Below the pieces are notes generated by a model, which was not told the DNA's origin, did not search any database, and was given only the letters and a program-made list of their open reading frames with translations. Below, piece by piece: positions 1 through 40,803 of a stretch of 40,803 nt of DNA (positions are counted from its first letter, which is position 1; each line of letters opens with the position of its first letter). The translations under genes were made by a program, and so were the position numbers. The stretch lies in the NCBI GenBank assembly GCA_036394495.1, contig DASWEZ010000084.1, positions 1 to 40,803 on the forward strand, in the 5' to 3' direction. This DNA comes from Burkholderiales bacterium (lineage in GTDB: Bacteria > Pseudomonadota > Gammaproteobacteria > Burkholderiales > JACQAP01).

Positions 1-78
1 TAAGAGCGTGGATGCGCTCCTTGTGTGAAGCGCTGGTTAATCATCGTTCTGAAAAAACCGCAACTGCCGGGATCGGCA

Positions 79-939
79 TCACCTCGTAATTGGCGTGTTG
101 CCGATGTGGCTGAACGGCAGCGAAAGCGGGCCGAAGCGGGTATTGGCGTCCATCGAACCGGAAACCTTGTAGGCGATCTGGTTGCCCTTCAGCAGGTTTA
201 CGAGTCCGATGCCGACCGCGCGAGGCGAGAACGACAGCGGAATCTCCAGCGTCGTCGCCTGTCCCGCGGGAAGCGTAACGGGATTGGCCAGCTTGCTGCC
301 GCCGACTTCCTGTCCGCCGAGCGCAAAGCTGATGCCGAGTCTGGTCAGGTCGAGGGGGAACTGGTTGGTATTCTTCACCTGCAACTTCGCGGACGCCTTT
401 ATCTGGTCGAGGCCCAGCTTACCCATCGCGAGCGAACTCAGTTCGACTTGCGGAACGGCAGGCACCGGCAACTCCCCGCTTTTCGACAAGGGCACGTCTA
501 TCCTTCCCAACACCGGTACGTCCACGCCGATCCTGAAATCGGCGGTGTAAGGAACGATGGCGCCGGGCTTCACGCCTTTGAGCGCAGTGAACAGCGAGGA
601 AAACGGCACCGTGGCCGGAAGCTGGATCACCTGCTTGCCGCGCGCCGGTATCGAACCTGTCGGTGTCAGCGTGCCTTGCAGAAATTTATTGCCGCCGCTG
701 GACAGCGCATAACCGAGGTCGGTCAGAGGCAGGCTTGTGGCGTAGGGGTTCTCGACTTCGACATCGAACAGCAGGACAACGTTTTCCAGTGACAGCCCGC
801 GGATGCTGACGCCGATGACATGTGCTGTCGGCTTCGGTGCTCCGCCGATGAGGTCCTGCATCGACTGGCAGCCGGCGAGCAGCGCGATCAGGACGAAGCC
901 GAAACGGAAGAAAACGGTGGGGAATGAAGGCGGGCGCAT
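79..939 (-). CDS. Lipoprotein with two tandem LEA_2/WHy (LEA14-like) domains
   Basis: 286-aa ORF with ATG at 937-939. Signal peptide plus lipobox LLAGC. Two internally similar beta-rich halves (..DVEVENPYATSLPL.. and ..KLQVKNTNQFPLDL..) typical of the LEA_2 family. Family call from memory. Confidence 0.7.
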   Translation of the reverse strand: MRPPSFPTVFFRFGFVLIALLAGCQSMQDLIGGAPKPTAHVIGVSIRGLSLENVVLLFDVEVENPYATSLPLTDLGYALSSGGNKFLQGTLTPTGSIPARGKQVIQLPATVPFSSLFTALKGVKPGAIVPYTADFRIGVDVPVLGRIDVPLSKSGELPVPAVPQVELSSLAMGKLGLDQIKASAKLQVKNTNQFPLDLTRLGISFALGGQEVGGSKLANPVTLPAGQATTLEIPLSFSPRAVGIGLVNLLKGNQIAYKVSGSMDANTRFGPLSLPFSHIGNTPITR

Positions 940-991
940 GCGGGCAGGACGATGGTTTCCGCCATGCTAACGCATAATGGGCCCGCGATCG

Positions 992-1516
992 CTACTGGCT
1001 TTGCGTCGTGCCTGCCCGCTTTACGTATTGCTGATAAGCCGGAAGCGCAATCGCCGCAACGATGCCCACGATGAATACGAGCGGAAGGATCAGCGCGAGT
1101 ACGACGGCGCCGGTGCCGTTGGGAGGCGTCTGCAGACCGAACCGGTTCTCTCCATCCGTTCCCGGGATGAACCAGAAGATGAGGTTGACCAGGGGAACGA
1201 TCGCGAGGAGCGCCAGCCAGCCGCTGGCGTTGAAATCGTGAGCACGCTGGATGGTCAGGAGCATCATGACCACGAAGATCGCCACATAGGATGCGACGAC
1301 GACGGCTGCCGCCAGATCCGGCCCCGCGATCTTTCCCAAAACGGCGGACAGTATGCCCAATGCGAGCCCCATCAGCATGGTCATGCCCACCGAGTAGCCG
1401 ATGTATCGCACCCGGCCTATCCGGCCTTTGGCCGAGAACACTTTTATTTCACCGTATGCCGCGGGCGCGCCGGTGACTTTCGATCTGGGCGTGCTATAGG
1501 GATTCTGCGCTTCCAC
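992..1516 (-). CDS. DUF805 (YhaH-like) inner-membrane protein with a pilin-like C-terminal helix
   Basis: 174-aa ORF with GTG start at 1514-1516, preceded by AAGGAAGG on the minus strand. GRIGRVRYIGYS motif and 3-4 hydrophobic helices as in DUF805. The C-terminus IVGIVAAIALPAYQQYVKRA resembles the type IV pilin alpha-1 helix. Confidence 0.7.
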   Translation of the reverse strand: MEAQNPYSTPRSKVTGAPAAYGEIKVFSAKGRIGRVRYIGYSVGMTMLMGLALGILSAVLGKIAGPDLAAAVVVASYVAIFVVMMLLTIQRAHDFNASGWLALLAIVPLVNLIFWFIPGTDGENRFGLQTPPNGTGAVVLALILPLVFIVGIVAAIALPAYQQYVKRAGTTQSQ

Positions 1517-1673
1517 AATGCCTTCCTTTCTCTGCAGGGTAAAGGAAACTATCCGGCAAGAATGCCTGCAGCATAAGTGTGATGCCGCGAGGGTGGTAGT
1601 GCAAGGGGAAAGAGCGGTGAACAGTGAACTGCGAACAGTAATTGTCGATCTTCGGACGGAAGCGCAGCCTTAT

Positions 1674-1708
1674 CTACCGATCACCGATCACCGATCACCG
1701 ATCACGAG
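1674..1708. repeat. Tandem heptamer array (CTACCGA, TCACCGA x3, TCACGAG) overlapping the stop codon of the NHL gene
   Basis: Five contiguous 7-nt units read directly. A second short array, GTGAACA/GTGAACT/GCGAACA, lies at 1615-1639. The two arrays pair only weakly (CGGTGA/TCACCG). Confidence 0.85.
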
Positions 1709-2667
1709 CGAGTTCTGACGAGCTTGCGCAGCGTCTGCAGTCCCGGCGGAATTTCCTTGTTCGGGTAGATCTGCGGCCACGCGGTGTAGGAAACCTCGCC
1801 GACGTAGATGTCGCCATGGGAATCCACGGCCATGCCGTGGGGTGCGACGAACTGGTCGGGGCGGTCGTAGCCGGCATGCGCGGCGCCGAAGCGCGAAACC
1901 AGGTTGCCTTCATTGTCGACGATGCTGATGCGCGGCCCGAGGTTGGGGACTTCACGATTGACCGGCATGGTGGGTCCTATCTCGCCGATGTAGCACAATG
2001 GCTCCTTCTTCGCTTCCATGCACATGCCGCAGGGCCGGTGCAGGTTGTGCCACTCGGTTTCGTAGTTACCTTCTCCGTCGAACACCTGCACGCGATGGTT
2101 CTCGCGGTCGGCGACGTAGACCCAGCCATCGGGATCGCAGCAGACGTTGTGCGGGATGTTGAATTCGCCCGGACCCGTGCCGGCTTCACCCCACGACTTC
2201 AGTAGTTTGCCGTCGGGGGAATACTTGTGCACGCGCGAATTGCCGTAGCCATCGGAGATGTAGATATCGCCGCGCGGGGAAAGCGCGGTATGCGTGCAGC
2301 GGTGGAAAGGTTCGCCGCTCATGTAGGGCGACGGCTTGCCGGGAATGCCGATCGTCAGCAGTACATTGCCCTCCAGCGTGCACTTGCGCACGCTGTGGTC
2401 GCCGTCGTCGGTGCAGTACAGCGATTCATCCGGCCCGATGTGCAGGCCGTGCGCGCGATTGAACACGCCTTCACCCCAGGATCGCAGGAATTTTCCGTCG
2501 CGATCGAACACCATCATGGGATGCTCGCCGCGGTTGAAGACATAGACCCGGTCCTTGAGATCGACTGCCACTGCCGCTACGTCCCGGAACGACCAGCCGT
2601 CGGGCAGCTTCGCCCAGTCGGAGATGACTTCGTATTTGAATTTGCCGCTGCCGAGCGTTGTTGCCAT
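1702..2667 (-). CDS. NHL-repeat six-bladed beta-propeller; homologue of peptidyl-alpha-hydroxyglycine alpha-amidating lyase (PAL domain of PAM)
   Basis: 321-aa ORF with ATG at 2665-2667 and GAGGAG upstream. No signal peptide. The segment SDGYGNSRVHKYSPDGKLLKSWGE...PHNV...VADRENHRVQVF closely matches my memory of the animal PAL motif DGYCNSRIVQFSPSGKF..QWGE...PHSL...VADRENGRIQCF. Confidence 0.75.
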   Translation of the reverse strand: MATTLGSGKFKYEVISDWAKLPDGWSFRDVAAVAVDLKDRVYVFNRGEHPMMVFDRDGKFLRSWGEGVFNRAHGLHIGPDESLYCTDDGDHSVRKCTLEGNVLLTIGIPGKPSPYMSGEPFHRCTHTALSPRGDIYISDGYGNSRVHKYSPDGKLLKSWGEAGTGPGEFNIPHNVCCDPDGWVYVADRENHRVQVFDGEGNYETEWHNLHRPCGMCMEAKKEPLCYIGEIGPTMPVNREVPNLGPRISIVDNEGNLVSRFGAAHAGYDRPDQFVAPHGMAVDSHGDIYVGEVSYTAWPQIYPNKEIPPGLQTLRKLVRTRS

Positions 2668-2683
2668 GGCGTGCTCCTCTTGC

Positions 2684-2790
2684 CGTGAATATCGTGAATG
2701 TCGTAGATGCCGTTAAAGCATCATTCAGATTAACTAGACCTTAGAACGGCATTCACGTCTTCTTGCTTCACGACATTCACGACATTCACG
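2684..2790. repeat. Hairpin element with GTGAATRTC tandem-unit arms
   Basis: Left arm cgtgaatatcgtgaatgtcg (2684-2703); right arm cgacattcacgacattcacg (2771-2790); 19/20 complementary. Inner stem atgccgtt/aacggcat. The right arm contains the stop codon (2786-2788) of the DUF4387 gene. Confidence 0.85.
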
Positions 2791-3133
2791 GCATTCCGCG
2801 TAGCTGGGGTTTTAGCGAATCCGGAATTTCCAGCTCGAACGATAGCACTCTCGCCGACAGCGATTTTCCATAGTTATCCAGGCATAGACTGCGCGACACG
2901 CCGCCGCCAAGCGCGCCTTCGGCGACGAAGTTCAGAGCCTGCAATCCATCCACGTCGTAGCGCGTAACCTTTCCCGTAACGACGCCGGCGTAGTGCGCCT
3001 TGAATTTTTCGGCGGTCAGTTGTTCCTTGAGATAGGGATATAACGCGGGGGCGTAGGCGATCACCGAGATGTTCGATGTATTGCCCTTGTCGCCTGAGCG
3101 ACAGTGGGCGAGGTGTTGCAGCATTACTTTCAT
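2786..3133 (-). CDS. DUF4387 small protein (partner of AtuA/DUF1446)
   Basis: 115-aa ORF. The motif HCRSGDKGNTSNISVIAY is typical of DUF4387. It lies immediately downstream of a DUF1446 gene on the same strand. Confidence 0.7.
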   Translation of the reverse strand: MKVMLQHLAHCRSGDKGNTSNISVIAYAPALYPYLKEQLTAEKFKAHYAGVVTGKVTRYDVDGLQALNFVAEGALGGGVSRSLCLDNYGKSLSARVLSFELEIPDSLKPQLRGMP

Positions 3134-3179
3134 TGTCGTTTCCCGTTATCGAAGCGGCGTGCAATCAGAAATATATTAG

Positions 3180-3302
3180 CCGTGACGCGTGACGGTCGTG
3201 ACGGCGTGACCCTCCTTACCCCAACCCTCTCCCCCGGTGACGGGGGAGAGGGGGCTCTAGGTTCTTACCCCGTCACGTCGTCACGATCGTCACGCGTCAC
3301 GG
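3180..3302. repeat. Composite hairpin element: GTGACG-unit outer arms enclosing a CCCTCTCC/GGAGAGGG inner hairpin
   Basis: Outer arms 3180-3210 (ccgtgacgcgtgacggtcgtgacggcgtgac) and 3271-3302, about 29/32 complementary. Inner perfect 12-bp stem 3225-3236/3241-3252 with loop GTGA. Confidence 0.9.
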
Positions 3303-3309
3303 CCTTCCC

Positions 3310-4665
3310 TCAACTCACGAAGTAGTTGATGCTCGGAACCACCTTCTCCCTCGGAACGAGCGACGACCACACGCCAATGATTTCCCGCGTGCGGTCCTGG
3401 TGGGGCACGCGTTTTCCCGTCATGCCGATGCCTGACACCGCCATCCCATCAACTTCGCGGCCGACCTTGATTGCTTCTTCGCGTGTCTTCGTCCGTGCGG
3501 CCACGCGCACCGCTATCTCGTAAGGTTCCGGGGCATCCTTCGGCGTCATGGCGCCGTGGATGGCGTTCAGGCCGAGGAAATCGACGCGCACTTCTTCCGC
3601 GTCGAGTTTCACGACCTTGAAACGTTCCTCCAGGATTTTCTTCGCCAGTTGCGCGCGACGCAGAGCCCCCGGTCCGGCGTAGAAGAACATGTCTTCGCCG
3701 ATGAAGCCTTCAGTGCAGCCGATCGAAACCTTCAATGTCGGCGTGCGCGGCTTGCCGGTAATATTGGTGATGCGCACGCGGTCCGGTCCCATCTGTTCGA
3801 GCCTTGCGGTGGTGAAGTCGACGACGACGTCGGGGGTGATGTAGTTCGCCGGATCGTGGACCTCGTAGAGCATCTGCTCCTTGACTGTCATCAGGTTGAC
3901 CGCGCCGCCTGTACCCGACACCTTGGTCAGCACGGCGGAACCGTCTTCTTCGACCTCGACGATCGGGAAGGCCAGGTTCCACGGTTCCGGCACATCCTTG
4001 AAACCCGGATCAGAGAAATAGCCGCCGGTGACCTGCGCGCCGCATTCCATCAGGTGGCCGAGGCCGTTGCCGGGGCCGAGACGCGCATGATCCAGCGCGT
4101 CCCATCCGAACTCATACATCATCGGTGCCATGAAGATCGACGGATCGGCGACTCGGCCGGACACGACGATTTGCGCTCCCTGCTTCAGTGCCTCGACGAT
4201 CGGCTCCGCGCCGAGATAGACCTCGGCCGACACCAGGCTGTCGGTCAGCGACGAAGTCGATTTGCCGTTCTCGAGGATTTTGTCGGTAAGCTGCAGCACG
4301 CGATCGGTGATCAGGCTGCCGTTGACCGCCGCGACCTTGATGCCTTTTGCGCCCAGCTTCTTCAGCCAATAGACGATGCGTTCGGCCGCCGCGTCGGGAT
4401 TGATCCAGCCCTGGTTGGTCACGATTCTGGTGCCGCGCTTGATGCAACCCGGCAGTACGGCCTGCATGCGATCGTCGAGGTAGGTGTCGTAACCCGGAAA
4501 CGAAGGATCGCGGCGCTTGCGCACCTGGGCGGCGGAAATGGTCGCTTCCGCCATCGTTTCGAAACAGAGGTAATCGAGGTCGCCGCGCTCGGCGTTCCAT
4601 CTGGCCGGTTCGATGCGATCGCCCCACCATGCCGATCCGGCACCGACACGCACGATTTTTTTCAT
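3310..4665 (-). CDS. AtuA-family protein (DUF1446, acyclic terpene utilisation family; biochemical function unknown)
   Basis: 451-aa ORF with ATG at 4663-4665 and AGGAG upstream. The N-terminus KIVRVGAGSAWWGDRIEPA and the overall length are typical of DUF1446. Confidence 0.75.
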   Translation of the reverse strand: MKKIVRVGAGSAWWGDRIEPARWNAERGDLDYLCFETMAEATISAAQVRKRRDPSFPGYDTYLDDRMQAVLPGCIKRGTRIVTNQGWINPDAAAERIVYWLKKLGAKGIKVAAVNGSLITDRVLQLTDKILENGKSTSSLTDSLVSAEVYLGAEPIVEALKQGAQIVVSGRVADPSIFMAPMMYEFGWDALDHARLGPGNGLGHLMECGAQVTGGYFSDPGFKDVPEPWNLAFPIVEVEEDGSAVLTKVSGTGGAVNLMTVKEQMLYEVHDPANYITPDVVVDFTTARLEQMGPDRVRITNITGKPRTPTLKVSIGCTEGFIGEDMFFYAGPGALRRAQLAKKILEERFKVVKLDAEEVRVDFLGLNAIHGAMTPKDAPEPYEIAVRVAARTKTREEAIKVGREVDGMAVSGIGMTGKRVPHQDRTREIIGVWSSLVPREKVVPSINYFVS

Positions 4666-4972
4666 CGTGCCGCTCCTGCGTTGCTGCAGAACATCCTTCC
4701 TCCCGCTTTAGTTTTTCTCGAGTTTTTCTTGGTCTGCGTTCGCGCTCATTTTGGCGGCGGAATACTGGATTGTCGATGCCATTGCGTCAATTCGAACCGA
4801 TTCCGGGACCCGGAACCGGGTGTAATCGAATCGCTTAAGGCTTTGAAAGTTATGTCTAAGCCACTTTCAATGGATTCCACCGGTCAGAACGAATTCTTGA
4901 CAAAGAGGCTTCCGGGCAACGAACATTTCTTGAAAAACCGCCTTGAGCGGCCTTTATCCGGAGGAGGAATTC

Positions 4973-6160
4973 ATGCTGAAGTTGACCGCCGCGCGCGCCG
5001 CGCGTCTGCTGGTGTTGTCCTTTGCGTTCGCCGCGTCGGCTGCATCGGCACAATCCACGATTCGAATCGGATGGCTGTCGTCGCTGACCGGCCCGCTGTC
5101 CTCCGCGGCCATAGCGGAAAACCAGGGCGTGCAGTTCGCGGTCGACGAAATCAACGCGGCCGGCGGCGTCAACGGCCGTAAACTCGAACTCATCACCCGC
5201 GACACCAGCGGCGAGCCGACCAAGGCCGTGAACCTGGCCAAGCAACTCGCGTTCGTCGACAAGGTGGACTTCATCATCGGGCCAGTGAATTCCGGCGAGT
5301 CGCTCGCGACCGTGCCGATCGTCGCCAAGGCGGGCATCCCCAATCTCATTATCGGCACCATCGACGAACTGGTCGATGCGCAAAAATTTCCGCTCGCATT
5401 CCGCGCCATCAATACCAACAAGCAGTGGATCGAGGCGGCGAACGACTACGCGCTCAACGTCCTCAAGAGGAAAAAAATCGCGGTTATCGGCGATACCTCC
5501 GGTTACGGCACTGCCTCTTCGAAGGTCGCGCAGGATCTTCTCGACAAAGCCGGCGTGAAGCCGGTGTATGTGGCGCTGGTCGACCCGAACAAGACCGACC
5601 TGACCGACGAACTGAACAAGGCGAAGGCCGCCGGCGCCGACGTGATCATGCCGTGGTCGGCCGCGACGGGATTGCTCGCGCGCCTGTTCAACACCCGCGG
5701 CGATATGGGCTGGGACGTGCCGATCGTCGGCCATCCGGCAATGATGGCGCCGACGGTCAGGCCGCTGCTGAACAAACCCGAGTACTGGAAAAACGCCTTT
5801 GCGGCGGGCTACCTGAGCACGACGTACGACGCGAAGGGCAAGCTGCCGCCGCGGACCCAGGCGCTGATGGAAAAGATCCGGCCGAAACTCGGCAAAGGCG
5901 AGATCGACTTCATGTTCTGGTGGATCGCGCTCGGCTACGACACCGTGAAGATCGTGGAGCACGCCGTGAAAACCGCGGGCTCCACCGATGCCGCGGCGAT
6001 CGGCAAGGTGCTGGAAAACACCAGGGACTTTCAAGGCTCCTACGCGACTTACACATGGAGCAAGGAAAACCGCAACGGCTATCCGGATCATGCGATCGTG
6101 GTGAATGTGGCCGGCAGTTTTAAGGATGGAAGTTTCTTGGCCGCGCCCACCTCACCCTAA
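4973..6160 (+). CDS. ABC transporter periplasmic substrate-binding protein (LivJ/K-like, Peripla_BP_6)
   Basis: Start moved to ATG 4973, preceded by GGAGGAGG. Signal peptide MLKLTAARAARLLVLSFAFAASAASA. IRIGWLSSLTGP.. and GGVNGRKLELITRD motifs. Followed by liv-type permease and ATPase genes. Confidence 0.85.
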   Translation: MLKLTAARAARLLVLSFAFAASAASAQSTIRIGWLSSLTGPLSSAAIAENQGVQFAVDEINAAGGVNGRKLELITRDTSGEPTKAVNLAKQLAFVDKVDFIIGPVNSGESLATVPIVAKAGIPNLIIGTIDELVDAQKFPLAFRAINTNKQWIEAANDYALNVLKRKKIAVIGDTSGYGTASSKVAQDLLDKAGVKPVYVALVDPNKTDLTDELNKAKAAGADVIMPWSAATGLLARLFNTRGDMGWDVPIVGHPAMMAPTVRPLLNKPEYWKNAFAAGYLSTTYDAKGKLPPRTQALMEKIRPKLGKGEIDFMFWWIALGYDTVKIVEHAVKTAGSTDAAAIGKVLENTRDFQGSYATYTWSKENRNGYPDHAIVVNVAGSFKDGSFLAAPTSP

Positions 6161-6322
6161 CCCTCTCCCTCCGCCCGCGGGCGGAGAGGGAACTTGATTG
6201 TGGTTGCGGTCGGCACAATAGGCAGGTGTTTCTGATTGGCGGACCTCTATTCAGATGCATCCTTAAAACAGATTGCTTTTTTCGCTCCCTCTCCGCCGGG
6301 GGAGAGGGCCGGGGTGAGGTGG
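6147..6322. repeat. MITE-like element with 22-nt terminal inverted repeats (CCACCTCACCCTAACCCTCTCC / GGAGAGGGCCGGGGTGAGGTGG)
   Basis: The terminal repeats at 6147-6168 and 6301-6322 are 19/22 complementary. Each end also forms its own CCCTCTCC..GGAGAGGG hairpin. The left repeat contains the binding-protein stop codon (6158-6160); the right repeat abuts the livH ATG (6323). Confidence 0.85.
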
Positions 6323-7183
6323 ATGTTCGTTGCTCTTATCACAGGTTTGGCCACAGGGGCCTTATACGCCTCCGCGGCGCTCACATACAACGTGATGTTC
6401 TCGACCTCGAAGGTGTTGTCGGTGACCACCGGCCACATCTCGATGCTCGGCGGTATCTTCGGTGCGTGGTTCATTTCGACGCTGGGCTGGCCGATCCCGG
6501 TCGCGCTGTTGGGCTCGATGGTCGTCGGTGCATTATTCGGGCTGCTGACCGACCTGATCGCAATTCGCCGCGTGCTGGCGCGCAGCGACGAGCATCTGTG
6601 GCTGCTCTCCACCCTGGCGCTGGCCACCATGGTGCAGCAGGCCGCGGGGTTGTGGTGGGGCACCGAGCCAAAGCCGTTCCCGCGCCTGATACCGCAGGAT
6701 TTCTCGGCCGGACTGGGCGACCAGAAATACTGGCTGCCGATCGCCATCGCGATCCTGCTCGCCGTCGCGCTCGAAGTGTTCTACCGGCGCACGCTGTACG
6801 GCAAGCTGTTCGTGGCGATGTCGGAAGATGCTTTCGCCGCGCGCGCGCGCGGCATCCCGACCGGGCGCATCCGCTCGATGTCGTACGTGATCGCCGGCGC
6901 GATGGGCGGACTGGCCGGATTCGCGGCGGGACAGTTGACCTTCGCCTACTTCGCGCTCGGATTGACGCTGACCCTGAACGGTTTCATCGCGCTCGCCGTC
7001 GGCGGACTCGGCAGCAATGTCGGCGCGCTGGTCGGCGGCGCGGCGCTCGGCATCCTCAGCGCGGTGGCGACTTATTTCGTCGGCGGCGAGTATCAGCAGA
7101 CCATTTCGGTAGGGTTGCTGATGGTCGTATTGCTGCTCAAGCCGGCGGGCCTGTTCGGCAGCCAGAGCGTGCGGCCGGTATGA
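6323..7183 (+). CDS. livH: Branched-chain amino acid-type ABC permease (LivH family)
   Basis: Start trimmed to ATG 6323 because the longer ORF runs through the repeat element. 286 aa, multi-pass hydrophobic. The N-terminus aligns with the LivH pattern ..GL..G..YA..AL. Confidence 0.8.
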   Translation: MFVALITGLATGALYASAALTYNVMFSTSKVLSVTTGHISMLGGIFGAWFISTLGWPIPVALLGSMVVGALFGLLTDLIAIRRVLARSDEHLWLLSTLALATMVQQAAGLWWGTEPKPFPRLIPQDFSAGLGDQKYWLPIAIAILLAVALEVFYRRTLYGKLFVAMSEDAFAARARGIPTGRIRSMSYVIAGAMGGLAGFAAGQLTFAYFALGLTLTLNGFIALAVGGLGSNVGALVGGAALGILSAVATYFVGGEYQQTISVGLLMVVLLLKPAGLFGSQSVRPV

Positions 7184-8184
7184 AGTTTCCGAACAGGGCG
7201 GTGGCAATCCTGATCGTCATGGCCGCGTTGATCACGCTGCCATGGTGGTCCGGCGATCTTTACAAACTGCATCTCGCGGCGCTGATCTGTACTTACTGGG
7301 TGCTGATCGGCGGGTTGAACCTGGTCGTCGGCTATTCCGGCCAGTTGTCGATCGGCCACGTCGGACTGCTGGCGATCGGCGCCTATTGCTTCGCCATTCT
7401 GGCTGGCACGCACGGCATGCATCCGGCTTTCGCCATCGCCGCTTCCGGCGCGCTGTGCGCCTTGTGCGGACTGCTGCTCGGCCTGCCTTCGCTGCGACTG
7501 CCCGGATTCTATTTCGCGATGGCCACGCTGGCCTTTGCGTTGATCGTCACCGAGATCACGCTGGCGCAGGGCAACCTGACCGGTGGCGGCGTCGGTCTGC
7601 CGGTTCCGGGATTTCCGCCGCCTTTCGATACGCCGCGGGGCACTTACTGGCTGATCCTCGCCATCGCTGTTCTGGTGACCTGGCTCGCGTGGAACGTGGC
7701 GCGCCATACATGGGGGCGCGGACTGGTCGCAGTGCGCGACAGCGCCGTAACCGCGCAGGCAGTCGGGGTGCCGGTGTTCCGCGCGAAGCTCACGGTGTTC
7801 GTTTTCAGCGGTTTTACCGCCGGCGTGGCCGGCGCGTTGTTCGCCGTGCTGCAAAGTTACATCACGCCGGACACCTTCGTGTTCGACCTCGGCCTGTTCT
7901 TTTTCGTCTGCATCATCATCGGTGGCCGCGGGCACATCATCGGCCCGGCCATCGGTACCATCGTACTGACCGCGCTGCCGGAGATGGTCGCGCCGCTGGC
8001 GAAGCTGGGCAATTTTTTCTATGGGTTGTTGCTTCTTGCCGTGGTGCTGCTGGTGCCGGAAGGCATTGGCCGGGTCTTCGAAATCCTGATCGAGCACTTC
8101 CGGCCTCGCCGGGGCGAAAGCCATGTCGTGAAGCCCGACCTGGAGCGGCTCGCCAGGGCCATCGAGAACGGACAGTCGAAATGA
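7180..8184 (+). CDS. livM: Branched-chain amino acid-type ABC permease (LivM family)
   Basis: ATG 7180 overlaps the livH stop (ATGA). 334 aa, hydrophobic. GYSGQLSIGHVGLLAIGAY motif. Confidence 0.8.
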   Translation: MKFPNRAVAILIVMAALITLPWWSGDLYKLHLAALICTYWVLIGGLNLVVGYSGQLSIGHVGLLAIGAYCFAILAGTHGMHPAFAIAASGALCALCGLLLGLPSLRLPGFYFAMATLAFALIVTEITLAQGNLTGGGVGLPVPGFPPPFDTPRGTYWLILAIAVLVTWLAWNVARHTWGRGLVAVRDSAVTAQAVGVPVFRAKLTVFVFSGFTAGVAGALFAVLQSYITPDTFVFDLGLFFFVCIIIGGRGHIIGPAIGTIVLTALPEMVAPLAKLGNFFYGLLLLAVVLLVPEGIGRVFEILIEHFRPRRGESHVVKPDLERLARAIENGQSK

Positions 8185-8933
8185 CCTTGGCCGCGCGCGA
8201 CATCACCAAGCGCTTCGGCGGATTGACCGCGTTGGCGCAGGTATCGCTGGAACTGAAACCCGGCGAAGTGCACGGCCTGATCGGGCCGAACGGGAGCGGC
8301 AAGACTACTCTGCTGAATCTGTTTTCCGGCTATTACCGTCCGGACGGTGGAAACATCGTCATCGACGAGACCGAAATTTCCGACGCCACGGTGCAGAAAC
8401 GCGCCGGCCTCGGCGTTGCGCGCACTTTCCAGAAGCCGCGGCTGTTGCCCACGCTCTCCGTGCTGGACAACGCCATGCTCGGCGGCTGGCGCGACGCGCG
8501 CGCCGGTTTCCTCGCAACCGCATTTTCACTGCCGCAGGTGAAAGCCGACGAGCGCGAATTGCGCAGCCGCGCCGAGGAACTGCTGCATGGTGTGGGCCTG
8601 TCGCATGCAATCGGCCGGCGCGCGAATCTCCTCGAACATGCCGAGCAGCGCTTCCTGGAGATCGCTCGCGGCCTGGCGCAGCGGCCGCGCTTCCTGTTGC
8701 TGGACGAACCGGCGGGCGGGCTGACCCCGGCCGAGATCGAACACCTCGGCGCGGTGATCCGCGTCATGCGCGAGTCCGGTGTCGGCGTCCTGCTGGTGGA
8801 GCATCACACCGATTTCGTGTTTCGCATTTCCGATCGCGTGACCACGCTGGACGTCGGGGCCGTGATCAAGCACGGCACGCCGGACGAAGTGAAACGCGAT
8901 CCGGAAGTCATTCGCGTGTACCTGGGGGCTTAG
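8181..8933 (+). CDS. livG: ABC transporter ATP-binding protein (LivG family)
   Basis: ATG 8181 overlaps the livM stop (ATGA). Walker A GPNGSGKTT; LLLDEPAGGL. C-terminal ..DPEVIRVYLG is typical of LivG. Confidence 0.85.
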   Translation: MTLAARDITKRFGGLTALAQVSLELKPGEVHGLIGPNGSGKTTLLNLFSGYYRPDGGNIVIDETEISDATVQKRAGLGVARTFQKPRLLPTLSVLDNAMLGGWRDARAGFLATAFSLPQVKADERELRSRAEELLHGVGLSHAIGRRANLLEHAEQRFLEIARGLAQRPRFLLLDEPAGGLTPAEIEHLGAVIRVMRESGVGVLLVEHHTDFVFRISDRVTTLDVGAVIKHGTPDEVKRDPEVIRVYLGA

Positions 8934-8946
8934 AGTGTTCTATTCC

Positions 8947-9142
8947 GCCAATTCGCGAATGAAAACCCGACGAGAATCGGCGTCATGCTGTGTTCCGAGT
9001 CCTCGCCGTGGGGCCTGCCACTGTCGAGGACTCGCGCCTTGCCTGACGCCGATTTCGCAGGTTTTCTACGCTATGCGGGTCCGCCGACGCCCGAGTTCTC
9101 ATTGCAGTCGTCTGAACATTGCGCGCGTCTTCGCGAATTGGC
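8947..9142. repeat. Inserted element bounded by a perfect 13-bp inverted repeat, lying between livG and livF
   Basis: GCCAATTCGCGAA (8947-8959) and TTCGCGAATTGGC (9130-9142). Internal 9-bp stem GAGTCCTCG/CGAGGACTC (8997-9005/9025-9033). Confidence 0.7.
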
Positions 9143-9158
9143 CGAACAGGACACTCAC

Positions 9159-9893
9159 GTGAGGACCGACAAACCGCTGCTGAAAGTGAGCGAGCTGCAC
9201 GTGGCTTACGGCAAGGCCGAGGTCGTGCACGGCATTTCCCTGGAAGTGCGCAACGGCGAATTCACCGTGATGCTCGGCCGCAACGGCGCGGGCAAGAGCA
9301 CCACGCTGCACGCGATTTCGGGCCTGATTCCGAAAAAGTCCGGCCGCGTCGAATTCGACGGTCGCGACCTGACCGACGCGACGCCGCGCGACATCGTGCG
9401 CGCCGGCATAGTCCAGGTGCTGGAAGGCCATCGCGTCTTCACCACGCTGACGGTCGAAGACAACCTGCTCATTGGCACTTATGCGCGCAGTCCCCATGGC
9501 GACCGCGCGAAGCTCGGGCGTATCTATGATCTGTTTCCGGAACTCCGGGAAAAGCGCAACGATCCCGCCTCGCGCCTGTCAGGCGGGCAGCAGCAGATTC
9601 TCGCGGTCGCGCAAGGCGTGATCGGCGAACCGCGCCTGCTGATTCTCGACGAACCGTCGGCCGGACTGGCGCCGCTGGTCATCGACCGGATTCTTGCGGT
9701 GGCCGCGGAACTGCGCAAAAGCGGCATGGCGATCCTGCTGGTGGAACAGCTCGTGGAAAAGGCGTTGCGCCACGCCGGCTATTGTTACCTGGTGGAGACC
9801 GGCCGCGTCGCCGCCGCCGGCACGCCGAAAGAAATCCAGGCAAGCGACGTATTGCATCAGACTTACCTCGGCGGTCACGCCGCTGCAGGTTGA
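9159..9893 (+). CDS. livF: ABC transporter ATP-binding protein (LivF family)
   Basis: Homology begins at LLKVSELHVAYG. The most plausible start is GTG 9159; the ORF-track start at 8985 would add ~58 non-homologous residues read through the inserted element. Walker A GRNGAGKST; LSGGQQQ; LILDEPS. Confidence 0.75.
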   Translation: MRTDKPLLKVSELHVAYGKAEVVHGISLEVRNGEFTVMLGRNGAGKSTTLHAISGLIPKKSGRVEFDGRDLTDATPRDIVRAGIVQVLEGHRVFTTLTVEDNLLIGTYARSPHGDRAKLGRIYDLFPELREKRNDPASRLSGGQQQILAVAQGVIGEPRLLILDEPSAGLAPLVIDRILAVAAELRKSGMAILLVEQLVEKALRHAGYCYLVETGRVAAAGTPKEIQASDVLHQTYLGGHAAAG

Positions 9894-9920
9894 ATCTCAC
9901 ATCAAAGCACGGCAAATTAA

Positions 9921-10110
9921 ATCTCACCACGAAGGCACGAAGGACACGAAGTGGCACGAAGAAAAGCGAAGACAAGAAGGGAGGTTGGATCGGCTATGAC
10001 CATGCTTCCACGAACAAGAGATGCCGGCGGATCGGCCGTGCGACCCCCCATGTTCAATCTTGGTCTTGCCCTTCTTCGTGTTCCTTCGTGTCCTTCGTGT
10101 CTTCGTGGTG
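9921..10110. repeat. CACGAAGG-family hairpin element, copy 1
   Basis: Left arm atctcaccacgaaggcacgaaggacacgaagtggcacgaagaaa (9921-9964); right arm cttcttcgtgttccttcgtgtccttcgtgtcttcgtggtg (10071-10110); unique ~105-nt centre. Confidence 0.9.
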
Positions 10111-10159
10111 CGCATTTCGGTATGGTTTTTTAAGAATAATAAATAAGAGAGGGGAAGCG

Positions 10160-11215
10160 ATGGCCGCATCGACACGCTGGAAAAACAGGCCCGAGGGTTC
10201 GACCTGGGGCGATTTCGGTCCGGACGATCAACTCGGACGGCTGAACCTGCTGACCCCCGAGAAAGTGAAGCAGGGCATCGCCGAGGTGAAGGAGGGCCTG
10301 GTCTTCTGCCTGAGCCTGCCGCTGGATTATCCAGGCGGCAACCTGCTCAACCCGCGGCGCCATCCGCCGATCCTGCGCCCAACCTTGCGCAACGGCCGGC
10401 CGAACATGGTTTACGTCGTGCAGCGCGACAACCCGGACGCCACCGACGTCATCAACGACGACGCGGTGATCCTGCACCTGCAGTACTCGACGCAGTGGGA
10501 CAGCCTGGCGCACGTCGGCCAGTTGTTCGACGCCGACGGCGACGGCAAGCCGGAACCGGTGTTCTACAACGGCTATCGCGGCGGCAAGGAGATCTCCGGG
10601 CCGACCGATCCGGACGATGCCGGGGCCATCGGCAACGTGCCCGCGAAATCCACGACGGCGGTGCATGCGCTGGGCGTCGAGAACATGGCGGTGAACTGCG
10701 TGCAGGGCCGCGGCGTGATGATCGACCTGCATGCGCACGTCGGCCGCGCCGGCACGGCGGTCGGCTACGACCAGCTCATGCGCATCATCGAGAAGGACAA
10801 GGTCGTCGTCGAAAAAGGCGACATGGTCTGCCTGCACACCGGTTTCGCGCAGATGATCCTGGAAATGAACAAGCAGCCCGACCAGCACAAACTGGGAAAT
10901 TCCTGTGCGACGCTGGACGGGCGCGACAAGAAGCTGCTGCAGTGGATCACGGATTCCGGGCTGGTCTCGCTGATCGCGGACAACTACGCGGTGGAGGCGC
11001 ATCCGGCCACCAGCCACGACGGCTGCTGCGCGACATTGCCGCTGCATGAACACTGCCTGTTCAAGCTCGGCGTGAACCTCGGCGAGATCTGGCACCTGAC
11101 GCCACTCGCCAACTGGCTGCGCGAACACAAGCGTTCGCGTTTCCTGCTCACCGCGCCGCCGCTGCGCCTGCCCGGCGCGGTCGGCTCCCCCACCACACCC
11201 GTGGCAACCGTTTAA
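10160..11215 (+). CDS. Cyclase-family protein (PF04199-like; kynurenine formamidase / isatin hydrolase superfamily)
   Basis: Start trimmed to ATG 10160, preceded by an AT-rich stretch and GAGAGGGGAAG. 351 aa. The family-like motif LQYSTQWDSLAH occupies the place of the canonical HxGTHxDxPxH. Confidence 0.65.
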   Translation: MAASTRWKNRPEGSTWGDFGPDDQLGRLNLLTPEKVKQGIAEVKEGLVFCLSLPLDYPGGNLLNPRRHPPILRPTLRNGRPNMVYVVQRDNPDATDVINDDAVILHLQYSTQWDSLAHVGQLFDADGDGKPEPVFYNGYRGGKEISGPTDPDDAGAIGNVPAKSTTAVHALGVENMAVNCVQGRGVMIDLHAHVGRAGTAVGYDQLMRIIEKDKVVVEKGDMVCLHTGFAQMILEMNKQPDQHKLGNSCATLDGRDKKLLQWITDSGLVSLIADNYAVEAHPATSHDGCCATLPLHEHCLFKLGVNLGEIWHLTPLANWLREHKRSRFLLTAPPLRLPGAVGSPTTPVATV

Positions 11216-11237
11216 CCGACTGACCGAGGAGTTCGCC

Positions 11238-11999
11238 ATGCCAACCCGTGCATCCGCCATCAACTCCGTACAGAAATCCTGTCGCATCCTGCGATCGCTG
11301 ACCGAACCCCGGGTCAGCCGGCTTTCCGAAATCGCCGCGCAGGCCGGGCTCAACAAGGTCACCACGCTGCGCATCCTCGAAGTGCTGACCCGCGAGGGAT
11401 TCGTGAGGCGAGACGAGAAGACCAAGACCTACTCGCTCGGCAACGAGGTATTCATTCTCGCGGCGGCACTGCGCGACCGCGACGACTTGCGCGTCCGCGC
11501 GCGGCCTTCGCTGGTGCGCCTGGCCGCGATGTCCGAGGATTCGGTGCTGTTGTCGGTGCGCAGCGGCGGCACCGAGTCGGTCTGCGTGGACAAGGAAGTG
11601 GGCTCCTTTCCGATTCGCGCGAATTACCTGGACATCGGCAGCCGGCGCCCGCTGGGCATCGGCGCGGGCGCGATGGCCATGCTCGCCTGGCAATCGGAAG
11701 CCGAGATCGAGGCCATCCTGCCGCTCGTCGAGCAGCGGCTGCCGCAATATCCCAAGGTCAGCATGACCTGGCTGAGAAACGAGATCGATCGCTCGCGCGA
11801 GCGCGGCTATGCCGTGTTCCTGAACATGCTGGTCGATCGCATGGGCGCGATCGGCGTACCGATTTTTGGCGCTGACGGAAGACCGGTCGCCGCGCTCAGC
11901 ATCGCCGCGCTCTCCGACCGGCTGTCGTCCCGCATGGACCAACTGGTCGACATGCTCAAGCGCGAAGCGGAAATTGTTGGCAACCCGAAAAGAACGTAA
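11238..11999 (+). CDS. IclR-family transcriptional regulator
   Basis: 253 aa with GAGGAG upstream. N-terminal winged HTH (SVQKSCRILRSL..LSEIAAQAGLNKVTTLRILEVL) plus a C-terminal IclR effector-domain pattern. Confidence 0.85.
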   Translation: MPTRASAINSVQKSCRILRSLTEPRVSRLSEIAAQAGLNKVTTLRILEVLTREGFVRRDEKTKTYSLGNEVFILAAALRDRDDLRVRARPSLVRLAAMSEDSVLLSVRSGGTESVCVDKEVGSFPIRANYLDIGSRRPLGIGAGAMAMLAWQSEAEIEAILPLVEQRLPQYPKVSMTWLRNEIDRSRERGYAVFLNMLVDRMGAIGVPIFGADGRPVAALSIAALSDRLSSRMDQLVDMLKREAEIVGNPKRT

Positions 12000-12045
12000 A
12001 GGCCGTGCCCGACTTCGCTGGATACCGGGCTTCGCCCATAAATGA

Positions 12046-12132
12046 CGTGAATATCGTGAATATCGTAAAAGGCGAAACCGACCGCATTTGGGCTTGGCAA
12101 GACTGCTCTTCACGACATTCACGGTATTCACG
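12046..12132. repeat. Hairpin element with GTGAATATC tandem-unit arms (same family as 2684-2790)
   Basis: Left arm cgtgaatatcgtgaatatcg (12046-12065); right arm cgacattcacggtattcacg (12113-12132); 18/20 complementary. Confidence 0.85.
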
Positions 12133-12147
12133 CTCACGGGGTTGCCC

Positions 12148-13284
12148 GTGAGCTACATCACCGGCGTCGGGCTGATGCCCTACGGCAAGCACCCGGGCAA
12201 GAACACGCTCGACCTGATGGGCGAGGCGGCCACGATGGCGCTTGCCGATGCGCAACTGGAGCGCGGCGACATCGACGGCCTGGTGTGCGGTTATTCGACG
12301 ACGATGCCGCACCTGATGTTGTCGACCGTATTCGCCGAACACTTCGGACTGAAGCCCGAATACGCGCATGCGATCCAGCTCGGCGGGGCGACCGGTTTCG
12401 CCATGGCGATGCTGGCGCATCACCTGGTCGAATCCGGCGTGGCGAAGAACATCCTGGTGGTGGCGGGCGAAAACCGGCTCACCGGGCAAAGCCGCGATTC
12501 CGCGATCCAGACGCTCGCCCAGGTCGGCCATCCGGTTTACGAAGTCCCGCTGGGCGCAACCATTCCCGCGTATTACGGCTTGCTTGCATCGCGCTACATG
12601 CTCGAATACGGCACGACGGAAACGGATTTCGCCGAGCTTGCCGTGCTGATGCGCAGGCACGCCAGCATGCATCCCGGCGCCCAGTTCAAGGAGCCCATCA
12701 CGGTCGATGCGGTGCTTGGCTCGAAACCGATCGCTTCGCCTTTGAAGCTGCTCGACTGTTGCCCGGTTTCCGACGGCGGGGCGGCCTTCGTGGTGAGCCG
12801 TGCACGTACCAACGACTTCAACGTGAAAATCCGCGGCACCGGCCAGGCGCATCCCTACCAGCACCTCAGTGCCGCACCCAGCCTCACACAATCGGGTGCC
12901 GCCCCCGCCATGGCGAAGGCGCTCGCGGCGGCGGGCGTGAAGGCTTCCGACGCGGACTACGCCGCCATCTACGACAGCTTCACCATCACGCTCACCATCC
13001 TGCTCGAGGAACTCGGTCTGGCGCCTCGCGGCGGCGCGGGAAAGCTCGCGCACGAGGGACATTTCAGCCACGACGGCAAGCTGCCGCTCAACACGCACGG
13101 TGGACTGCTCTCGTATGGCCATTGCGGCGTCGGCGGCGCGATGGCCCATCTCGTCGAGACGCACCGGCAACTGACGCAGCGCGCGGAGAACCGCCAAGCG
13201 AAGAATGCCAGTCTCGCGCTGCTGCACGGCGACGGCGGGGTGTTGTCGTCGCATGTATCGCTCGTGGTGGAGTCGGCGACATGA
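12148..13284 (+). CDS. Thiolase-like protein (SCP-x / DUF35-partnered type)
   Basis: Start trimmed to GTG 12148, because the longer ORF reads through the repeat. The N-terminus SYITGVGLMPYGKH fits the thiolase-like pattern. CCPVSDGGAAFVV and NTHGGLLSYGH motifs. Translationally coupled to the DUF35 gene. Confidence 0.8.
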   Translation: MSYITGVGLMPYGKHPGKNTLDLMGEAATMALADAQLERGDIDGLVCGYSTTMPHLMLSTVFAEHFGLKPEYAHAIQLGGATGFAMAMLAHHLVESGVAKNILVVAGENRLTGQSRDSAIQTLAQVGHPVYEVPLGATIPAYYGLLASRYMLEYGTTETDFAELAVLMRRHASMHPGAQFKEPITVDAVLGSKPIASPLKLLDCCPVSDGGAAFVVSRARTNDFNVKIRGTGQAHPYQHLSAAPSLTQSGAAPAMAKALAAAGVKASDADYAAIYDSFTITLTILLEELGLAPRGGAGKLAHEGHFSHDGKLPLNTHGGLLSYGHCGVGGAMAHLVETHRQLTQRAENRQAKNASLALLHGDGGVLSSHVSLVVESAT

Positions 13285-13631
13285 ATGTTCTCGACTGGAC
13301 CAAAGACGGCGACGGCATTGCCTATCAAACCTGCGGCAACTGCAAGGCGATCTGGTATTTCCAGCGCAGCTTCTGTCCGGAATGCGGCACGTCCACGCCG
13401 ACCACCTTGCAGGCGTCGGGACGCGGCACAGTCCACGCTCGCACCCTCGTCACTCGCGCCCCGACCGAGGAATTGCGCGCGCACGCGCCTTACTTGATCG
13501 TATTGATCGACGCGGAAGAAGGCTTCCGCCTGATGGCGCACGGCGATGCCGATCTGCAGATCGGCGACCGCGTGCTCGCCCGCTTCACCCAGCTCGCCGG
13601 TCACAAGATTCCGTATTTCGATAAAGCTTAA
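13281..13631 (+). CDS. DUF35 OB-fold / rubredoxin-like zinc-ribbon protein
   Basis: ATG 13281 overlaps the thiolase stop (ATGA). 116 aa. CGNC..(x13)..CPEC zinc ribbon followed by an OB-fold-like segment. Confidence 0.8.
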   Translation: MNVLDWTKDGDGIAYQTCGNCKAIWYFQRSFCPECGTSTPTTLQASGRGTVHARTLVTRAPTEELRAHAPYLIVLIDAEEGFRLMAHGDADLQIGDRVLARFTQLAGHKIPYFDKA

Positions 13632-13710
13632 ACCAGCCGTCCTGAGGACGGCATTAGGAGCGTTGACACAGATACCCTACGTGCCTAGCACGTCGGAGTA
13701 CCCTTTTAGG

Positions 13711-13868
13711 ACACAGAGGAAGGGCAAGAGAGGGCACAGAGGAAAATAAAAGAGAGAGAAATTCGGCAGCCCGGGTGTCATTGTGACCACCACGTCCACT
13801 ATTCCCGACGCCTGCATTTCTCCCTTTCCGGTTTTCTCTGTGTTCTCTGTGCCCTCTGTGTCTCTGTG
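13711..13868. repeat. Hairpin element with CACAGAGG/AGAGGG purine-rich arms
   Basis: Left arm acacagaggaagggcaagagagggcacagaggaaaa (13711-13746); right arm ttttctctgtgttctctgtgccctctgtgtctctgtg (13832-13868). Pairing is imperfect; the best block is agagggcacagag/ctctgtgccctct. Confidence 0.75.
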
Positions 13869-13901
13869 TTGGGTGTTGATTTTTCTTAAGGACAACAAAA
13901 A

Positions 13902-16013
13902 ATGAAAGATGTATTGCGCGAATCGCTGCGCACGGTATTGAACCCGAAGTCCGTCGCAGTCATCGGCGCTTCCGAGAATGAAAATAAAATCGGCGGCCGC
14001 CCGTTGCTTTATCTGTCCCGCCACGGCTTCAAGGGCAAGGTCTACCCGATTAATCCGAAGCGAGCGGAGATCCAGGGCTTCAAGGCCTACCCGTCGCTTG
14101 CCGATGTGCCCGACGCGCCTGAAGCGGCCATCGTCGCGCTGGCCGGCGACGCGGCCATCGAGGCGGTCGAGCAGTGCGCGAAGCGCGGGGTGAAAACCGC
14201 GGTGGTGATGACTTCGGGGTTCGGCGAGACCGATCCGGTCGGCGGCAAGGCCAAGGAAAAGCGCATGCGCGATGCGGCGCACGCGGCGGGGATGCGCATC
14301 GTCGGACCGAATTCCCAGGGGCTGGCCAATTTCGGCACCGGTGCGATCCTGTCGTTTTCGACCATGTACATCGAAGCGCCGCCGATGGACGGTCCGATCG
14401 CCGTGGTCAGTCAGTCCGGGGCAATGAGCGTGGTGCCCTACGGCTTGCTGCGTGCGCGCGGCCTCGGCGTGAGGCATTCGCATGCCACCGGCAACGATGC
14501 CGACGTGACCGTCTCCGAGCTGGCCTCGGTGGTCGCCGAAGACCCGGACCTGAAATTGCTGTTGCTCTATCTGGAAAGCATCAACGACCCGTTCTTTCTC
14601 GCCGAGACCGCGCGCATCGCCCACGAGCGCAACCTGCCGGTCATCGCGTTGAAATCCGGCCGCACCGCCGCCGGCCAGGAAGCGGCGAAGTCGCACACCG
14701 GGGCGCTGGCAAACGAGGACAGGACGGTCGACGCTTTCCTCGCCAAACACGGCATCTGGCGCGCACGCGACACCGCCGAACTGGTGGCCAGTGCGGAGAT
14801 GTACCTGAAAGGCTGGAAACCGAAGGGCCGCAGGCTGGTGGCGATCAGCAATTCCGGCGCGGTCTGCGTGATGGCAGCCGACGCCGCCAGCACGGTCGGC
14901 ATGCCGCTGGCCAGACTCGCAGAGGGAACGCGCGCGGAACTGGGCAAGATCCTGCCGGGCTTCGCAACGACCACCAATCCGATCGACATCACCGCGGCAC
15001 TGCTGACCAACAGCGGGCTGTTCTCGCAGATCCTGCCCGTGCTTGCGCGCGATTCCGCGGCCGATGCCTTCCTGATCGGCATTCCGGTCGCAGGACAGGG
15101 TTATGACGTCGAGGCCTTTGCCCGCGATTCCGCGGATTTCGCCAAGGCGACGGCCAAGCCGCTGGTCGCGGCGATTCCGCAACCCAATATCGCCGCGCGT
15201 TTCAAGGCGCATGACCTGCCGGTGTTTCCGACCGAATACGAAGCGGTTGCGGCCCTGAACCAGTTCCTGTCGCATGGGGAACTCATGCAGGCGTCGAAGG
15301 GCAGGTCGGCTGCCAGCACGCGCGCGCCGGCTGCGGCTGCAACGACTTCCGCGATGCTGAACGAGGCGGACAGCCTGAAGTTGCTGGCCGATGCCGGCGT
15401 ACCGGTCGTGAAGTTCAAACTATGCCGCAGCGCCGACGAAGCGGCAGCAGCGGCTGCGGAACTGTGCGGTCCGGTTGCGGTGAAAGGCTGCTCGGCCGAC
15501 GTCGTACACAAGAGCGAGCTCGGCCTGGTGCGCCTGGGCTTGAACGACGCTGACCAGGTACGCAAGGCATTCGCGGAAATCCAGCAGGCGCTGGCGAATC
15601 ATGGTGCCCGCTTCGACGGCGCCATCGTCGCGAAAATGGCTCGCGGGCGCCGCGAAATGATGATCGGCGCGCGCGTCGATCCGGTGTTCGGCCCGGTGGT
15701 ACTGGTCGGCGATGGCGGGAAATACGTCGAGGCAATGCCGGACGTGCAATTGCTGATTTCGCCTTTCACCGCGGCTGAAGTGAAGCAGGCCCTGGGACGC
15801 CTGCGCATTGCGCCGCTGCTCGCCGGCGTGCGCGGAGAGCCGGCGCTGGACGTGGAGGCATTCTGCGAGGCGGCGCTCGCCGTCTGCCGGCTGATGACGA
15901 ATCCGCAGTCCGGGGTGGTGAATCTGGATCTGAACCCGGTGCTGCTTGGCGGTAAAGGCGAGGGCTGCGTGGCGCTCGACGCGGTGGTCTATAGAAGAGT
16001 CGTGACGGCGTGA
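13902..16013 (+). CDS. ADP-forming acyl-CoA synthetase (acetate--CoA ligase [ADP-forming] family; CoA-binding, ligase-CoA and ATP-grasp domains)
   Basis: 703 aa. N-terminal SVAVIGASENENKIGG CoA-binding motif; central succinyl-CoA-synthetase-like region; C-terminal ATP-grasp (VAVKGCSADVVHKSELGLV). Confidence 0.85.
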   Translation: MKDVLRESLRTVLNPKSVAVIGASENENKIGGRPLLYLSRHGFKGKVYPINPKRAEIQGFKAYPSLADVPDAPEAAIVALAGDAAIEAVEQCAKRGVKTAVVMTSGFGETDPVGGKAKEKRMRDAAHAAGMRIVGPNSQGLANFGTGAILSFSTMYIEAPPMDGPIAVVSQSGAMSVVPYGLLRARGLGVRHSHATGNDADVTVSELASVVAEDPDLKLLLLYLESINDPFFLAETARIAHERNLPVIALKSGRTAAGQEAAKSHTGALANEDRTVDAFLAKHGIWRARDTAELVASAEMYLKGWKPKGRRLVAISNSGAVCVMAADAASTVGMPLARLAEGTRAELGKILPGFATTTNPIDITAALLTNSGLFSQILPVLARDSAADAFLIGIPVAGQGYDVEAFARDSADFAKATAKPLVAAIPQPNIAARFKAHDLPVFPTEYEAVAALNQFLSHGELMQASKGRSAASTRAPAAAATTSAMLNEADSLKLLADAGVPVVKFKLCRSADEAAAAAAELCGPVAVKGCSADVVHKSELGLVRLGLNDADQVRKAFAEIQQALANHGARFDGAIVAKMARGRREMMIGARVDPVFGPVVLVGDGGKYVEAMPDVQLLISPFTAAEVKQALGRLRIAPLLAGVRGEPALDVEAFCEAALAVCRLMTNPQSGVVNLDLNPVLLGGKGEGCVALDAVVYRRVVTA

Positions 16014-16153
16014 CGATCGTGACGACGTGACGAGGTAAGTTCAAGACCAAAACGCGACTCGCAATCGCGAGTTCGTCGCATCTGGCAATAGGCTTTTAGC
16101 GTCCCTCTGCACATACGTCGTCACGCCGTCACGTCGTCACGTTCGTCACGGCG
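16001..16153. repeat. Hairpin element with GTGACG tandem-unit arms (same family as 3180-3302)
   Basis: Left arm cgtgacggcgtgacgatcgtgacgacgtgacgagg (16001-16035) supplies the last codons and the TGA stop (16011-16013) of the synthetase gene. Right arm 16116-16153 consists of cgtcac units. Confidence 0.9.
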
Positions 16154-16307
16154 CTTCTTATTGACGAACGCCGCCATTTGCGCGAATGTTTGTGTATACG
16201 TGCGCACACGGTTGCGAGGTCTGTTCAAACCCGTGCACACAGGAAACAATTTGACACACCATCCCGGGTCGCGGCAGGTTGCCGCGGCAAAAAAGGAGCA
16301 AGTAGCT

Positions 16308-17210
16308 ATGATCCAGCCGACCCTGTTGCAAACGCATAGGAATTTTTCACTGATCCTGATCTGTGCGATGCTTGGCGCCTGCGCGACAACGCAGAGGGGC
16401 AGCACCGGATCGGGAGACCAGGCGGCGGCGCCGATTTCCGAGGCGGCAAATCCGCAAGATGCGGCGAAACCCGGAGAGACGCCGAGTTCGACCGCCGCCG
16501 GCGCGGCCGGCACTTCTGCGCCATCGAATTCCACCAAGCCCGCGGGTGCCGCTGGCGCGGCCGGCGCGAACGCAGGCACGAAACAAGGTTCGTCCGAAGG
16601 CACTCCCGCGAGCCGCGACAATGAAGAAGCGGCGCAACTCAAGCGCCAGCTCGCCGATCAGGACGCGCAGATCAACAAGCTGCGCACCGAACAGCAGGCG
16701 GAAGCCGACCGGGAGGAGACAGAGGCGGCGAAAATGCGGGAGCAGCAGGCCGCCGCCGGGGGCGTAAAAGACCAGCAGTCCGGCGCTTCCGCCGCTGCGT
16801 CCCAGGACGAAGCGGCAGTCTTTCCGGCCAATGCCAATACCGCGGAATCCGCGGGCGCCGGCAGCGAATCGGTGGTGCAACGCACGATCGAGCACAGCGT
16901 GTATTTCGGCTACGACCAGTACTCCGTGGCGGATGAATACGACGAAATGCTGCTGGCCAATGCCGCTTATCTGAAAGCCCATCCCGCGCTGAAAACGGAA
17001 GTGCAGGGCAATTGCGATGAACGCGGCAGCCGGGAATACAACCTCGCCCTCGGTGCTCGCCGGGCGCAGGCGGTCAAGCGGGCGCTGGAACTTGCCGGAG
17101 CGGACGGCGACCGCATCGTTGCCATCAGCTACGGTGCGGAGAAGCCGGTGGCCACCGGCAAGGATGAAGCGAGCTATAGCCAGAATCGCCGCGCGGACAT
17201 CGTTTACTGA
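16308..17210 (+). CDS. pal: Peptidoglycan-associated lipoprotein (Pal/OmpA family) with an unusually long Ala/Gln/Glu-rich linker
   Basis: Start ATG 16308 with AAGGAG at 16293-16298. Lipobox MLGAC. The C-terminal ~105 aa (VYFGYDQYSV...NCDERGSREYNLALGARRAQAV...NRRADIVY) are very close to E. coli Pal as I remember it. Confidence 0.85.
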   Translation: MIQPTLLQTHRNFSLILICAMLGACATTQRGSTGSGDQAAAPISEAANPQDAAKPGETPSSTAAGAAGTSAPSNSTKPAGAAGAAGANAGTKQGSSEGTPASRDNEEAAQLKRQLADQDAQINKLRTEQQAEADREETEAAKMREQQAAAGGVKDQQSGASAAASQDEAAVFPANANTAESAGAGSESVVQRTIEHSVYFGYDQYSVADEYDEMLLANAAYLKAHPALKTEVQGNCDERGSREYNLALGARRAQAVKRALELAGADGDRIVAISYGAEKPVATGKDEASYSQNRRADIVY

Positions 17211-17223
17211 ACAAGCTGCACCC

Positions 17224-18063
17224 ATGAGATTTTTTGTCGTTCCGGCGGGGATCATTCTGACCCTGGCCGGCTGCGCCACGCAGGACCAGTTGCGCCAGAA
17301 CGAGGCGCAACAGGGCCAGGCCGTGCAGGCATTGCGCGCAGATGCGAACCGGAGCGAAAGCGGACTCTCGGATCTGCGGGCGGAAATCCGGCGTACGCAG
17401 GACACGGTGCATGAGCTCGAAGTTGCGCTGACCGACGCGCGCGCCCGGACGGACGCGGCGAAGGTTCAGGCCGACAATGCGCTGGCGACTTCCCGGGAAT
17501 TCCTTGCCAACCTGATCGCGGCGCGGGAGGAGCAACGTCACCAGCTCGACCAGAACGGCGTTGTTTTTGCGGATCTCAGGCGCAAGCTCGCCGACCTGGA
17601 AACGCGGCTGCAGGCGCAGCAACGGATGCTGGAACAGAACGCATCCGTATTGAGCGATGGAACCCGGCGCCTGTATGCGGTCGAGGCCGGGCTGCAGGAG
17701 GTCGGCCGCCGCTCCACGCTGCTCGAAGCCAAGGCAAAAACAGCGCAGGAGACCGGCGATGGTCTGACCCGGCAACTCGCCGGCATGCGCAAACAGGTCG
17801 AGGACACCCGCGCGGCAATGGGTTCCGAAAGCCTGCTGCAGATGATGCGCGAACTGGAAGACATGCGGCGCAATTCCGCCTCGTTGCGCGGATCGATCGA
17901 TGAACTGCGCAAGGCGCAGGCGGATTCTGCCGCGCAGTCCAAAAATTATTACCTGGATCTGGATTCGCGGGTCCGGCAGCTGAAGCAGCCCGACCCGCCG
18001 CCGGTGCGCCAGATCGAATCGACTGCTCCGGTAGGGCCCGAGCCCGCGCCTGCCAGTCAGTGA
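17224..18063 (+). CDS. Coiled-coil lipoprotein with a CpoB/YbgF N-terminal-like segment and no TPR domain
   Basis: Start ATG 17224; lipobox LTLAGC. About 230 aa of heptad-like Q/E/R/A-rich sequence. The C-terminal ..SKNYYLDLDSRVRQL resembles the YbgF trimerisation motif (..DLYLDLDRRL..). Confidence 0.6.
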   Translation: MRFFVVPAGIILTLAGCATQDQLRQNEAQQGQAVQALRADANRSESGLSDLRAEIRRTQDTVHELEVALTDARARTDAAKVQADNALATSREFLANLIAAREEQRHQLDQNGVVFADLRRKLADLETRLQAQQRMLEQNASVLSDGTRRLYAVEAGLQEVGRRSTLLEAKAKTAQETGDGLTRQLAGMRKQVEDTRAAMGSESLLQMMRELEDMRRNSASLRGSIDELRKAQADSAAQSKNYYLDLDSRVRQLKQPDPPPVRQIESTAPVGPEPAPASQ

Positions 18064-18066
18064 CTT

Positions 18067-18171
18067 GCAGAGGGAAGAGACGAGAGGAAAGAGGAAAGAG
18101 GAAAGGAAGTACCTGGTTTCCCGTCTTTAACCTTTCTCTTTCCTCTCGCCTCTTTCCTCTTTCCTCTCTGC
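18067..18171. repeat. Hairpin element with GAGGAAA tandem-unit arms, between convergent genes
   Basis: Left arm gcagagggaagagacgagaggaaagaggaaagaggaaagg (18067-18106); right arm cctttctctttcctctcgcctctttcctctttcctctctgc (18131-18171); 24-nt loop. Confidence 0.9.
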
Positions 18172-18180
18172 GGGAGCGGT

Positions 18181-19140
18181 TTACCAGTTCCCGCTGGCCC
18201 CGCCACCCCCCGACCGTCCGCCCCCGCTGGAAAATCCACCGCCGCTCGAGAAGCCGCCGGAACTGCTGCTGCCGCCCGGACGGATGGTCATGCCGCCGAT
18301 CTGGGCGACGCCCTTGGTCTTCAGATCTTCGTGCGCCTTGAGATACCAGGGCATGCGGGAGATCACGATCCTGGCGATCGGGTAGAGCAGGGCATAGGTG
18401 CCGATGATGAACAGGGCGGCATGGCTGCCGAAGATCGCCATCGGAAACATCGACCAGAACGGGATCAGGAAGACATACATGAACCAGCCCATCCCGCCCG
18501 GGGTGACGAGGCCGATGAAGGTGAACAGCCCGATGATGCCGAACACGAACAGGCTGATGAGGATGCGCTCGGCCAACGGCATCGGCGCGGGTTCGACTTG
18601 GAAGCCGGCGCCAGGCTTGGCCGGCGCAGCCCATTCGGCATCGGGGGTCGTCGGCAGCCCGCCTTCCAGGACCTGGACCACCGCCGTGGCGCCGGCTTCG
18701 ACGCCGACGTCGTAATTGCCCTCGCGGAAGCGCGGCGTCATGAGATTGCGGATGATGCGGTCGGCAGCAACGTCGGTCAGCTTGTCTTCCAGGCCATAGC
18801 CGACCTCGATGCGCATGCGGTGTTCCTGCGGTGCAACGACGATCAGCACCCCATTGTCTTTTTCGCTGCTGCCCAGCTTCCAGGTTTCGAACACCCTCAC
18901 GGCGAAATCCTCGATGCTTTCCGCGCCGATGCCGTTGATGGTGAGGATCGCGATCTGGTTTCCGGAGGCCTGCTCGTGGGCCTGCAGCATGCTGTCGATG
19001 CGTTCGCGCGCCGGCGCGGTCAGGATCTCGGCCTGGTCGACGACGCGGCCGGAGAGATAGGGAACGGCAGCGTCGTCGGCTGCCGACAATCCGGCCCAGC
19101 CGAGCCAGAGCATCACCAGCACGTGTAGGGCGCGGTTCAT
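18181..19140 (-). CDS. TPM-domain protein (YgcG/COG1512-like) with a signal peptide, TM segments and a Gly/Ser-rich tail
   Basis: Real start ATG 19138-19140 (MNRALHVLVML..). Motifs GNQIAILTI, DNGVLIVVAPQEHRMRIEVGYGLE. C-terminal GGFSSGGGFSSGGG tail. Confidence 0.8.
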   Translation of the reverse strand: MNRALHVLVMLWLGWAGLSAADDAAVPYLSGRVVDQAEILTAPARERIDSMLQAHEQASGNQIAILTINGIGAESIEDFAVRVFETWKLGSSEKDNGVLIVVAPQEHRMRIEVGYGLEDKLTDVAADRIIRNLMTPRFREGNYDVGVEAGATAVVQVLEGGLPTTPDAEWAAPAKPGAGFQVEPAPMPLAERILISLFVFGIIGLFTFIGLVTPGGMGWFMYVFLIPFWSMFPMAIFGSHAALFIIGTYALLYPIARIVISRMPWYLKAHEDLKTKGVAQIGGMTIRPGGSSSSGGFSSGGGFSSGGGRSGGGGASGNW

Positions 19141-19787
19141 CGTCCGTCCTTTATCTGCAGCACCGCATCGGGCAGTTCGTTGGCCGTCCCGGCGCCATAG
19201 AATCCACGTTCGAGCAGCATTGCCTCCATGGCCTCCAGCCCTGCACGCAACGCGATTGCGGTGGTGCGGTGTCGCAGCAGCAGGGTGATGCGACGGGTCA
19301 GCGCGCCCCAATCCGGCGCATCGATGCGCCCGTCGAAACCCTCGTCGGCAAGGATCACGACCTTGCGTTCGAACAGGCTGACGAGCACCAGGATGCCGAC
19401 GCGGCCGCGCGTACGGTCCAGCCCGTGCTGGAAAAACAGCGACTGGGCGAACTGGATGACTTCTGCATCGCGCCGGGTACGGTCGATGAACAGACGCGCG
19501 AACCGCTGACAAAGGATGGCAAGCAATGCAAGAAACACGCCGCTGCCGAGTATGACCAGGACATGCCCCATTCGGGCGGCGTCGGCGGCCCAGTTGCCGG
19601 CGGCAAGTTGCCAGATGACGCATGCCAGCGCCGCTGCGCCGGTGCCGAGGGCGTACGCCTTCCATGGCGCTTCCGGATAGGAATCGGATTTGCCGACGAC
19701 GGCAGTGACCACTTGCGCCCCGGTCCTGGCCTCGAGAGCGGCAACGCGGCTGGTAATGATCGAGCGTTCGAGTTCGGTCAGTTGCAT
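19137..19787 (-). CDS. TPM-domain membrane protein (COG3762-like)
   Basis: 216 aa; 4-nt overlap with the downstream TPM gene. Pattern ..AALEARTGAQVVTAVV.. followed by TM helices, then RVGILVLVSLFERKVVILADEGF. Confidence 0.65.
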   Translation of the reverse strand: MQLTELERSIITSRVAALEARTGAQVVTAVVGKSDSYPEAPWKAYALGTGAAALACVIWQLAAGNWAADAARMGHVLVILGSGVFLALLAILCQRFARLFIDRTRRDAEVIQFAQSLFFQHGLDRTRGRVGILVLVSLFERKVVILADEGFDGRIDAPDWGALTRRITLLLRHRTTAIALRAGLEAMEAMLLERGFYGAGTANELPDAVLQIKDGR

Positions 19788-20069
19788 GCTTGTCTATGCG
19801 CGTGGAATGGGGCCGGCACGCATATTGTGAACGTGTTGGAGCCGGTTCAGGAAGCGATTCTCGCGGGGGAAAACCACCGGCCGACGCACCGCCGGTTGCG
19901 GCGGACCATGACGCGCGCGTCACAATTTCGCGGCGCTTCCCTATGAAAAACGTGCATTCTCTGATTGACAACGCACTCTCCTCTCGGCATTCTCTGCTCG
20001 CCGTGCCTTTGCTTCTGGCAAGGCAACGCAAATTTCAGATACGTGCAAACTCAAATTGGAGGCACCACG

Positions 20070-20477
20070 ATGGCCGCAAAGAAGAAGACCGCGAAGAAAC
20101 CCGTCAAGAAAGCCGTGAAGAAAGCCGCGCCGAAGAAGGCTGCTGCGAAGAAACCCGCGAAGAAGGCTGCTGCGAAGAAGCCTGCAAAGAAGGCTGCTCC
20201 GAAGAAAAAGGCATCCGGCGCCAAGCGCAAGCCGAATGCGGCTTTCATGAAGCCGATGACGCCCAGCGCGTCGCTCGCCGCGGTAATCGGCAGCACGCCT
20301 GTGCCGCGCACCGAGGTCACCAAGAAACTGTGGGCCTACATCAAGAAGAATGACCTGCAGGACAGCAAGAACAGACGCAACATCAACGCCGACGACAAGC
20401 TGAAGGAAGTCTTCGGCGGCAAGAAGACGGTGTCGATGTTCGAGATGACCAAGCTCGTCGCTGGTCACCTCAAGTAA
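20070..20477 (+). CDS. Histone-H1-like (KKAA-repeat) / SWIB-MDM2 domain fusion protein
   Basis: ATG 20070 with GGAGG at 20058-20062. The N-terminal 55 aa are Lys/Ala/Pro repeats. The C-terminal ~80 aa (FMKPMTPSASLAAVIG..RTEVTKKLWAYIKKNDLQD..INADDKLKEVFG) match the SWIB domain pattern. Confidence 0.8.
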   Translation: MAAKKKTAKKPVKKAVKKAAPKKAAAKKPAKKAAAKKPAKKAAPKKKASGAKRKPNAAFMKPMTPSASLAAVIGSTPVPRTEVTKKLWAYIKKNDLQDSKNRRNINADDKLKEVFGGKKTVSMFEMTKLVAGHLK

Positions 20478-20690
20478 GCTTCTTGCGTTGATTTTCGGCA
20501 AACCGGGCCGGCGAGGCTGGCCCGGTGGCCGATACGGCTGCGGCTGCCGCAGTCCGGAGGGTGCGCTTGCAGGAGCTTCTTCCTGCCCTCCCCCCGGGTG
20601 AGGAATTCCATCACCAAATAGCCGCGGACGGAAACGTCCGCAGGCGGTCCGTGTCATATCCCTTCCTGAATCCGTTTGTGGAGAGAAATC

Positions 20691-21581
20691 ATGGTTGAAA
20701 CCACGCGCCTGCCGCTGCTGCTGATCGGCCTCATGCTGTGTACCGCCGCGGCTGCGGACGACCTGGTGGGAAAGATGGGGGATGTCGAGCTGCACAGTTC
20801 CGAGCTGAAGGCGGTCCTGGAGGCGCAGCCGCCGGAGATGCGCCGCCAGCTTGCCACCGATCAGTCGGCGCTGGAACGCCTGGTACGCAGCGAACTGATG
20901 CGCAAGGCGGTGCTGAACGAAGCCAAGCAAAAGGGTTGGGACAAGCGCGCGGAACTGCAGCCCCTGATCGACAGGGCGCGCGACCAGATCGTCGTGAGTT
21001 CCTTCGTGGGCAACGTCGCCCAGCCCGGCGACGGCTATCCGTCGGAAGAAGAAATCAAGCAGTTCTACGAGGGGAACAAGGCGCAGTTGCTCGCGCCCGC
21101 CCAGTATCAACTGGCGCAGATTTTCCTGCCTGCCGCCGAGGGCACCGACAAGGCGAAGGCCGAGGAAGCCAAGAAGAAGATCGGCGAGCTGAGCGCAAAG
21201 ATGGGCAAGTCCGGCGCCGATTTCGCAAAGCTTGCGAAAGAAAACTCCGCCCACAAGGAAAGCGCGGAAAAGGGCGGCGAACTCGGCTGGGTCAGCGAAG
21301 AGCAGATGGTTCCGGAAATCCGCCGCGCCGTGGCGGGCATGAGCAAGGGCGAAGTGAGCCCGCCGATCAAATCCGCCGCCGGCTGGCACCTCATCAAGCT
21401 GCTGGACAAGAAGCCGGCGGCGACGCGCCCGCTGGCCGACATCCGTTCCCAGCTTGTCGTGGCGATGCGCAATCGCAAGGCGCAGGACATGGAGCGCGCC
21501 TATCTCGAGGCCTTGTCCATCAAGCTGCCGCCCACCATCAACCAGATCGAACTCGGCAAACTGCAAAGCGGGTTACGCTGA
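20691..21581 (+). CDS. Periplasmic parvulin-type peptidyl-prolyl isomerase (PpiC/SurA-like)
   Basis: ATG 20691 with GGAGA 5 nt upstream. Signal peptide. Parvulin core YQLAQIFL...GGELGWVSEEQMVPEI...GEVSPPIKSAAGWHLIKL. Confidence 0.8.
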   Translation: MVETTRLPLLLIGLMLCTAAAADDLVGKMGDVELHSSELKAVLEAQPPEMRRQLATDQSALERLVRSELMRKAVLNEAKQKGWDKRAELQPLIDRARDQIVVSSFVGNVAQPGDGYPSEEEIKQFYEGNKAQLLAPAQYQLAQIFLPAAEGTDKAKAEEAKKKIGELSAKMGKSGADFAKLAKENSAHKESAEKGGELGWVSEEQMVPEIRRAVAGMSKGEVSPPIKSAAGWHLIKLLDKKPAATRPLADIRSQLVVAMRNRKAQDMERAYLEALSIKLPPTINQIELGKLQSGLR

Positions 21582-21667
21582 GCGCATAGCACGGGATACG
21601 CCGGCGCACAAAAAGCAGAACGGGCTCAGGCGCCGGTATCGAGCGGTTCCACACAGGGGAGGGCACC

Positions 21668-22903
21668 ATGTTCGCGTGGGTCCGGGAACTGTCAGCGCAG
21701 GAAAAAAAGACACTGATCGCCGCCTATGGCGGATGGTCGGTCGACGCCTTCGATTTCATGATCTACACCTTCGTCATTCCTGCGCTGATCGCTGCCTGGG
21801 GAATGAGCAAAGGCCAGGCCGGCTTGATCGCCACGTCTGCGCTCCTGATGTCGGCGGTGGGCGGCTGGATTGCCGGCGCGTTGTCGGACCGCTTCGGCCG
21901 GGTGCGCATGCTGCAGATCACGATCGCCTGGTTTGCGTGTTTCACCTTCCTGTGCGGTTTCACTCAATCCTTCGAGCAACTGCTGGTGGTGCGCAGCCTG
22001 CAGGGCCTGGGCTTCGGCGGGGAATGGGCGGTGGGCTCGGTGATGATCGGCGAGATGATCCGCGCGGAGCACCGCGGCAAGGCGGTGGGTACGGTGCAAA
22101 GCGGCTGGGCCATGGGGTGGGGAGGTGCGGCGCTGGCTTTCGCGGCTTTTTTCACGCTGCTGCCCGACGACATCGCCTGGCGTGCATTGTTCTGGATAGG
22201 CTTGGCGCCGGCGCTGCTGGTGTTGTACATCCGCCGTCACGTGAAAGACCCCGAAGTGTTCACCGCCACGCGTAAACGCACCGGTGGGCAGCCCACAAAT
22301 TTCCTCGAAATCTTCTCGCCGCCGTTGTTGCGCATTACGTTGCTCACGAGTCTGATGGCGACCGGCATGCAGGGCGGTTATTACGCGGTGACCATCTGGC
22401 TGCCGACCTACCTGAAGACGGTGCGCGGCCTGTCGGTGATCGGCACCGGCGGCTATCTCACGGTCATCATATCCGGCGCGTTCGCCGGCTATCTGACGGC
22501 GGCCTGGCTGACAGACCGCATCGGCCGGCGCAATACCTTCTTCCTGTTCGCCGTCTGCTCGGCATTGACCGCGGTGACTTATACGCTGTTGCCGATCAGC
22601 GACGCGCAAATGCTCGTACTCGGCTTCCCCCTGGGATTTTTCGTATCGGGCAATTTCAGCGGCGTCGGCGCGTATTTCACCGAGCTCTTTCCCAGCCGCG
22701 TGCGCGGTTCCGGACAGGGCTTCGCCTACAATTTCGGACGCGGAATCGGCGCACTGTTTCCCGCGCTCGTCGGCTATCTCAGCACCAGCATGGCGCTCGG
22801 CACGGCGATAGGAATATTCGCAGGCTCGGCTTTCGTCGTCGTCATCATCGCCGTCTCCCTGCTGCCCGAAACCCGCGGCAAGCAGCTCGCTGTTTACGAC
22901 TAA
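21668..22903 (+). CDS. MFS transporter (metabolite:H+ symporter type)
   Basis: 411 aa, about 12 predicted TM helices. MFS loop signature GALSDRFGRVRML. Confidence 0.8.
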   Translation: MFAWVRELSAQEKKTLIAAYGGWSVDAFDFMIYTFVIPALIAAWGMSKGQAGLIATSALLMSAVGGWIAGALSDRFGRVRMLQITIAWFACFTFLCGFTQSFEQLLVVRSLQGLGFGGEWAVGSVMIGEMIRAEHRGKAVGTVQSGWAMGWGGAALAFAAFFTLLPDDIAWRALFWIGLAPALLVLYIRRHVKDPEVFTATRKRTGGQPTNFLEIFSPPLLRITLLTSLMATGMQGGYYAVTIWLPTYLKTVRGLSVIGTGGYLTVIISGAFAGYLTAAWLTDRIGRRNTFFLFAVCSALTAVTYTLLPISDAQMLVLGFPLGFFVSGNFSGVGAYFTELFPSRVRGSGQGFAYNFGRGIGALFPALVGYLSTSMALGTAIGIFAGSAFVVVIIAVSLLPETRGKQLAVYD

Positions 22904-22917
22904 AGCCAAGGCATGTT

Positions 22918-23129
22918 TTCACCGCAAAGGACGCAAAGGACGCAAAGGGACGCGAAGGAACGCGAAGGAAAAGCAGCAGCGAAGGAAGGAAACCGGGACA
23001 AAATACTGTGGGGATAGGTTTCAATATGGCTGCTGGCATTCAGCGCGACGAATCTTCGGCCAAGAATTGATCGCGAAATCTCCTTGTTACCGTATTTCCT
23101 TCGCGTCCCTTTGCGTCCTTTGCGGTGAA
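22918..23129. repeat. Hairpin element with GCAAAGGAC/GCGAAGGAA tandem-unit arms of unequal unit number
   Basis: Left arm 22918-22971 has about 5 units (ttcaccgcaaaggacgcaaaggacgcaaagggacgcgaaggaacgcgaaggaaa). Right arm 23095-23129 has about 3 units (tttccttcgcgtccctttgcgtcctttgcggtgaa). Confidence 0.85.
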
Positions 23130-23202
23130 TGGGTTTTGCGTGGAGATCGCGAAGCGCGGGTGAGTTACGATACGGTTCCCGATCACACGCAGGAACCGCA
23201 AT

Positions 23203-23916
23203 ATGAAACCCGCTTCCGTCGCGCCGCAGATCCTTGAGCAGCTCAAGCGCATCTCCACCGCCACCCTGACTTCCCAGTTGTTCAAGCTGGGCTTCCGCAA
23301 CACCTACCTCACCGGCGTGAAGCCGCTCAACCCGGCGCTGCGCATGGCCGGCGAAGCGGTCACGGTGCGTTTCGTGCCGGCACGCGAGGACCTCGCGACT
23401 TTCGAGGCGATCGGCAAACCAGGCTACCCGCAGCGCAAGGCGATCGACGAAATCCTCCCAGGCCAGGTGCTGGTGCTCGATTGCCGCAACATCGACACGG
23501 TGGCGGCCGGCGGGGAAATCCTGATGTCGCGCCTGCAGTCGCGCGGCGCCGCGGGAGCGGTGACCGACGGGGCGATGCGCGACTACGCGTCGATCCAGAA
23601 GCTGGGCTTTCCCGTGTTCGCGAAAGGCATGGCCGCTTCGGCCCACATCCATCGCCATTTCGCGATCGACATCAACCTGCCGGTCGGGTGCGCCGATGTG
23701 CTGGTGATGCCGGGGGACATCATGGTGGGTGACGAGGAGGGGGTAGTCTGCATTCCGCGTCACGTAGTCGAGCAGGTTGCGCAAAGCGGACTGGAGATGG
23801 AAGAACTGGAATCCTGGGTACTGGAAAAAGTCCAGGCCGGTGCGCCGATCGCCGGCACTTATCCGCCGAACGAGACGATGCGCGCCGAATACGAAACCTG
23901 GAAGAAGAAACGCTGA
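23203..23916 (+). CDS. RraA-family protein (4-hydroxy-4-methyl-2-oxoglutarate aldolase / oxaloacetate decarboxylase-like)
   Basis: 237 aa. ..ISTATLTSQL.., ..AAGGEILMSRLQSRGAAGAVTDGAMRD.., GFPVFAKG motifs typical of the RraA/DlpA fold. Confidence 0.7.
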   Translation: MKPASVAPQILEQLKRISTATLTSQLFKLGFRNTYLTGVKPLNPALRMAGEAVTVRFVPAREDLATFEAIGKPGYPQRKAIDEILPGQVLVLDCRNIDTVAAGGEILMSRLQSRGAAGAVTDGAMRDYASIQKLGFPVFAKGMAASAHIHRHFAIDINLPVGCADVLVMPGDIMVGDEEGVVCIPRHVVEQVAQSGLEMEELESWVLEKVQAGAPIAGTYPPNETMRAEYETWKKKR

Positions 23917-23930
23917 ACGGGGTGGGCACG

Positions 23931-24539
23931 ATGTCGTTCGATACGATTCTCTTCGATCTCGGTGCGGTGCTGGTCGACTGGAATCCGCGTTACCTGTACC
24001 GGCCGCTGTTCGAGGGCGACGACAAGTCGATGGAGCACTTTCTCGCCGAGATCGCGCCGCCCTGGTGGAACCTCGAGATCGATGCCGGCAAGACCTTCGA
24101 CCAGGCGGTCGCCGAGCGTGTCGCCCTTCATCCGGATCACGCGGACAAGATCGCCCTGTGGCGGGACGAATGGGAAAAGATGCTGCGCGACGAAATCGCC
24201 GGCAGCGTGGAAATCCTCGCCGAACTGCGCGCCAAGGGGCATCGGCTGCACGCGCTGACCAACTGGTCGGCCGAAACCTTTCCTGTCGCGCGCCGCCGCT
24301 TCGAATTCCTGAAATGGTTCGAGCACATCGTGGTGTCCGGCGAAGTCGGGATGGCGAAGCCCGATCCGCGCATCTTCGAACTGGCAATCGAACGCTGCAA
24401 ACTGGTGCCGTCGCGGACCGTGTTCATTGACGACAGCCTGAAGAACGTCGAGGCCGGCCGCAACGCCGGCCTGCATGCGCTGCATTTCACCGATCCGCAG
24501 CAGTTGCGAGCGGACCTGAACCGGCTGGGCATGCTGTGA
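23931..24539 (+). CDS. HAD-superfamily hydrolase (subfamily IA)
   Basis: Motif I FDLGAVLVDW directly after ATG 23931 (an alternative GTG lies at 23922). LTNWS; VFIDDSLKNVEAGRNAG. Confidence 0.75.
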   Translation: MSFDTILFDLGAVLVDWNPRYLYRPLFEGDDKSMEHFLAEIAPPWWNLEIDAGKTFDQAVAERVALHPDHADKIALWRDEWEKMLRDEIAGSVEILAELRAKGHRLHALTNWSAETFPVARRRFEFLKWFEHIVVSGEVGMAKPDPRIFELAIERCKLVPSRTVFIDDSLKNVEAGRNAGLHALHFTDPQQLRADLNRLGML

Positions 24540-24596
24540 ATAGGGATTAAACGTTTTCCCCGCAGATACCCTCGCGTAGCGTGGTGTACCCTTTTG

Positions 24597-24771
24597 GGCG
24601 CACAGGCGCAAAGGGTACGCAAAGAGAAGCAATACGAGAGAACGGTTCGTTGACGTTAATTTTGACATCGGCTACCAGGAATTGTGTCCCATGAGCGCCG
24701 TTCTCCAGTTGTATCCCTCTCTGCACTTTTGCTTTCCTATGCGCTTCCTCTGCGCCTTTGCGCCTCCGCGG
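24597..24771. repeat. Hairpin element with degenerate GCGCAAAGG-type arms
   Basis: Left arm ggcgcacaggcgcaaagggtacgcaaagagaagcaa (24597-24632); right arm 24717-24771 (..tgcgcttcctctgcgcctttgcgcctccgcgg). Partial complementarity only. The upstream module cagataccct..gtacccttttngg is shared with 13669-13710. Confidence 0.65.
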
Positions 24772-24821
24772 TTAGTATTAGTTTGGTTTGTCGAAGCGGC
24801 CATCAATCCAGGAGATAACCC

Positions 24822-25256
24822 ATGAAAACGAACAATCTGCCGGCCATTCTGGCGACGTTACTGGCCGCGTTGCTGGCGTGCACCTTCGCCGCGCGTGCCG
24901 AGGATGCCATCAAGACCGTGTATCACCTGCCCGACGACCGGCTGGCAACGCTGGCGATGAACAACATTAACAACCACCTTAGCGCGGATCCGGGGGTGAA
25001 GATCGTCGTGGTGGCTTTGTCGACCGGCGTTCGCGCATTCACGTTCGGCGCGCAGGACGCCGGCGGCCGGCCTTACGCCGAGTGGGTCGACCAGCTCACC
25101 GCCAAAGGCGTGGAATTCCGCATTTGCCAGAACAGCATGAATGCGCTGAAGCTCACCAAAAAGGACTTGATCGACAAAGTCGAGGTCGTGCCTTCCGGCG
25201 TGGCGGAGATCGCGCGGTTGCAGGCCAGGGAAGGATATGTCTATATCCATCCATGA
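24822..25256 (+). CDS. DsrE/DsrF-like family protein (COG1416-like) with a signal peptide
   Basis: 144 aa with AGGAGA upstream. Signal peptide ..LLACTFAARA. Pattern ..KIVVVALSTGV.., ..VEFRICQNSM.. Confidence 0.6.
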   Translation: MKTNNLPAILATLLAALLACTFAARAEDAIKTVYHLPDDRLATLAMNNINNHLSADPGVKIVVVALSTGVRAFTFGAQDAGGRPYAEWVDQLTAKGVEFRICQNSMNALKLTKKDLIDKVEVVPSGVAEIARLQAREGYVYIHP

Positions 25257-25306
25257 GAGCGGGGTCGTAGAATTGCGGCTGATCATGGAAAACCGGGAAC
25301 GAGAAC

Positions 25307-26788
25307 ATGACTGCATCCACAGCTAGGAAGATCGTCGGGGAGACGGCAACGACTTACCAGAACCTGATCGGCGGCAAATGGCAGCCCGCTTCCGATGCCC
25401 GCACGGTCGACATGGTGAGCCCCAGCGACGGCCAGGCGTTCGCCAAAATCGCACGCGGTACCAAAGCGGATGTCGATGCGGCGGTCAAAGCCGCGCGCCA
25501 TGCCTTCGAGGAAGGCGCCTGGAGCAAGCTGACGGCCGTGGAGCGCGGCCGCCTGATGACCAGGCTCGGCGAGGCCATTCTCGCCAACCATGAAGAGCTT
25601 TCCCAGCTCGAAGCGAGGGATTGCGGCAAGCCGATGAAACAGGCGCGTGCCGATATCACCGCAGCGGCACGCTACTTCGAGTTCTATGGCGGCGCAGCCG
25701 ACAAGGTTCACGGCGATACCGTCCCGTTTCTCGACGGCTACATGGTGACTATCCTGCGCGAAGCGAAAGGCGTGACCGGCCACATCATCCCGTGGAATTA
25801 TCCGGCGCAGATGTTCGGCCGCAGCCTGGCGCCGGCACTGGCGATGGGTAACGCGGTAGTCATGAAACCGGCCGAAGATGCCTGCGTGACACCGGTACGC
25901 ATGGCGCAACTCGCGCAGGAAGTCGGCTTTCCGCCGGGCGCCCTGAACGTCGTCACCGGCATCGGCGAGGAAGCCGGCGCGGCGCTCGCCAGCCATCCCG
26001 GCATCGATTTCCTGTCTTTCACCGGTTCGCCGGAAGTCGGCACGCTGGTGCAGAAAGCGGCGGCCGAAAACCATATCGGCTGCACCCTGGAACTGGGCGG
26101 CAAGTCGCCACAGATCGTATTCGAGGATGCCGATTTCGATGCCGCGGTCCCGGTCGTGGTCAACGCCATCGTCCAGAACGGCGGCCAGACCTGCTCTGCG
26201 GGCAGCCGCGTGCTGGTGCAGAAATCCATCTACGAGAAATTCGTAGCACTGGTGGTCGCGCGCTTCAAGCTGTTGCGCGTGGGCAGCCACGCGATGGACC
26301 TGGATTGCGGTCCGCTGATCTCGGAGAACCAGAAGAGGCGCGTGCACGGTTTTATCGATCGCGCGAAGAAGGACGGCATCCCGGTGCTCGCCGAAGCGCA
26401 GATCGCCGATGGCGCGCCGTCCGGCGGCTTCTACGTCGCGCCGGTCCTGTTTGGGCCCGTACCCCGGAACAACTCGCTGGCCTGCGACGAAGTGTTCGGT
26501 CCGGTGTTGTCCATCATCCCCTTCGAGGACGAAGCGGATGCCGTGAAGCTCGCCAATTCGACCGAGTTCGGGCTGGTAGCCGGCATCTGGACGCGTGACG
26601 GCGCGCGCCAGATGCGGGTGGCGAAGAAGATGCGCTGCGGCCAGGTTTTCGTGAACGGTTACGGCGCGGGAGGCGGCATCGAACTGCCCTTCGGCGGCGT
26701 GAAGAAAAGCGGCCACGGCAGGGAAAAAGGCCTCGAGGCGTTGCACGAGTTTTCGCACACCAAGACCATCGTGTTCAAGCACGGATGA
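25307..26788 (+). CDS. NAD(P)+-dependent aldehyde dehydrogenase
   Basis: 493 aa. Catalytic motifs ELGGKSP and GQTCSAGSR; EEVFGPV-like DEVFGPV. Confidence 0.9.
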   Translation: MTASTARKIVGETATTYQNLIGGKWQPASDARTVDMVSPSDGQAFAKIARGTKADVDAAVKAARHAFEEGAWSKLTAVERGRLMTRLGEAILANHEELSQLEARDCGKPMKQARADITAAARYFEFYGGAADKVHGDTVPFLDGYMVTILREAKGVTGHIIPWNYPAQMFGRSLAPALAMGNAVVMKPAEDACVTPVRMAQLAQEVGFPPGALNVVTGIGEEAGAALASHPGIDFLSFTGSPEVGTLVQKAAAENHIGCTLELGGKSPQIVFEDADFDAAVPVVVNAIVQNGGQTCSAGSRVLVQKSIYEKFVALVVARFKLLRVGSHAMDLDCGPLISENQKRRVHGFIDRAKKDGIPVLAEAQIADGAPSGGFYVAPVLFGPVPRNNSLACDEVFGPVLSIIPFEDEADAVKLANSTEFGLVAGIWTRDGARQMRVAKKMRCGQVFVNGYGAGGGIELPFGGVKKSGHGREKGLEALHEFSHTKTIVFKHG

Positions 26789-26816
26789 GGACTACGCCGA
26801 AACCTTTTTGGTCTAA

Positions 26817-27007
26817 ATCTCACCACGAAGGCACGAAGGACACGAAGGTTCACGAAGAAAAACTTAGGTGTGAAGGAATTTCGCTTCTGCGCAACTTTCG
26901 TCGCATCTCCGTGTATCGCGGATGTCTATCACCGACCGTTGTCACCCTTCCGTTCTTTTGCATTTCTTCGTGCCACTTCGTGTCCTTCGTGCCTTCGTGG
27001 TGAGAAT
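26817..27007. repeat. CACGAAGG-family hairpin element, copy 2
   Basis: Left arm 26817-26860; right arm 26963-27007. The reverse complement of the right arm matches the left arm of copy 1 at about 43/44 positions. The centre is unrelated to copy 1. Confidence 0.9.
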
Positions 27008-27102
27008 TTGACCAGGCTTTCGGGTTATAAGCAGCCTATTGGGTATATTGGCGGCCTGCTGATCGTGGCAGGCCGTTGTGTTATTTACCGAAGGAGAAGT
27101 CG

Positions 27103-28329
27103 TTGCACCTGATTCGCCCATTTACCGGTTTACGGCCCGCACCAGGCCGCGCCGCCGAGGTTGCCGCGCCGCCTTACGACGTCCTTTCTACCGAAGAAGC
27201 ACGTGTCCGCGCCGCCGGCAAGCCGTGGAGCTTTCTGCATATCTCCAAACCGGAGATCGACCTTCCTCCGGGCACCGATCCTTACGCGCCCCAGGTCTAT
27301 GCAAAGGCCGCGGAAAACCTCCAGCGCATACTTGCGCAAAAGGTGCTGGAGCGCGACCCGAAGCCCTGCTATTACGCCTACCGGCTGATCATGGATGGTC
27401 AAGCGCAGACTGGCGTGGTGGCGGCAGCCTCGGTGGCGGAATACGACAGCAACCGCATCCGCAAACATGAGTTCACCCGGCCGGACAAGGAGGACGATCG
27501 CGTCCGCCAGATCGAAGCGCTGAACGCGCAGACCGGGCCGGTTCTGCTGGCTTACCCGAATGCGCCGGATGTGGACGCCTTGCTTGCGCAGGTCGCGAAA
27601 GGCGAGCCTGTCGCGGATGTAACGGCGGATACCGGGGTGCGTCACAGCCTGTGGCGCATCGAAGATGCACAGTTGCAGGACAGGCTTACGCAGGCCTTTG
27701 ATGCGATGCCGGCCCTGTATATCGCCGACGGCCATCACCGCTCCGCTGCCGCGTCACGGGTCGCCGCATCACGGCGTGCTTCCGGAACGGAAAGTTGTAA
27801 CTTTTTTCTTGCTGTCGCGTTTCCGTATCATCAGATGCGCATCCTGCCTTACAACCGCGTAGTCACCGACCTGAACGGACTCAGCCGGCAGGAATTTCTG
27901 TCCAAAGTCGGCCAGAGTTTTGCGCTGCATGCCGCATCGAACGCCGTAACGCCGGCGAAACCGGGTGAATTCGGCCTGTATCTGATGGCCCAATGGTACC
28001 GGTTGAACATCCATCCCTCGCTGGTGCCGATGAACGACCCGGTCCAGCGCCTCGATGTCAGCCTGCTCGCCGACCGCCTGTTGGCGCCTTTGCTCGGCAT
28101 CACCGACCCCAGGCGCGACAAGCGCATCGATTTCATCGGGGGCATCCGTGGCCTGGCGGAACTGGAGAAGCGGGTCGACAGCGGCGCAATGGCGGCGGCG
28201 TTTTCGATGTTTCCGACCCGCATGGAAGACCTGATGGCAGTCGCGGATGTCGGCGAAGTCATGCCGCCGAAGTCGACCTGGTTCGAGCCCAAACTGGCCG
28301 ATGGACTGGTTTCGCATGTTCTGGATTAG
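27103..28329 (+). CDS. DUF1015 domain protein
   Basis: Likely TTG start at 27103, 7 nt after AAGGAGA. LIRPFTGLRP..APPYDV and ..YIADGHHR motifs characteristic of DUF1015. Confidence 0.75.
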   Translation: MHLIRPFTGLRPAPGRAAEVAAPPYDVLSTEEARVRAAGKPWSFLHISKPEIDLPPGTDPYAPQVYAKAAENLQRILAQKVLERDPKPCYYAYRLIMDGQAQTGVVAAASVAEYDSNRIRKHEFTRPDKEDDRVRQIEALNAQTGPVLLAYPNAPDVDALLAQVAKGEPVADVTADTGVRHSLWRIEDAQLQDRLTQAFDAMPALYIADGHHRSAAASRVAASRRASGTESCNFFLAVAFPYHQMRILPYNRVVTDLNGLSRQEFLSKVGQSFALHAASNAVTPAKPGEFGLYLMAQWYRLNIHPSLVPMNDPVQRLDVSLLADRLLAPLLGITDPRRDKRIDFIGGIRGLAELEKRVDSGAMAAAFSMFPTRMEDLMAVADVGEVMPPKSTWFEPKLADGLVSHVLD

Positions 28330-28473
28330 TACAGGACTGTAACTACCGGGTTACAACGAGTTACACTATGCATCTGGGCAGCCAAGAACCCGCTTTTCGA
28401 ATGAGTTCCGAGCCGATCGGATCGGGCGGGCAATAAAAATTCGCAGGCAACCGCCCAGCCGGAGGAGCACTTT

Positions 28474-30282
28474 TTGAAGCCCACCGATATTGCTGAACCC
28501 GCCTATTTCCACAAGGTCGTGGATTGTCAGTGGGCGTGTCCCGCCCACACCCCCGTTCCGGAATACATCAGGATGATCGCCGCAGGACGTCACGGCGACG
28601 CCTACATGGTCAACTGGAACTCCAACGTCTTCCCCGGCATTCTCGGCCGCACCTGCGATCGTCCCTGCGAACCGGCCTGCCGGCGCGGACGGGTCGAGGA
28701 GCACAATCAGGCCAAGCCCGAGCCGGTCGCGATCTGCCGCCTCAAGCGCGTCGCCGCCGACAACAAGGGCGACATCCGCTCCCGATTGCCGAGAGCCCCC
28801 TCAAGCAAGAACGGCAAGCGCGTGGCCTGTATCGGCGGCGGGCCTGCATCGCTGACTGTGGCGCGCGATCTGGCGCCGCTCGGTTACGAAGTCGTGATCT
28901 TCGACCAGGACCCCAAGGCCGGCGGCATGATCCGCACGCAGATTCCGCGTTTCCGCCTTCCCGAAGAGGTGATCGACGAAGAAGTCGGCTACGTGATCGA
29001 CATCGGCGTCGAATTCCGCGGCGGCGTGCGCATCGACAGCATGAAGAAGCTGCTGTCCCAGGGGTTCGATGCGGTCTTCGTCGGCTCGGGCGCGCCGCGC
29101 GGCCGCGACCTGGACCTTCCAGGCCGCAAGGAAGCGGCGAAGAACATCCACATCGGCATCGACTGGCTGTCGTCGGTGTCTTTCGGTCACGTCGAAAAGA
29201 TCGGCAAGCGCGTGATCGTGCTCGGCGGCGGCAACACGGCGATGGACTGTTGCCGTACATCCCGGCGCCTGGGAGGCGACGACGTCAAAGTCATCGTGCG
29301 CAGCGGTTTCGACGAAATGAAGGCCAGCCCCTGGGAGAAGGAGGATGCGGCGCATGAAGGCATCCCGATCCTGAACTTCCTGGTGCCGAAGGCCTTCGAA
29401 CACCGCAATGGCAAGCTCACGGGCATGACCTTCGAAAAGGTCAAGGCGGTGTTCGACGACAAAGGGCGCCGCAAACTGGTGCCCACTGGCGAACCGGATC
29501 AGCGCTTCGACTGCGACGATGTGCTGGTTGCCGTCGGCCAGGAGAACTCGTTCCCGTGGATCGAACGCGACGCCGGCATCGACTTCGACCAATCCGGCAT
29601 GCCGGTCGTCGACAAGGTCACCTTCCAATCCTCGAACCAGAACGTGTTCTTCGGCGGCGACGCGGCATTCGGCCCGAAGAACATCATCTGGGCGGTCGCC
29701 CATGGCCACGACGCGGCGATCTCGATCGACAAATTCTGCAACGGCGAGGACGTGCGCGTGCGGCCCGGACCGCTGGTGAACCTCGTCAGCCAGAAGATGG
29801 GCATTCACGAGTGGAGCTACGACAACGATGTTTCGGGAGATCTGCGCCACAAGGTGCCGCTCAAGGACCAGGCGATCGCGCTGAAGAGCATCAAGGTCGA
29901 GGTCGAACTCGGCTTCGACGCGAAGCTGGCTTTTTCCGAAGCGCAGCGCTGCCTGAACTGCGACGTGCAGACGGTTTTCTCGCCGCCGCTTTGCATCGAA
30001 TGCGACGCCTGCGTTGACATCTGTCCGATGGATTGCATCACCTTTACCGCCAACGGCGAGGAAAACGATTTGCGCGGCCGGCTCAACGCGCCCGCCAAAG
30101 AGTTGTCACAGGATTTGTATGTATCCGACCTGCTCAAGACCGGCCGCATCATGGCCAAGGACGAGGACGTCTGCCTGCATTGCGGGCTGTGCGCCGAGCG
30201 TTGTCCGACCGGCGCCTGGGACATGCGCAAATTCCTTCTGAACGTCACGCACGCGGGACCGGCATGTCGCAGCCAAAAATAA
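28474..30282 (+). CDS. GltD-like NAD(P)H-dependent flavoprotein fused to a 2x[4Fe-4S] ferredoxin domain (KorC-like electron-transfer subunit)
   Basis: TTG start at 28474 after GGAGGAG. N-terminal Cys cluster (CQWACPAHTP...CDRPCEPAC); two dinucleotide folds (VACIGGGPAS; VIVLGGGNTAMD); C-terminal CIECDACVDICP and CLHCGLCAERCP. Confidence 0.8.
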   Translation: MKPTDIAEPAYFHKVVDCQWACPAHTPVPEYIRMIAAGRHGDAYMVNWNSNVFPGILGRTCDRPCEPACRRGRVEEHNQAKPEPVAICRLKRVAADNKGDIRSRLPRAPSSKNGKRVACIGGGPASLTVARDLAPLGYEVVIFDQDPKAGGMIRTQIPRFRLPEEVIDEEVGYVIDIGVEFRGGVRIDSMKKLLSQGFDAVFVGSGAPRGRDLDLPGRKEAAKNIHIGIDWLSSVSFGHVEKIGKRVIVLGGGNTAMDCCRTSRRLGGDDVKVIVRSGFDEMKASPWEKEDAAHEGIPILNFLVPKAFEHRNGKLTGMTFEKVKAVFDDKGRRKLVPTGEPDQRFDCDDVLVAVGQENSFPWIERDAGIDFDQSGMPVVDKVTFQSSNQNVFFGGDAAFGPKNIIWAVAHGHDAAISIDKFCNGEDVRVRPGPLVNLVSQKMGIHEWSYDNDVSGDLRHKVPLKDQAIALKSIKVEVELGFDAKLAFSEAQRCLNCDVQTVFSPPLCIECDACVDICPMDCITFTANGEENDLRGRLNAPAKELSQDLYVSDLLKTGRIMAKDEDVCLHCGLCAERCPTGAWDMRKFLLNVTHAGPACRSQK

Positions 30283-32096
30283 ACGACTTCGTCGTCAAGT
30301 TCGCGAATGTCAACGGCTCGGGTTCGGCCTCGGCCAACCAGTTGTTCGCGAAAGCCATCCTGCGCATGGGCGTGCCGGTCAGCCCGCGCAATATCTTTCC
30401 GTCCAACATCCAGGGCCTGCCGACCTGGTACGAAGTGCGGGTTTCGGAGGCGGGCTATCTCGGCGCGCGCGGCGGCGTCGACCTGATGGTGGCGATGAAT
30501 CCGCAGACCTGGGACAAGGATGTGCTCGGCATCGATCCGGGCGGCTATCTGTTTTACGACTCGACCAAGCCGCTGCCGAAATCGAAATTCCGCGAGGACG
30601 TGCGCGTCATCGGGGTGCCGCTCACGGAGATCGGCAACCGCGAGTATTCCGATCCGCGCCAGCGCCAGCTGTTCCGCAACATCATTTATGTGGGTGCCCT
30701 GGCGGCGCTGCTGGACATGGACATTGCCGAGATCGAAAAGCTGATCGGCGAGCAATTCGAGGGCAAGGACAAACTGATAGCGCCGAACATCCGTGCGCTG
30801 CATCTGGGGCGCGACTATGCGAAGGCGCATTTCGAGTGCCCGATCGGCCTGAGCGTGCGCCGCGCCTCCGCCGTCGGCGACAGCATTTTCATCGACGGCA
30901 ACACGGCCGCCGCACTGGGCTGCGTGTACGGCGGCGCGACGGTCGCGGCGTGGTATCCGATCACGCCGTCGTCGAGCCTGGCGGAAGCGTTCGCGCGGCA
31001 TTGCAGGACTTATCGCAAGGATGAGTCCGGCAACAATCGCTATGCGGTGATCCAGGCCGAGGACGAACTTGCATCGATCGGCATGGTGATCGGCGCCAGC
31101 TGGAACGGCGCACGCGCCTTCACCTGCACCTCCGGCCCCGGCATCTCGCTGATGCAGGAGTTCATCGGGCTGGCCTACTTCGCCGAAATTCCCGCGGTGA
31201 TTTTCGACGTGCAGCGCGGCGGGCCTTCGACCGGCATGCCGACCCGCACGCAGCAGGCCGACGTGCTGGCGTGCGCCTATGCCTCGCACGGCGATACCAA
31301 GCATGTGCTGCTGTTTCCCGAAGACCCGGCGGAAAGTTTCGATTTCGCAGCCGATGCATTCGACATCGCCGAACGCCTGCAGACGCCGGTGTTCGTCATG
31401 CTGGATCTGGACATCGGCATGAACGACCGCCTGAGCCGGCCGCTTGCCTGGGATGACGCGCGCCGCTACGACCGCGGCAAGGTCGCGACCTTCGACGCGC
31501 TGGAGTCCGGCAAGGAATTCGGCCGCTATCTGGACGTCGACGGCGACGGCATTACCTACCGGACCTATCCCGGCACGCACCCTTCGCGCGGCGCGTTCTT
31601 CACGCGCGGCACCACCAAAGACCGGTACGCGCGCTACAGCGAGGCCGGGCCCGACTACATGGACAACATGCAGCGGCTGCTGCGCAAGTTCGAGACGGCC
31701 AAAGACTTGTTGCCGAAACCCGAGGTCCGGCCGGCATTGCAACCGAGCCGGCTTGGGGTGCTCTACTACGGTTCGACCAGCCCGGCAATGTACGAGGCGC
31801 TCGATAGCCTCGAGCAGCAGGGCATCCATTTCGACGCAATGCGCGTGCGCGCTTTCCCTTTCCACGATCAGGTCGAGGATTTCATCGCCGGGCACGACCA
31901 CGTGTTCGTGGTCGAGCAGAACCGCGATGCGCAGCTGCGCATGCTGCTGGTCAACGAATGCGGCGTCGATCCCGCCAAACTCACGCCGGTGCTGCACTAC
32001 GATGGCACGCCGATCACGGCGCGTTTCATCGTCAAGGAAATCGCCGAGGACGCGAAGGCCCTGAAAGTCACTCCCATGCGCAAGGTGGCTCCATGA
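30264..32096 (+). CDS. korA: 2-oxoacid:acceptor oxidoreductase alpha subunit (gamma-alpha fusion type)
   Basis: ATG 30264 lies 19 nt inside the preceding gene. 610 aa. N-terminus ..VKFANVNGSGSASANQLFAKAI.. (gamma-like), then ..AAWYPITPSS.. (alpha). Confidence 0.85.
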   Translation: MSQPKINDFVVKFANVNGSGSASANQLFAKAILRMGVPVSPRNIFPSNIQGLPTWYEVRVSEAGYLGARGGVDLMVAMNPQTWDKDVLGIDPGGYLFYDSTKPLPKSKFREDVRVIGVPLTEIGNREYSDPRQRQLFRNIIYVGALAALLDMDIAEIEKLIGEQFEGKDKLIAPNIRALHLGRDYAKAHFECPIGLSVRRASAVGDSIFIDGNTAAALGCVYGGATVAAWYPITPSSSLAEAFARHCRTYRKDESGNNRYAVIQAEDELASIGMVIGASWNGARAFTCTSGPGISLMQEFIGLAYFAEIPAVIFDVQRGGPSTGMPTRTQQADVLACAYASHGDTKHVLLFPEDPAESFDFAADAFDIAERLQTPVFVMLDLDIGMNDRLSRPLAWDDARRYDRGKVATFDALESGKEFGRYLDVDGDGITYRTYPGTHPSRGAFFTRGTTKDRYARYSEAGPDYMDNMQRLLRKFETAKDLLPKPEVRPALQPSRLGVLYYGSTSPAMYEALDSLEQQGIHFDAMRVRAFPFHDQVEDFIAGHDHVFVVEQNRDAQLRMLLVNECGVDPAKLTPVLHYDGTPITARFIVKEIAEDAKALKVTPMRKVAP

Positions 32097-33148
32097 CCTA
32101 CATCACCAAACCGAAACTCCATCATCCGCAACTGCCCGCCAATAAACTGGGCTTTACGCGGCGCGACTACGAAGGCGCGATTTCCACGCTCTGCGCCGGC
32201 TGCGGCCACGATTCGATCAGCGCCGCGATCATCCAGGCCTGCTTCGAACTCGACCTGCCGCCGCATCGCATCGCCAAGTTGTCCGGCATCGGTTGCTCAT
32301 CGAAGACGCCGACCTATTTCCTCAGCAGTTCGCACGGATTCAACAGCGTGCACGGACGCATGCCCTCGGTGCTGACCGGTGCCAACCTGGCCAACCGCGA
32401 ACTGATTTACCTGGGGGTATCGGGCGACGGCGATTCCGCGTCGATCGGGCTGGGCCAGTTTGCGCACAGCGTCCGGCGCGGCGTGAACATGGTCTATATC
32501 GTCGAGAACAACGGCGTGTACGGGCTGACCAAAGGCCAGTTCTCGGCGACTTCGGACCGCGGTTCGAAGAGCAAGAAGGGCGCGACCAACACCGACGCCG
32601 CCATCGACATGGTCCTGCTCGCGATGGAGCTGGGCGCAACTTACGTGGCGCGCAGCTTCTCCGGCGACAAAGCGCAACTGGTGCCGCTGATCAAAGGCGC
32701 GATCCTGCACCGCGGCGCGGCGTTCATCGATTGCATCTCGCCCTGCGTGGCTTTCAACAACCACGCCGGTTCGACCAAGAGTTTCGACTACGTGCGCGAG
32801 CACAACGAAGCCGTCAACCAGCTCGACGTGATGCTGCCGCGCGAGCCGATCACGGCGGACTATGCGCCGGGCGCCGTCGAGGAAATCACCCAGCACGACG
32901 GTTCGGTGCTGAAACTGCGCAAGCTTGCCGCCGAATACGACGTACACGACCGCATCGCCGCGATGAACTACCTGCAGGAACGCAAGGCGGCGGGGGAGAT
33001 CGTGACCGGCGTGCTGCACGTCGATCCGGATCCGGAAGACCTGCATGCGCATCTCGGCACCGTCGAGTCGCCGTTCAACAAGCTCGGCGAGAAGGAGCTC
33101 TGTCCTGGCAGCGTTTCACTGGATCAATTCAACGCCGCGCATCGTTAG
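32093..33148 (+). CDS. korB: 2-oxoacid:acceptor oxidoreductase beta subunit (TPP-binding)
   Basis: ATG 32093 overlaps the korA stop (ATGA). 351 aa. CAGCGH, GIGCSS and GDGD..IG motifs. Confidence 0.85.
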   Translation: MTYITKPKLHHPQLPANKLGFTRRDYEGAISTLCAGCGHDSISAAIIQACFELDLPPHRIAKLSGIGCSSKTPTYFLSSSHGFNSVHGRMPSVLTGANLANRELIYLGVSGDGDSASIGLGQFAHSVRRGVNMVYIVENNGVYGLTKGQFSATSDRGSKSKKGATNTDAAIDMVLLAMELGATYVARSFSGDKAQLVPLIKGAILHRGAAFIDCISPCVAFNNHAGSTKSFDYVREHNEAVNQLDVMLPREPITADYAPGAVEEITQHDGSVLKLRKLAAEYDVHDRIAAMNYLQERKAAGEIVTGVLHVDPDPEDLHAHLGTVESPFNKLGEKELCPGSVSLDQFNAAHR

Positions 33149-33176
33149 TCCGGCTGAATGATTCCTAAGGCACGAA

Positions 33177-33411
33177 ATTCTCACCACGCGCCGCAAGCGG
33201 CACACACCCCTGCGGGTGCATATGAGTGTTCCCTTGAGGCACGAAGGACACGAAGTTGCACGAAGAAGGGCAAGATCGGCATGGCATTGCATGGCATTGT
33301 GTTGTATATAGTTATTTGACCATGGCTGACGCGCTATCGTGGCGATGTGCAGACGCGGAATGACTCTCCCCCGGTCTTCTTCGTGTTCCTTCGTGTCCTT
33401 CGTGGTGAGAT
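33177..33411. repeat. CACGAAGG-family hairpin element, copy 3, with a 48-nt insertion in its left arm
   Basis: The left arm is split: attctcaccacg (33177-33188) and aggcacgaaggacacgaagttgcacgaagaaggg (33237-33270). Right arm 33376-33411. The insertion at 33189-33236 carries two mini-hairpins. Confidence 0.85.
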
Positions 33412-33450
33412 TTTAGTTTTACTCCGCATTCTTTTTTTCGCGCCTATCCC

Positions 33451-34212
33451 TTGAACGGTTTTTCATCCGCAGAACTTAGCCAGTTCGCTCGCGACGGCTT
33501 CGTGATCGTGCGCGGCCTCGTCCCGCAGGCCTCCTGCGAAGCGATGAAGGCGCTGGCATTGCGCCATCTCGCGGCCGAAATCCAGCCGCTGGAATACGAG
33601 GCGCAGGTGCGTTATCCCGGAGCACCGGCTGCGCTGGATGCTCCCGGCGGCCGGACGGTGCGCCGCGAATTGCAGGCCTGCGCGCGCGATGCGCTTTACA
33701 GGGACTGGGCAACGTCGCCGCAACTCGCAAGCCGGTTGCATCACATACTCGGCCCGTCGCTGGAGCTGTCGCAGGCGCACCACAACTGCATCATGACCAA
33801 GAACCCCGCGTTTAGCAGTGCGACCGGATGGCATCAGGACATCCGTTACTGGTCCTTCCAGAAACCCGAACTGGTATCGGTGTGGCTCGCACTCGGTCCG
33901 GAGCACGAGGAGAACGGCTGCCTGTGGCTGGTGCCGGGTTCGCAGCGCATGGAATTCCGTGCCGGCCAGTATGACGACGACCGTTTCTTCCGTGCCGACC
34001 TGGACGAGAACCGCGGGATCCTGCAAGGCAAGGTTGCCGCCGAACTGGACGAAGGCGACGTGTTGTTCTTTCATTGCCGCCTGTTGCACGCGGCCGGACA
34101 GAATCGAACTGCGCTGACGAAATTCGCCGCCGTCTTCACCTACCATGCGGCGGCCAACCGGCCGCTGGCCGGGACGCGTTCCGCTTCCTTGCCGGATATT
34201 CCGCTTCTTTAG
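33451..34212 (+). CDS. Phytanoyl-CoA dioxygenase (PhyH) family Fe(II)/2-oxoglutarate oxygenase
   Basis: 253 aa with TTG start and no clear SD. ..FARDGFVIVRGL.., WHQD (HxD facial-triad position), ..FFHCRLLHAAGQN.. Confidence 0.7.
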   Translation: MNGFSSAELSQFARDGFVIVRGLVPQASCEAMKALALRHLAAEIQPLEYEAQVRYPGAPAALDAPGGRTVRRELQACARDALYRDWATSPQLASRLHHILGPSLELSQAHHNCIMTKNPAFSSATGWHQDIRYWSFQKPELVSVWLALGPEHEENGCLWLVPGSQRMEFRAGQYDDDRFFRADLDENRGILQGKVAAELDEGDVLFFHCRLLHAAGQNRTALTKFAAVFTYHAAANRPLAGTRSASLPDIPLL

Positions 34213-34257
34213 ACGTGCAACCTGACGCAGAGCGTTACCTGCGCAGGTGACATGTAC

Positions 34258-34286
34258 TTGCGATCCGGAAGGCGGCGCTATATATA
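34258..34286 (+). promoter_or_regulatory. Putative sigma-70 promoter driving a leaderless arsR-family transcript
   Basis: TTGCGA (34258-34263), a 17-nt spacer, then TATATA (34281-34286) inside a (TA)5 tract. The ATG at 34293 is 7 nt downstream and there is no SD. Confidence 0.4.
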
Positions 34287-34292
34287 TATGCA

Positions 34293-34586
34293 ATGGCAAC
34301 CACCAAAGACAACCGACTGACAGACCGGCAGTTTGCGCAGATCTCCCGCGCCCTGGCGGAGCCGCGGCGCTATGAGATCCTCAAGCAGATCGGCGCTTGC
34401 AACGCGCCGATGCAGTGCAGCGCGGTGCTCGAGGCGCACGATATCAGCGCCGCGACCCTGTCCCACCACATCAAGGAACTCGAAACGGCGGGACTGGTGG
34501 AAACCGCGCGCGAAGGCAAGTTCATGAATCTCGTCGTGAAACGCGACGTCTTGCGCGCTTACCTAGACCGTCTCGCAAAAATCTAG
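34293..34586 (+). CDS. ArsR/SmtB-family transcriptional regulator
   Basis: 97 aa. ..[13 protein letters not shown].. and ..[18 protein letters not shown].. winged-HTH pattern. Confidence 0.8.
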
Positions 34587-34606
34587 CGCCGTCACTGAAA
34601 GACCTC

Positions 34607-34642
34607 TTGACTTGCCCGTCCTTCAGTTAGATACTTATCTAA
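34607..34642 (+). promoter_or_regulatory. Putative promoter of the SDR gene, overlapped by a 7-2-7 palindromic operator
   Basis: TTGACT (34607-34612), a 17-nt spacer, then GATACT (34630-34635). Perfect palindrome TTAGATA-CT-TATCTAA at 34627-34642. Confidence 0.4.
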
Positions 34643-34681
34643 TCGTCGAATTGAAGACGCAATATTTTTCAGGAGAATCCA

Positions 34682-35428
34682 ATGAGCAAATTGACTGGCA
34701 AGGTGGCCATCGTGACCGGCGCGTCCAAGGGCATCGGCGCAGGGATCGCGAAAGGCCTGGGCGCTGAAGGCGCTTCGGTGGTAGTGAATTATTCTTCAAG
34801 CAAGGAGGGCGCCGATCGCGTCGTTGCGGAAATCAAGGCCAAGGGCGGCAAGGCCATTGCAGTCCAGGGCGATGTCTCGAAGTCAGCCGACGTGACGCGG
34901 CTGTTCGCCGAGACGAAGAAGGCCTACGGGACTTTCGATGTGCTCGTGAACAACGCCGGCGTGTACGAGTTCGGGCCGCTCGAAGCCGTGACGGAAACTG
35001 AGTTCCATCGCGAGTTCAATACCAATGTCCTCGGCCCGATCCTGGCTACCCAGGAAGCGCTGAAGCATTTCGGTCCCAAAGGCGGCAGCGTGATCAACAT
35101 CAGCTCCGTCGTAAGCACGACGCCGGTGCCGAATTCTGTGGTTTATTCCGCGACCAAGGGCGCCCTGGATGCGGTCACCCGTGGCCTGGCCAAGGAACTC
35201 GGGGCGAGAAATATCCGCGTGAACACCATTGCACCGGGTGGCGTGGAAACCGAAGGCACGCATAGCGCTGGCGTGGTCGGCAGCGACTTCGAAAAGCAGA
35301 TTGTCGCCGCGACACCGCTTGGCCGATTCGGGCAGCCGGAAGATATTGCACAGGTTGCAGTATTCCTCGCTTCCGACGATTCCGGATGGCTTACCGGCGA
35401 GCGCATCACGGCTTCCGGCGGCTTCTGA
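34682..35428 (+). CDS. Short-chain dehydrogenase/reductase (FabG/glucose-1-dehydrogenase-like)
   Basis: 248 aa with AGGAGA upstream. TGASKGIG, NNAG and YSATK motifs. Confidence 0.9.
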   Translation: MSKLTGKVAIVTGASKGIGAGIAKGLGAEGASVVVNYSSSKEGADRVVAEIKAKGGKAIAVQGDVSKSADVTRLFAETKKAYGTFDVLVNNAGVYEFGPLEAVTETEFHREFNTNVLGPILATQEALKHFGPKGGSVINISSVVSTTPVPNSVVYSATKGALDAVTRGLAKELGARNIRVNTIAPGGVETEGTHSAGVVGSDFEKQIVAATPLGRFGQPEDIAQVAVFLASDDSGWLTGERITASGGF

Positions 35429-35504
35429 CAAAACCGCGGACTTCCCGCGGCAATCTCGTTCCACAGACGCAAGACTCTCTCCCGAGATAGTGCGCTCTGT
35501 TTCC

Positions 35505-35530
35505 GGGGAGGCGCTCGCCTCCCCGTTTTT
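35505..35530 (+). terminator. Rho-independent terminator downstream of the SDR gene
   Basis: GGGGAGGCG/CGCCTCCCC stem (35505-35524), followed by G and TTTTT (35526-35530). Confidence 0.6.
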
Positions 35531-35544
35531 AATGGTTGCCTGCG

Positions 35545-36435
35545 TTATTCGACATCGTCGATCGAGCGCGGCCAGCTTTTCTTGAGCAGGCGCGATAGCG
35601 CGCGGTCGGCGAGCACCTTGCCCCCGGTCTGGCAGCGTGCGCAATAGTTGGTCTCGTGGGCGCCGTGGACGATGCGCTGCACCGGCGAGCCGCACACCGG
35701 ACAGGGTTTGCCGTAGCGGCCGTGAACCGCCATTTCCTCGCGAAACGCCGTTACTTTCTCCGGAAATTTTCCGTCCGTCTGTTTTCTCAGGCGCTCGGTC
35801 CATTCGTTCAGGGTTGACCGGATCGCGTCGTAGAGCTCCTTGATTTGCGCCTCGTCGAGCTTCCGGGTCATGGCGATCGGGGAAAGCCGTGCGCGATGCA
35901 GGATCTCGTCGGAATACGCGTTGCCGATGCCGCTGAAGATATGCGGATTGGTCAGGGCGCGCTTGAGCGTATGGTTGTGCGCCTTCAGCTGCCGCGAAAA
36001 AGACGCGAGATTCACCTCCAGCACTTCCATTCCCGCGACGTGCAGGGCATCGAGCGCGGATTCGCCCTCGACCAGGTGAAGTGAAGCCATCCGCTTGGTC
36101 CCGGCTTCGGTAAACACCAATGCGCCGCTCTCGAACTCGAGCACGGCCAGCGCATTGCGGCCTGGAAGCTTGGCTTTCGCCTTTGTGTCGGACCAGCGCA
36201 GCCGGCCGGCGATCATCAGGTGAAGCACCAGGAATAGCCCGCCCTGGAGTTCGAACACGATGCGCTTGCCCAGACGCCGGAGGCCGAGGACCTTCCTGCC
36301 TTCGGCGGCGGATATCGGCGGCACCGCCGTGCGCAGGATGAAAGGATTGAGTAGTTGCACGCGTTGCAGGACCTTGCCCCTGACGCGGGCTTCCAGGCTC
36401 TCGATATAGACGACAATGTCGGGCAGTTCGGGCAT
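35545..36435 (-). CDS. Fpg/Nei-family DNA glycosylase / AP lyase
   Basis: 296 aa. N-terminal MPELPD (catalytic Pro2/Glu3), H2TH region, C-terminal zinc finger CPVCGSPV...CARCQ. Confidence 0.8.
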   Translation of the reverse strand: MPELPDIVVYIESLEARVRGKVLQRVQLLNPFILRTAVPPISAAEGRKVLGLRRLGKRIVFELQGGLFLVLHLMIAGRLRWSDTKAKAKLPGRNALAVLEFESGALVFTEAGTKRMASLHLVEGESALDALHVAGMEVLEVNLASFSRQLKAHNHTLKRALTNPHIFSGIGNAYSDEILHRARLSPIAMTRKLDEAQIKELYDAIRSTLNEWTERLRKQTDGKFPEKVTAFREEMAVHGRYGKPCPVCGSPVQRIVHGAHETNYCARCQTGGKVLADRALSRLLKKSWPRSIDDVE

Positions 36436-36520
36436 GGGTGTTTCGCGGGTGGCCTGCTAATTTCAAGGTTTTCCGCGTTCAGATCAAGTCCGGGAACGCG
36501 GAAGCCCCCGGCTGCATCGA

Positions 36521-37252
36521 ATGATCAGACAATCCACGGAGCGCATCGTGCCCGTCAATGCTGAAGTGAAAGTGGCCCTCTCGAACGACCTCGCCGACGG
36601 TGAACTCGCCCGACGCGTGGCGACCGGCGACGAATTGGCGTTCGAAGTGCTCATGCGCAAGCACAATCGCATGCTCTACCGCGTTGCCCGTGCCATCCTG
36701 CGTGACGACGCCGAGGCGGAAGACGCCTTGCAGCTGGCCTATCTGCACGCCTACCAGGCGATCGGCCGCTATCGCGGCGAATCCAGGCTTTCGACGTGGT
36801 TGACCCGCATCGTAGTGAATGAATCGCTGATGCAGGCGCGCAAGCGCCGCCGGGAAAGCATGGTCATTCCGCTGGAGTCCCTGTCGGGGGAATCGGACAT
36901 GGCGATGATCGAGAACATCGAGAGTTCTGCCGAACTTCCCGATAGCGCCGCCATGCGCGGCGAAACGCGGTTGCTGATCGAACGCCATATCGATGCCCTT
37001 CCCGAAATATTCCGTACCGTCTTCGTCCTGCGCGCGCTCGAAGAGTTATCGGTGGAAGAAACCGCGGCCAGCCTCGACATACCGGAAGCCACCGTGCGCA
37101 CGCGGTTTTTCCGCGCGCGCGGCCTGTTGCGCGAAGCACTCGCACGCGAGATCGACGTCGCCACCGGAGAGGCTTTTGCATTCGATGGCGCGCGCTGCGA
37201 TCGAATCGTGAGCGCCGTGCTCGGCCGCATCCACCCGCCCGATACCACCTGA
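36521..37252 (+). CDS. ECF-type RNA polymerase sigma factor with a ~45-aa C-terminal extension
   Basis: 243 aa. Region 2 (..MLYRVARAILRDDAEAEDALQLAYLHAY..STWLTRIVVNE) and region 4 (..LEELSVEETAASLDIPEATVRTRFFRAR). Extra tail ..ATGEAFAFDGARCDRIVSAVLGRI. Confidence 0.8.
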   Translation: MIRQSTERIVPVNAEVKVALSNDLADGELARRVATGDELAFEVLMRKHNRMLYRVARAILRDDAEAEDALQLAYLHAYQAIGRYRGESRLSTWLTRIVVNESLMQARKRRRESMVIPLESLSGESDMAMIENIESSAELPDSAAMRGETRLLIERHIDALPEIFRTVFVLRALEELSVEETAASLDIPEATVRTRFFRARGLLREALAREIDVATGEAFAFDGARCDRIVSAVLGRIHPPDTT

Positions 37253-37333
37253 CCGCCGTCCGGCGGTCGTTCCGATCCCGGCGCCGTATGTGCCGGATTC
37301 CCTCAAGTCCCCTGAATCTCGAAGGAGAGGTCC

Positions 37334-37915
37334 ATGTCTTTTCTAAATTTTGTCCGCAATGATTGTTCGAACCCCTCGCGCCGCGCGTTTCTCGGAGAAT
37401 CCGGCCTGCTGCTGTCCGCGTCCGCCATTGCCCTGCTTGCAGGCAGTGAAGCACTGGCTGCAGATCAGAAGAAAACCGACGGCGGCAACGATGTCGCGAT
37501 CCTCAACAGCGCGCTCGGCTCCGAACGGGAGGCAATAGCGGCATACCAACTCGGCGCGGACAGCGGCCTGCTGGAGCCGGCGGTGAAAATCGTGGCGCTC
37601 AAGTTCCAGGGCCACCATAAGGCGCATGCGGATCTGCTTGCCGCGACCGTTTCGAAGCTGGGCGGCCATCCCGTCGAAGCCAGAAAGAAGTACGATTTTC
37701 ATACGGAAAAACTCAAGAACCAGACCGATGTTCTGCGATTTGCCGCCCAACTGGAACAAGGCGCAATAAGCGCGTATCTCGGTGCAGTGCCGGCATTCGG
37801 CAACCGCGACCTCGCGCATGCTGCGGCGAGCATCCTCGGCGACGAGGCGATGCATTGGGCGATCCTGCGCAACGTGCTGGGCGAGGATCCCGTGCCTGCG
37901 GCTTTCGTGGGCTAG
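37334..37915 (+). CDS. Tat-exported ferritin-like domain protein
   Basis: 193 aa with AAGGAGAGG upstream. Twin-arginine motif SRRAFL. Ferritin-like four-helix pattern (..LNSALGSEREAIAAY.., ..GDEAMHWAIL..). Confidence 0.65.
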   Translation: MSFLNFVRNDCSNPSRRAFLGESGLLLSASAIALLAGSEALAADQKKTDGGNDVAILNSALGSEREAIAAYQLGADSGLLEPAVKIVALKFQGHHKAHADLLAATVSKLGGHPVEARKKYDFHTEKLKNQTDVLRFAAQLEQGAISAYLGAVPAFGNRDLAHAAASILGDEAMHWAILRNVLGEDPVPAAFVG

Positions 37916-37982
37916 CCCGGCGCAGCAGCAGGGGCCGGCGATGCGGTAGACTTCCGCAACACGCATAGTTGCTGGAGGCTGC

Positions 37983-38393
37983 ATGCCGGTCATGGAATGG
38001 AGCGATACCCTGGTGCTGGACGAGGGGATCATGGACGATACCCACCGCGAGTTCATCGAATTGCTGAACCGCGTTGCGGATGCGCCGGACGAAAGCATGC
38101 TGGCAGCGCTTGACGAGTTCATCCGGCACAGCGAGGAACATTTCGCGCAGGAGCAGCGCTGGATGGAACACATGACCTATCCGCCGCTGACCTGCCACGT
38201 AAAGGAACACGATGGCGTGCTCGAGACGGCGCATGAAGTGCGCCGCCGGGTTGCGGCCGGGGAAACGCGCTTCGGAAAAGTGCTGGCGCGGGCCGTGGCG
38301 GAATGGTTCGCGAACCATGCGTCAAGCATGGATCACGTGCTGGCCTTGTACATGAAGGAAAAGGGATACGACCCCGCGGCCTCTCCCCACTAG
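37983..38393 (+). CDS. Bacteriohemerythrin (hemerythrin-like metal-binding protein)
   Basis: 136 aa. MEWSD..GIMDDTHREF..HSEEHFAQEQRWM..H..EH.. His/Glu ligand pattern. Confidence 0.8.
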   Translation: MPVMEWSDTLVLDEGIMDDTHREFIELLNRVADAPDESMLAALDEFIRHSEEHFAQEQRWMEHMTYPPLTCHVKEHDGVLETAHEVRRRVAAGETRFGKVLARAVAEWFANHASSMDHVLALYMKEKGYDPAASPH

Positions 38394-38406
38394 CATGCAA
38401 GAGCAC

Positions 38407-38441
38407 AAAAAAAGGGCGGCCTGATGGCCGCCCGTTTTTTT
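38407..38441. terminator. Bidirectional rho-independent terminator (hemerythrin on +, ahpD on -)
   Basis: A7 (38407-38413), GGGCGGCC (38414-38421), loop TGAT, GGCCGCCC (38426-38433), G, T7 (38435-38441). Confidence 0.85.
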
Positions 38442-38460
38442 GATGCGAAGCGCTTTGCAG

Positions 38461-39012
38461 TTACGCCGCTGCGGCCAGTTCTTGTGTCGAAGCCGCTTCG
38501 GCCTCCAGCGTCACCGCCACGGCATGTACCACCGCGGCAATACGCACCGCAGCCTGTACCTGCTCCACGGTCAGCCCCGCTGCGCGCACGACTTTTTCAT
38601 GCGCCGTGATGCACATGCCGCAACCGTTGATCGCCGAAACAGCCAGTGACCACAGTTCGAAGTTTTCCTTCGCGGTGCCGGGGGCGCCGATCACATTCAT
38701 GCGCAGCTTGGCGGGCAGGCGCACGTACTCGTCGTTTTCCGCCAGGTGCAGGAAGCGGTAATAGACGTTGTTCATGCCCATGATCGCCGCAGCCGCCTTG
38801 GCGGCGGTGAAATCCGCCGGCGCCAGCTTTTCGCCGAATTCGGCGTTGATCGCCGCGATGACTTCCGGGTTGCGCGAAGCGAATGCCGCGGCGACGAAGG
38901 TGCCCGCCTTCAGCGTATCGTTCAGCACGGTTTCCGCCGCCAGTGAGCCGAGATTCAGCTTCAGGTCCTTGGCGTACTCGGGCAGGCGGTCCTTGAGGGT
39001 CTGGATAGACAT
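38461..39012 (-). CDS. ahpD: Alkylhydroperoxidase AhpD (carboxymuconolactone decarboxylase family)
   Basis: Real start ATG 39010-39012 ([21 protein letters not shown]). CxxC active site [12 protein letters not shown]. Downstream of ahpC. Confidence 0.85.
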
Positions 39013-39062
39013 TTTCAATCTCCTTTCAATGTGTTCGATCGGGCTCCGGCAGGTTGCTAAGC

Positions 39063-39086
39063 GGCCCGGCTCCGCAGAGCCGGGCC
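39063..39086 (-). other. Stable intercistronic hairpin between ahpC and ahpD
   Basis: GGCCCGGCTC (39063-39072), loop CGCA, GAGCCGGGCC (39077-39086); a 10-bp perfect GC-rich stem with no U tract. Confidence 0.6.
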
Positions 39087-39092
39087 CGCCGA

Positions 39093-39632
39093 TCAGGCAG
39101 CCTTGAGGAACTCGTCGCCCTTCTTCCAGTTGCACGCGCACAATTCGTCGGTCTGCAGCGCATCGAGCACGCGCAGGACTTCCGCGGGATTGCGTCCCAC
39201 GCTCATGTCGTTGACCGACACGAAGCGGATCACGCCTTCCGGATCGACGATGAACGTGGCGCGCAGAGCGACGCCTTCATTCTTGTCCAGTACACCCAGC
39301 GCGGAGGATAGCTCGCGCTTGATGTCTGCCAGCATCGGGAAGGGCAGATCCTTCAGATCGGCGTGGTTGTTCCGCCACGCCAGATGCACGAATTCGCTGT
39401 CGATCGATGCGCCATAGATGACGGCGTCGCGGTCGTTGAATTCGGTATTGAGTTTGCCGAACGCGGCAATTTCGGTCGGGCAGACGAACGTGAAGTCCTT
39501 CGGCCAGAAGAACAGCACTTTCCACTTGCCGGCATTGGACGCCTGGTCGATGCGCTGGAACGCCTTGTCAGGATCGATCGAAACGACGGCGTTGAGGTCA
39601 AATGCGGGAATGCGGTCACCGATGGTCAGCAT
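39093..39632 (-). CDS. ahpC: Peroxiredoxin AhpC (AhpD-coupled type)
   Basis: 179 aa with AAGGAG 6 nt upstream. Peroxidatic FTFVCPTE; C-terminal [10 protein letters not shown]. Confidence 0.9.
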
Positions 39633-39693
39633 GCTTGGCTCCTTTGAAAAGTGGTCTGGAAATGTTGTACGCGGCCACTTTGCGCCGTCCCGG

Positions 39694-39742
39694 TCGATCG
39701 ATAAAGCGAGAAAAATCGTTTATACTGATCGATAAATACGAT
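39694..39742. promoter_or_regulatory. Probable OxyR (LysR-type) operator in the ahpC-oxyR divergent region
   Basis: AT-rich tract with repeated GATCGATAAA (39694-39703 and 39725-39734) and CGAT-N12-ATCG dyads, positioned between the two divergent genes. Confidence 0.45.
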
Positions 39743-39764
39743 CAACGCCTCAGACCCCGATACC

Positions 39765-40706
39765 ATGGCCGCACTCCCCTCACCGCGACAACTGGGCTAC
39801 CTGGTGGAAGTCGCCGACAAGCTGAATTTCCGCGCGGCGGCCGAAGCAAGCTTCGTCACCCAGTCGACGCTGTCCGCCGGCATCAAGGAACTCGAATCCC
39901 TGCTCGGCGTGGAACTGGTCGAGCGCGATCCAAGGGGTGTGCGGCTGACTCCGGCCGGCGAGGAAGTGGTGCGGCGCGCCCGCACCATCCTGGCTGCGGC
40001 TCAGGATCTGGTGGATTCGGCGCGCGATGCCGGCGCGCCGCTTGGCGGCATTTTCCGGCTGGGCGTCATCCCGACGGTTGCGCCGTTTCTGCTGTCCGGC
40101 GTGATGTCCAAGATCAGGGACGAATACCCGGAACTCAAGCTCCATCTTCGCGAGGATCTCACCGAAAGGCTGCTGGAGAAGCTGCGCGCGGGAAGTCTCG
40201 ACGCGGCGTTGATCGCGTTGCCCTTCGAGACGGCGGAGTTGACGGTGATCGAACTGTTCCGCGATGAATTCTGGTTTGTTGCCCGCCAGGACGATCCGCA
40301 CGCCAAAAAGAAGGAAATGCTGGTGCGCGACCTCGAGCCCGGCAGCGTGGTGTTGCTGGAAGAGGGACACTGCCTGCGCGATCACGCCATCGCGGCTTGC
40401 GGTTCCCGGGGCGCAAAAGCCAGGGCGTTGCTGGAAGCGACCAGCCTGACGACGCTGATCCAGATGGTGGAGGGCGGATTGGGCGTGACGCTGCTGCCGG
40501 AACTGACCATCAAGGCCGGCATCCTCAAGGGAACCAAACTGATCGCCAGGCCGTTCTCGACCCAGGTTCCCGCTCGCACCGTCGCGTTAGTCGCCCGGCC
40601 CGCGGGCGCCAGGCGCGTGGACGTCGAAATGCTCGCGTCGTTTTTCCAGAAACACTACCGCGAACAATCCAAAGCCCGCCCCGCCTCCCGCCTCAAGACG
40701 CGTTAA
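39765..40706 (+). CDS. oxyR: LysR-family redox regulator OxyR
   Basis: 313 aa. N-terminal HTH. The redox pair context ..EEGHCLRDHAIAAC.. is as in OxyR (Cys199/Cys208 equivalents). Divergent from ahpCD. Confidence 0.8.
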   Translation: MAALPSPRQLGYLVEVADKLNFRAAAEASFVTQSTLSAGIKELESLLGVELVERDPRGVRLTPAGEEVVRRARTILAAAQDLVDSARDAGAPLGGIFRLGVIPTVAPFLLSGVMSKIRDEYPELKLHLREDLTERLLEKLRAGSLDAALIALPFETAELTVIELFRDEFWFVARQDDPHAKKKEMLVRDLEPGSVVLLEEGHCLRDHAIAACGSRGAKARALLEATSLTTLIQMVEGGLGVTLLPELTIKAGILKGTKLIARPFSTQVPARTVALVARPAGARRVDVEMLASFFQKHYREQSKARPASRLKTR

Positions 40707-40720
40707 TGCGGATTACACCC

Positions 40721-40757
40721 AACGCAGAGGCGCAGAGGACGCGGAGGACGCAGAGGA
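40721..40757. repeat. Left arm of a GCAGAGGAC-unit element (partner arm lies beyond the window end)
   Basis: acgcagaggcgcagaggacgcggaggacgcagaggaa immediately after the oxyR stop. Only one arm is visible. Confidence 0.6.
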
Positions 40758-40803
40758 AAACGAAAGAAAAGAGAGGGAAATAGTAGCCATTCTTACGGCG
40801 CCG

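Follow-up and report, generated by a model that had tools for sequence, protein, structure and literature searches.

The window, that is the whole 40,803-nt stretch of Burkholderiales DNA analysed here, carries 11 complete hairpin elements and one more that is truncated by the window end (Table 1). Each consists of (unit)n, a unique centre and (reverse-complement unit)n. The two arms, mutually inverted and 25-55 bp long, are each built of 3-5 slightly irregular tandem units of 7-10 nt. All elements of the window are intergenic with respect to the called genes, and the 5' arm starts between 13 nt before and about 50 nt after the upstream stop codon. The gaps hosting elements were co-directional in 73 cases, convergent in 19 and divergent in 9, and about one third of the intergenic gaps in this soil-type Burkholderiales genome carry an inserted hairpin repeat. 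Units are perfect at the outside and degrade inwards, and purine content falls from 0.71 to 0.30 across the centre. Flanking sequence is rich in A on the 5' side and in T on the 3' side.

Table 1. Tandem-array hairpin elements of the window and one site that is not a member. Percentages give arm complementarity; z refers to folding against dinucleotide shuffles.
Feature	Position	Strand	Paired arms	z	Remarks
CGTGAATRT-type element	2681..2796	.	2681-2704 / 2770-2793, 24 nt, 96%	-7.5	between two minus-strand genes
CGTGACG(N)-type element	3179..3303	.	3179-3210 / 3272-3303, 32 nt, 94%	-13.5	centre contains nested REP-like hairpin CCCTCTCCCCC-GGTGAC-GGGGGAGAGGG
CACGAAGG-type element	9918..10113	.	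9925-9977 / 10058-10110, 53 nt, 81%	-9.1	terminal TCTCACC...GGTG; unit lengths 8-9-10-12, mirrored between arms
CGTGAATRT-type element	12046..12132	.	12046-12069 / 12109-12132, 24 nt, 88%	-5.2	
CACAGAGG-type element	13663..13875	.		-5.8	flanks GTTGAC...GTTGGG; 36-nt mini-insert at 13672-13707 splits first unit
CGTGACG(N)-type element	16000..16153	.	16006-16032 / 16127-16153, 27 nt, 93%	-6.0	5' arm overlaps stop codon of CoA-ligase gene
GAGGAAA-type element	18067..18171	.	18069-18103 / 18133-18167, 35 nt, 80%; plus 20 nt, 100%	-4.5	between convergent genes
CGCAAAGG-type element	22918..23129	.	22 nt, 100%; 22932-22960 / 23096-23124, 29 nt, 100%	-7.7	terminal TTCACC...GGTGAA
degenerate CGCAAAGG/CGCAGAGG-type element	24558..24771	.		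-3.5 (insert included in fold)	mini-insert 24566-24595 splits first unit
CACGAAGG-type element	26809..27014	.	26809-26860 / 26963-27014, 52 nt, 90%	-11.3	best-preserved copy
CACGAAGG-type element	33177..33411	.	inner arms 33240-33268 / 33376-33404, 29 nt, 90%	-4.5	insert of ~50 nt (~33189-33238) splits outermost unit; in the fold, outer TCTCACCACG pairs with CGTGGTGAGA
CGCAGAGG-type left (purine-rich) arm	40721..40803	.			window end cuts element; TRF 40722-40757, 4.1 copies
non-member site	1615..1708	.		-0.1 (+ strand)	two unrelated arrays, (GTGAACA)3.3 and (ACCGATC)4.3

Arrays were located by Tandem Repeats Finder (TRF) and arms were paired by an inverted-repeat finder. The first-pass annotation had placed the arrays where TRF also found them, but the elements at 13663-13875, 24558-24771 and 33177-33411 extend further than it listed, their first unit being interrupted by a small foreign insert. 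The mini-insert in the arrays, ATACCCT...GTACCCTTTT, is very small and site-specific. The site at 1615-1708, previously counted as related, forms no hairpin on the plus strand, where its fold is no better than that of shuffles. Another hairpin, at 6147-6322, has the opposite composition, with its C-rich arm first; it was rejected as a tandem-array element, since it consists of two copies of another unit, which is palindromic and of REP type.

For every one of the 11 complete elements, the fold was much more stable than in 100 dinucleotide shuffles, with z between -3.5 and -13.5. Strict TRF combined with reverse-complement pairing recovered eight pairs of inverted arrays from the window and none from any of 30 shuffles, and arrays numbered 34, against a shuffle mean of 7.8. 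The shared architecture and the arm complementarity proposed from the sequence are thus real and far above chance. An origin of the pattern in chance or in metagenome assembly is effectively refuted, even though all 108 listed stretches with the CACGAAGG arm pattern are MAG or uncultured. Identical element sequences are present in independent ENA, JGI, NCBI and Logan assemblies, four sources that agree exactly, so the elements are not assembly artefacts. They are also found in long-read contigs of 0.4-1 Mb, their positions follow gene boundaries and orthology, and analogous GGGAATC pairs occur in isolate genomes.

The elements arrive in intergenic gaps, operon interiors included, as insertions. 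Filled and empty orthologous gaps are common among relatives, and close relatives lack elements in the corresponding gaps. The gap of 9918..10113 is empty in the closest relatives, L109 and L113, and carries another family in L145; 26809..27014 is missing from the corresponding gap in L113, L116, L123, L121 and L122. The gap of 22918..23129 measures 47 nt in L113, and that of 12046..12132 only about 20-30 nt in L110, L160, L162 and L159. Elements also separate neighbouring genes whose ends overlap or touch in more than 20 relatives, namely livH and livM (L179) and atuA and its ferredoxin-like partner fdx (L139 and the window, where 3179..3303 lies between the two). The atuA|fdx gap alone holds three types, GTGACG in the window, CACAGAGG in strain L191 and CACGAAGG in L139, and the gap matching 16000..16153 holds hairpins of GTGACG, CACGAAGG or GGGTGAGGG type in relatives. 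In L098, a CACGAAGG-type element harbours a complete, nested CGCAAAGG-type element in its 3' arm, and L169 has two near-identical copies at two loci, centres included. Solo arms exist, such as a single-arm array in an orthologous gap of L146.

Some copies are kept at one site through genus-level divergence, and the orthologue of 13663..13875 lies at the same place in L109-L135 with CACAGAGG, CGCAAAGG, CGCAGAGG or CACGGAGG units. The unit-number polymorphism predicted at first pass was found in L191, where the neighbouring protein is identical: compared with 2681..2796, one arm has one unit fewer and the other one more. Element centres are unique, except among orthologues and in a short-loop subfamily. 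Filled sites showed no target-site duplication. Neither a transposase nor an autonomous copy was found in the sample, whose only long arm-to-arm interval (L055) contains a single ORF (455 aa) that matches nothing significantly in Pfam.

Comparison of the units did not bear out the view that architecture is conserved and sequence is not, or that the unit simply differs between loci. The purine-rich units form one superfamily, C-R-C-R-R-A-G-G, in which CACGAAGG, CACAGAGG, GCAAAGGAC, GCGCAAAGG and GCAGAGGAC are transition variants of a single unit (CRCRRAGG) that substitute for one another at orthologous sites. AGG, an SD-like core, is retained in all purine units. More than 108 stretches (MAG loci), which belong to many phyla and have GC contents of 40-72%, contain an exact 22-mer of the CACGAAGG arm. 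The third unit is likewise conserved, giving an arm of about 30 nt (TCTCAC plus three units) that is nearly identical in uncultured bacteria from more than 10 phyla, and the irregular 8-9-10-12 unit spacing and terminal TCTCAC are common to CACGAAGG arms of different phyla. The GTGAAT family is mostly limited to the window's own lineage, and at least four unrelated unit types stand side by side in this one 40-kb window. The CACGAAGG arm was absent from the plasmids and phages searched, and IMG/VR had only six stretches, which leaves cross-phylum spread with no evident vector. Rfam gave no match for the elements, in line with the first-pass annotation; for 18067..18171 it returned only chance microRNA-like matches below the gathering score.

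The one-sided arm polarity described earlier was confirmed within this lineage. The purine-rich arm comes first in 11 of 11 elements of the window, in 46 of 46 when protein-anchored loci of relatives are added, and in all of the roughly eight unit types of the lineage; across the superfamily, forward-then-reverse order outnumbers the other 91 to 1. The rule is not universal outside this lineage: in other phyla, weak-skew families (GTTCCA/TGGAAC, AATCCTGT/ACAGGATT) occur in either order. The label of a GTG form in the 5' arm and a CAC form in the 3' arm is inconsistent, as CACGAAGG 5' arms contain CAC; what holds is that the purine-rich or G>C arm comes first. Within a family, polarity is explained by common descent without selection, as a founder copy would pass on a fixed polarity. 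The G/purine-first bias across families may, speculatively, arise because an unpaired C-rich arm that is exposed first would make a Rho loading site and be selected against.

Arms are maintained. In orthologous pairs, 354/370 arm positions were identical (95.7%), compared with 316/368 in centres (85.9%) and 1083/1209 in coding flanks (89.6%), and units at one orthologous site change in concert. Arm mismatches of the G:T and A:C kinds numbered 27 and 33 in gaps between plus-strand genes and 24 and 24 in those between minus-strand genes. This equality gives no sign of sense-strand RNA selection and lends no support to the earlier suggestion of selection on structure, if sense-strand RNA is meant. 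The minimum free energy on the plus versus the minus strand likewise shows no tie to gene strand, and A·C mismatches are present in orthologous arms.

Several known systems resemble these elements in part. Bacterial MITEs such as Correia, RUP and Nezha share terminal inverted repeats flanking a non-coding centre, and they share insertion polymorphism, nesting and multiple copies. Eukaryotic Foldback elements have long inverted terminal repeats of tandem subrepeats and a variable middle, a similarity that holds by analogy only, since they are eukaryotic. In contrast to MITEs, no target-site duplication was seen with our elements and centres are unrelated between copies, the short-loop subfamily excepted; a parent insertion sequence sharing the element ends was not found. 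REP, BIME and REPIN sequences, reportedly associated with RAYT transposases, are likewise abundant intergenic palindromic repeats that form long hairpins with a spacer as inverted dimers, prefer gene 3' ends and operon interiors, comprise multiple families per genome and vary in presence among relatives. However, a REP unit is a palindrome of 20-40 bp that bears an unpaired tag, GTAG or CGTC (Di Nocera et al. 2013, PMC3733652), whereas the units here are non-palindromic, 7-10 nt long and without either tag, and so do not fit the REP definition. REP sequences are species- or genus-specific, unlike the CACGAAGG arm, and no RAYT link emerged for the elements here; for CGTC-type REPs, no transposase has been identified either (PMC3733652).

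Intergenic arrays of units of about 7 nt, in distant phyla and with no known vector, are also represented by the STRR/TAACTGA repeats. In both cases very small site-specific inserts target the arrays; small dispersed repeats are said to be nested in cyanobacterial heptamer (STRR) arrays. Those arrays are mostly direct rather than inverted pairs, with 169 direct sets and one indirect for the TAACTGA repeats of cyanobacteria and Beggiatoaceae (MacGregor 2015, PMC4679880). The claim that no described family matches overlooked the convergent GGGAATC heptamer pairs of Xanthomonas campestris and X. citri, of which there are 70-75 per Xanthomonas genome (Rehm et al. 2015, PLoS One, PMC4692102); Nostoc has few paired repeats (PMC4692102). 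Both systems have short tandem units (7 nt there), one array per strand in convergent layout with the G-rich arm first and within about 50 nt past the stop codon, and a unique centre. Intergenic location is the rule in both (about 90%), mostly in co-directional and rarely in divergent gaps, and relatives vary in unit number while keeping the type (single or paired). The same convergent layout was observed in Luteimonas, Rhodanobacteraceae and Gemmatimonadaceae loci. In contrast, the units here are different ones, several families occur within one genome, and the irregular arms are conserved whole over 30-45 nt with the terminal motif TCTCACC...GGTGAGA. Insertional polymorphism, nesting and cross-phylum identity are not part of the account of Rehm et al. 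(PMC4692102). For the GGGNATC arrays of Xanthomonas and Nostoc, G-quadruplex formation had been proposed (PMC4692102). Layout and gene-adjacent placement, together with G>C in the 5' arms, would fit a reading of our elements as G-quadruplex or i-motif simple-sequence repeats, but this is very improbable: most units lack a three-G run (CACGAAGG, CACAGAGG, CGTGACG, CGTGAAT, GAGGAAA), so a canonical G-quadruplex is not the common denominator and the Xanthomonas reading does not transfer. The feature shared by all elements is inverted pairing.

We consider it about an even chance (probability about 0.5) that the elements belong, as copies, to a superfamily of palindromic repeats that are dispersed over intergenic gaps and insert in a REP/REPIN-like manner. 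The observation made at first pass stands, and its interpretation was partly right. Besides the failure to find a transposase, a target-site duplication, an autonomous copy or an evident vector, two points count against this reading. Unique centres are not what a classical MITE would show, since it is copied over its full length, and could be explained by neutral drift only if most copies are old; same-site retention over genus-level divergence is not obviously expected of a purely selfish element.

The arms might instead be generated in place. A slippage-built tandem array could be copied inverted by a template switch, or the 3' ends at a break could both be extended from one short template and then joined, a version that predicts X...rc(X) in one invariable polarity around a unique centre, with the target left unduplicated. 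The near-absolute polarity, the unique centres, filled sites without duplication, solo arms, strain differences in unit number and the gradient from perfect outer to degraded inner units agree with such an origin. Even taking both versions jointly, we regard it as unlikely, because the spacing and TCTCAC shared across phyla imply a fixed sequence that is copied rather than free slippage, nested complete elements and the same-centre copies of L169 look like whole-element movement, and we know of no candidate enzyme. It is also rather doubtful that the units are protein-binding sites, on double-stranded DNA or RNA, in two opposed arrays with hairpin potential as a by-product. Gyrase and IHF bind BIMEs, and candidates here would be a nucleoid or topology factor, an uptake-signal-like receptor or an RNA-binding regulator. 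Arms better conserved than coding flanks, the 30-nt arm identical across phyla, solo arms, arm symmetry independent of strand and the constant AGG core would suit such sites. On the other hand, the unrelated unit types of a single window would require several factors, unit spacing is irregular (7-10 bp), close relatives gain and lose elements irrespective of gene function, and no protein is implicated. The hairpins are very stable, lie shortly after stop codons between A-rich 5' and T-rich 3' flanks, and in one case persist at the same site in many relatives with both arms changed, which would be consistent with locus-specific cis-regulatory RNAs (attenuators, processing sites or translational control elements) under selection for sense-transcript structure. 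This remains quite improbable given that G:U-compatible mismatches are not in excess on the gene strand, A·C mismatches occur in orthologous arms, presence varies among close relatives, one gap can hold different families, elements are unlinked to particular gene families and Rfam has no match.

As REP/REPIN-like insertions, the elements would propagate at the DNA level, REPIN- or MITE-like in effect. Arms would be kept homogeneous by slippage within them together with gene conversion among copies, or else because the arm sequence is constrained, with the centre evolving freely in between. Whichever way a transcript runs through an element, it would form a long hairpin of a purine and a pyrimidine arm. 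Efficient termination is disfavoured because copies sit between tightly coupled genes; the effect would probably be REP-like, such that upstream mRNA 3' ends are protected, the RNA undergoes RNase III-type processing, or attenuation occurs in part.

Paired arrays were detected with Tandem Repeats Finder (TRF) at every site listed by the first-pass annotation, and an inverted-repeat finder resolved their arms in the window as stretches of 24-53 nt, 80-100% complementary and lying 29-168 nt apart. In a strict pipeline, in which TRF arrays of period 6-12 were locally aligned to the reverse complement of the next array, eight inverted array pairs were recovered in the window versus none in 30 shuffles. 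The folds of all 11 complete elements were far more stable than those of 100 dinucleotide shuffles (z -3.5 to -13.5). By these measures the tandem-array hairpins are real, and their arm complementarity is well beyond that of shuffled controls. The sequences of all thirteen sites were inspected, and the one at 1615-1708, initially regarded as a related and weakly self-complementary thirteenth member, had to be removed from the series. Independent assemblies (ENA, JGI, NCBI and Logan) agree on the element sequences at every base, and long-read contigs of up to 1 Mb carry related elements, which excludes an assembly artefact.

The window belongs to the ordinary chromosome of an uncultured lineage of Burkholderiales, and its CoA ligase shares 94% amino-acid identity with the best relative. 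Other genes encode AtuA, a Liv-type ABC transporter, IclR, a thiolase-like protein, OmpA/TolA-like proteins, an MFS transporter, RraA, HAD, DsrE and an aldehyde dehydrogenase. About one third of the intergenic gaps in this soil/sediment lineage are occupied by the element class, and in the window the element takes up most of each occupied gap. The 5' (purine) arm starts from -13 to about 50 nt relative to the stop codon, and 14-74 nt separate the end of the 3' (pyrimidine) arm from the next start codon. By type, 73 gaps were co-directional, 19 convergent and 9 divergent. The coordinates of the elements and of other features of the window are listed in the table.

Hairpin elements, inserts and other repeats or structures in the window
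Position (nt)	Feature	Details
1615-1708	Two unrelated arrays	z -0.1 versus shuffles
2681-2796	Complete element	GTGAAT type
3179-3303	Complete element	
3213-3256	REP-like unit copy	Nested in the centre of the 3179-3303 element
6147-6322	Inverted dimer of a classical REP-like unit, CACCTCACCC..CCCTCTCCC-loop-GGGAGAGGG	REPIN-like, C-rich side first; gap downstream of a periplasmic-binding-protein gene, where the relative L109 has a purine-first CGAGGTT-type element and L113 has ~20 nt
8933-9156	Insertion of 224 bp with 27-nt terminal inverted repeats GAGTGTTCTATTCCGCCAATTCGCGAA / TTCGCGAATTGGCCGAACAGGACACTC	Between two ABC ATPase genes; absent from all relatives compared, gap there about 0-13 nt; looks like a MITE of another family
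9918-10113	Complete element	
12046-12132	Complete element	Thiolase-like gene called from 12088, a start within the 3' arm
13636-13652	Small hairpin GCCGTCC-TGA-GGACGGC	Right after a stop codon; kept at orthologous positions in L109-L130 with both stem sides changed, e.g. GCCGGCC..GGCCGGC, GCCGATC..GATCGGC; may be the true 3'-end structure of the upstream gene
13663-13875	Complete element	GTTGAC at start
13672-13707	Mini-insert	
16000-16153	Complete element	
18067-18171	Complete element	
20081-20207	Coding tandem repeat GCGAAGAAACCCGCGAAGAAGGCTGCT, period 27 (also 12 and 15)	Within ORF 19965-20477; predicted product a small protein with a lysine/alanine-rich repeat
22918-23129	Complete element	
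24558-24771	Complete element	
24566-24595	Mini-insert variant	Identified by eye
26809-27014	Complete element	
33177-33411	Complete element	
about 33189-33238	Second insert kind (…CACCCCT-N-GGGKG.A.ATGA.TG…)	Interrupts the outermost unit in an arm of CACGAAGG type
35504-35525	Classical intrinsic terminator	8-9 bp GC stem, 4-nt loop, T-run
38414-38433	Classical intrinsic terminator	8-9 bp GC stem, 4-nt loop, T-run; bidirectional

Comparison with relatives reduced the number of unit types. At one orthologous site upstream of the CoA-ligase gene, an element bounded by GCGTTGAC...GTTGGG is kept in the loci L109-L135. The unit at this site is CACAGAGG in the window and L109-L111, CGCAAAGG in L112, L113 and L115, and CGCAGAGG in L123 and L126; the 3' arms of L130 and L132 are CACGGAGG-like, and intermediates with mixed and mismatched units were found among the relatives. 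Because units interchange at a single orthologous site, five of the types that had been described as separate sequences of different loci are transition variants of one unit, C-R-C-R-R-A-G-G. The types CGTGACG(N), CGTGAATRT and GAGGAAA are distinct from it, and relatives add GTGATCA, CGAGGTT, GGGGAAG and CACCAAGG. The GTGAAT type is mostly limited to the lineage of the window itself.

The proposal that the architecture is conserved and the sequence is not failed for the arms. The exact arm 22-mer TCTCACCACGAAGGCACGAAGG was found in at least 108 stretches of a species-representative genome collection. According to the record titles of the matches listed, the hosts include members of Verrucomicrobiota, Planctomycetota, Hydrogenedentota, Acidobacteriota (Holophagaceae), Binatia, Gemmatimonadota, Chlamydiota, Kiritimatiellia, Aminicenantes, Lentisphaerae, Thermodesulfobacteriota and the alpha-, beta-, gamma- and deltaproteobacteria. 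The GC content of these loci ranges from 40% to 72%; most have the partner arm ...CCTTCGTGCCTTCGTGGTGAGA downstream, and the centre differs locus by locus. The third unit, past the forced match, is 62-92% conserved, beyond which conservation drops to background, and in the three CACGAAGG-type copies of the window, the units of the two arms measure 8, 9, 10 and 12 nt in mirrored order. It follows that the arm is conserved as a sequence of ~30-45 nt and is not a free-running array. All 108 matches listed for the CACGAAGG arm were MAGs or uncultured. Scan order is not the reason, since a GGGAATC scan of the same kind returned many cultured isolates; a GTGAAT scan returned two or three. The CACGAAGG family seems to occur almost only in lineages without cultured representatives. 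Searches of plasmids and phages for the arm gave one marginal plasmid match and no phage match, and six stretches with the arm were present in IMG/VR.

A gap-by-gap comparison, resting on good synteny with relatives, shows that the elements are insertions. The gap at 9893-10160 has no element and a length of only ~20 nt in L109 and L113, the closest relatives; it holds a CGCAAAGG-type element in L145 and, in L146 (about 6716-6779), a one-armed array of ~nine CACGA(A/G)T units without an inverted partner. Numerous further filled/empty pairs of orthologous gaps were found, and elements separate gene pairs with an overlap or almost no spacing in more than 20 relatives, such as atuA and its ferredoxin-like partner (at 3179-3303 in the window and, independently, in L139) or livH and livM, whose gap is filled in L179. 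In the strain L191, whose ferredoxin-like protein is identical, the place of the window's GTGACG-type element is taken by a CACAGAGG-type one, and the 3' end of atuA is recombined. The neighbouring GTGAAT element of L191 differs from that of the window by one unit less in one arm and one more in the other, so that the unit number is indeed polymorphic. In L098, a complete CGCAAAGG-type element is nested within the 3' arm of a CACGAAGG-type element. No target-site duplication was visible in five filled/empty comparisons, in which the relatives are 80-90% identical and the flanks have changed.

A search for autonomous copies in 3.8 Mb yielded a single arm-to-arm interval of more than 600 nt and no arm-bounded transposase-like gene. 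This interval (851-2700 of L055, a 220-kb Verrucomicrobiae MAG contig) has a CACGAAGG purine arm and a pyrimidine arm 1.8 kb apart. It contains a single ORF of 455 aa, without a significant Pfam match and with an Rx4H (HEPN-like) motif seen by eye, which was judged to be cargo or coincidence. The verrucomicrobial and planctomycete CACGAAGG copies are otherwise mostly solo arms.

Some elements carry inserts of their own. Besides its two copies in the window, a mini-insert of ~30-36 nt (ATACCCT, a short palindrome, then GGAGTACCCTTT(T)) was found in L111 (three sites), L114, L127, L132, L373 and L377. It always lies between positions 5 and 6 of a unit (CRCRR^AGG), with constant orientation to the purine arm; a regex census gave 9 independent sites in 13 matches, four of which are the window's 13672 copy in other assemblies. 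The strict site and orientation and the lack of a visible duplication recall palindrome-associated elements of the IS200/IS605 type (Y1 transposase), as well as cyanobacterial small dispersed repeats. Pieces akin to the second insert kind of the window break up 3' arms in L013 and L127. In five deltaproteobacterial/Binatia-type MAG loci (L011, L016, L095, L098 and L103), a small palindromic repeat, TTGGTTGCGG-N-CCGCGCTAGG, recurs in or just past the last unit of CACGAAGG-type 3' arms and is followed by a duplicated ...TCCTYYGTGGTGAA end.

The one-sided arm polarity was borne out. The purine arm came first in 46 of 46 pairs, comprising about eight unit types, from the window and the protein-anchored loci of relatives, a sample unbiased for elements. 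For CRCGRAG arrays within 600 nt of each other the count was 91 to 1, far from both orders being equally common, and the single reversed order falls at two adjacent elements. Strongly skewed pairs taken together were 102 to 3 in favour of this order, and a GTGAAT scan gave + before - in ~20 loci against one exception. Either order is seen for the weakly skewed pairs GTTCCA/TGGAAC and AATCCTGT/ACAGGATT in MAGs of Binatia and deltaproteobacteria. Within a family a fixed polarity needs no selection, since X...rc(X) is its own reverse complement and the layout is inherited by all descendants. Across families the bias is real, for a small number of independent families, and could possibly reflect avoidance of an unpaired C-rich arm leaving RNA polymerase, where it would be a Rho loading site.

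Arms and centres were compared by match counts over four orthologous element pairs. Identity was 95.7% in the arms (354/370), 85.9% in the centres (316/368) and 89.6% in flanking coding DNA (1083/1209). Centres resemble each other between orthologues only; a search for centres common to non-orthologous copies found none. Likeness of whole elements, centre included, was seen for two near-identical copies at two loci in L169 and for short-loop copies in deltaproteobacterial/Binatia MAGs. Centres can no longer be aligned once the flanking genes are ~87% identical. A specially hypervariable centre was rejected, as neutral sites are near saturation at this divergence and ordinary drift suffices. 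Purine content falls across the centre from 0.71 to 0.30, which suggests that inner units have decayed. Next to the elements the sequence is rich in A on the 5' flank and in T on the 3' flank, the T content being only moderate (0.31-0.35).

Wherever the arms differ by a transition, one strand has a G:U wobble and the other an A·C clash. We counted 27 G:T and 33 A:C mismatches in gaps of plus-strand genes and 24 of each in gaps of minus-strand genes, so the two kinds are equally frequent whatever the strand, and the fold energy of the + versus the - strand had no relation to gene strand. Nothing therefore indicates selection on the sense transcript, and wobble intermediates were dismissed as a sign of RNA-level constraint. 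Arm complementarity is maintained without strand preference, either in the DNA or in both transcripts.

Rfam searches at the gathering score and at E-values up to 1 gave only chance microRNA-like matches on the GAGGAAA hairpin, with no matching family at the gathering score, and a full-text literature search found the arm sequences in no paper of the library covered. A precedent exists nevertheless for what had been taken as a type without a described family. Xanthomonas genomes each carry 70-75 pairs of GGGAATC heptamer arrays "in convergent orientation", always one per strand; they are intergenic and near the upstream ORF, with the G-rich strand at most 50 bp past the stop on the coding strand, and are mostly transcribed, their place being kept between species with varying unit numbers (Rehm et al. 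2015, PMC4692102). These array pairs are the closest described kind. The elements studied here likewise consist of two convergent arrays of short units (6-9 nt by the definition of the type) close together on opposite strands, lie in gaps between mostly co-directional genes with the G-rich array right after the stop codon, and vary in unit number among relatives at a kept position (L191 and the orthologous series). The GGGAATC unit, too, spans phyla: loci with (GGGAATC)n, a unique centre and (GATTCCC)n were inspected in Luteimonas, Rhodanobacteraceae and Gemmatimonadaceae. In contrast to the Xanthomonas type, CRCRRAGG, CGTGACG, CGTGAAT and GAGGAAA mostly lack a GGG run and are not GGGNATC. As most units here are without G-tracts, G-quadruplex formation cannot be a general explanation.

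Several other known structures were considered. Integron attC sites have the form R''-L''...L'-R' with GTTRRRY core sites and border promoterless cassettes near an integrase; the arms lack such cores, and the genes are syntenic housekeeping genes common to relatives without elements. Intrinsic (Rho-independent) terminators are short GC-rich stems directly followed by a U-tract. A consensus promoter/terminator scan, uninformative for long hairpins, did not single out the elements; their flanks are moderately T-rich, and copies sit inside operons, which argues against efficient termination. Classical terminators exist elsewhere in the window, so this organism does not rely on long hairpins for the purpose. 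No -10 partner stands at a suitable distance from the GTTGAC with which the 13663 element begins, so this motif is not taken as a promoter. The attC, intrinsic-terminator, CRISPR and uptake-signal readings were all ruled out on anatomy.

The reading that we favour, with a probability of about 0.5, is that the elements are palindromic insertions of a REPIN/MITE-like superfamily, with arms made of tandem units; slippage and conversion, or constraint, would maintain them, and their effects on transcripts would be REP-like. Like REPs, BIMEs and REPINs, they are high-copy intergenic repeats whose inverted dimers make long hairpins, and a bias to co-directional gaps is also known for REPs and has been reported for the Xanthomonas arrays. 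A REP unit is an imperfect palindrome of 20-40 bp with an unpaired GTAG or CGTC tag (Di Nocera et al. 2013, PMC3733652), unlike the 7-10 nt units found here, which are not self-complementary; the elements end in TCTCACC, TTCACC, GTTGAC or GCCGTGA, and the tag is absent. Terminal inverted repeats are shared with MITEs; unlike in MITEs, the centres are not alike among copies of one genome, L169 and short-loop copies excepted, so the resemblance to MITEs is only partial. Of the earlier interpretation, the architecture, the polarity and the non-REP nature of units that are neither palindromic nor tagged hold, the supposed lack of arm conservation and of a precedent does not, and no evidence was found for selection on sense RNA.

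A new cross-phylum class of foldback-like mobile hairpins, served by an undiscovered mobilising enzyme, is a more doubtful reading. It is the less radical and more likely version of a quite improbable third, in which the arms are written and not moved: an enzyme would extend both 3' ends at an intergenic break or nick from one short template, and the ends would then be joined. If true, this one step would explain why the X...rc(X) polarity is absolute on either strand, why unrelated phyla have identical arms, why centres are unique and target duplications missing, and why solo arms exist. We know of no telomerase-like or repair-scar-like process of that sort in bacteria.

Small palindromic repeats such as REPs, REPINs and MITEs influence how operons are expressed and how stable genomes are and how they evolve; as a rule they are limited to single species, and they have been studied in few cultured bacteria. 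The elements described here belong to a known but barely studied kind of repeat, and they tie the isolated Xanthomonas GGGAATC case to a much wider phenomenon. There is also a practical hazard, as gene callers put starts inside arms and the elements can break short-read assemblies. Conservation specific to the arms, unit slippage and unit switching in place make them a natural system for concerted evolution. One arm sequence occurs almost unaltered in uncultured bacteria of more than 10 phyla, without an evident plasmid, phage or transposase; should the arms be read by a mobilising enzyme or a host factor, that factor would be widespread and novel.

Follow-up and report, generated by a model that had tools for sequence, protein, structure and literature searches.

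Among the closest described systems are the paired tandem-octanucleotide 'global regulator binding sites' of Geobacter metallireducens, classes 1-3 (Aklujkar et al. 2009, PMC2700814). The elements analysed here share with them an arrangement of two arrays that face each other on opposite strands at a variable spacing, each made of four or five tandem 7-8-nt words, and a presence in dozens of intergenic copies, some of them between genes of one pathway (PMC2700814). In Xanthomonas, inverted pairs of GGGAATC heptamer arrays are known (Rehm et al. 2015, PMC4692102). They resemble our elements as convergent tandem-word pairs that are mostly intergenic, lie near the end of the upstream gene and mostly separate genes of the same direction (PMC4692102).

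Three hairpin elements and their family in the genome

The window, i.e. the whole stretch of 40,803 nt that was analysed, comes from a soil metagenome-assembled genome (MAG; hereafter G000) that is 80% complete. It contains three CACGAAGG hairpin elements of ~195-240 bp with near-identical inverted arms, all situated between protein-coding genes and assigned to neither strand. Copy 1 (9919-10117, 199 nt) comprises a left arm (9919-9964), a centre (9965-10071) and a right arm (10072-10117), which ends in the variant GCGCACCACG; its neighbours are an ABC ATPase gene (8985-9893, + strand) and a cyclase-family gene (10160-11215, +). Copy 2 (26815-27009, 195 nt) has its left arm at 26815-26860, its centre at 26861-26962 and its right arm at 26963-27009, with the palindromy reaching outward to 26809-27014 (TGGTC/GACCA). 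It is flanked by an aldehyde dehydrogenase gene (25307-26788, +) and a DUF1015 gene (27076-28329, +). Copy 3 (33176-33413, 238 nt) starts with the terminal clamp AATTCTCACCACG (33176-33188), followed by a nested insert (33189-33236), the word array (33237-33267), the centre (33268-33376) and the right arm (33377-33413). The adjacent genes are one for a TPP-enzyme (2-oxoacid oxidoreductase beta-like), which ends at 33148, and one for a PhyH dioxygenase (33451-34212, +). The first-pass annotation had described the three pairs of near-identical arms accurately in both position and sequence: the left arm of copy 1 (9921-9964) agrees with the reverse complement of the right arm of copy 2 at 43/44 letters and with the left arm of copy 2 at 41/44.

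Each arm consists of a terminal clamp, (A)AATCTCACCACG or the variant GCGCACCACG, and three to four tandem octamers CACGAAGG. The polarity is fixed: on either strand the purine-rich form of the word comes first. The motif CACGAAGGNCACGAAG is found 6 times in the window, while 0.2 occurrences are expected from shuffles. On folding, every window element forms a stem of ~45 bp; the free energies of copies 1, 2 and 3 are -105, -107.7 and -102.9 kcal/mol, and the z-scores against shuffles are -9.5, -13.1 and -4.9, respectively. The nested insert of copy 3 folds as a side branch. No match to Rfam at the gathering score was found in the window. Integron attC sites, which also combine conserved inverted ends with variable middles, were rejected by eye, the ends here being tandem words.

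The arms are not confined to the three window sites. G000 has about 59 paired copies with a polarity of 58:1, a narrow length cluster of ~190-210 nt and a median pairwise identity of 79% over the 33-nt arm core. They have terminal inverted repeats, are small and non-coding and occur in many copies, as MITEs do; in the sole long copy (C100 9810-10305, 496 nt) there is no convincing ORF. Across the 37 species of the genus that were compared, G000 carries 79 arm motifs and its 36 congeners 0-39, and a stricter three-unit arm pattern did not turn up in any of the 16 other families of the order that were sampled. CGCAAAGG is another arm word, distinct from CACGAAGG. In other phyla the loops range from 6 to ~490 nt, and one identical 28-nt array occurs in at least 10 phyla. 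We do not accept this array as proof of horizontal transfer, since the word space (CRCRRAGG) is small and coincidence among very many word arrays is possible.

The interruption of copy 3, exactly 48 nt on the + strand, is present at 33189-33236 as had been noted, bounded by CTCACCACG and AGG-CACGAAGG. It starts with a 14-nt GC hairpin (33189-33202) and continues with a 14-nt core, CAAGTGTTCCCTTG, interrupted in its turn by 20 nt inserted at about 33205-33224; the 48 nt are thus the long form of the module. This nesting is no isolated event: the same module recurs 43 times in G000 at the identical arm position, frequently in both arms of one element. The exact inner 20-mer is found in 6 of the 43 modules and, with one mismatch, in a seventh (C291). 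The 14-nt core makes up a separate family, almost confined to the genus, that also occurs in hairpins of other word families. We suggest that the 48 nt may represent a second, smaller repeat family that settles in the arms of such hairpins or in their loops, either as a parasite of a parasite or as an add-on module.

Filled and empty sites and the fate of the centres

The elements are placed 15-70 nt past stop codons and hardly ever in promoter regions between divergent genes: 19 are located between co-directional, 10 between convergent and 1 between divergent genes. This placement and the very high stability of the hairpins would suit REP-type elements that serve the host, as protectors of mRNA 3' ends, RNase III sites or terminators, or as arrays bound by IHF/HU. 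The Geobacter sites provide a precedent (PMC2700814), and the conservation of orthologous arms next to decaying centres resembles purifying selection. However, there is no bias of fold energy towards the sense strand (19 elements fold better in sense and 20 in antisense, p=0.18), the number of arm motifs varies from 0 to 79 within one genus, the composition is low in G+C and foreign-like, and a nuclease gene in the hairpin loop is linked to the family. Moreover, sister species whose flanking genes are intact lack the element at the corresponding intergenic positions. Among public sequencing runs, no RNA data set containing these sequences was listed. We thus regard a host function as an unlikely origin of the family.

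The empty sites come from a comparison of sites 1-3 of the window in up to 24 congeners each. Site 1 is filled in G000, G004 and G018 and empty in 7 congeners, where a spacer of 23-38 nt holds no element at all; site 2 is without an element in at least 5 congeners; G000 alone has a CACGAAGG element at site 3. Whether a given difference reflects gain or loss is an inference. Of the two checks on the flanks proposed earlier, the search for empty sites in relatives was thus successful at all three sites, and that for target-site duplications was negative, both in the flanks of 48 copies and between filled and empty sites. The flanks often prolong the palindrome or repeat the clamp in tandem. In the sole clean filled/empty pair (G004 and G010 at site 1), a short inverted repeat flanks the site and no duplication is seen.

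The centres, ~100 nt long and non-coding, have 46% G+C in a genome of 61% G+C. Their median pairwise identity across the genome is 54%, compared with 49% for shuffles, and 19 of 1711 pairs can be aligned at E<1e-3, with identities of 65-81%. No pair among copies 1-3 belongs to these 19. The claim that the centres are unrelated is thus correct for the window, but not for the wider family, in which centres do recur at up to 81% identity; examples are C274 5484 with 6644, C106 with C183 and C45, and, in inverted orientation, C35 6872 with 18733. Because identity between centres of G000 never exceeds 81%, recent copying is not directly evident; young copies may be missing, since assemblies of short reads break at these repeats. 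The idea of variable cargo found no support, and to judge by their sequence the centres look like AT-rich, fast-decaying or fast-replaced filler and not like captured sequence.

At site 2 the centres of G000 and G020 are recognisably orthologous, with 69.5% identity as against 49.7 +/- 2.7 for shuffles, and the right arms are 95.6% identical. Between G000 and G006 the non-coding flank at this site is 70.6% alike, whereas the centres stay at the random level (52.5% vs 49.0 +/- 2.4). This last case is the one hint in favour of arm-directed recombination, which the first-pass annotation had offered as an alternative to mobility and in which gene conversion, both among copies and from one arm of a copy to the other, would keep the arms alike and centres would be swapped or overwritten via the homologous arms. 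Two further observations would fit concerted evolution of this kind: where the letters separating units 2 and 3 vary, the two arms of an element agree above chance, and the mini-insert often occupies both arms of the same element. Against it, two fixed positions of 3 nt differ above chance between the arms of one element, a difference that conversion from arm to arm would erase, and the same arms persist in distant lineages, beyond the reach of conversion between copies. Few centres are common to several copies within the genome, and no donor for a replaced centre was found when the orthologous centres of other species were compared with all G000 centres by BLAST, at a setting that also missed the orthologous pair of G000 and G020. 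Recombination as the source of the family seems to us very unlikely.

Four soil metagenomes were compared with positions 14000-33900, and their contigs break off within the arms; contig ends of this kind explain the fragmentation of short-read assemblies of these genomes. In the metagenomes, joints carry the same arms with different short centres between them, the sides being at most 38 nt. We rejected these joints as alleles of the window loci; they are other copies or belong to other organisms.

Gene-bearing relatives

In sister genomes and soil metagenomes the same arms with CTCACCACG ends enclose a gene for a 131-aa GxxExxY protein. Of the 29 GxxExxY genes of the genus whose flanks were inspected, nearly all lie between inverted word arrays. 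The gene L050 of G051 is flanked by CACGAAGG arms with CTCACCACG ends, and L051 (G050) and L060 (G006) by shorter CACGAAG arrays. Two metagenome homologues at different loci, L225 (80% identity) and L228 (67%), again have CACGAAGG arms, and the ends around the 131-aa gene in L050, L225 and L228 are CTCACCACG or GCGCACCACG. The arms thus stay nearly unchanged while the identity of the protein falls to 67%. The proteins L050, L051 and L035 form a clade with support 95/94, in a tree that reflects common ancestry as well as any specificity of protein for word.

The protein matches TIGR04256 (E 1e-42) and PF13366 (E 3e-42), and is a predicted minimal PD-(D/E)XK nuclease, whose catalytic residues D76, E86 and K88 are invariant in 35 sequences. 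PF13366 is listed as of unknown function in a survey of PD-(D/E)XK proteins (PMC3424549). The AF2 model has a pLDDT of 88.9; a fold search gave only weak PD-(D/E)XK matches (Cas4, lambda-exonuclease-like and Hjc, E >= 0.02), which single out no particular subfamily, and by sequence no relative with a solved structure was found. This nuclease is the sole gene found between such ends, and it is no known IS transposase. The window has no transposase, as the first-pass annotation stated; the genome-wide picture differs in that a candidate partner, the GxxExxY / PD-(D/E)XK nuclease, exists elsewhere. The pairing of a nuclease gene with such word arms was not found in the literature searched.

In the 80% complete assembly of G000 we found neither a CACGAAGG-armed GxxExxY gene nor a RAYT/Y1 transposase (PF01797). 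The two GxxExxY genes that G000 does have are both associated with other words, and one of them contains an internal TAG (C243). G050 has a gene-bearing copy yet only one arm motif, so gene presence and copy number do not track simply.

Such genes raise the question of whether the gene-less copies ever moved themselves. They could instead be independent decayed insertions, with the centres as differing leftovers of the nuclease gene. At 46% G+C the centres are close to the GxxExxY genes (~49% G+C) and unlike the 61% G+C genomes around them, broken genes do occur (the internal TAG; fragments in several congeners), and the wide range of loop lengths in other phyla would be expected under decay. 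Nevertheless, none of the 59 centres holds a trace of the gene at the protein or DNA level: tblastn with the 29 GxxExxY proteins of the genus gave a best E of 0.02, an HMM of these proteins against six-frame translations of the centres a best E of 3 (1.7 for shuffled centres), and DNA comparison with gene-bearing elements no match. The narrow length cluster of the G000 copies is better explained by copying from a short master than by random deletion, and the genome has ~59 gene-less copies but no more than two genes. We therefore consider decay of separate gene-bearing insertions quite improbable.

Proposed origin and comparison with known systems

Hence, we favour with moderate confidence the view that copies 1-3 are non-autonomous, gene-less members of a family of selfish hairpin elements tied to the GxxExxY nuclease. 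The earlier reading of the copies as a non-autonomous mobile element gains support from the ~59 pairs, the variation between 0 and 79 motifs, the filled and empty sites and the gene-bearing relatives. The window copies would relate to the gene-bearing form as MITEs do to insertion sequences, or REPINs to RAYT genes. We suggest that the arms are the functional ends, serving as recognition arrays for the nuclease, as a stem for movement or persistence, or as both, and that they are held almost constant for this reason. The nuclease would act on the arms, and gene-less copies would be mobilised in trans. The loop of ~100 nt may be functionless and may drift, shrink or be replaced until copies can no longer be aligned. 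The elements may be tolerated directly behind stop codons, in many cases within operons.

More tentatively, we raise the possibility that the CACGAAGG arrays are the cognate sites of one GxxExxY lineage, within an undescribed class of mobile elements that has its own gene-less derivatives and a hyperparasite, the latter being perhaps the mini-insert with the 14-nt core. Such elements would move with no classical transposase involved, possibly through structure-specific cleavage of the extruded hairpin, and would perhaps insert at the tips of hairpins behind stop codons. The stem has two obligatory mismatch bubbles of 3 nt each, which might be part of the recognition signal or a guard against palindrome-directed cleavage.

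If this is true, a sizeable share of the intergenic DNA in this lineage and in many other phyla would be a repeat system of an uncharacterised enzyme. The CACGAAGG family is a good entry point: it offers a defined protein lineage of 67-99% identity with unchanged arms, many gene-less copies, clear filled and empty sites and a nested second-order repeat. We also note that such hairpins inside operons should not be taken for dedicated regulatory devices.

The Geobacter sites differ from the elements described here in their words (GTTGCTYN and others) and are proposed by their authors to be sites of IHF/HU-type regulators; a link to a gene in the loop and a presence/absence analysis are not reported there (PMC2700814). 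The G-rich heptamers of Xanthomonas were studied for quadruplex formation, lack a terminal clamp and have no associated gene reported (PMC4692102). The literature thus describes the class of tandem-word hairpins with GxxExxY genes only in fragments. The small ORFs of 23S rRNA intervening sequences (IVS) encode a four-helix-bundle family. Like the elements described here, IVS form a long stem whose loop contains either a small ORF or filler, insert at the tip of an existing structure and vary in presence among relatives; unlike them, they reside in rRNA and not between protein-coding genes, and no PF05635 gene was found in G000. From REPIN/RAYT systems the present family differs in having arms of tandem words instead of REP palindromes, with no Y1 transposase found in G000, and from MITEs in that target-site duplication is not seen; its partner gene encodes a PD-(D/E)XK nuclease and not the DDE or Y1 transposase of MITEs and REPINs. 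With both systems it shares the many short gene-less hairpin copies beside rare copies with a single small gene, and the large swings of copy number between relatives.

Hairpin elements of the window and their family

The window carries three CACGAAGG hairpin elements, each between two genes of the same direction: copy 1 (9919-10117; ABC ATPase and cyclase genes), copy 2 (26815-27009; aldehyde dehydrogenase and DUF1015 genes) and copy 3 (33176-33413; TPP-enzyme beta subunit and PhyH genes). They are gene-less members of a family of word-hairpin elements, the fuller form of which encodes an uncharacterised PD-(D/E)XK nuclease with a putative action on the arms. Each copy has two inverted arms, in which a terminal clamp, (A)AATCTCACCACG (for which copy 1 has GCGCACCACG at its right end), is followed by 3 or 4 tandem CACGAAGG units, the innermost preceded by a variable 3-nt spacer. 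The near-identity of the inverted arms, reported in the first-pass annotation, is confirmed: the copy 1 left arm is identical at 43/44 positions to the copy 2 right arm in reverse complement and at 41/44 to the copy 2 left arm, and the 16-mer CACGAAGGNCACGAAG occurs 6 times in the window (0.2 expected). As single strands, copies 1, 2 and 3 fold into stems of ~45 bp with free energies of -105, -107.7 and -102.9 kcal/mol (z-scores -9.5, -13.1 and -4.9).

With BLAST of the arm across the full assembly of the source genome, G000 (2.96 Mb, 314 contigs, 61% G+C, completeness 80%), and a scan for unit clusters, 48-59 paired elements were found, mostly of 176-260 nt. On either strand, the purine-rich array precedes its partner in 58 elements and follows it in 1. 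Elements usually lie 15-70 nt downstream of a stop codon; where both neighbouring genes were called, these are co-directional (19), convergent (10) or divergent (1). G000 has 79 occurrences of the arm motif, compared with 0-39 in each of 36 congeneric species, and a search of 16 further families of the order for the stricter three-unit pattern gave no match.

Many sister families in the window and the genome have the same architecture with other words (such as CGCAAAGG, CACAGAGG, CACGGAGG, GTGACGNC, GTGAATRTC and GAGGAAA), and inverted array pairs of many words number at least 139 in G000. Six more such hairpins, with the words CGTGAATAT, CGTGACG, GAGGAAAGA and CGCAAAGGA, lie in the window at 2681-2799, 12034-12132, 3179-3303, 16006-16153, 18069-18167 and 22932-23124. 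In one CACGAAGG element elsewhere (contig C100, 9810-10305) the centre reaches 410 nt; several small GC hairpins lie within it, no ORF there is convincing, and a further nested repeat may be present. Soil metagenome contigs from four runs of three studies match window 14000-33900 at ≥99% and stop inside hairpin arms, at positions such as 26839 and 26982. Hence, the repeats fragment short-read assemblies.

A comparison of the two arms within each of 43 elements gave agreement above chance at the variable letters that separate unit 2 from unit 3, and below chance on both sides of the innermost unit, in the 3-nt spacer that precedes it and in the 3 nt that follow it. The typical mismatch, TGG in one arm and GAA in the other, results in two regular mismatch bubbles in the stem. 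RNA fold energy has no preference for the sense strand, taken as that of the upstream gene (19 vs 20, p=0.18), which counts against a strand-specific RNA role and fits one at the DNA level or regardless of orientation, with neither thereby proven.

Filled and empty sites, arms and centres

The orthologous spacers of sites 1-3, where copies 1-3 lie, were fetched from congeners, and sites without an element are seen for all three. Site 1 is filled by a CACGAAGG element in G000, G004 (with a different centre) and G018 (32-nt centre), and by half an element in G020. In seven species it is a spacer of 23-38 nt with only a ribosome-binding site inside. The G010 and G021 spacers are longer and contain no element, and their flanks are shared with the filled sites. 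With two spacer classes, short and long, a simple single insertion does not describe the history of the site. Site 2 lacks an element in at least 5 species, is filled by a CACGAAGG element in ~7, and in others holds elements of mixed or other words (CACGGAGG, CACCAAGG). At site 3 the CACGAAGG element is present in G000 only, and G004 has a 64-nt spacer with no element of any word. Most congeners have solo or paired arrays in this spacer (window 33149-33170; loci L089-L111), with quite dissimilar words (GTGATTG, GTGAACRG, GTGACG, GGACTGAG). This spacer, downstream of the TPP-enzyme beta gene, is a hot spot for word arrays.

No target-site duplication was seen in the flanks of the copies or in the filled/empty comparison. 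In the cleanest filled/empty pair (site 1, G004 vs G010) a short inverted repeat bounds the insert, and in several copies the clamp plus flank is tandemly duplicated.

The centres had been described as unrelated, which holds for most pairs: in G000 their median pairwise identity is 54% (shuffles 49%). However, alignments at E<1e-3 exist for 19/1711 pairs (none for shuffled centres), in one orientation or the other and with identities of 65-81%, and at site 2 the G000 and G020 centres are 69.5% identical (shuffles 49.7 ± 2.7), with right arms at 95.6%. Between G000 and G006 the site 2 centre is at random level and the non-coding flank at 70.6%. Compared pairwise, the 33-nt arm cores of G000 are 79% identical in the median, with differences mostly in register shifts and spacer letters, and the arms stay nearly unchanged while the nuclease of gene-bearing relatives falls to 67% identity, outlasting the protein. 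Judged from these comparisons, the arms are under strong constraint.

The G+C content is 46% in the centres, ~49% in GxxExxY nuclease genes and 61% in the genome, and no remnant of a GxxExxY gene is detectable in G000 centres. Low likeness, low G+C and the missing remnant indicate unconstrained, fast-changing element DNA rather than captured cargo. The first interpretation is partly right: the non-autonomous element is supported, as a gene-less family, and the variable cargo is not.

The nested mini-insert

The presence of a 48-nt insert in copy 3 (33189-33236) is confirmed; it forms a side branch of the fold where the clamp meets the word array. It is not a one-off: the same module occurs 43 times in G000, always between CTCACCACG and AGG-CACGAAGG, and frequently in the two arms of an element at once. 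In its long form the core is split by a further 20 nt, and this inner 20-mer is exact in 6 copies and has one mismatch in a seventh (contig C291). The 14-nt core CAAGTGTTCCCTTG also lies within G000 hairpins of the GAGAGGG, CCTCTTTCC and GTGAATGTC families, is reversed in one arm of G017, and is abundant in congeners with few or no CACGAAGG elements (G021, 29; G052, 49; G022, 8). Outside the genus, a search of 118 genomes from 84 genera of the order gave 3 occurrences, all in a single genome. Its recurrence in hairpins of other words and near-restriction to the genus mark it as a small repeat in its own right, with a narrow range, that lodges within such hairpins.

On contig C98 (~12600-12670, minus strand) a single bare hairpin consists of the CTCACCACG clamp and a palindromic mini-insert with the 14-nt core at the tip; free of CACGAAGG units and centre, it looks like a collapsed element. 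A second mini-insert type, with the core GGGTACTCC...GAGGGTAT, breaks CACGAAGG arms just after CACGAA (L074, site 2 of G018; L060 of G006; contig C258 of G000, ~5700-5745).

Gene-bearing relatives and known systems

GxxExxY genes are present in 29/37 genus genomes, and inverted word arrays lie on both sides of nearly all 29 genes with flanks inspected. G000 has two. Inverted CGCAAAGG arrays enclose one; the other lies at the start of a contig, and of its arrays the downstream one alone (CTTGGCG words) can be seen. Three gene-bearing copies in the genus have CACGAAG-type arms. The copy at L050 of G051 (~550 bp) has the clamp and array of the window copies, and its product P0001 (131 aa when read from a TTG start) matches TIGR04256 (E 1e-42) and PF13366 (E 3e-42).

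A protein search returned thousands of homologues. Those of 80% (after valS) and 67% identity (between dctM and dctP) lie on contigs with CACGAAGG arms ending in CTCACCACG or GCGCACCACG, both of which occur in the window; two more (76%, 72%) lie within rearranged clusters of such arms. A tree of the proteins from the genus (29 sequences) groups the two genes that have CACGAAG arms with one that has CACCAAG arms (support 95/94); this clade may be due to shared ancestry no less than to specificity. At a conserved GxxExxY site in at least 9 species, just upstream of a gene starting ATGGCTGATTACAA (L037-L039, L042-L044, L061, L062, L001), the arm word varies by transitions (CGCAGAGG, CGCAAAGG, CGCAAAGA), and some species have mixed arrays, a pattern suggestive of words changing in place.

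Residues D76, E86, K88 and the G-x-x-E-x-x-Y motif are invariant across 35 sequences, and the AF2 model (pLDDT 88.9) has weak matches, all to PD-(D/E)XK nucleases (such as Cas4, lambda exonuclease and Hjc). The function of the family is listed as unknown (PMC3424549), and our literature search found no functional study of GxxExxY, PF13366 or TIGR04256. The elements are probably mobile, and the nuclease may act on their arms.

Beyond the genus, the exact 28-nt array occurs in >113 contigs of at least 10 phyla (Acidobacteriota, Chloroflexota, Planctomycetota, Geobacteraceae, Entotheonella and Aminicenantes among the taxa), where the small word space (CRCRRAGG) makes coincidence and transfer inseparable. 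There the outer end is usually ATC, not CTCAC, loops range from 6 to ~490 nt, one enclosing a GxxExxY C-terminal fragment, and some arrays are solo.

Similar arrays have been described before. In Geobacter metallireducens, octanucleotides in tandem sets of four form pairs of arrays with variable spacing, which were catalogued and interpreted as regulator sites (PMC2700814), and in Xanthomonas GGGAATC arrays occur in convergent pairs (PMC4692102). Neither paper ties its arrays to a gene.
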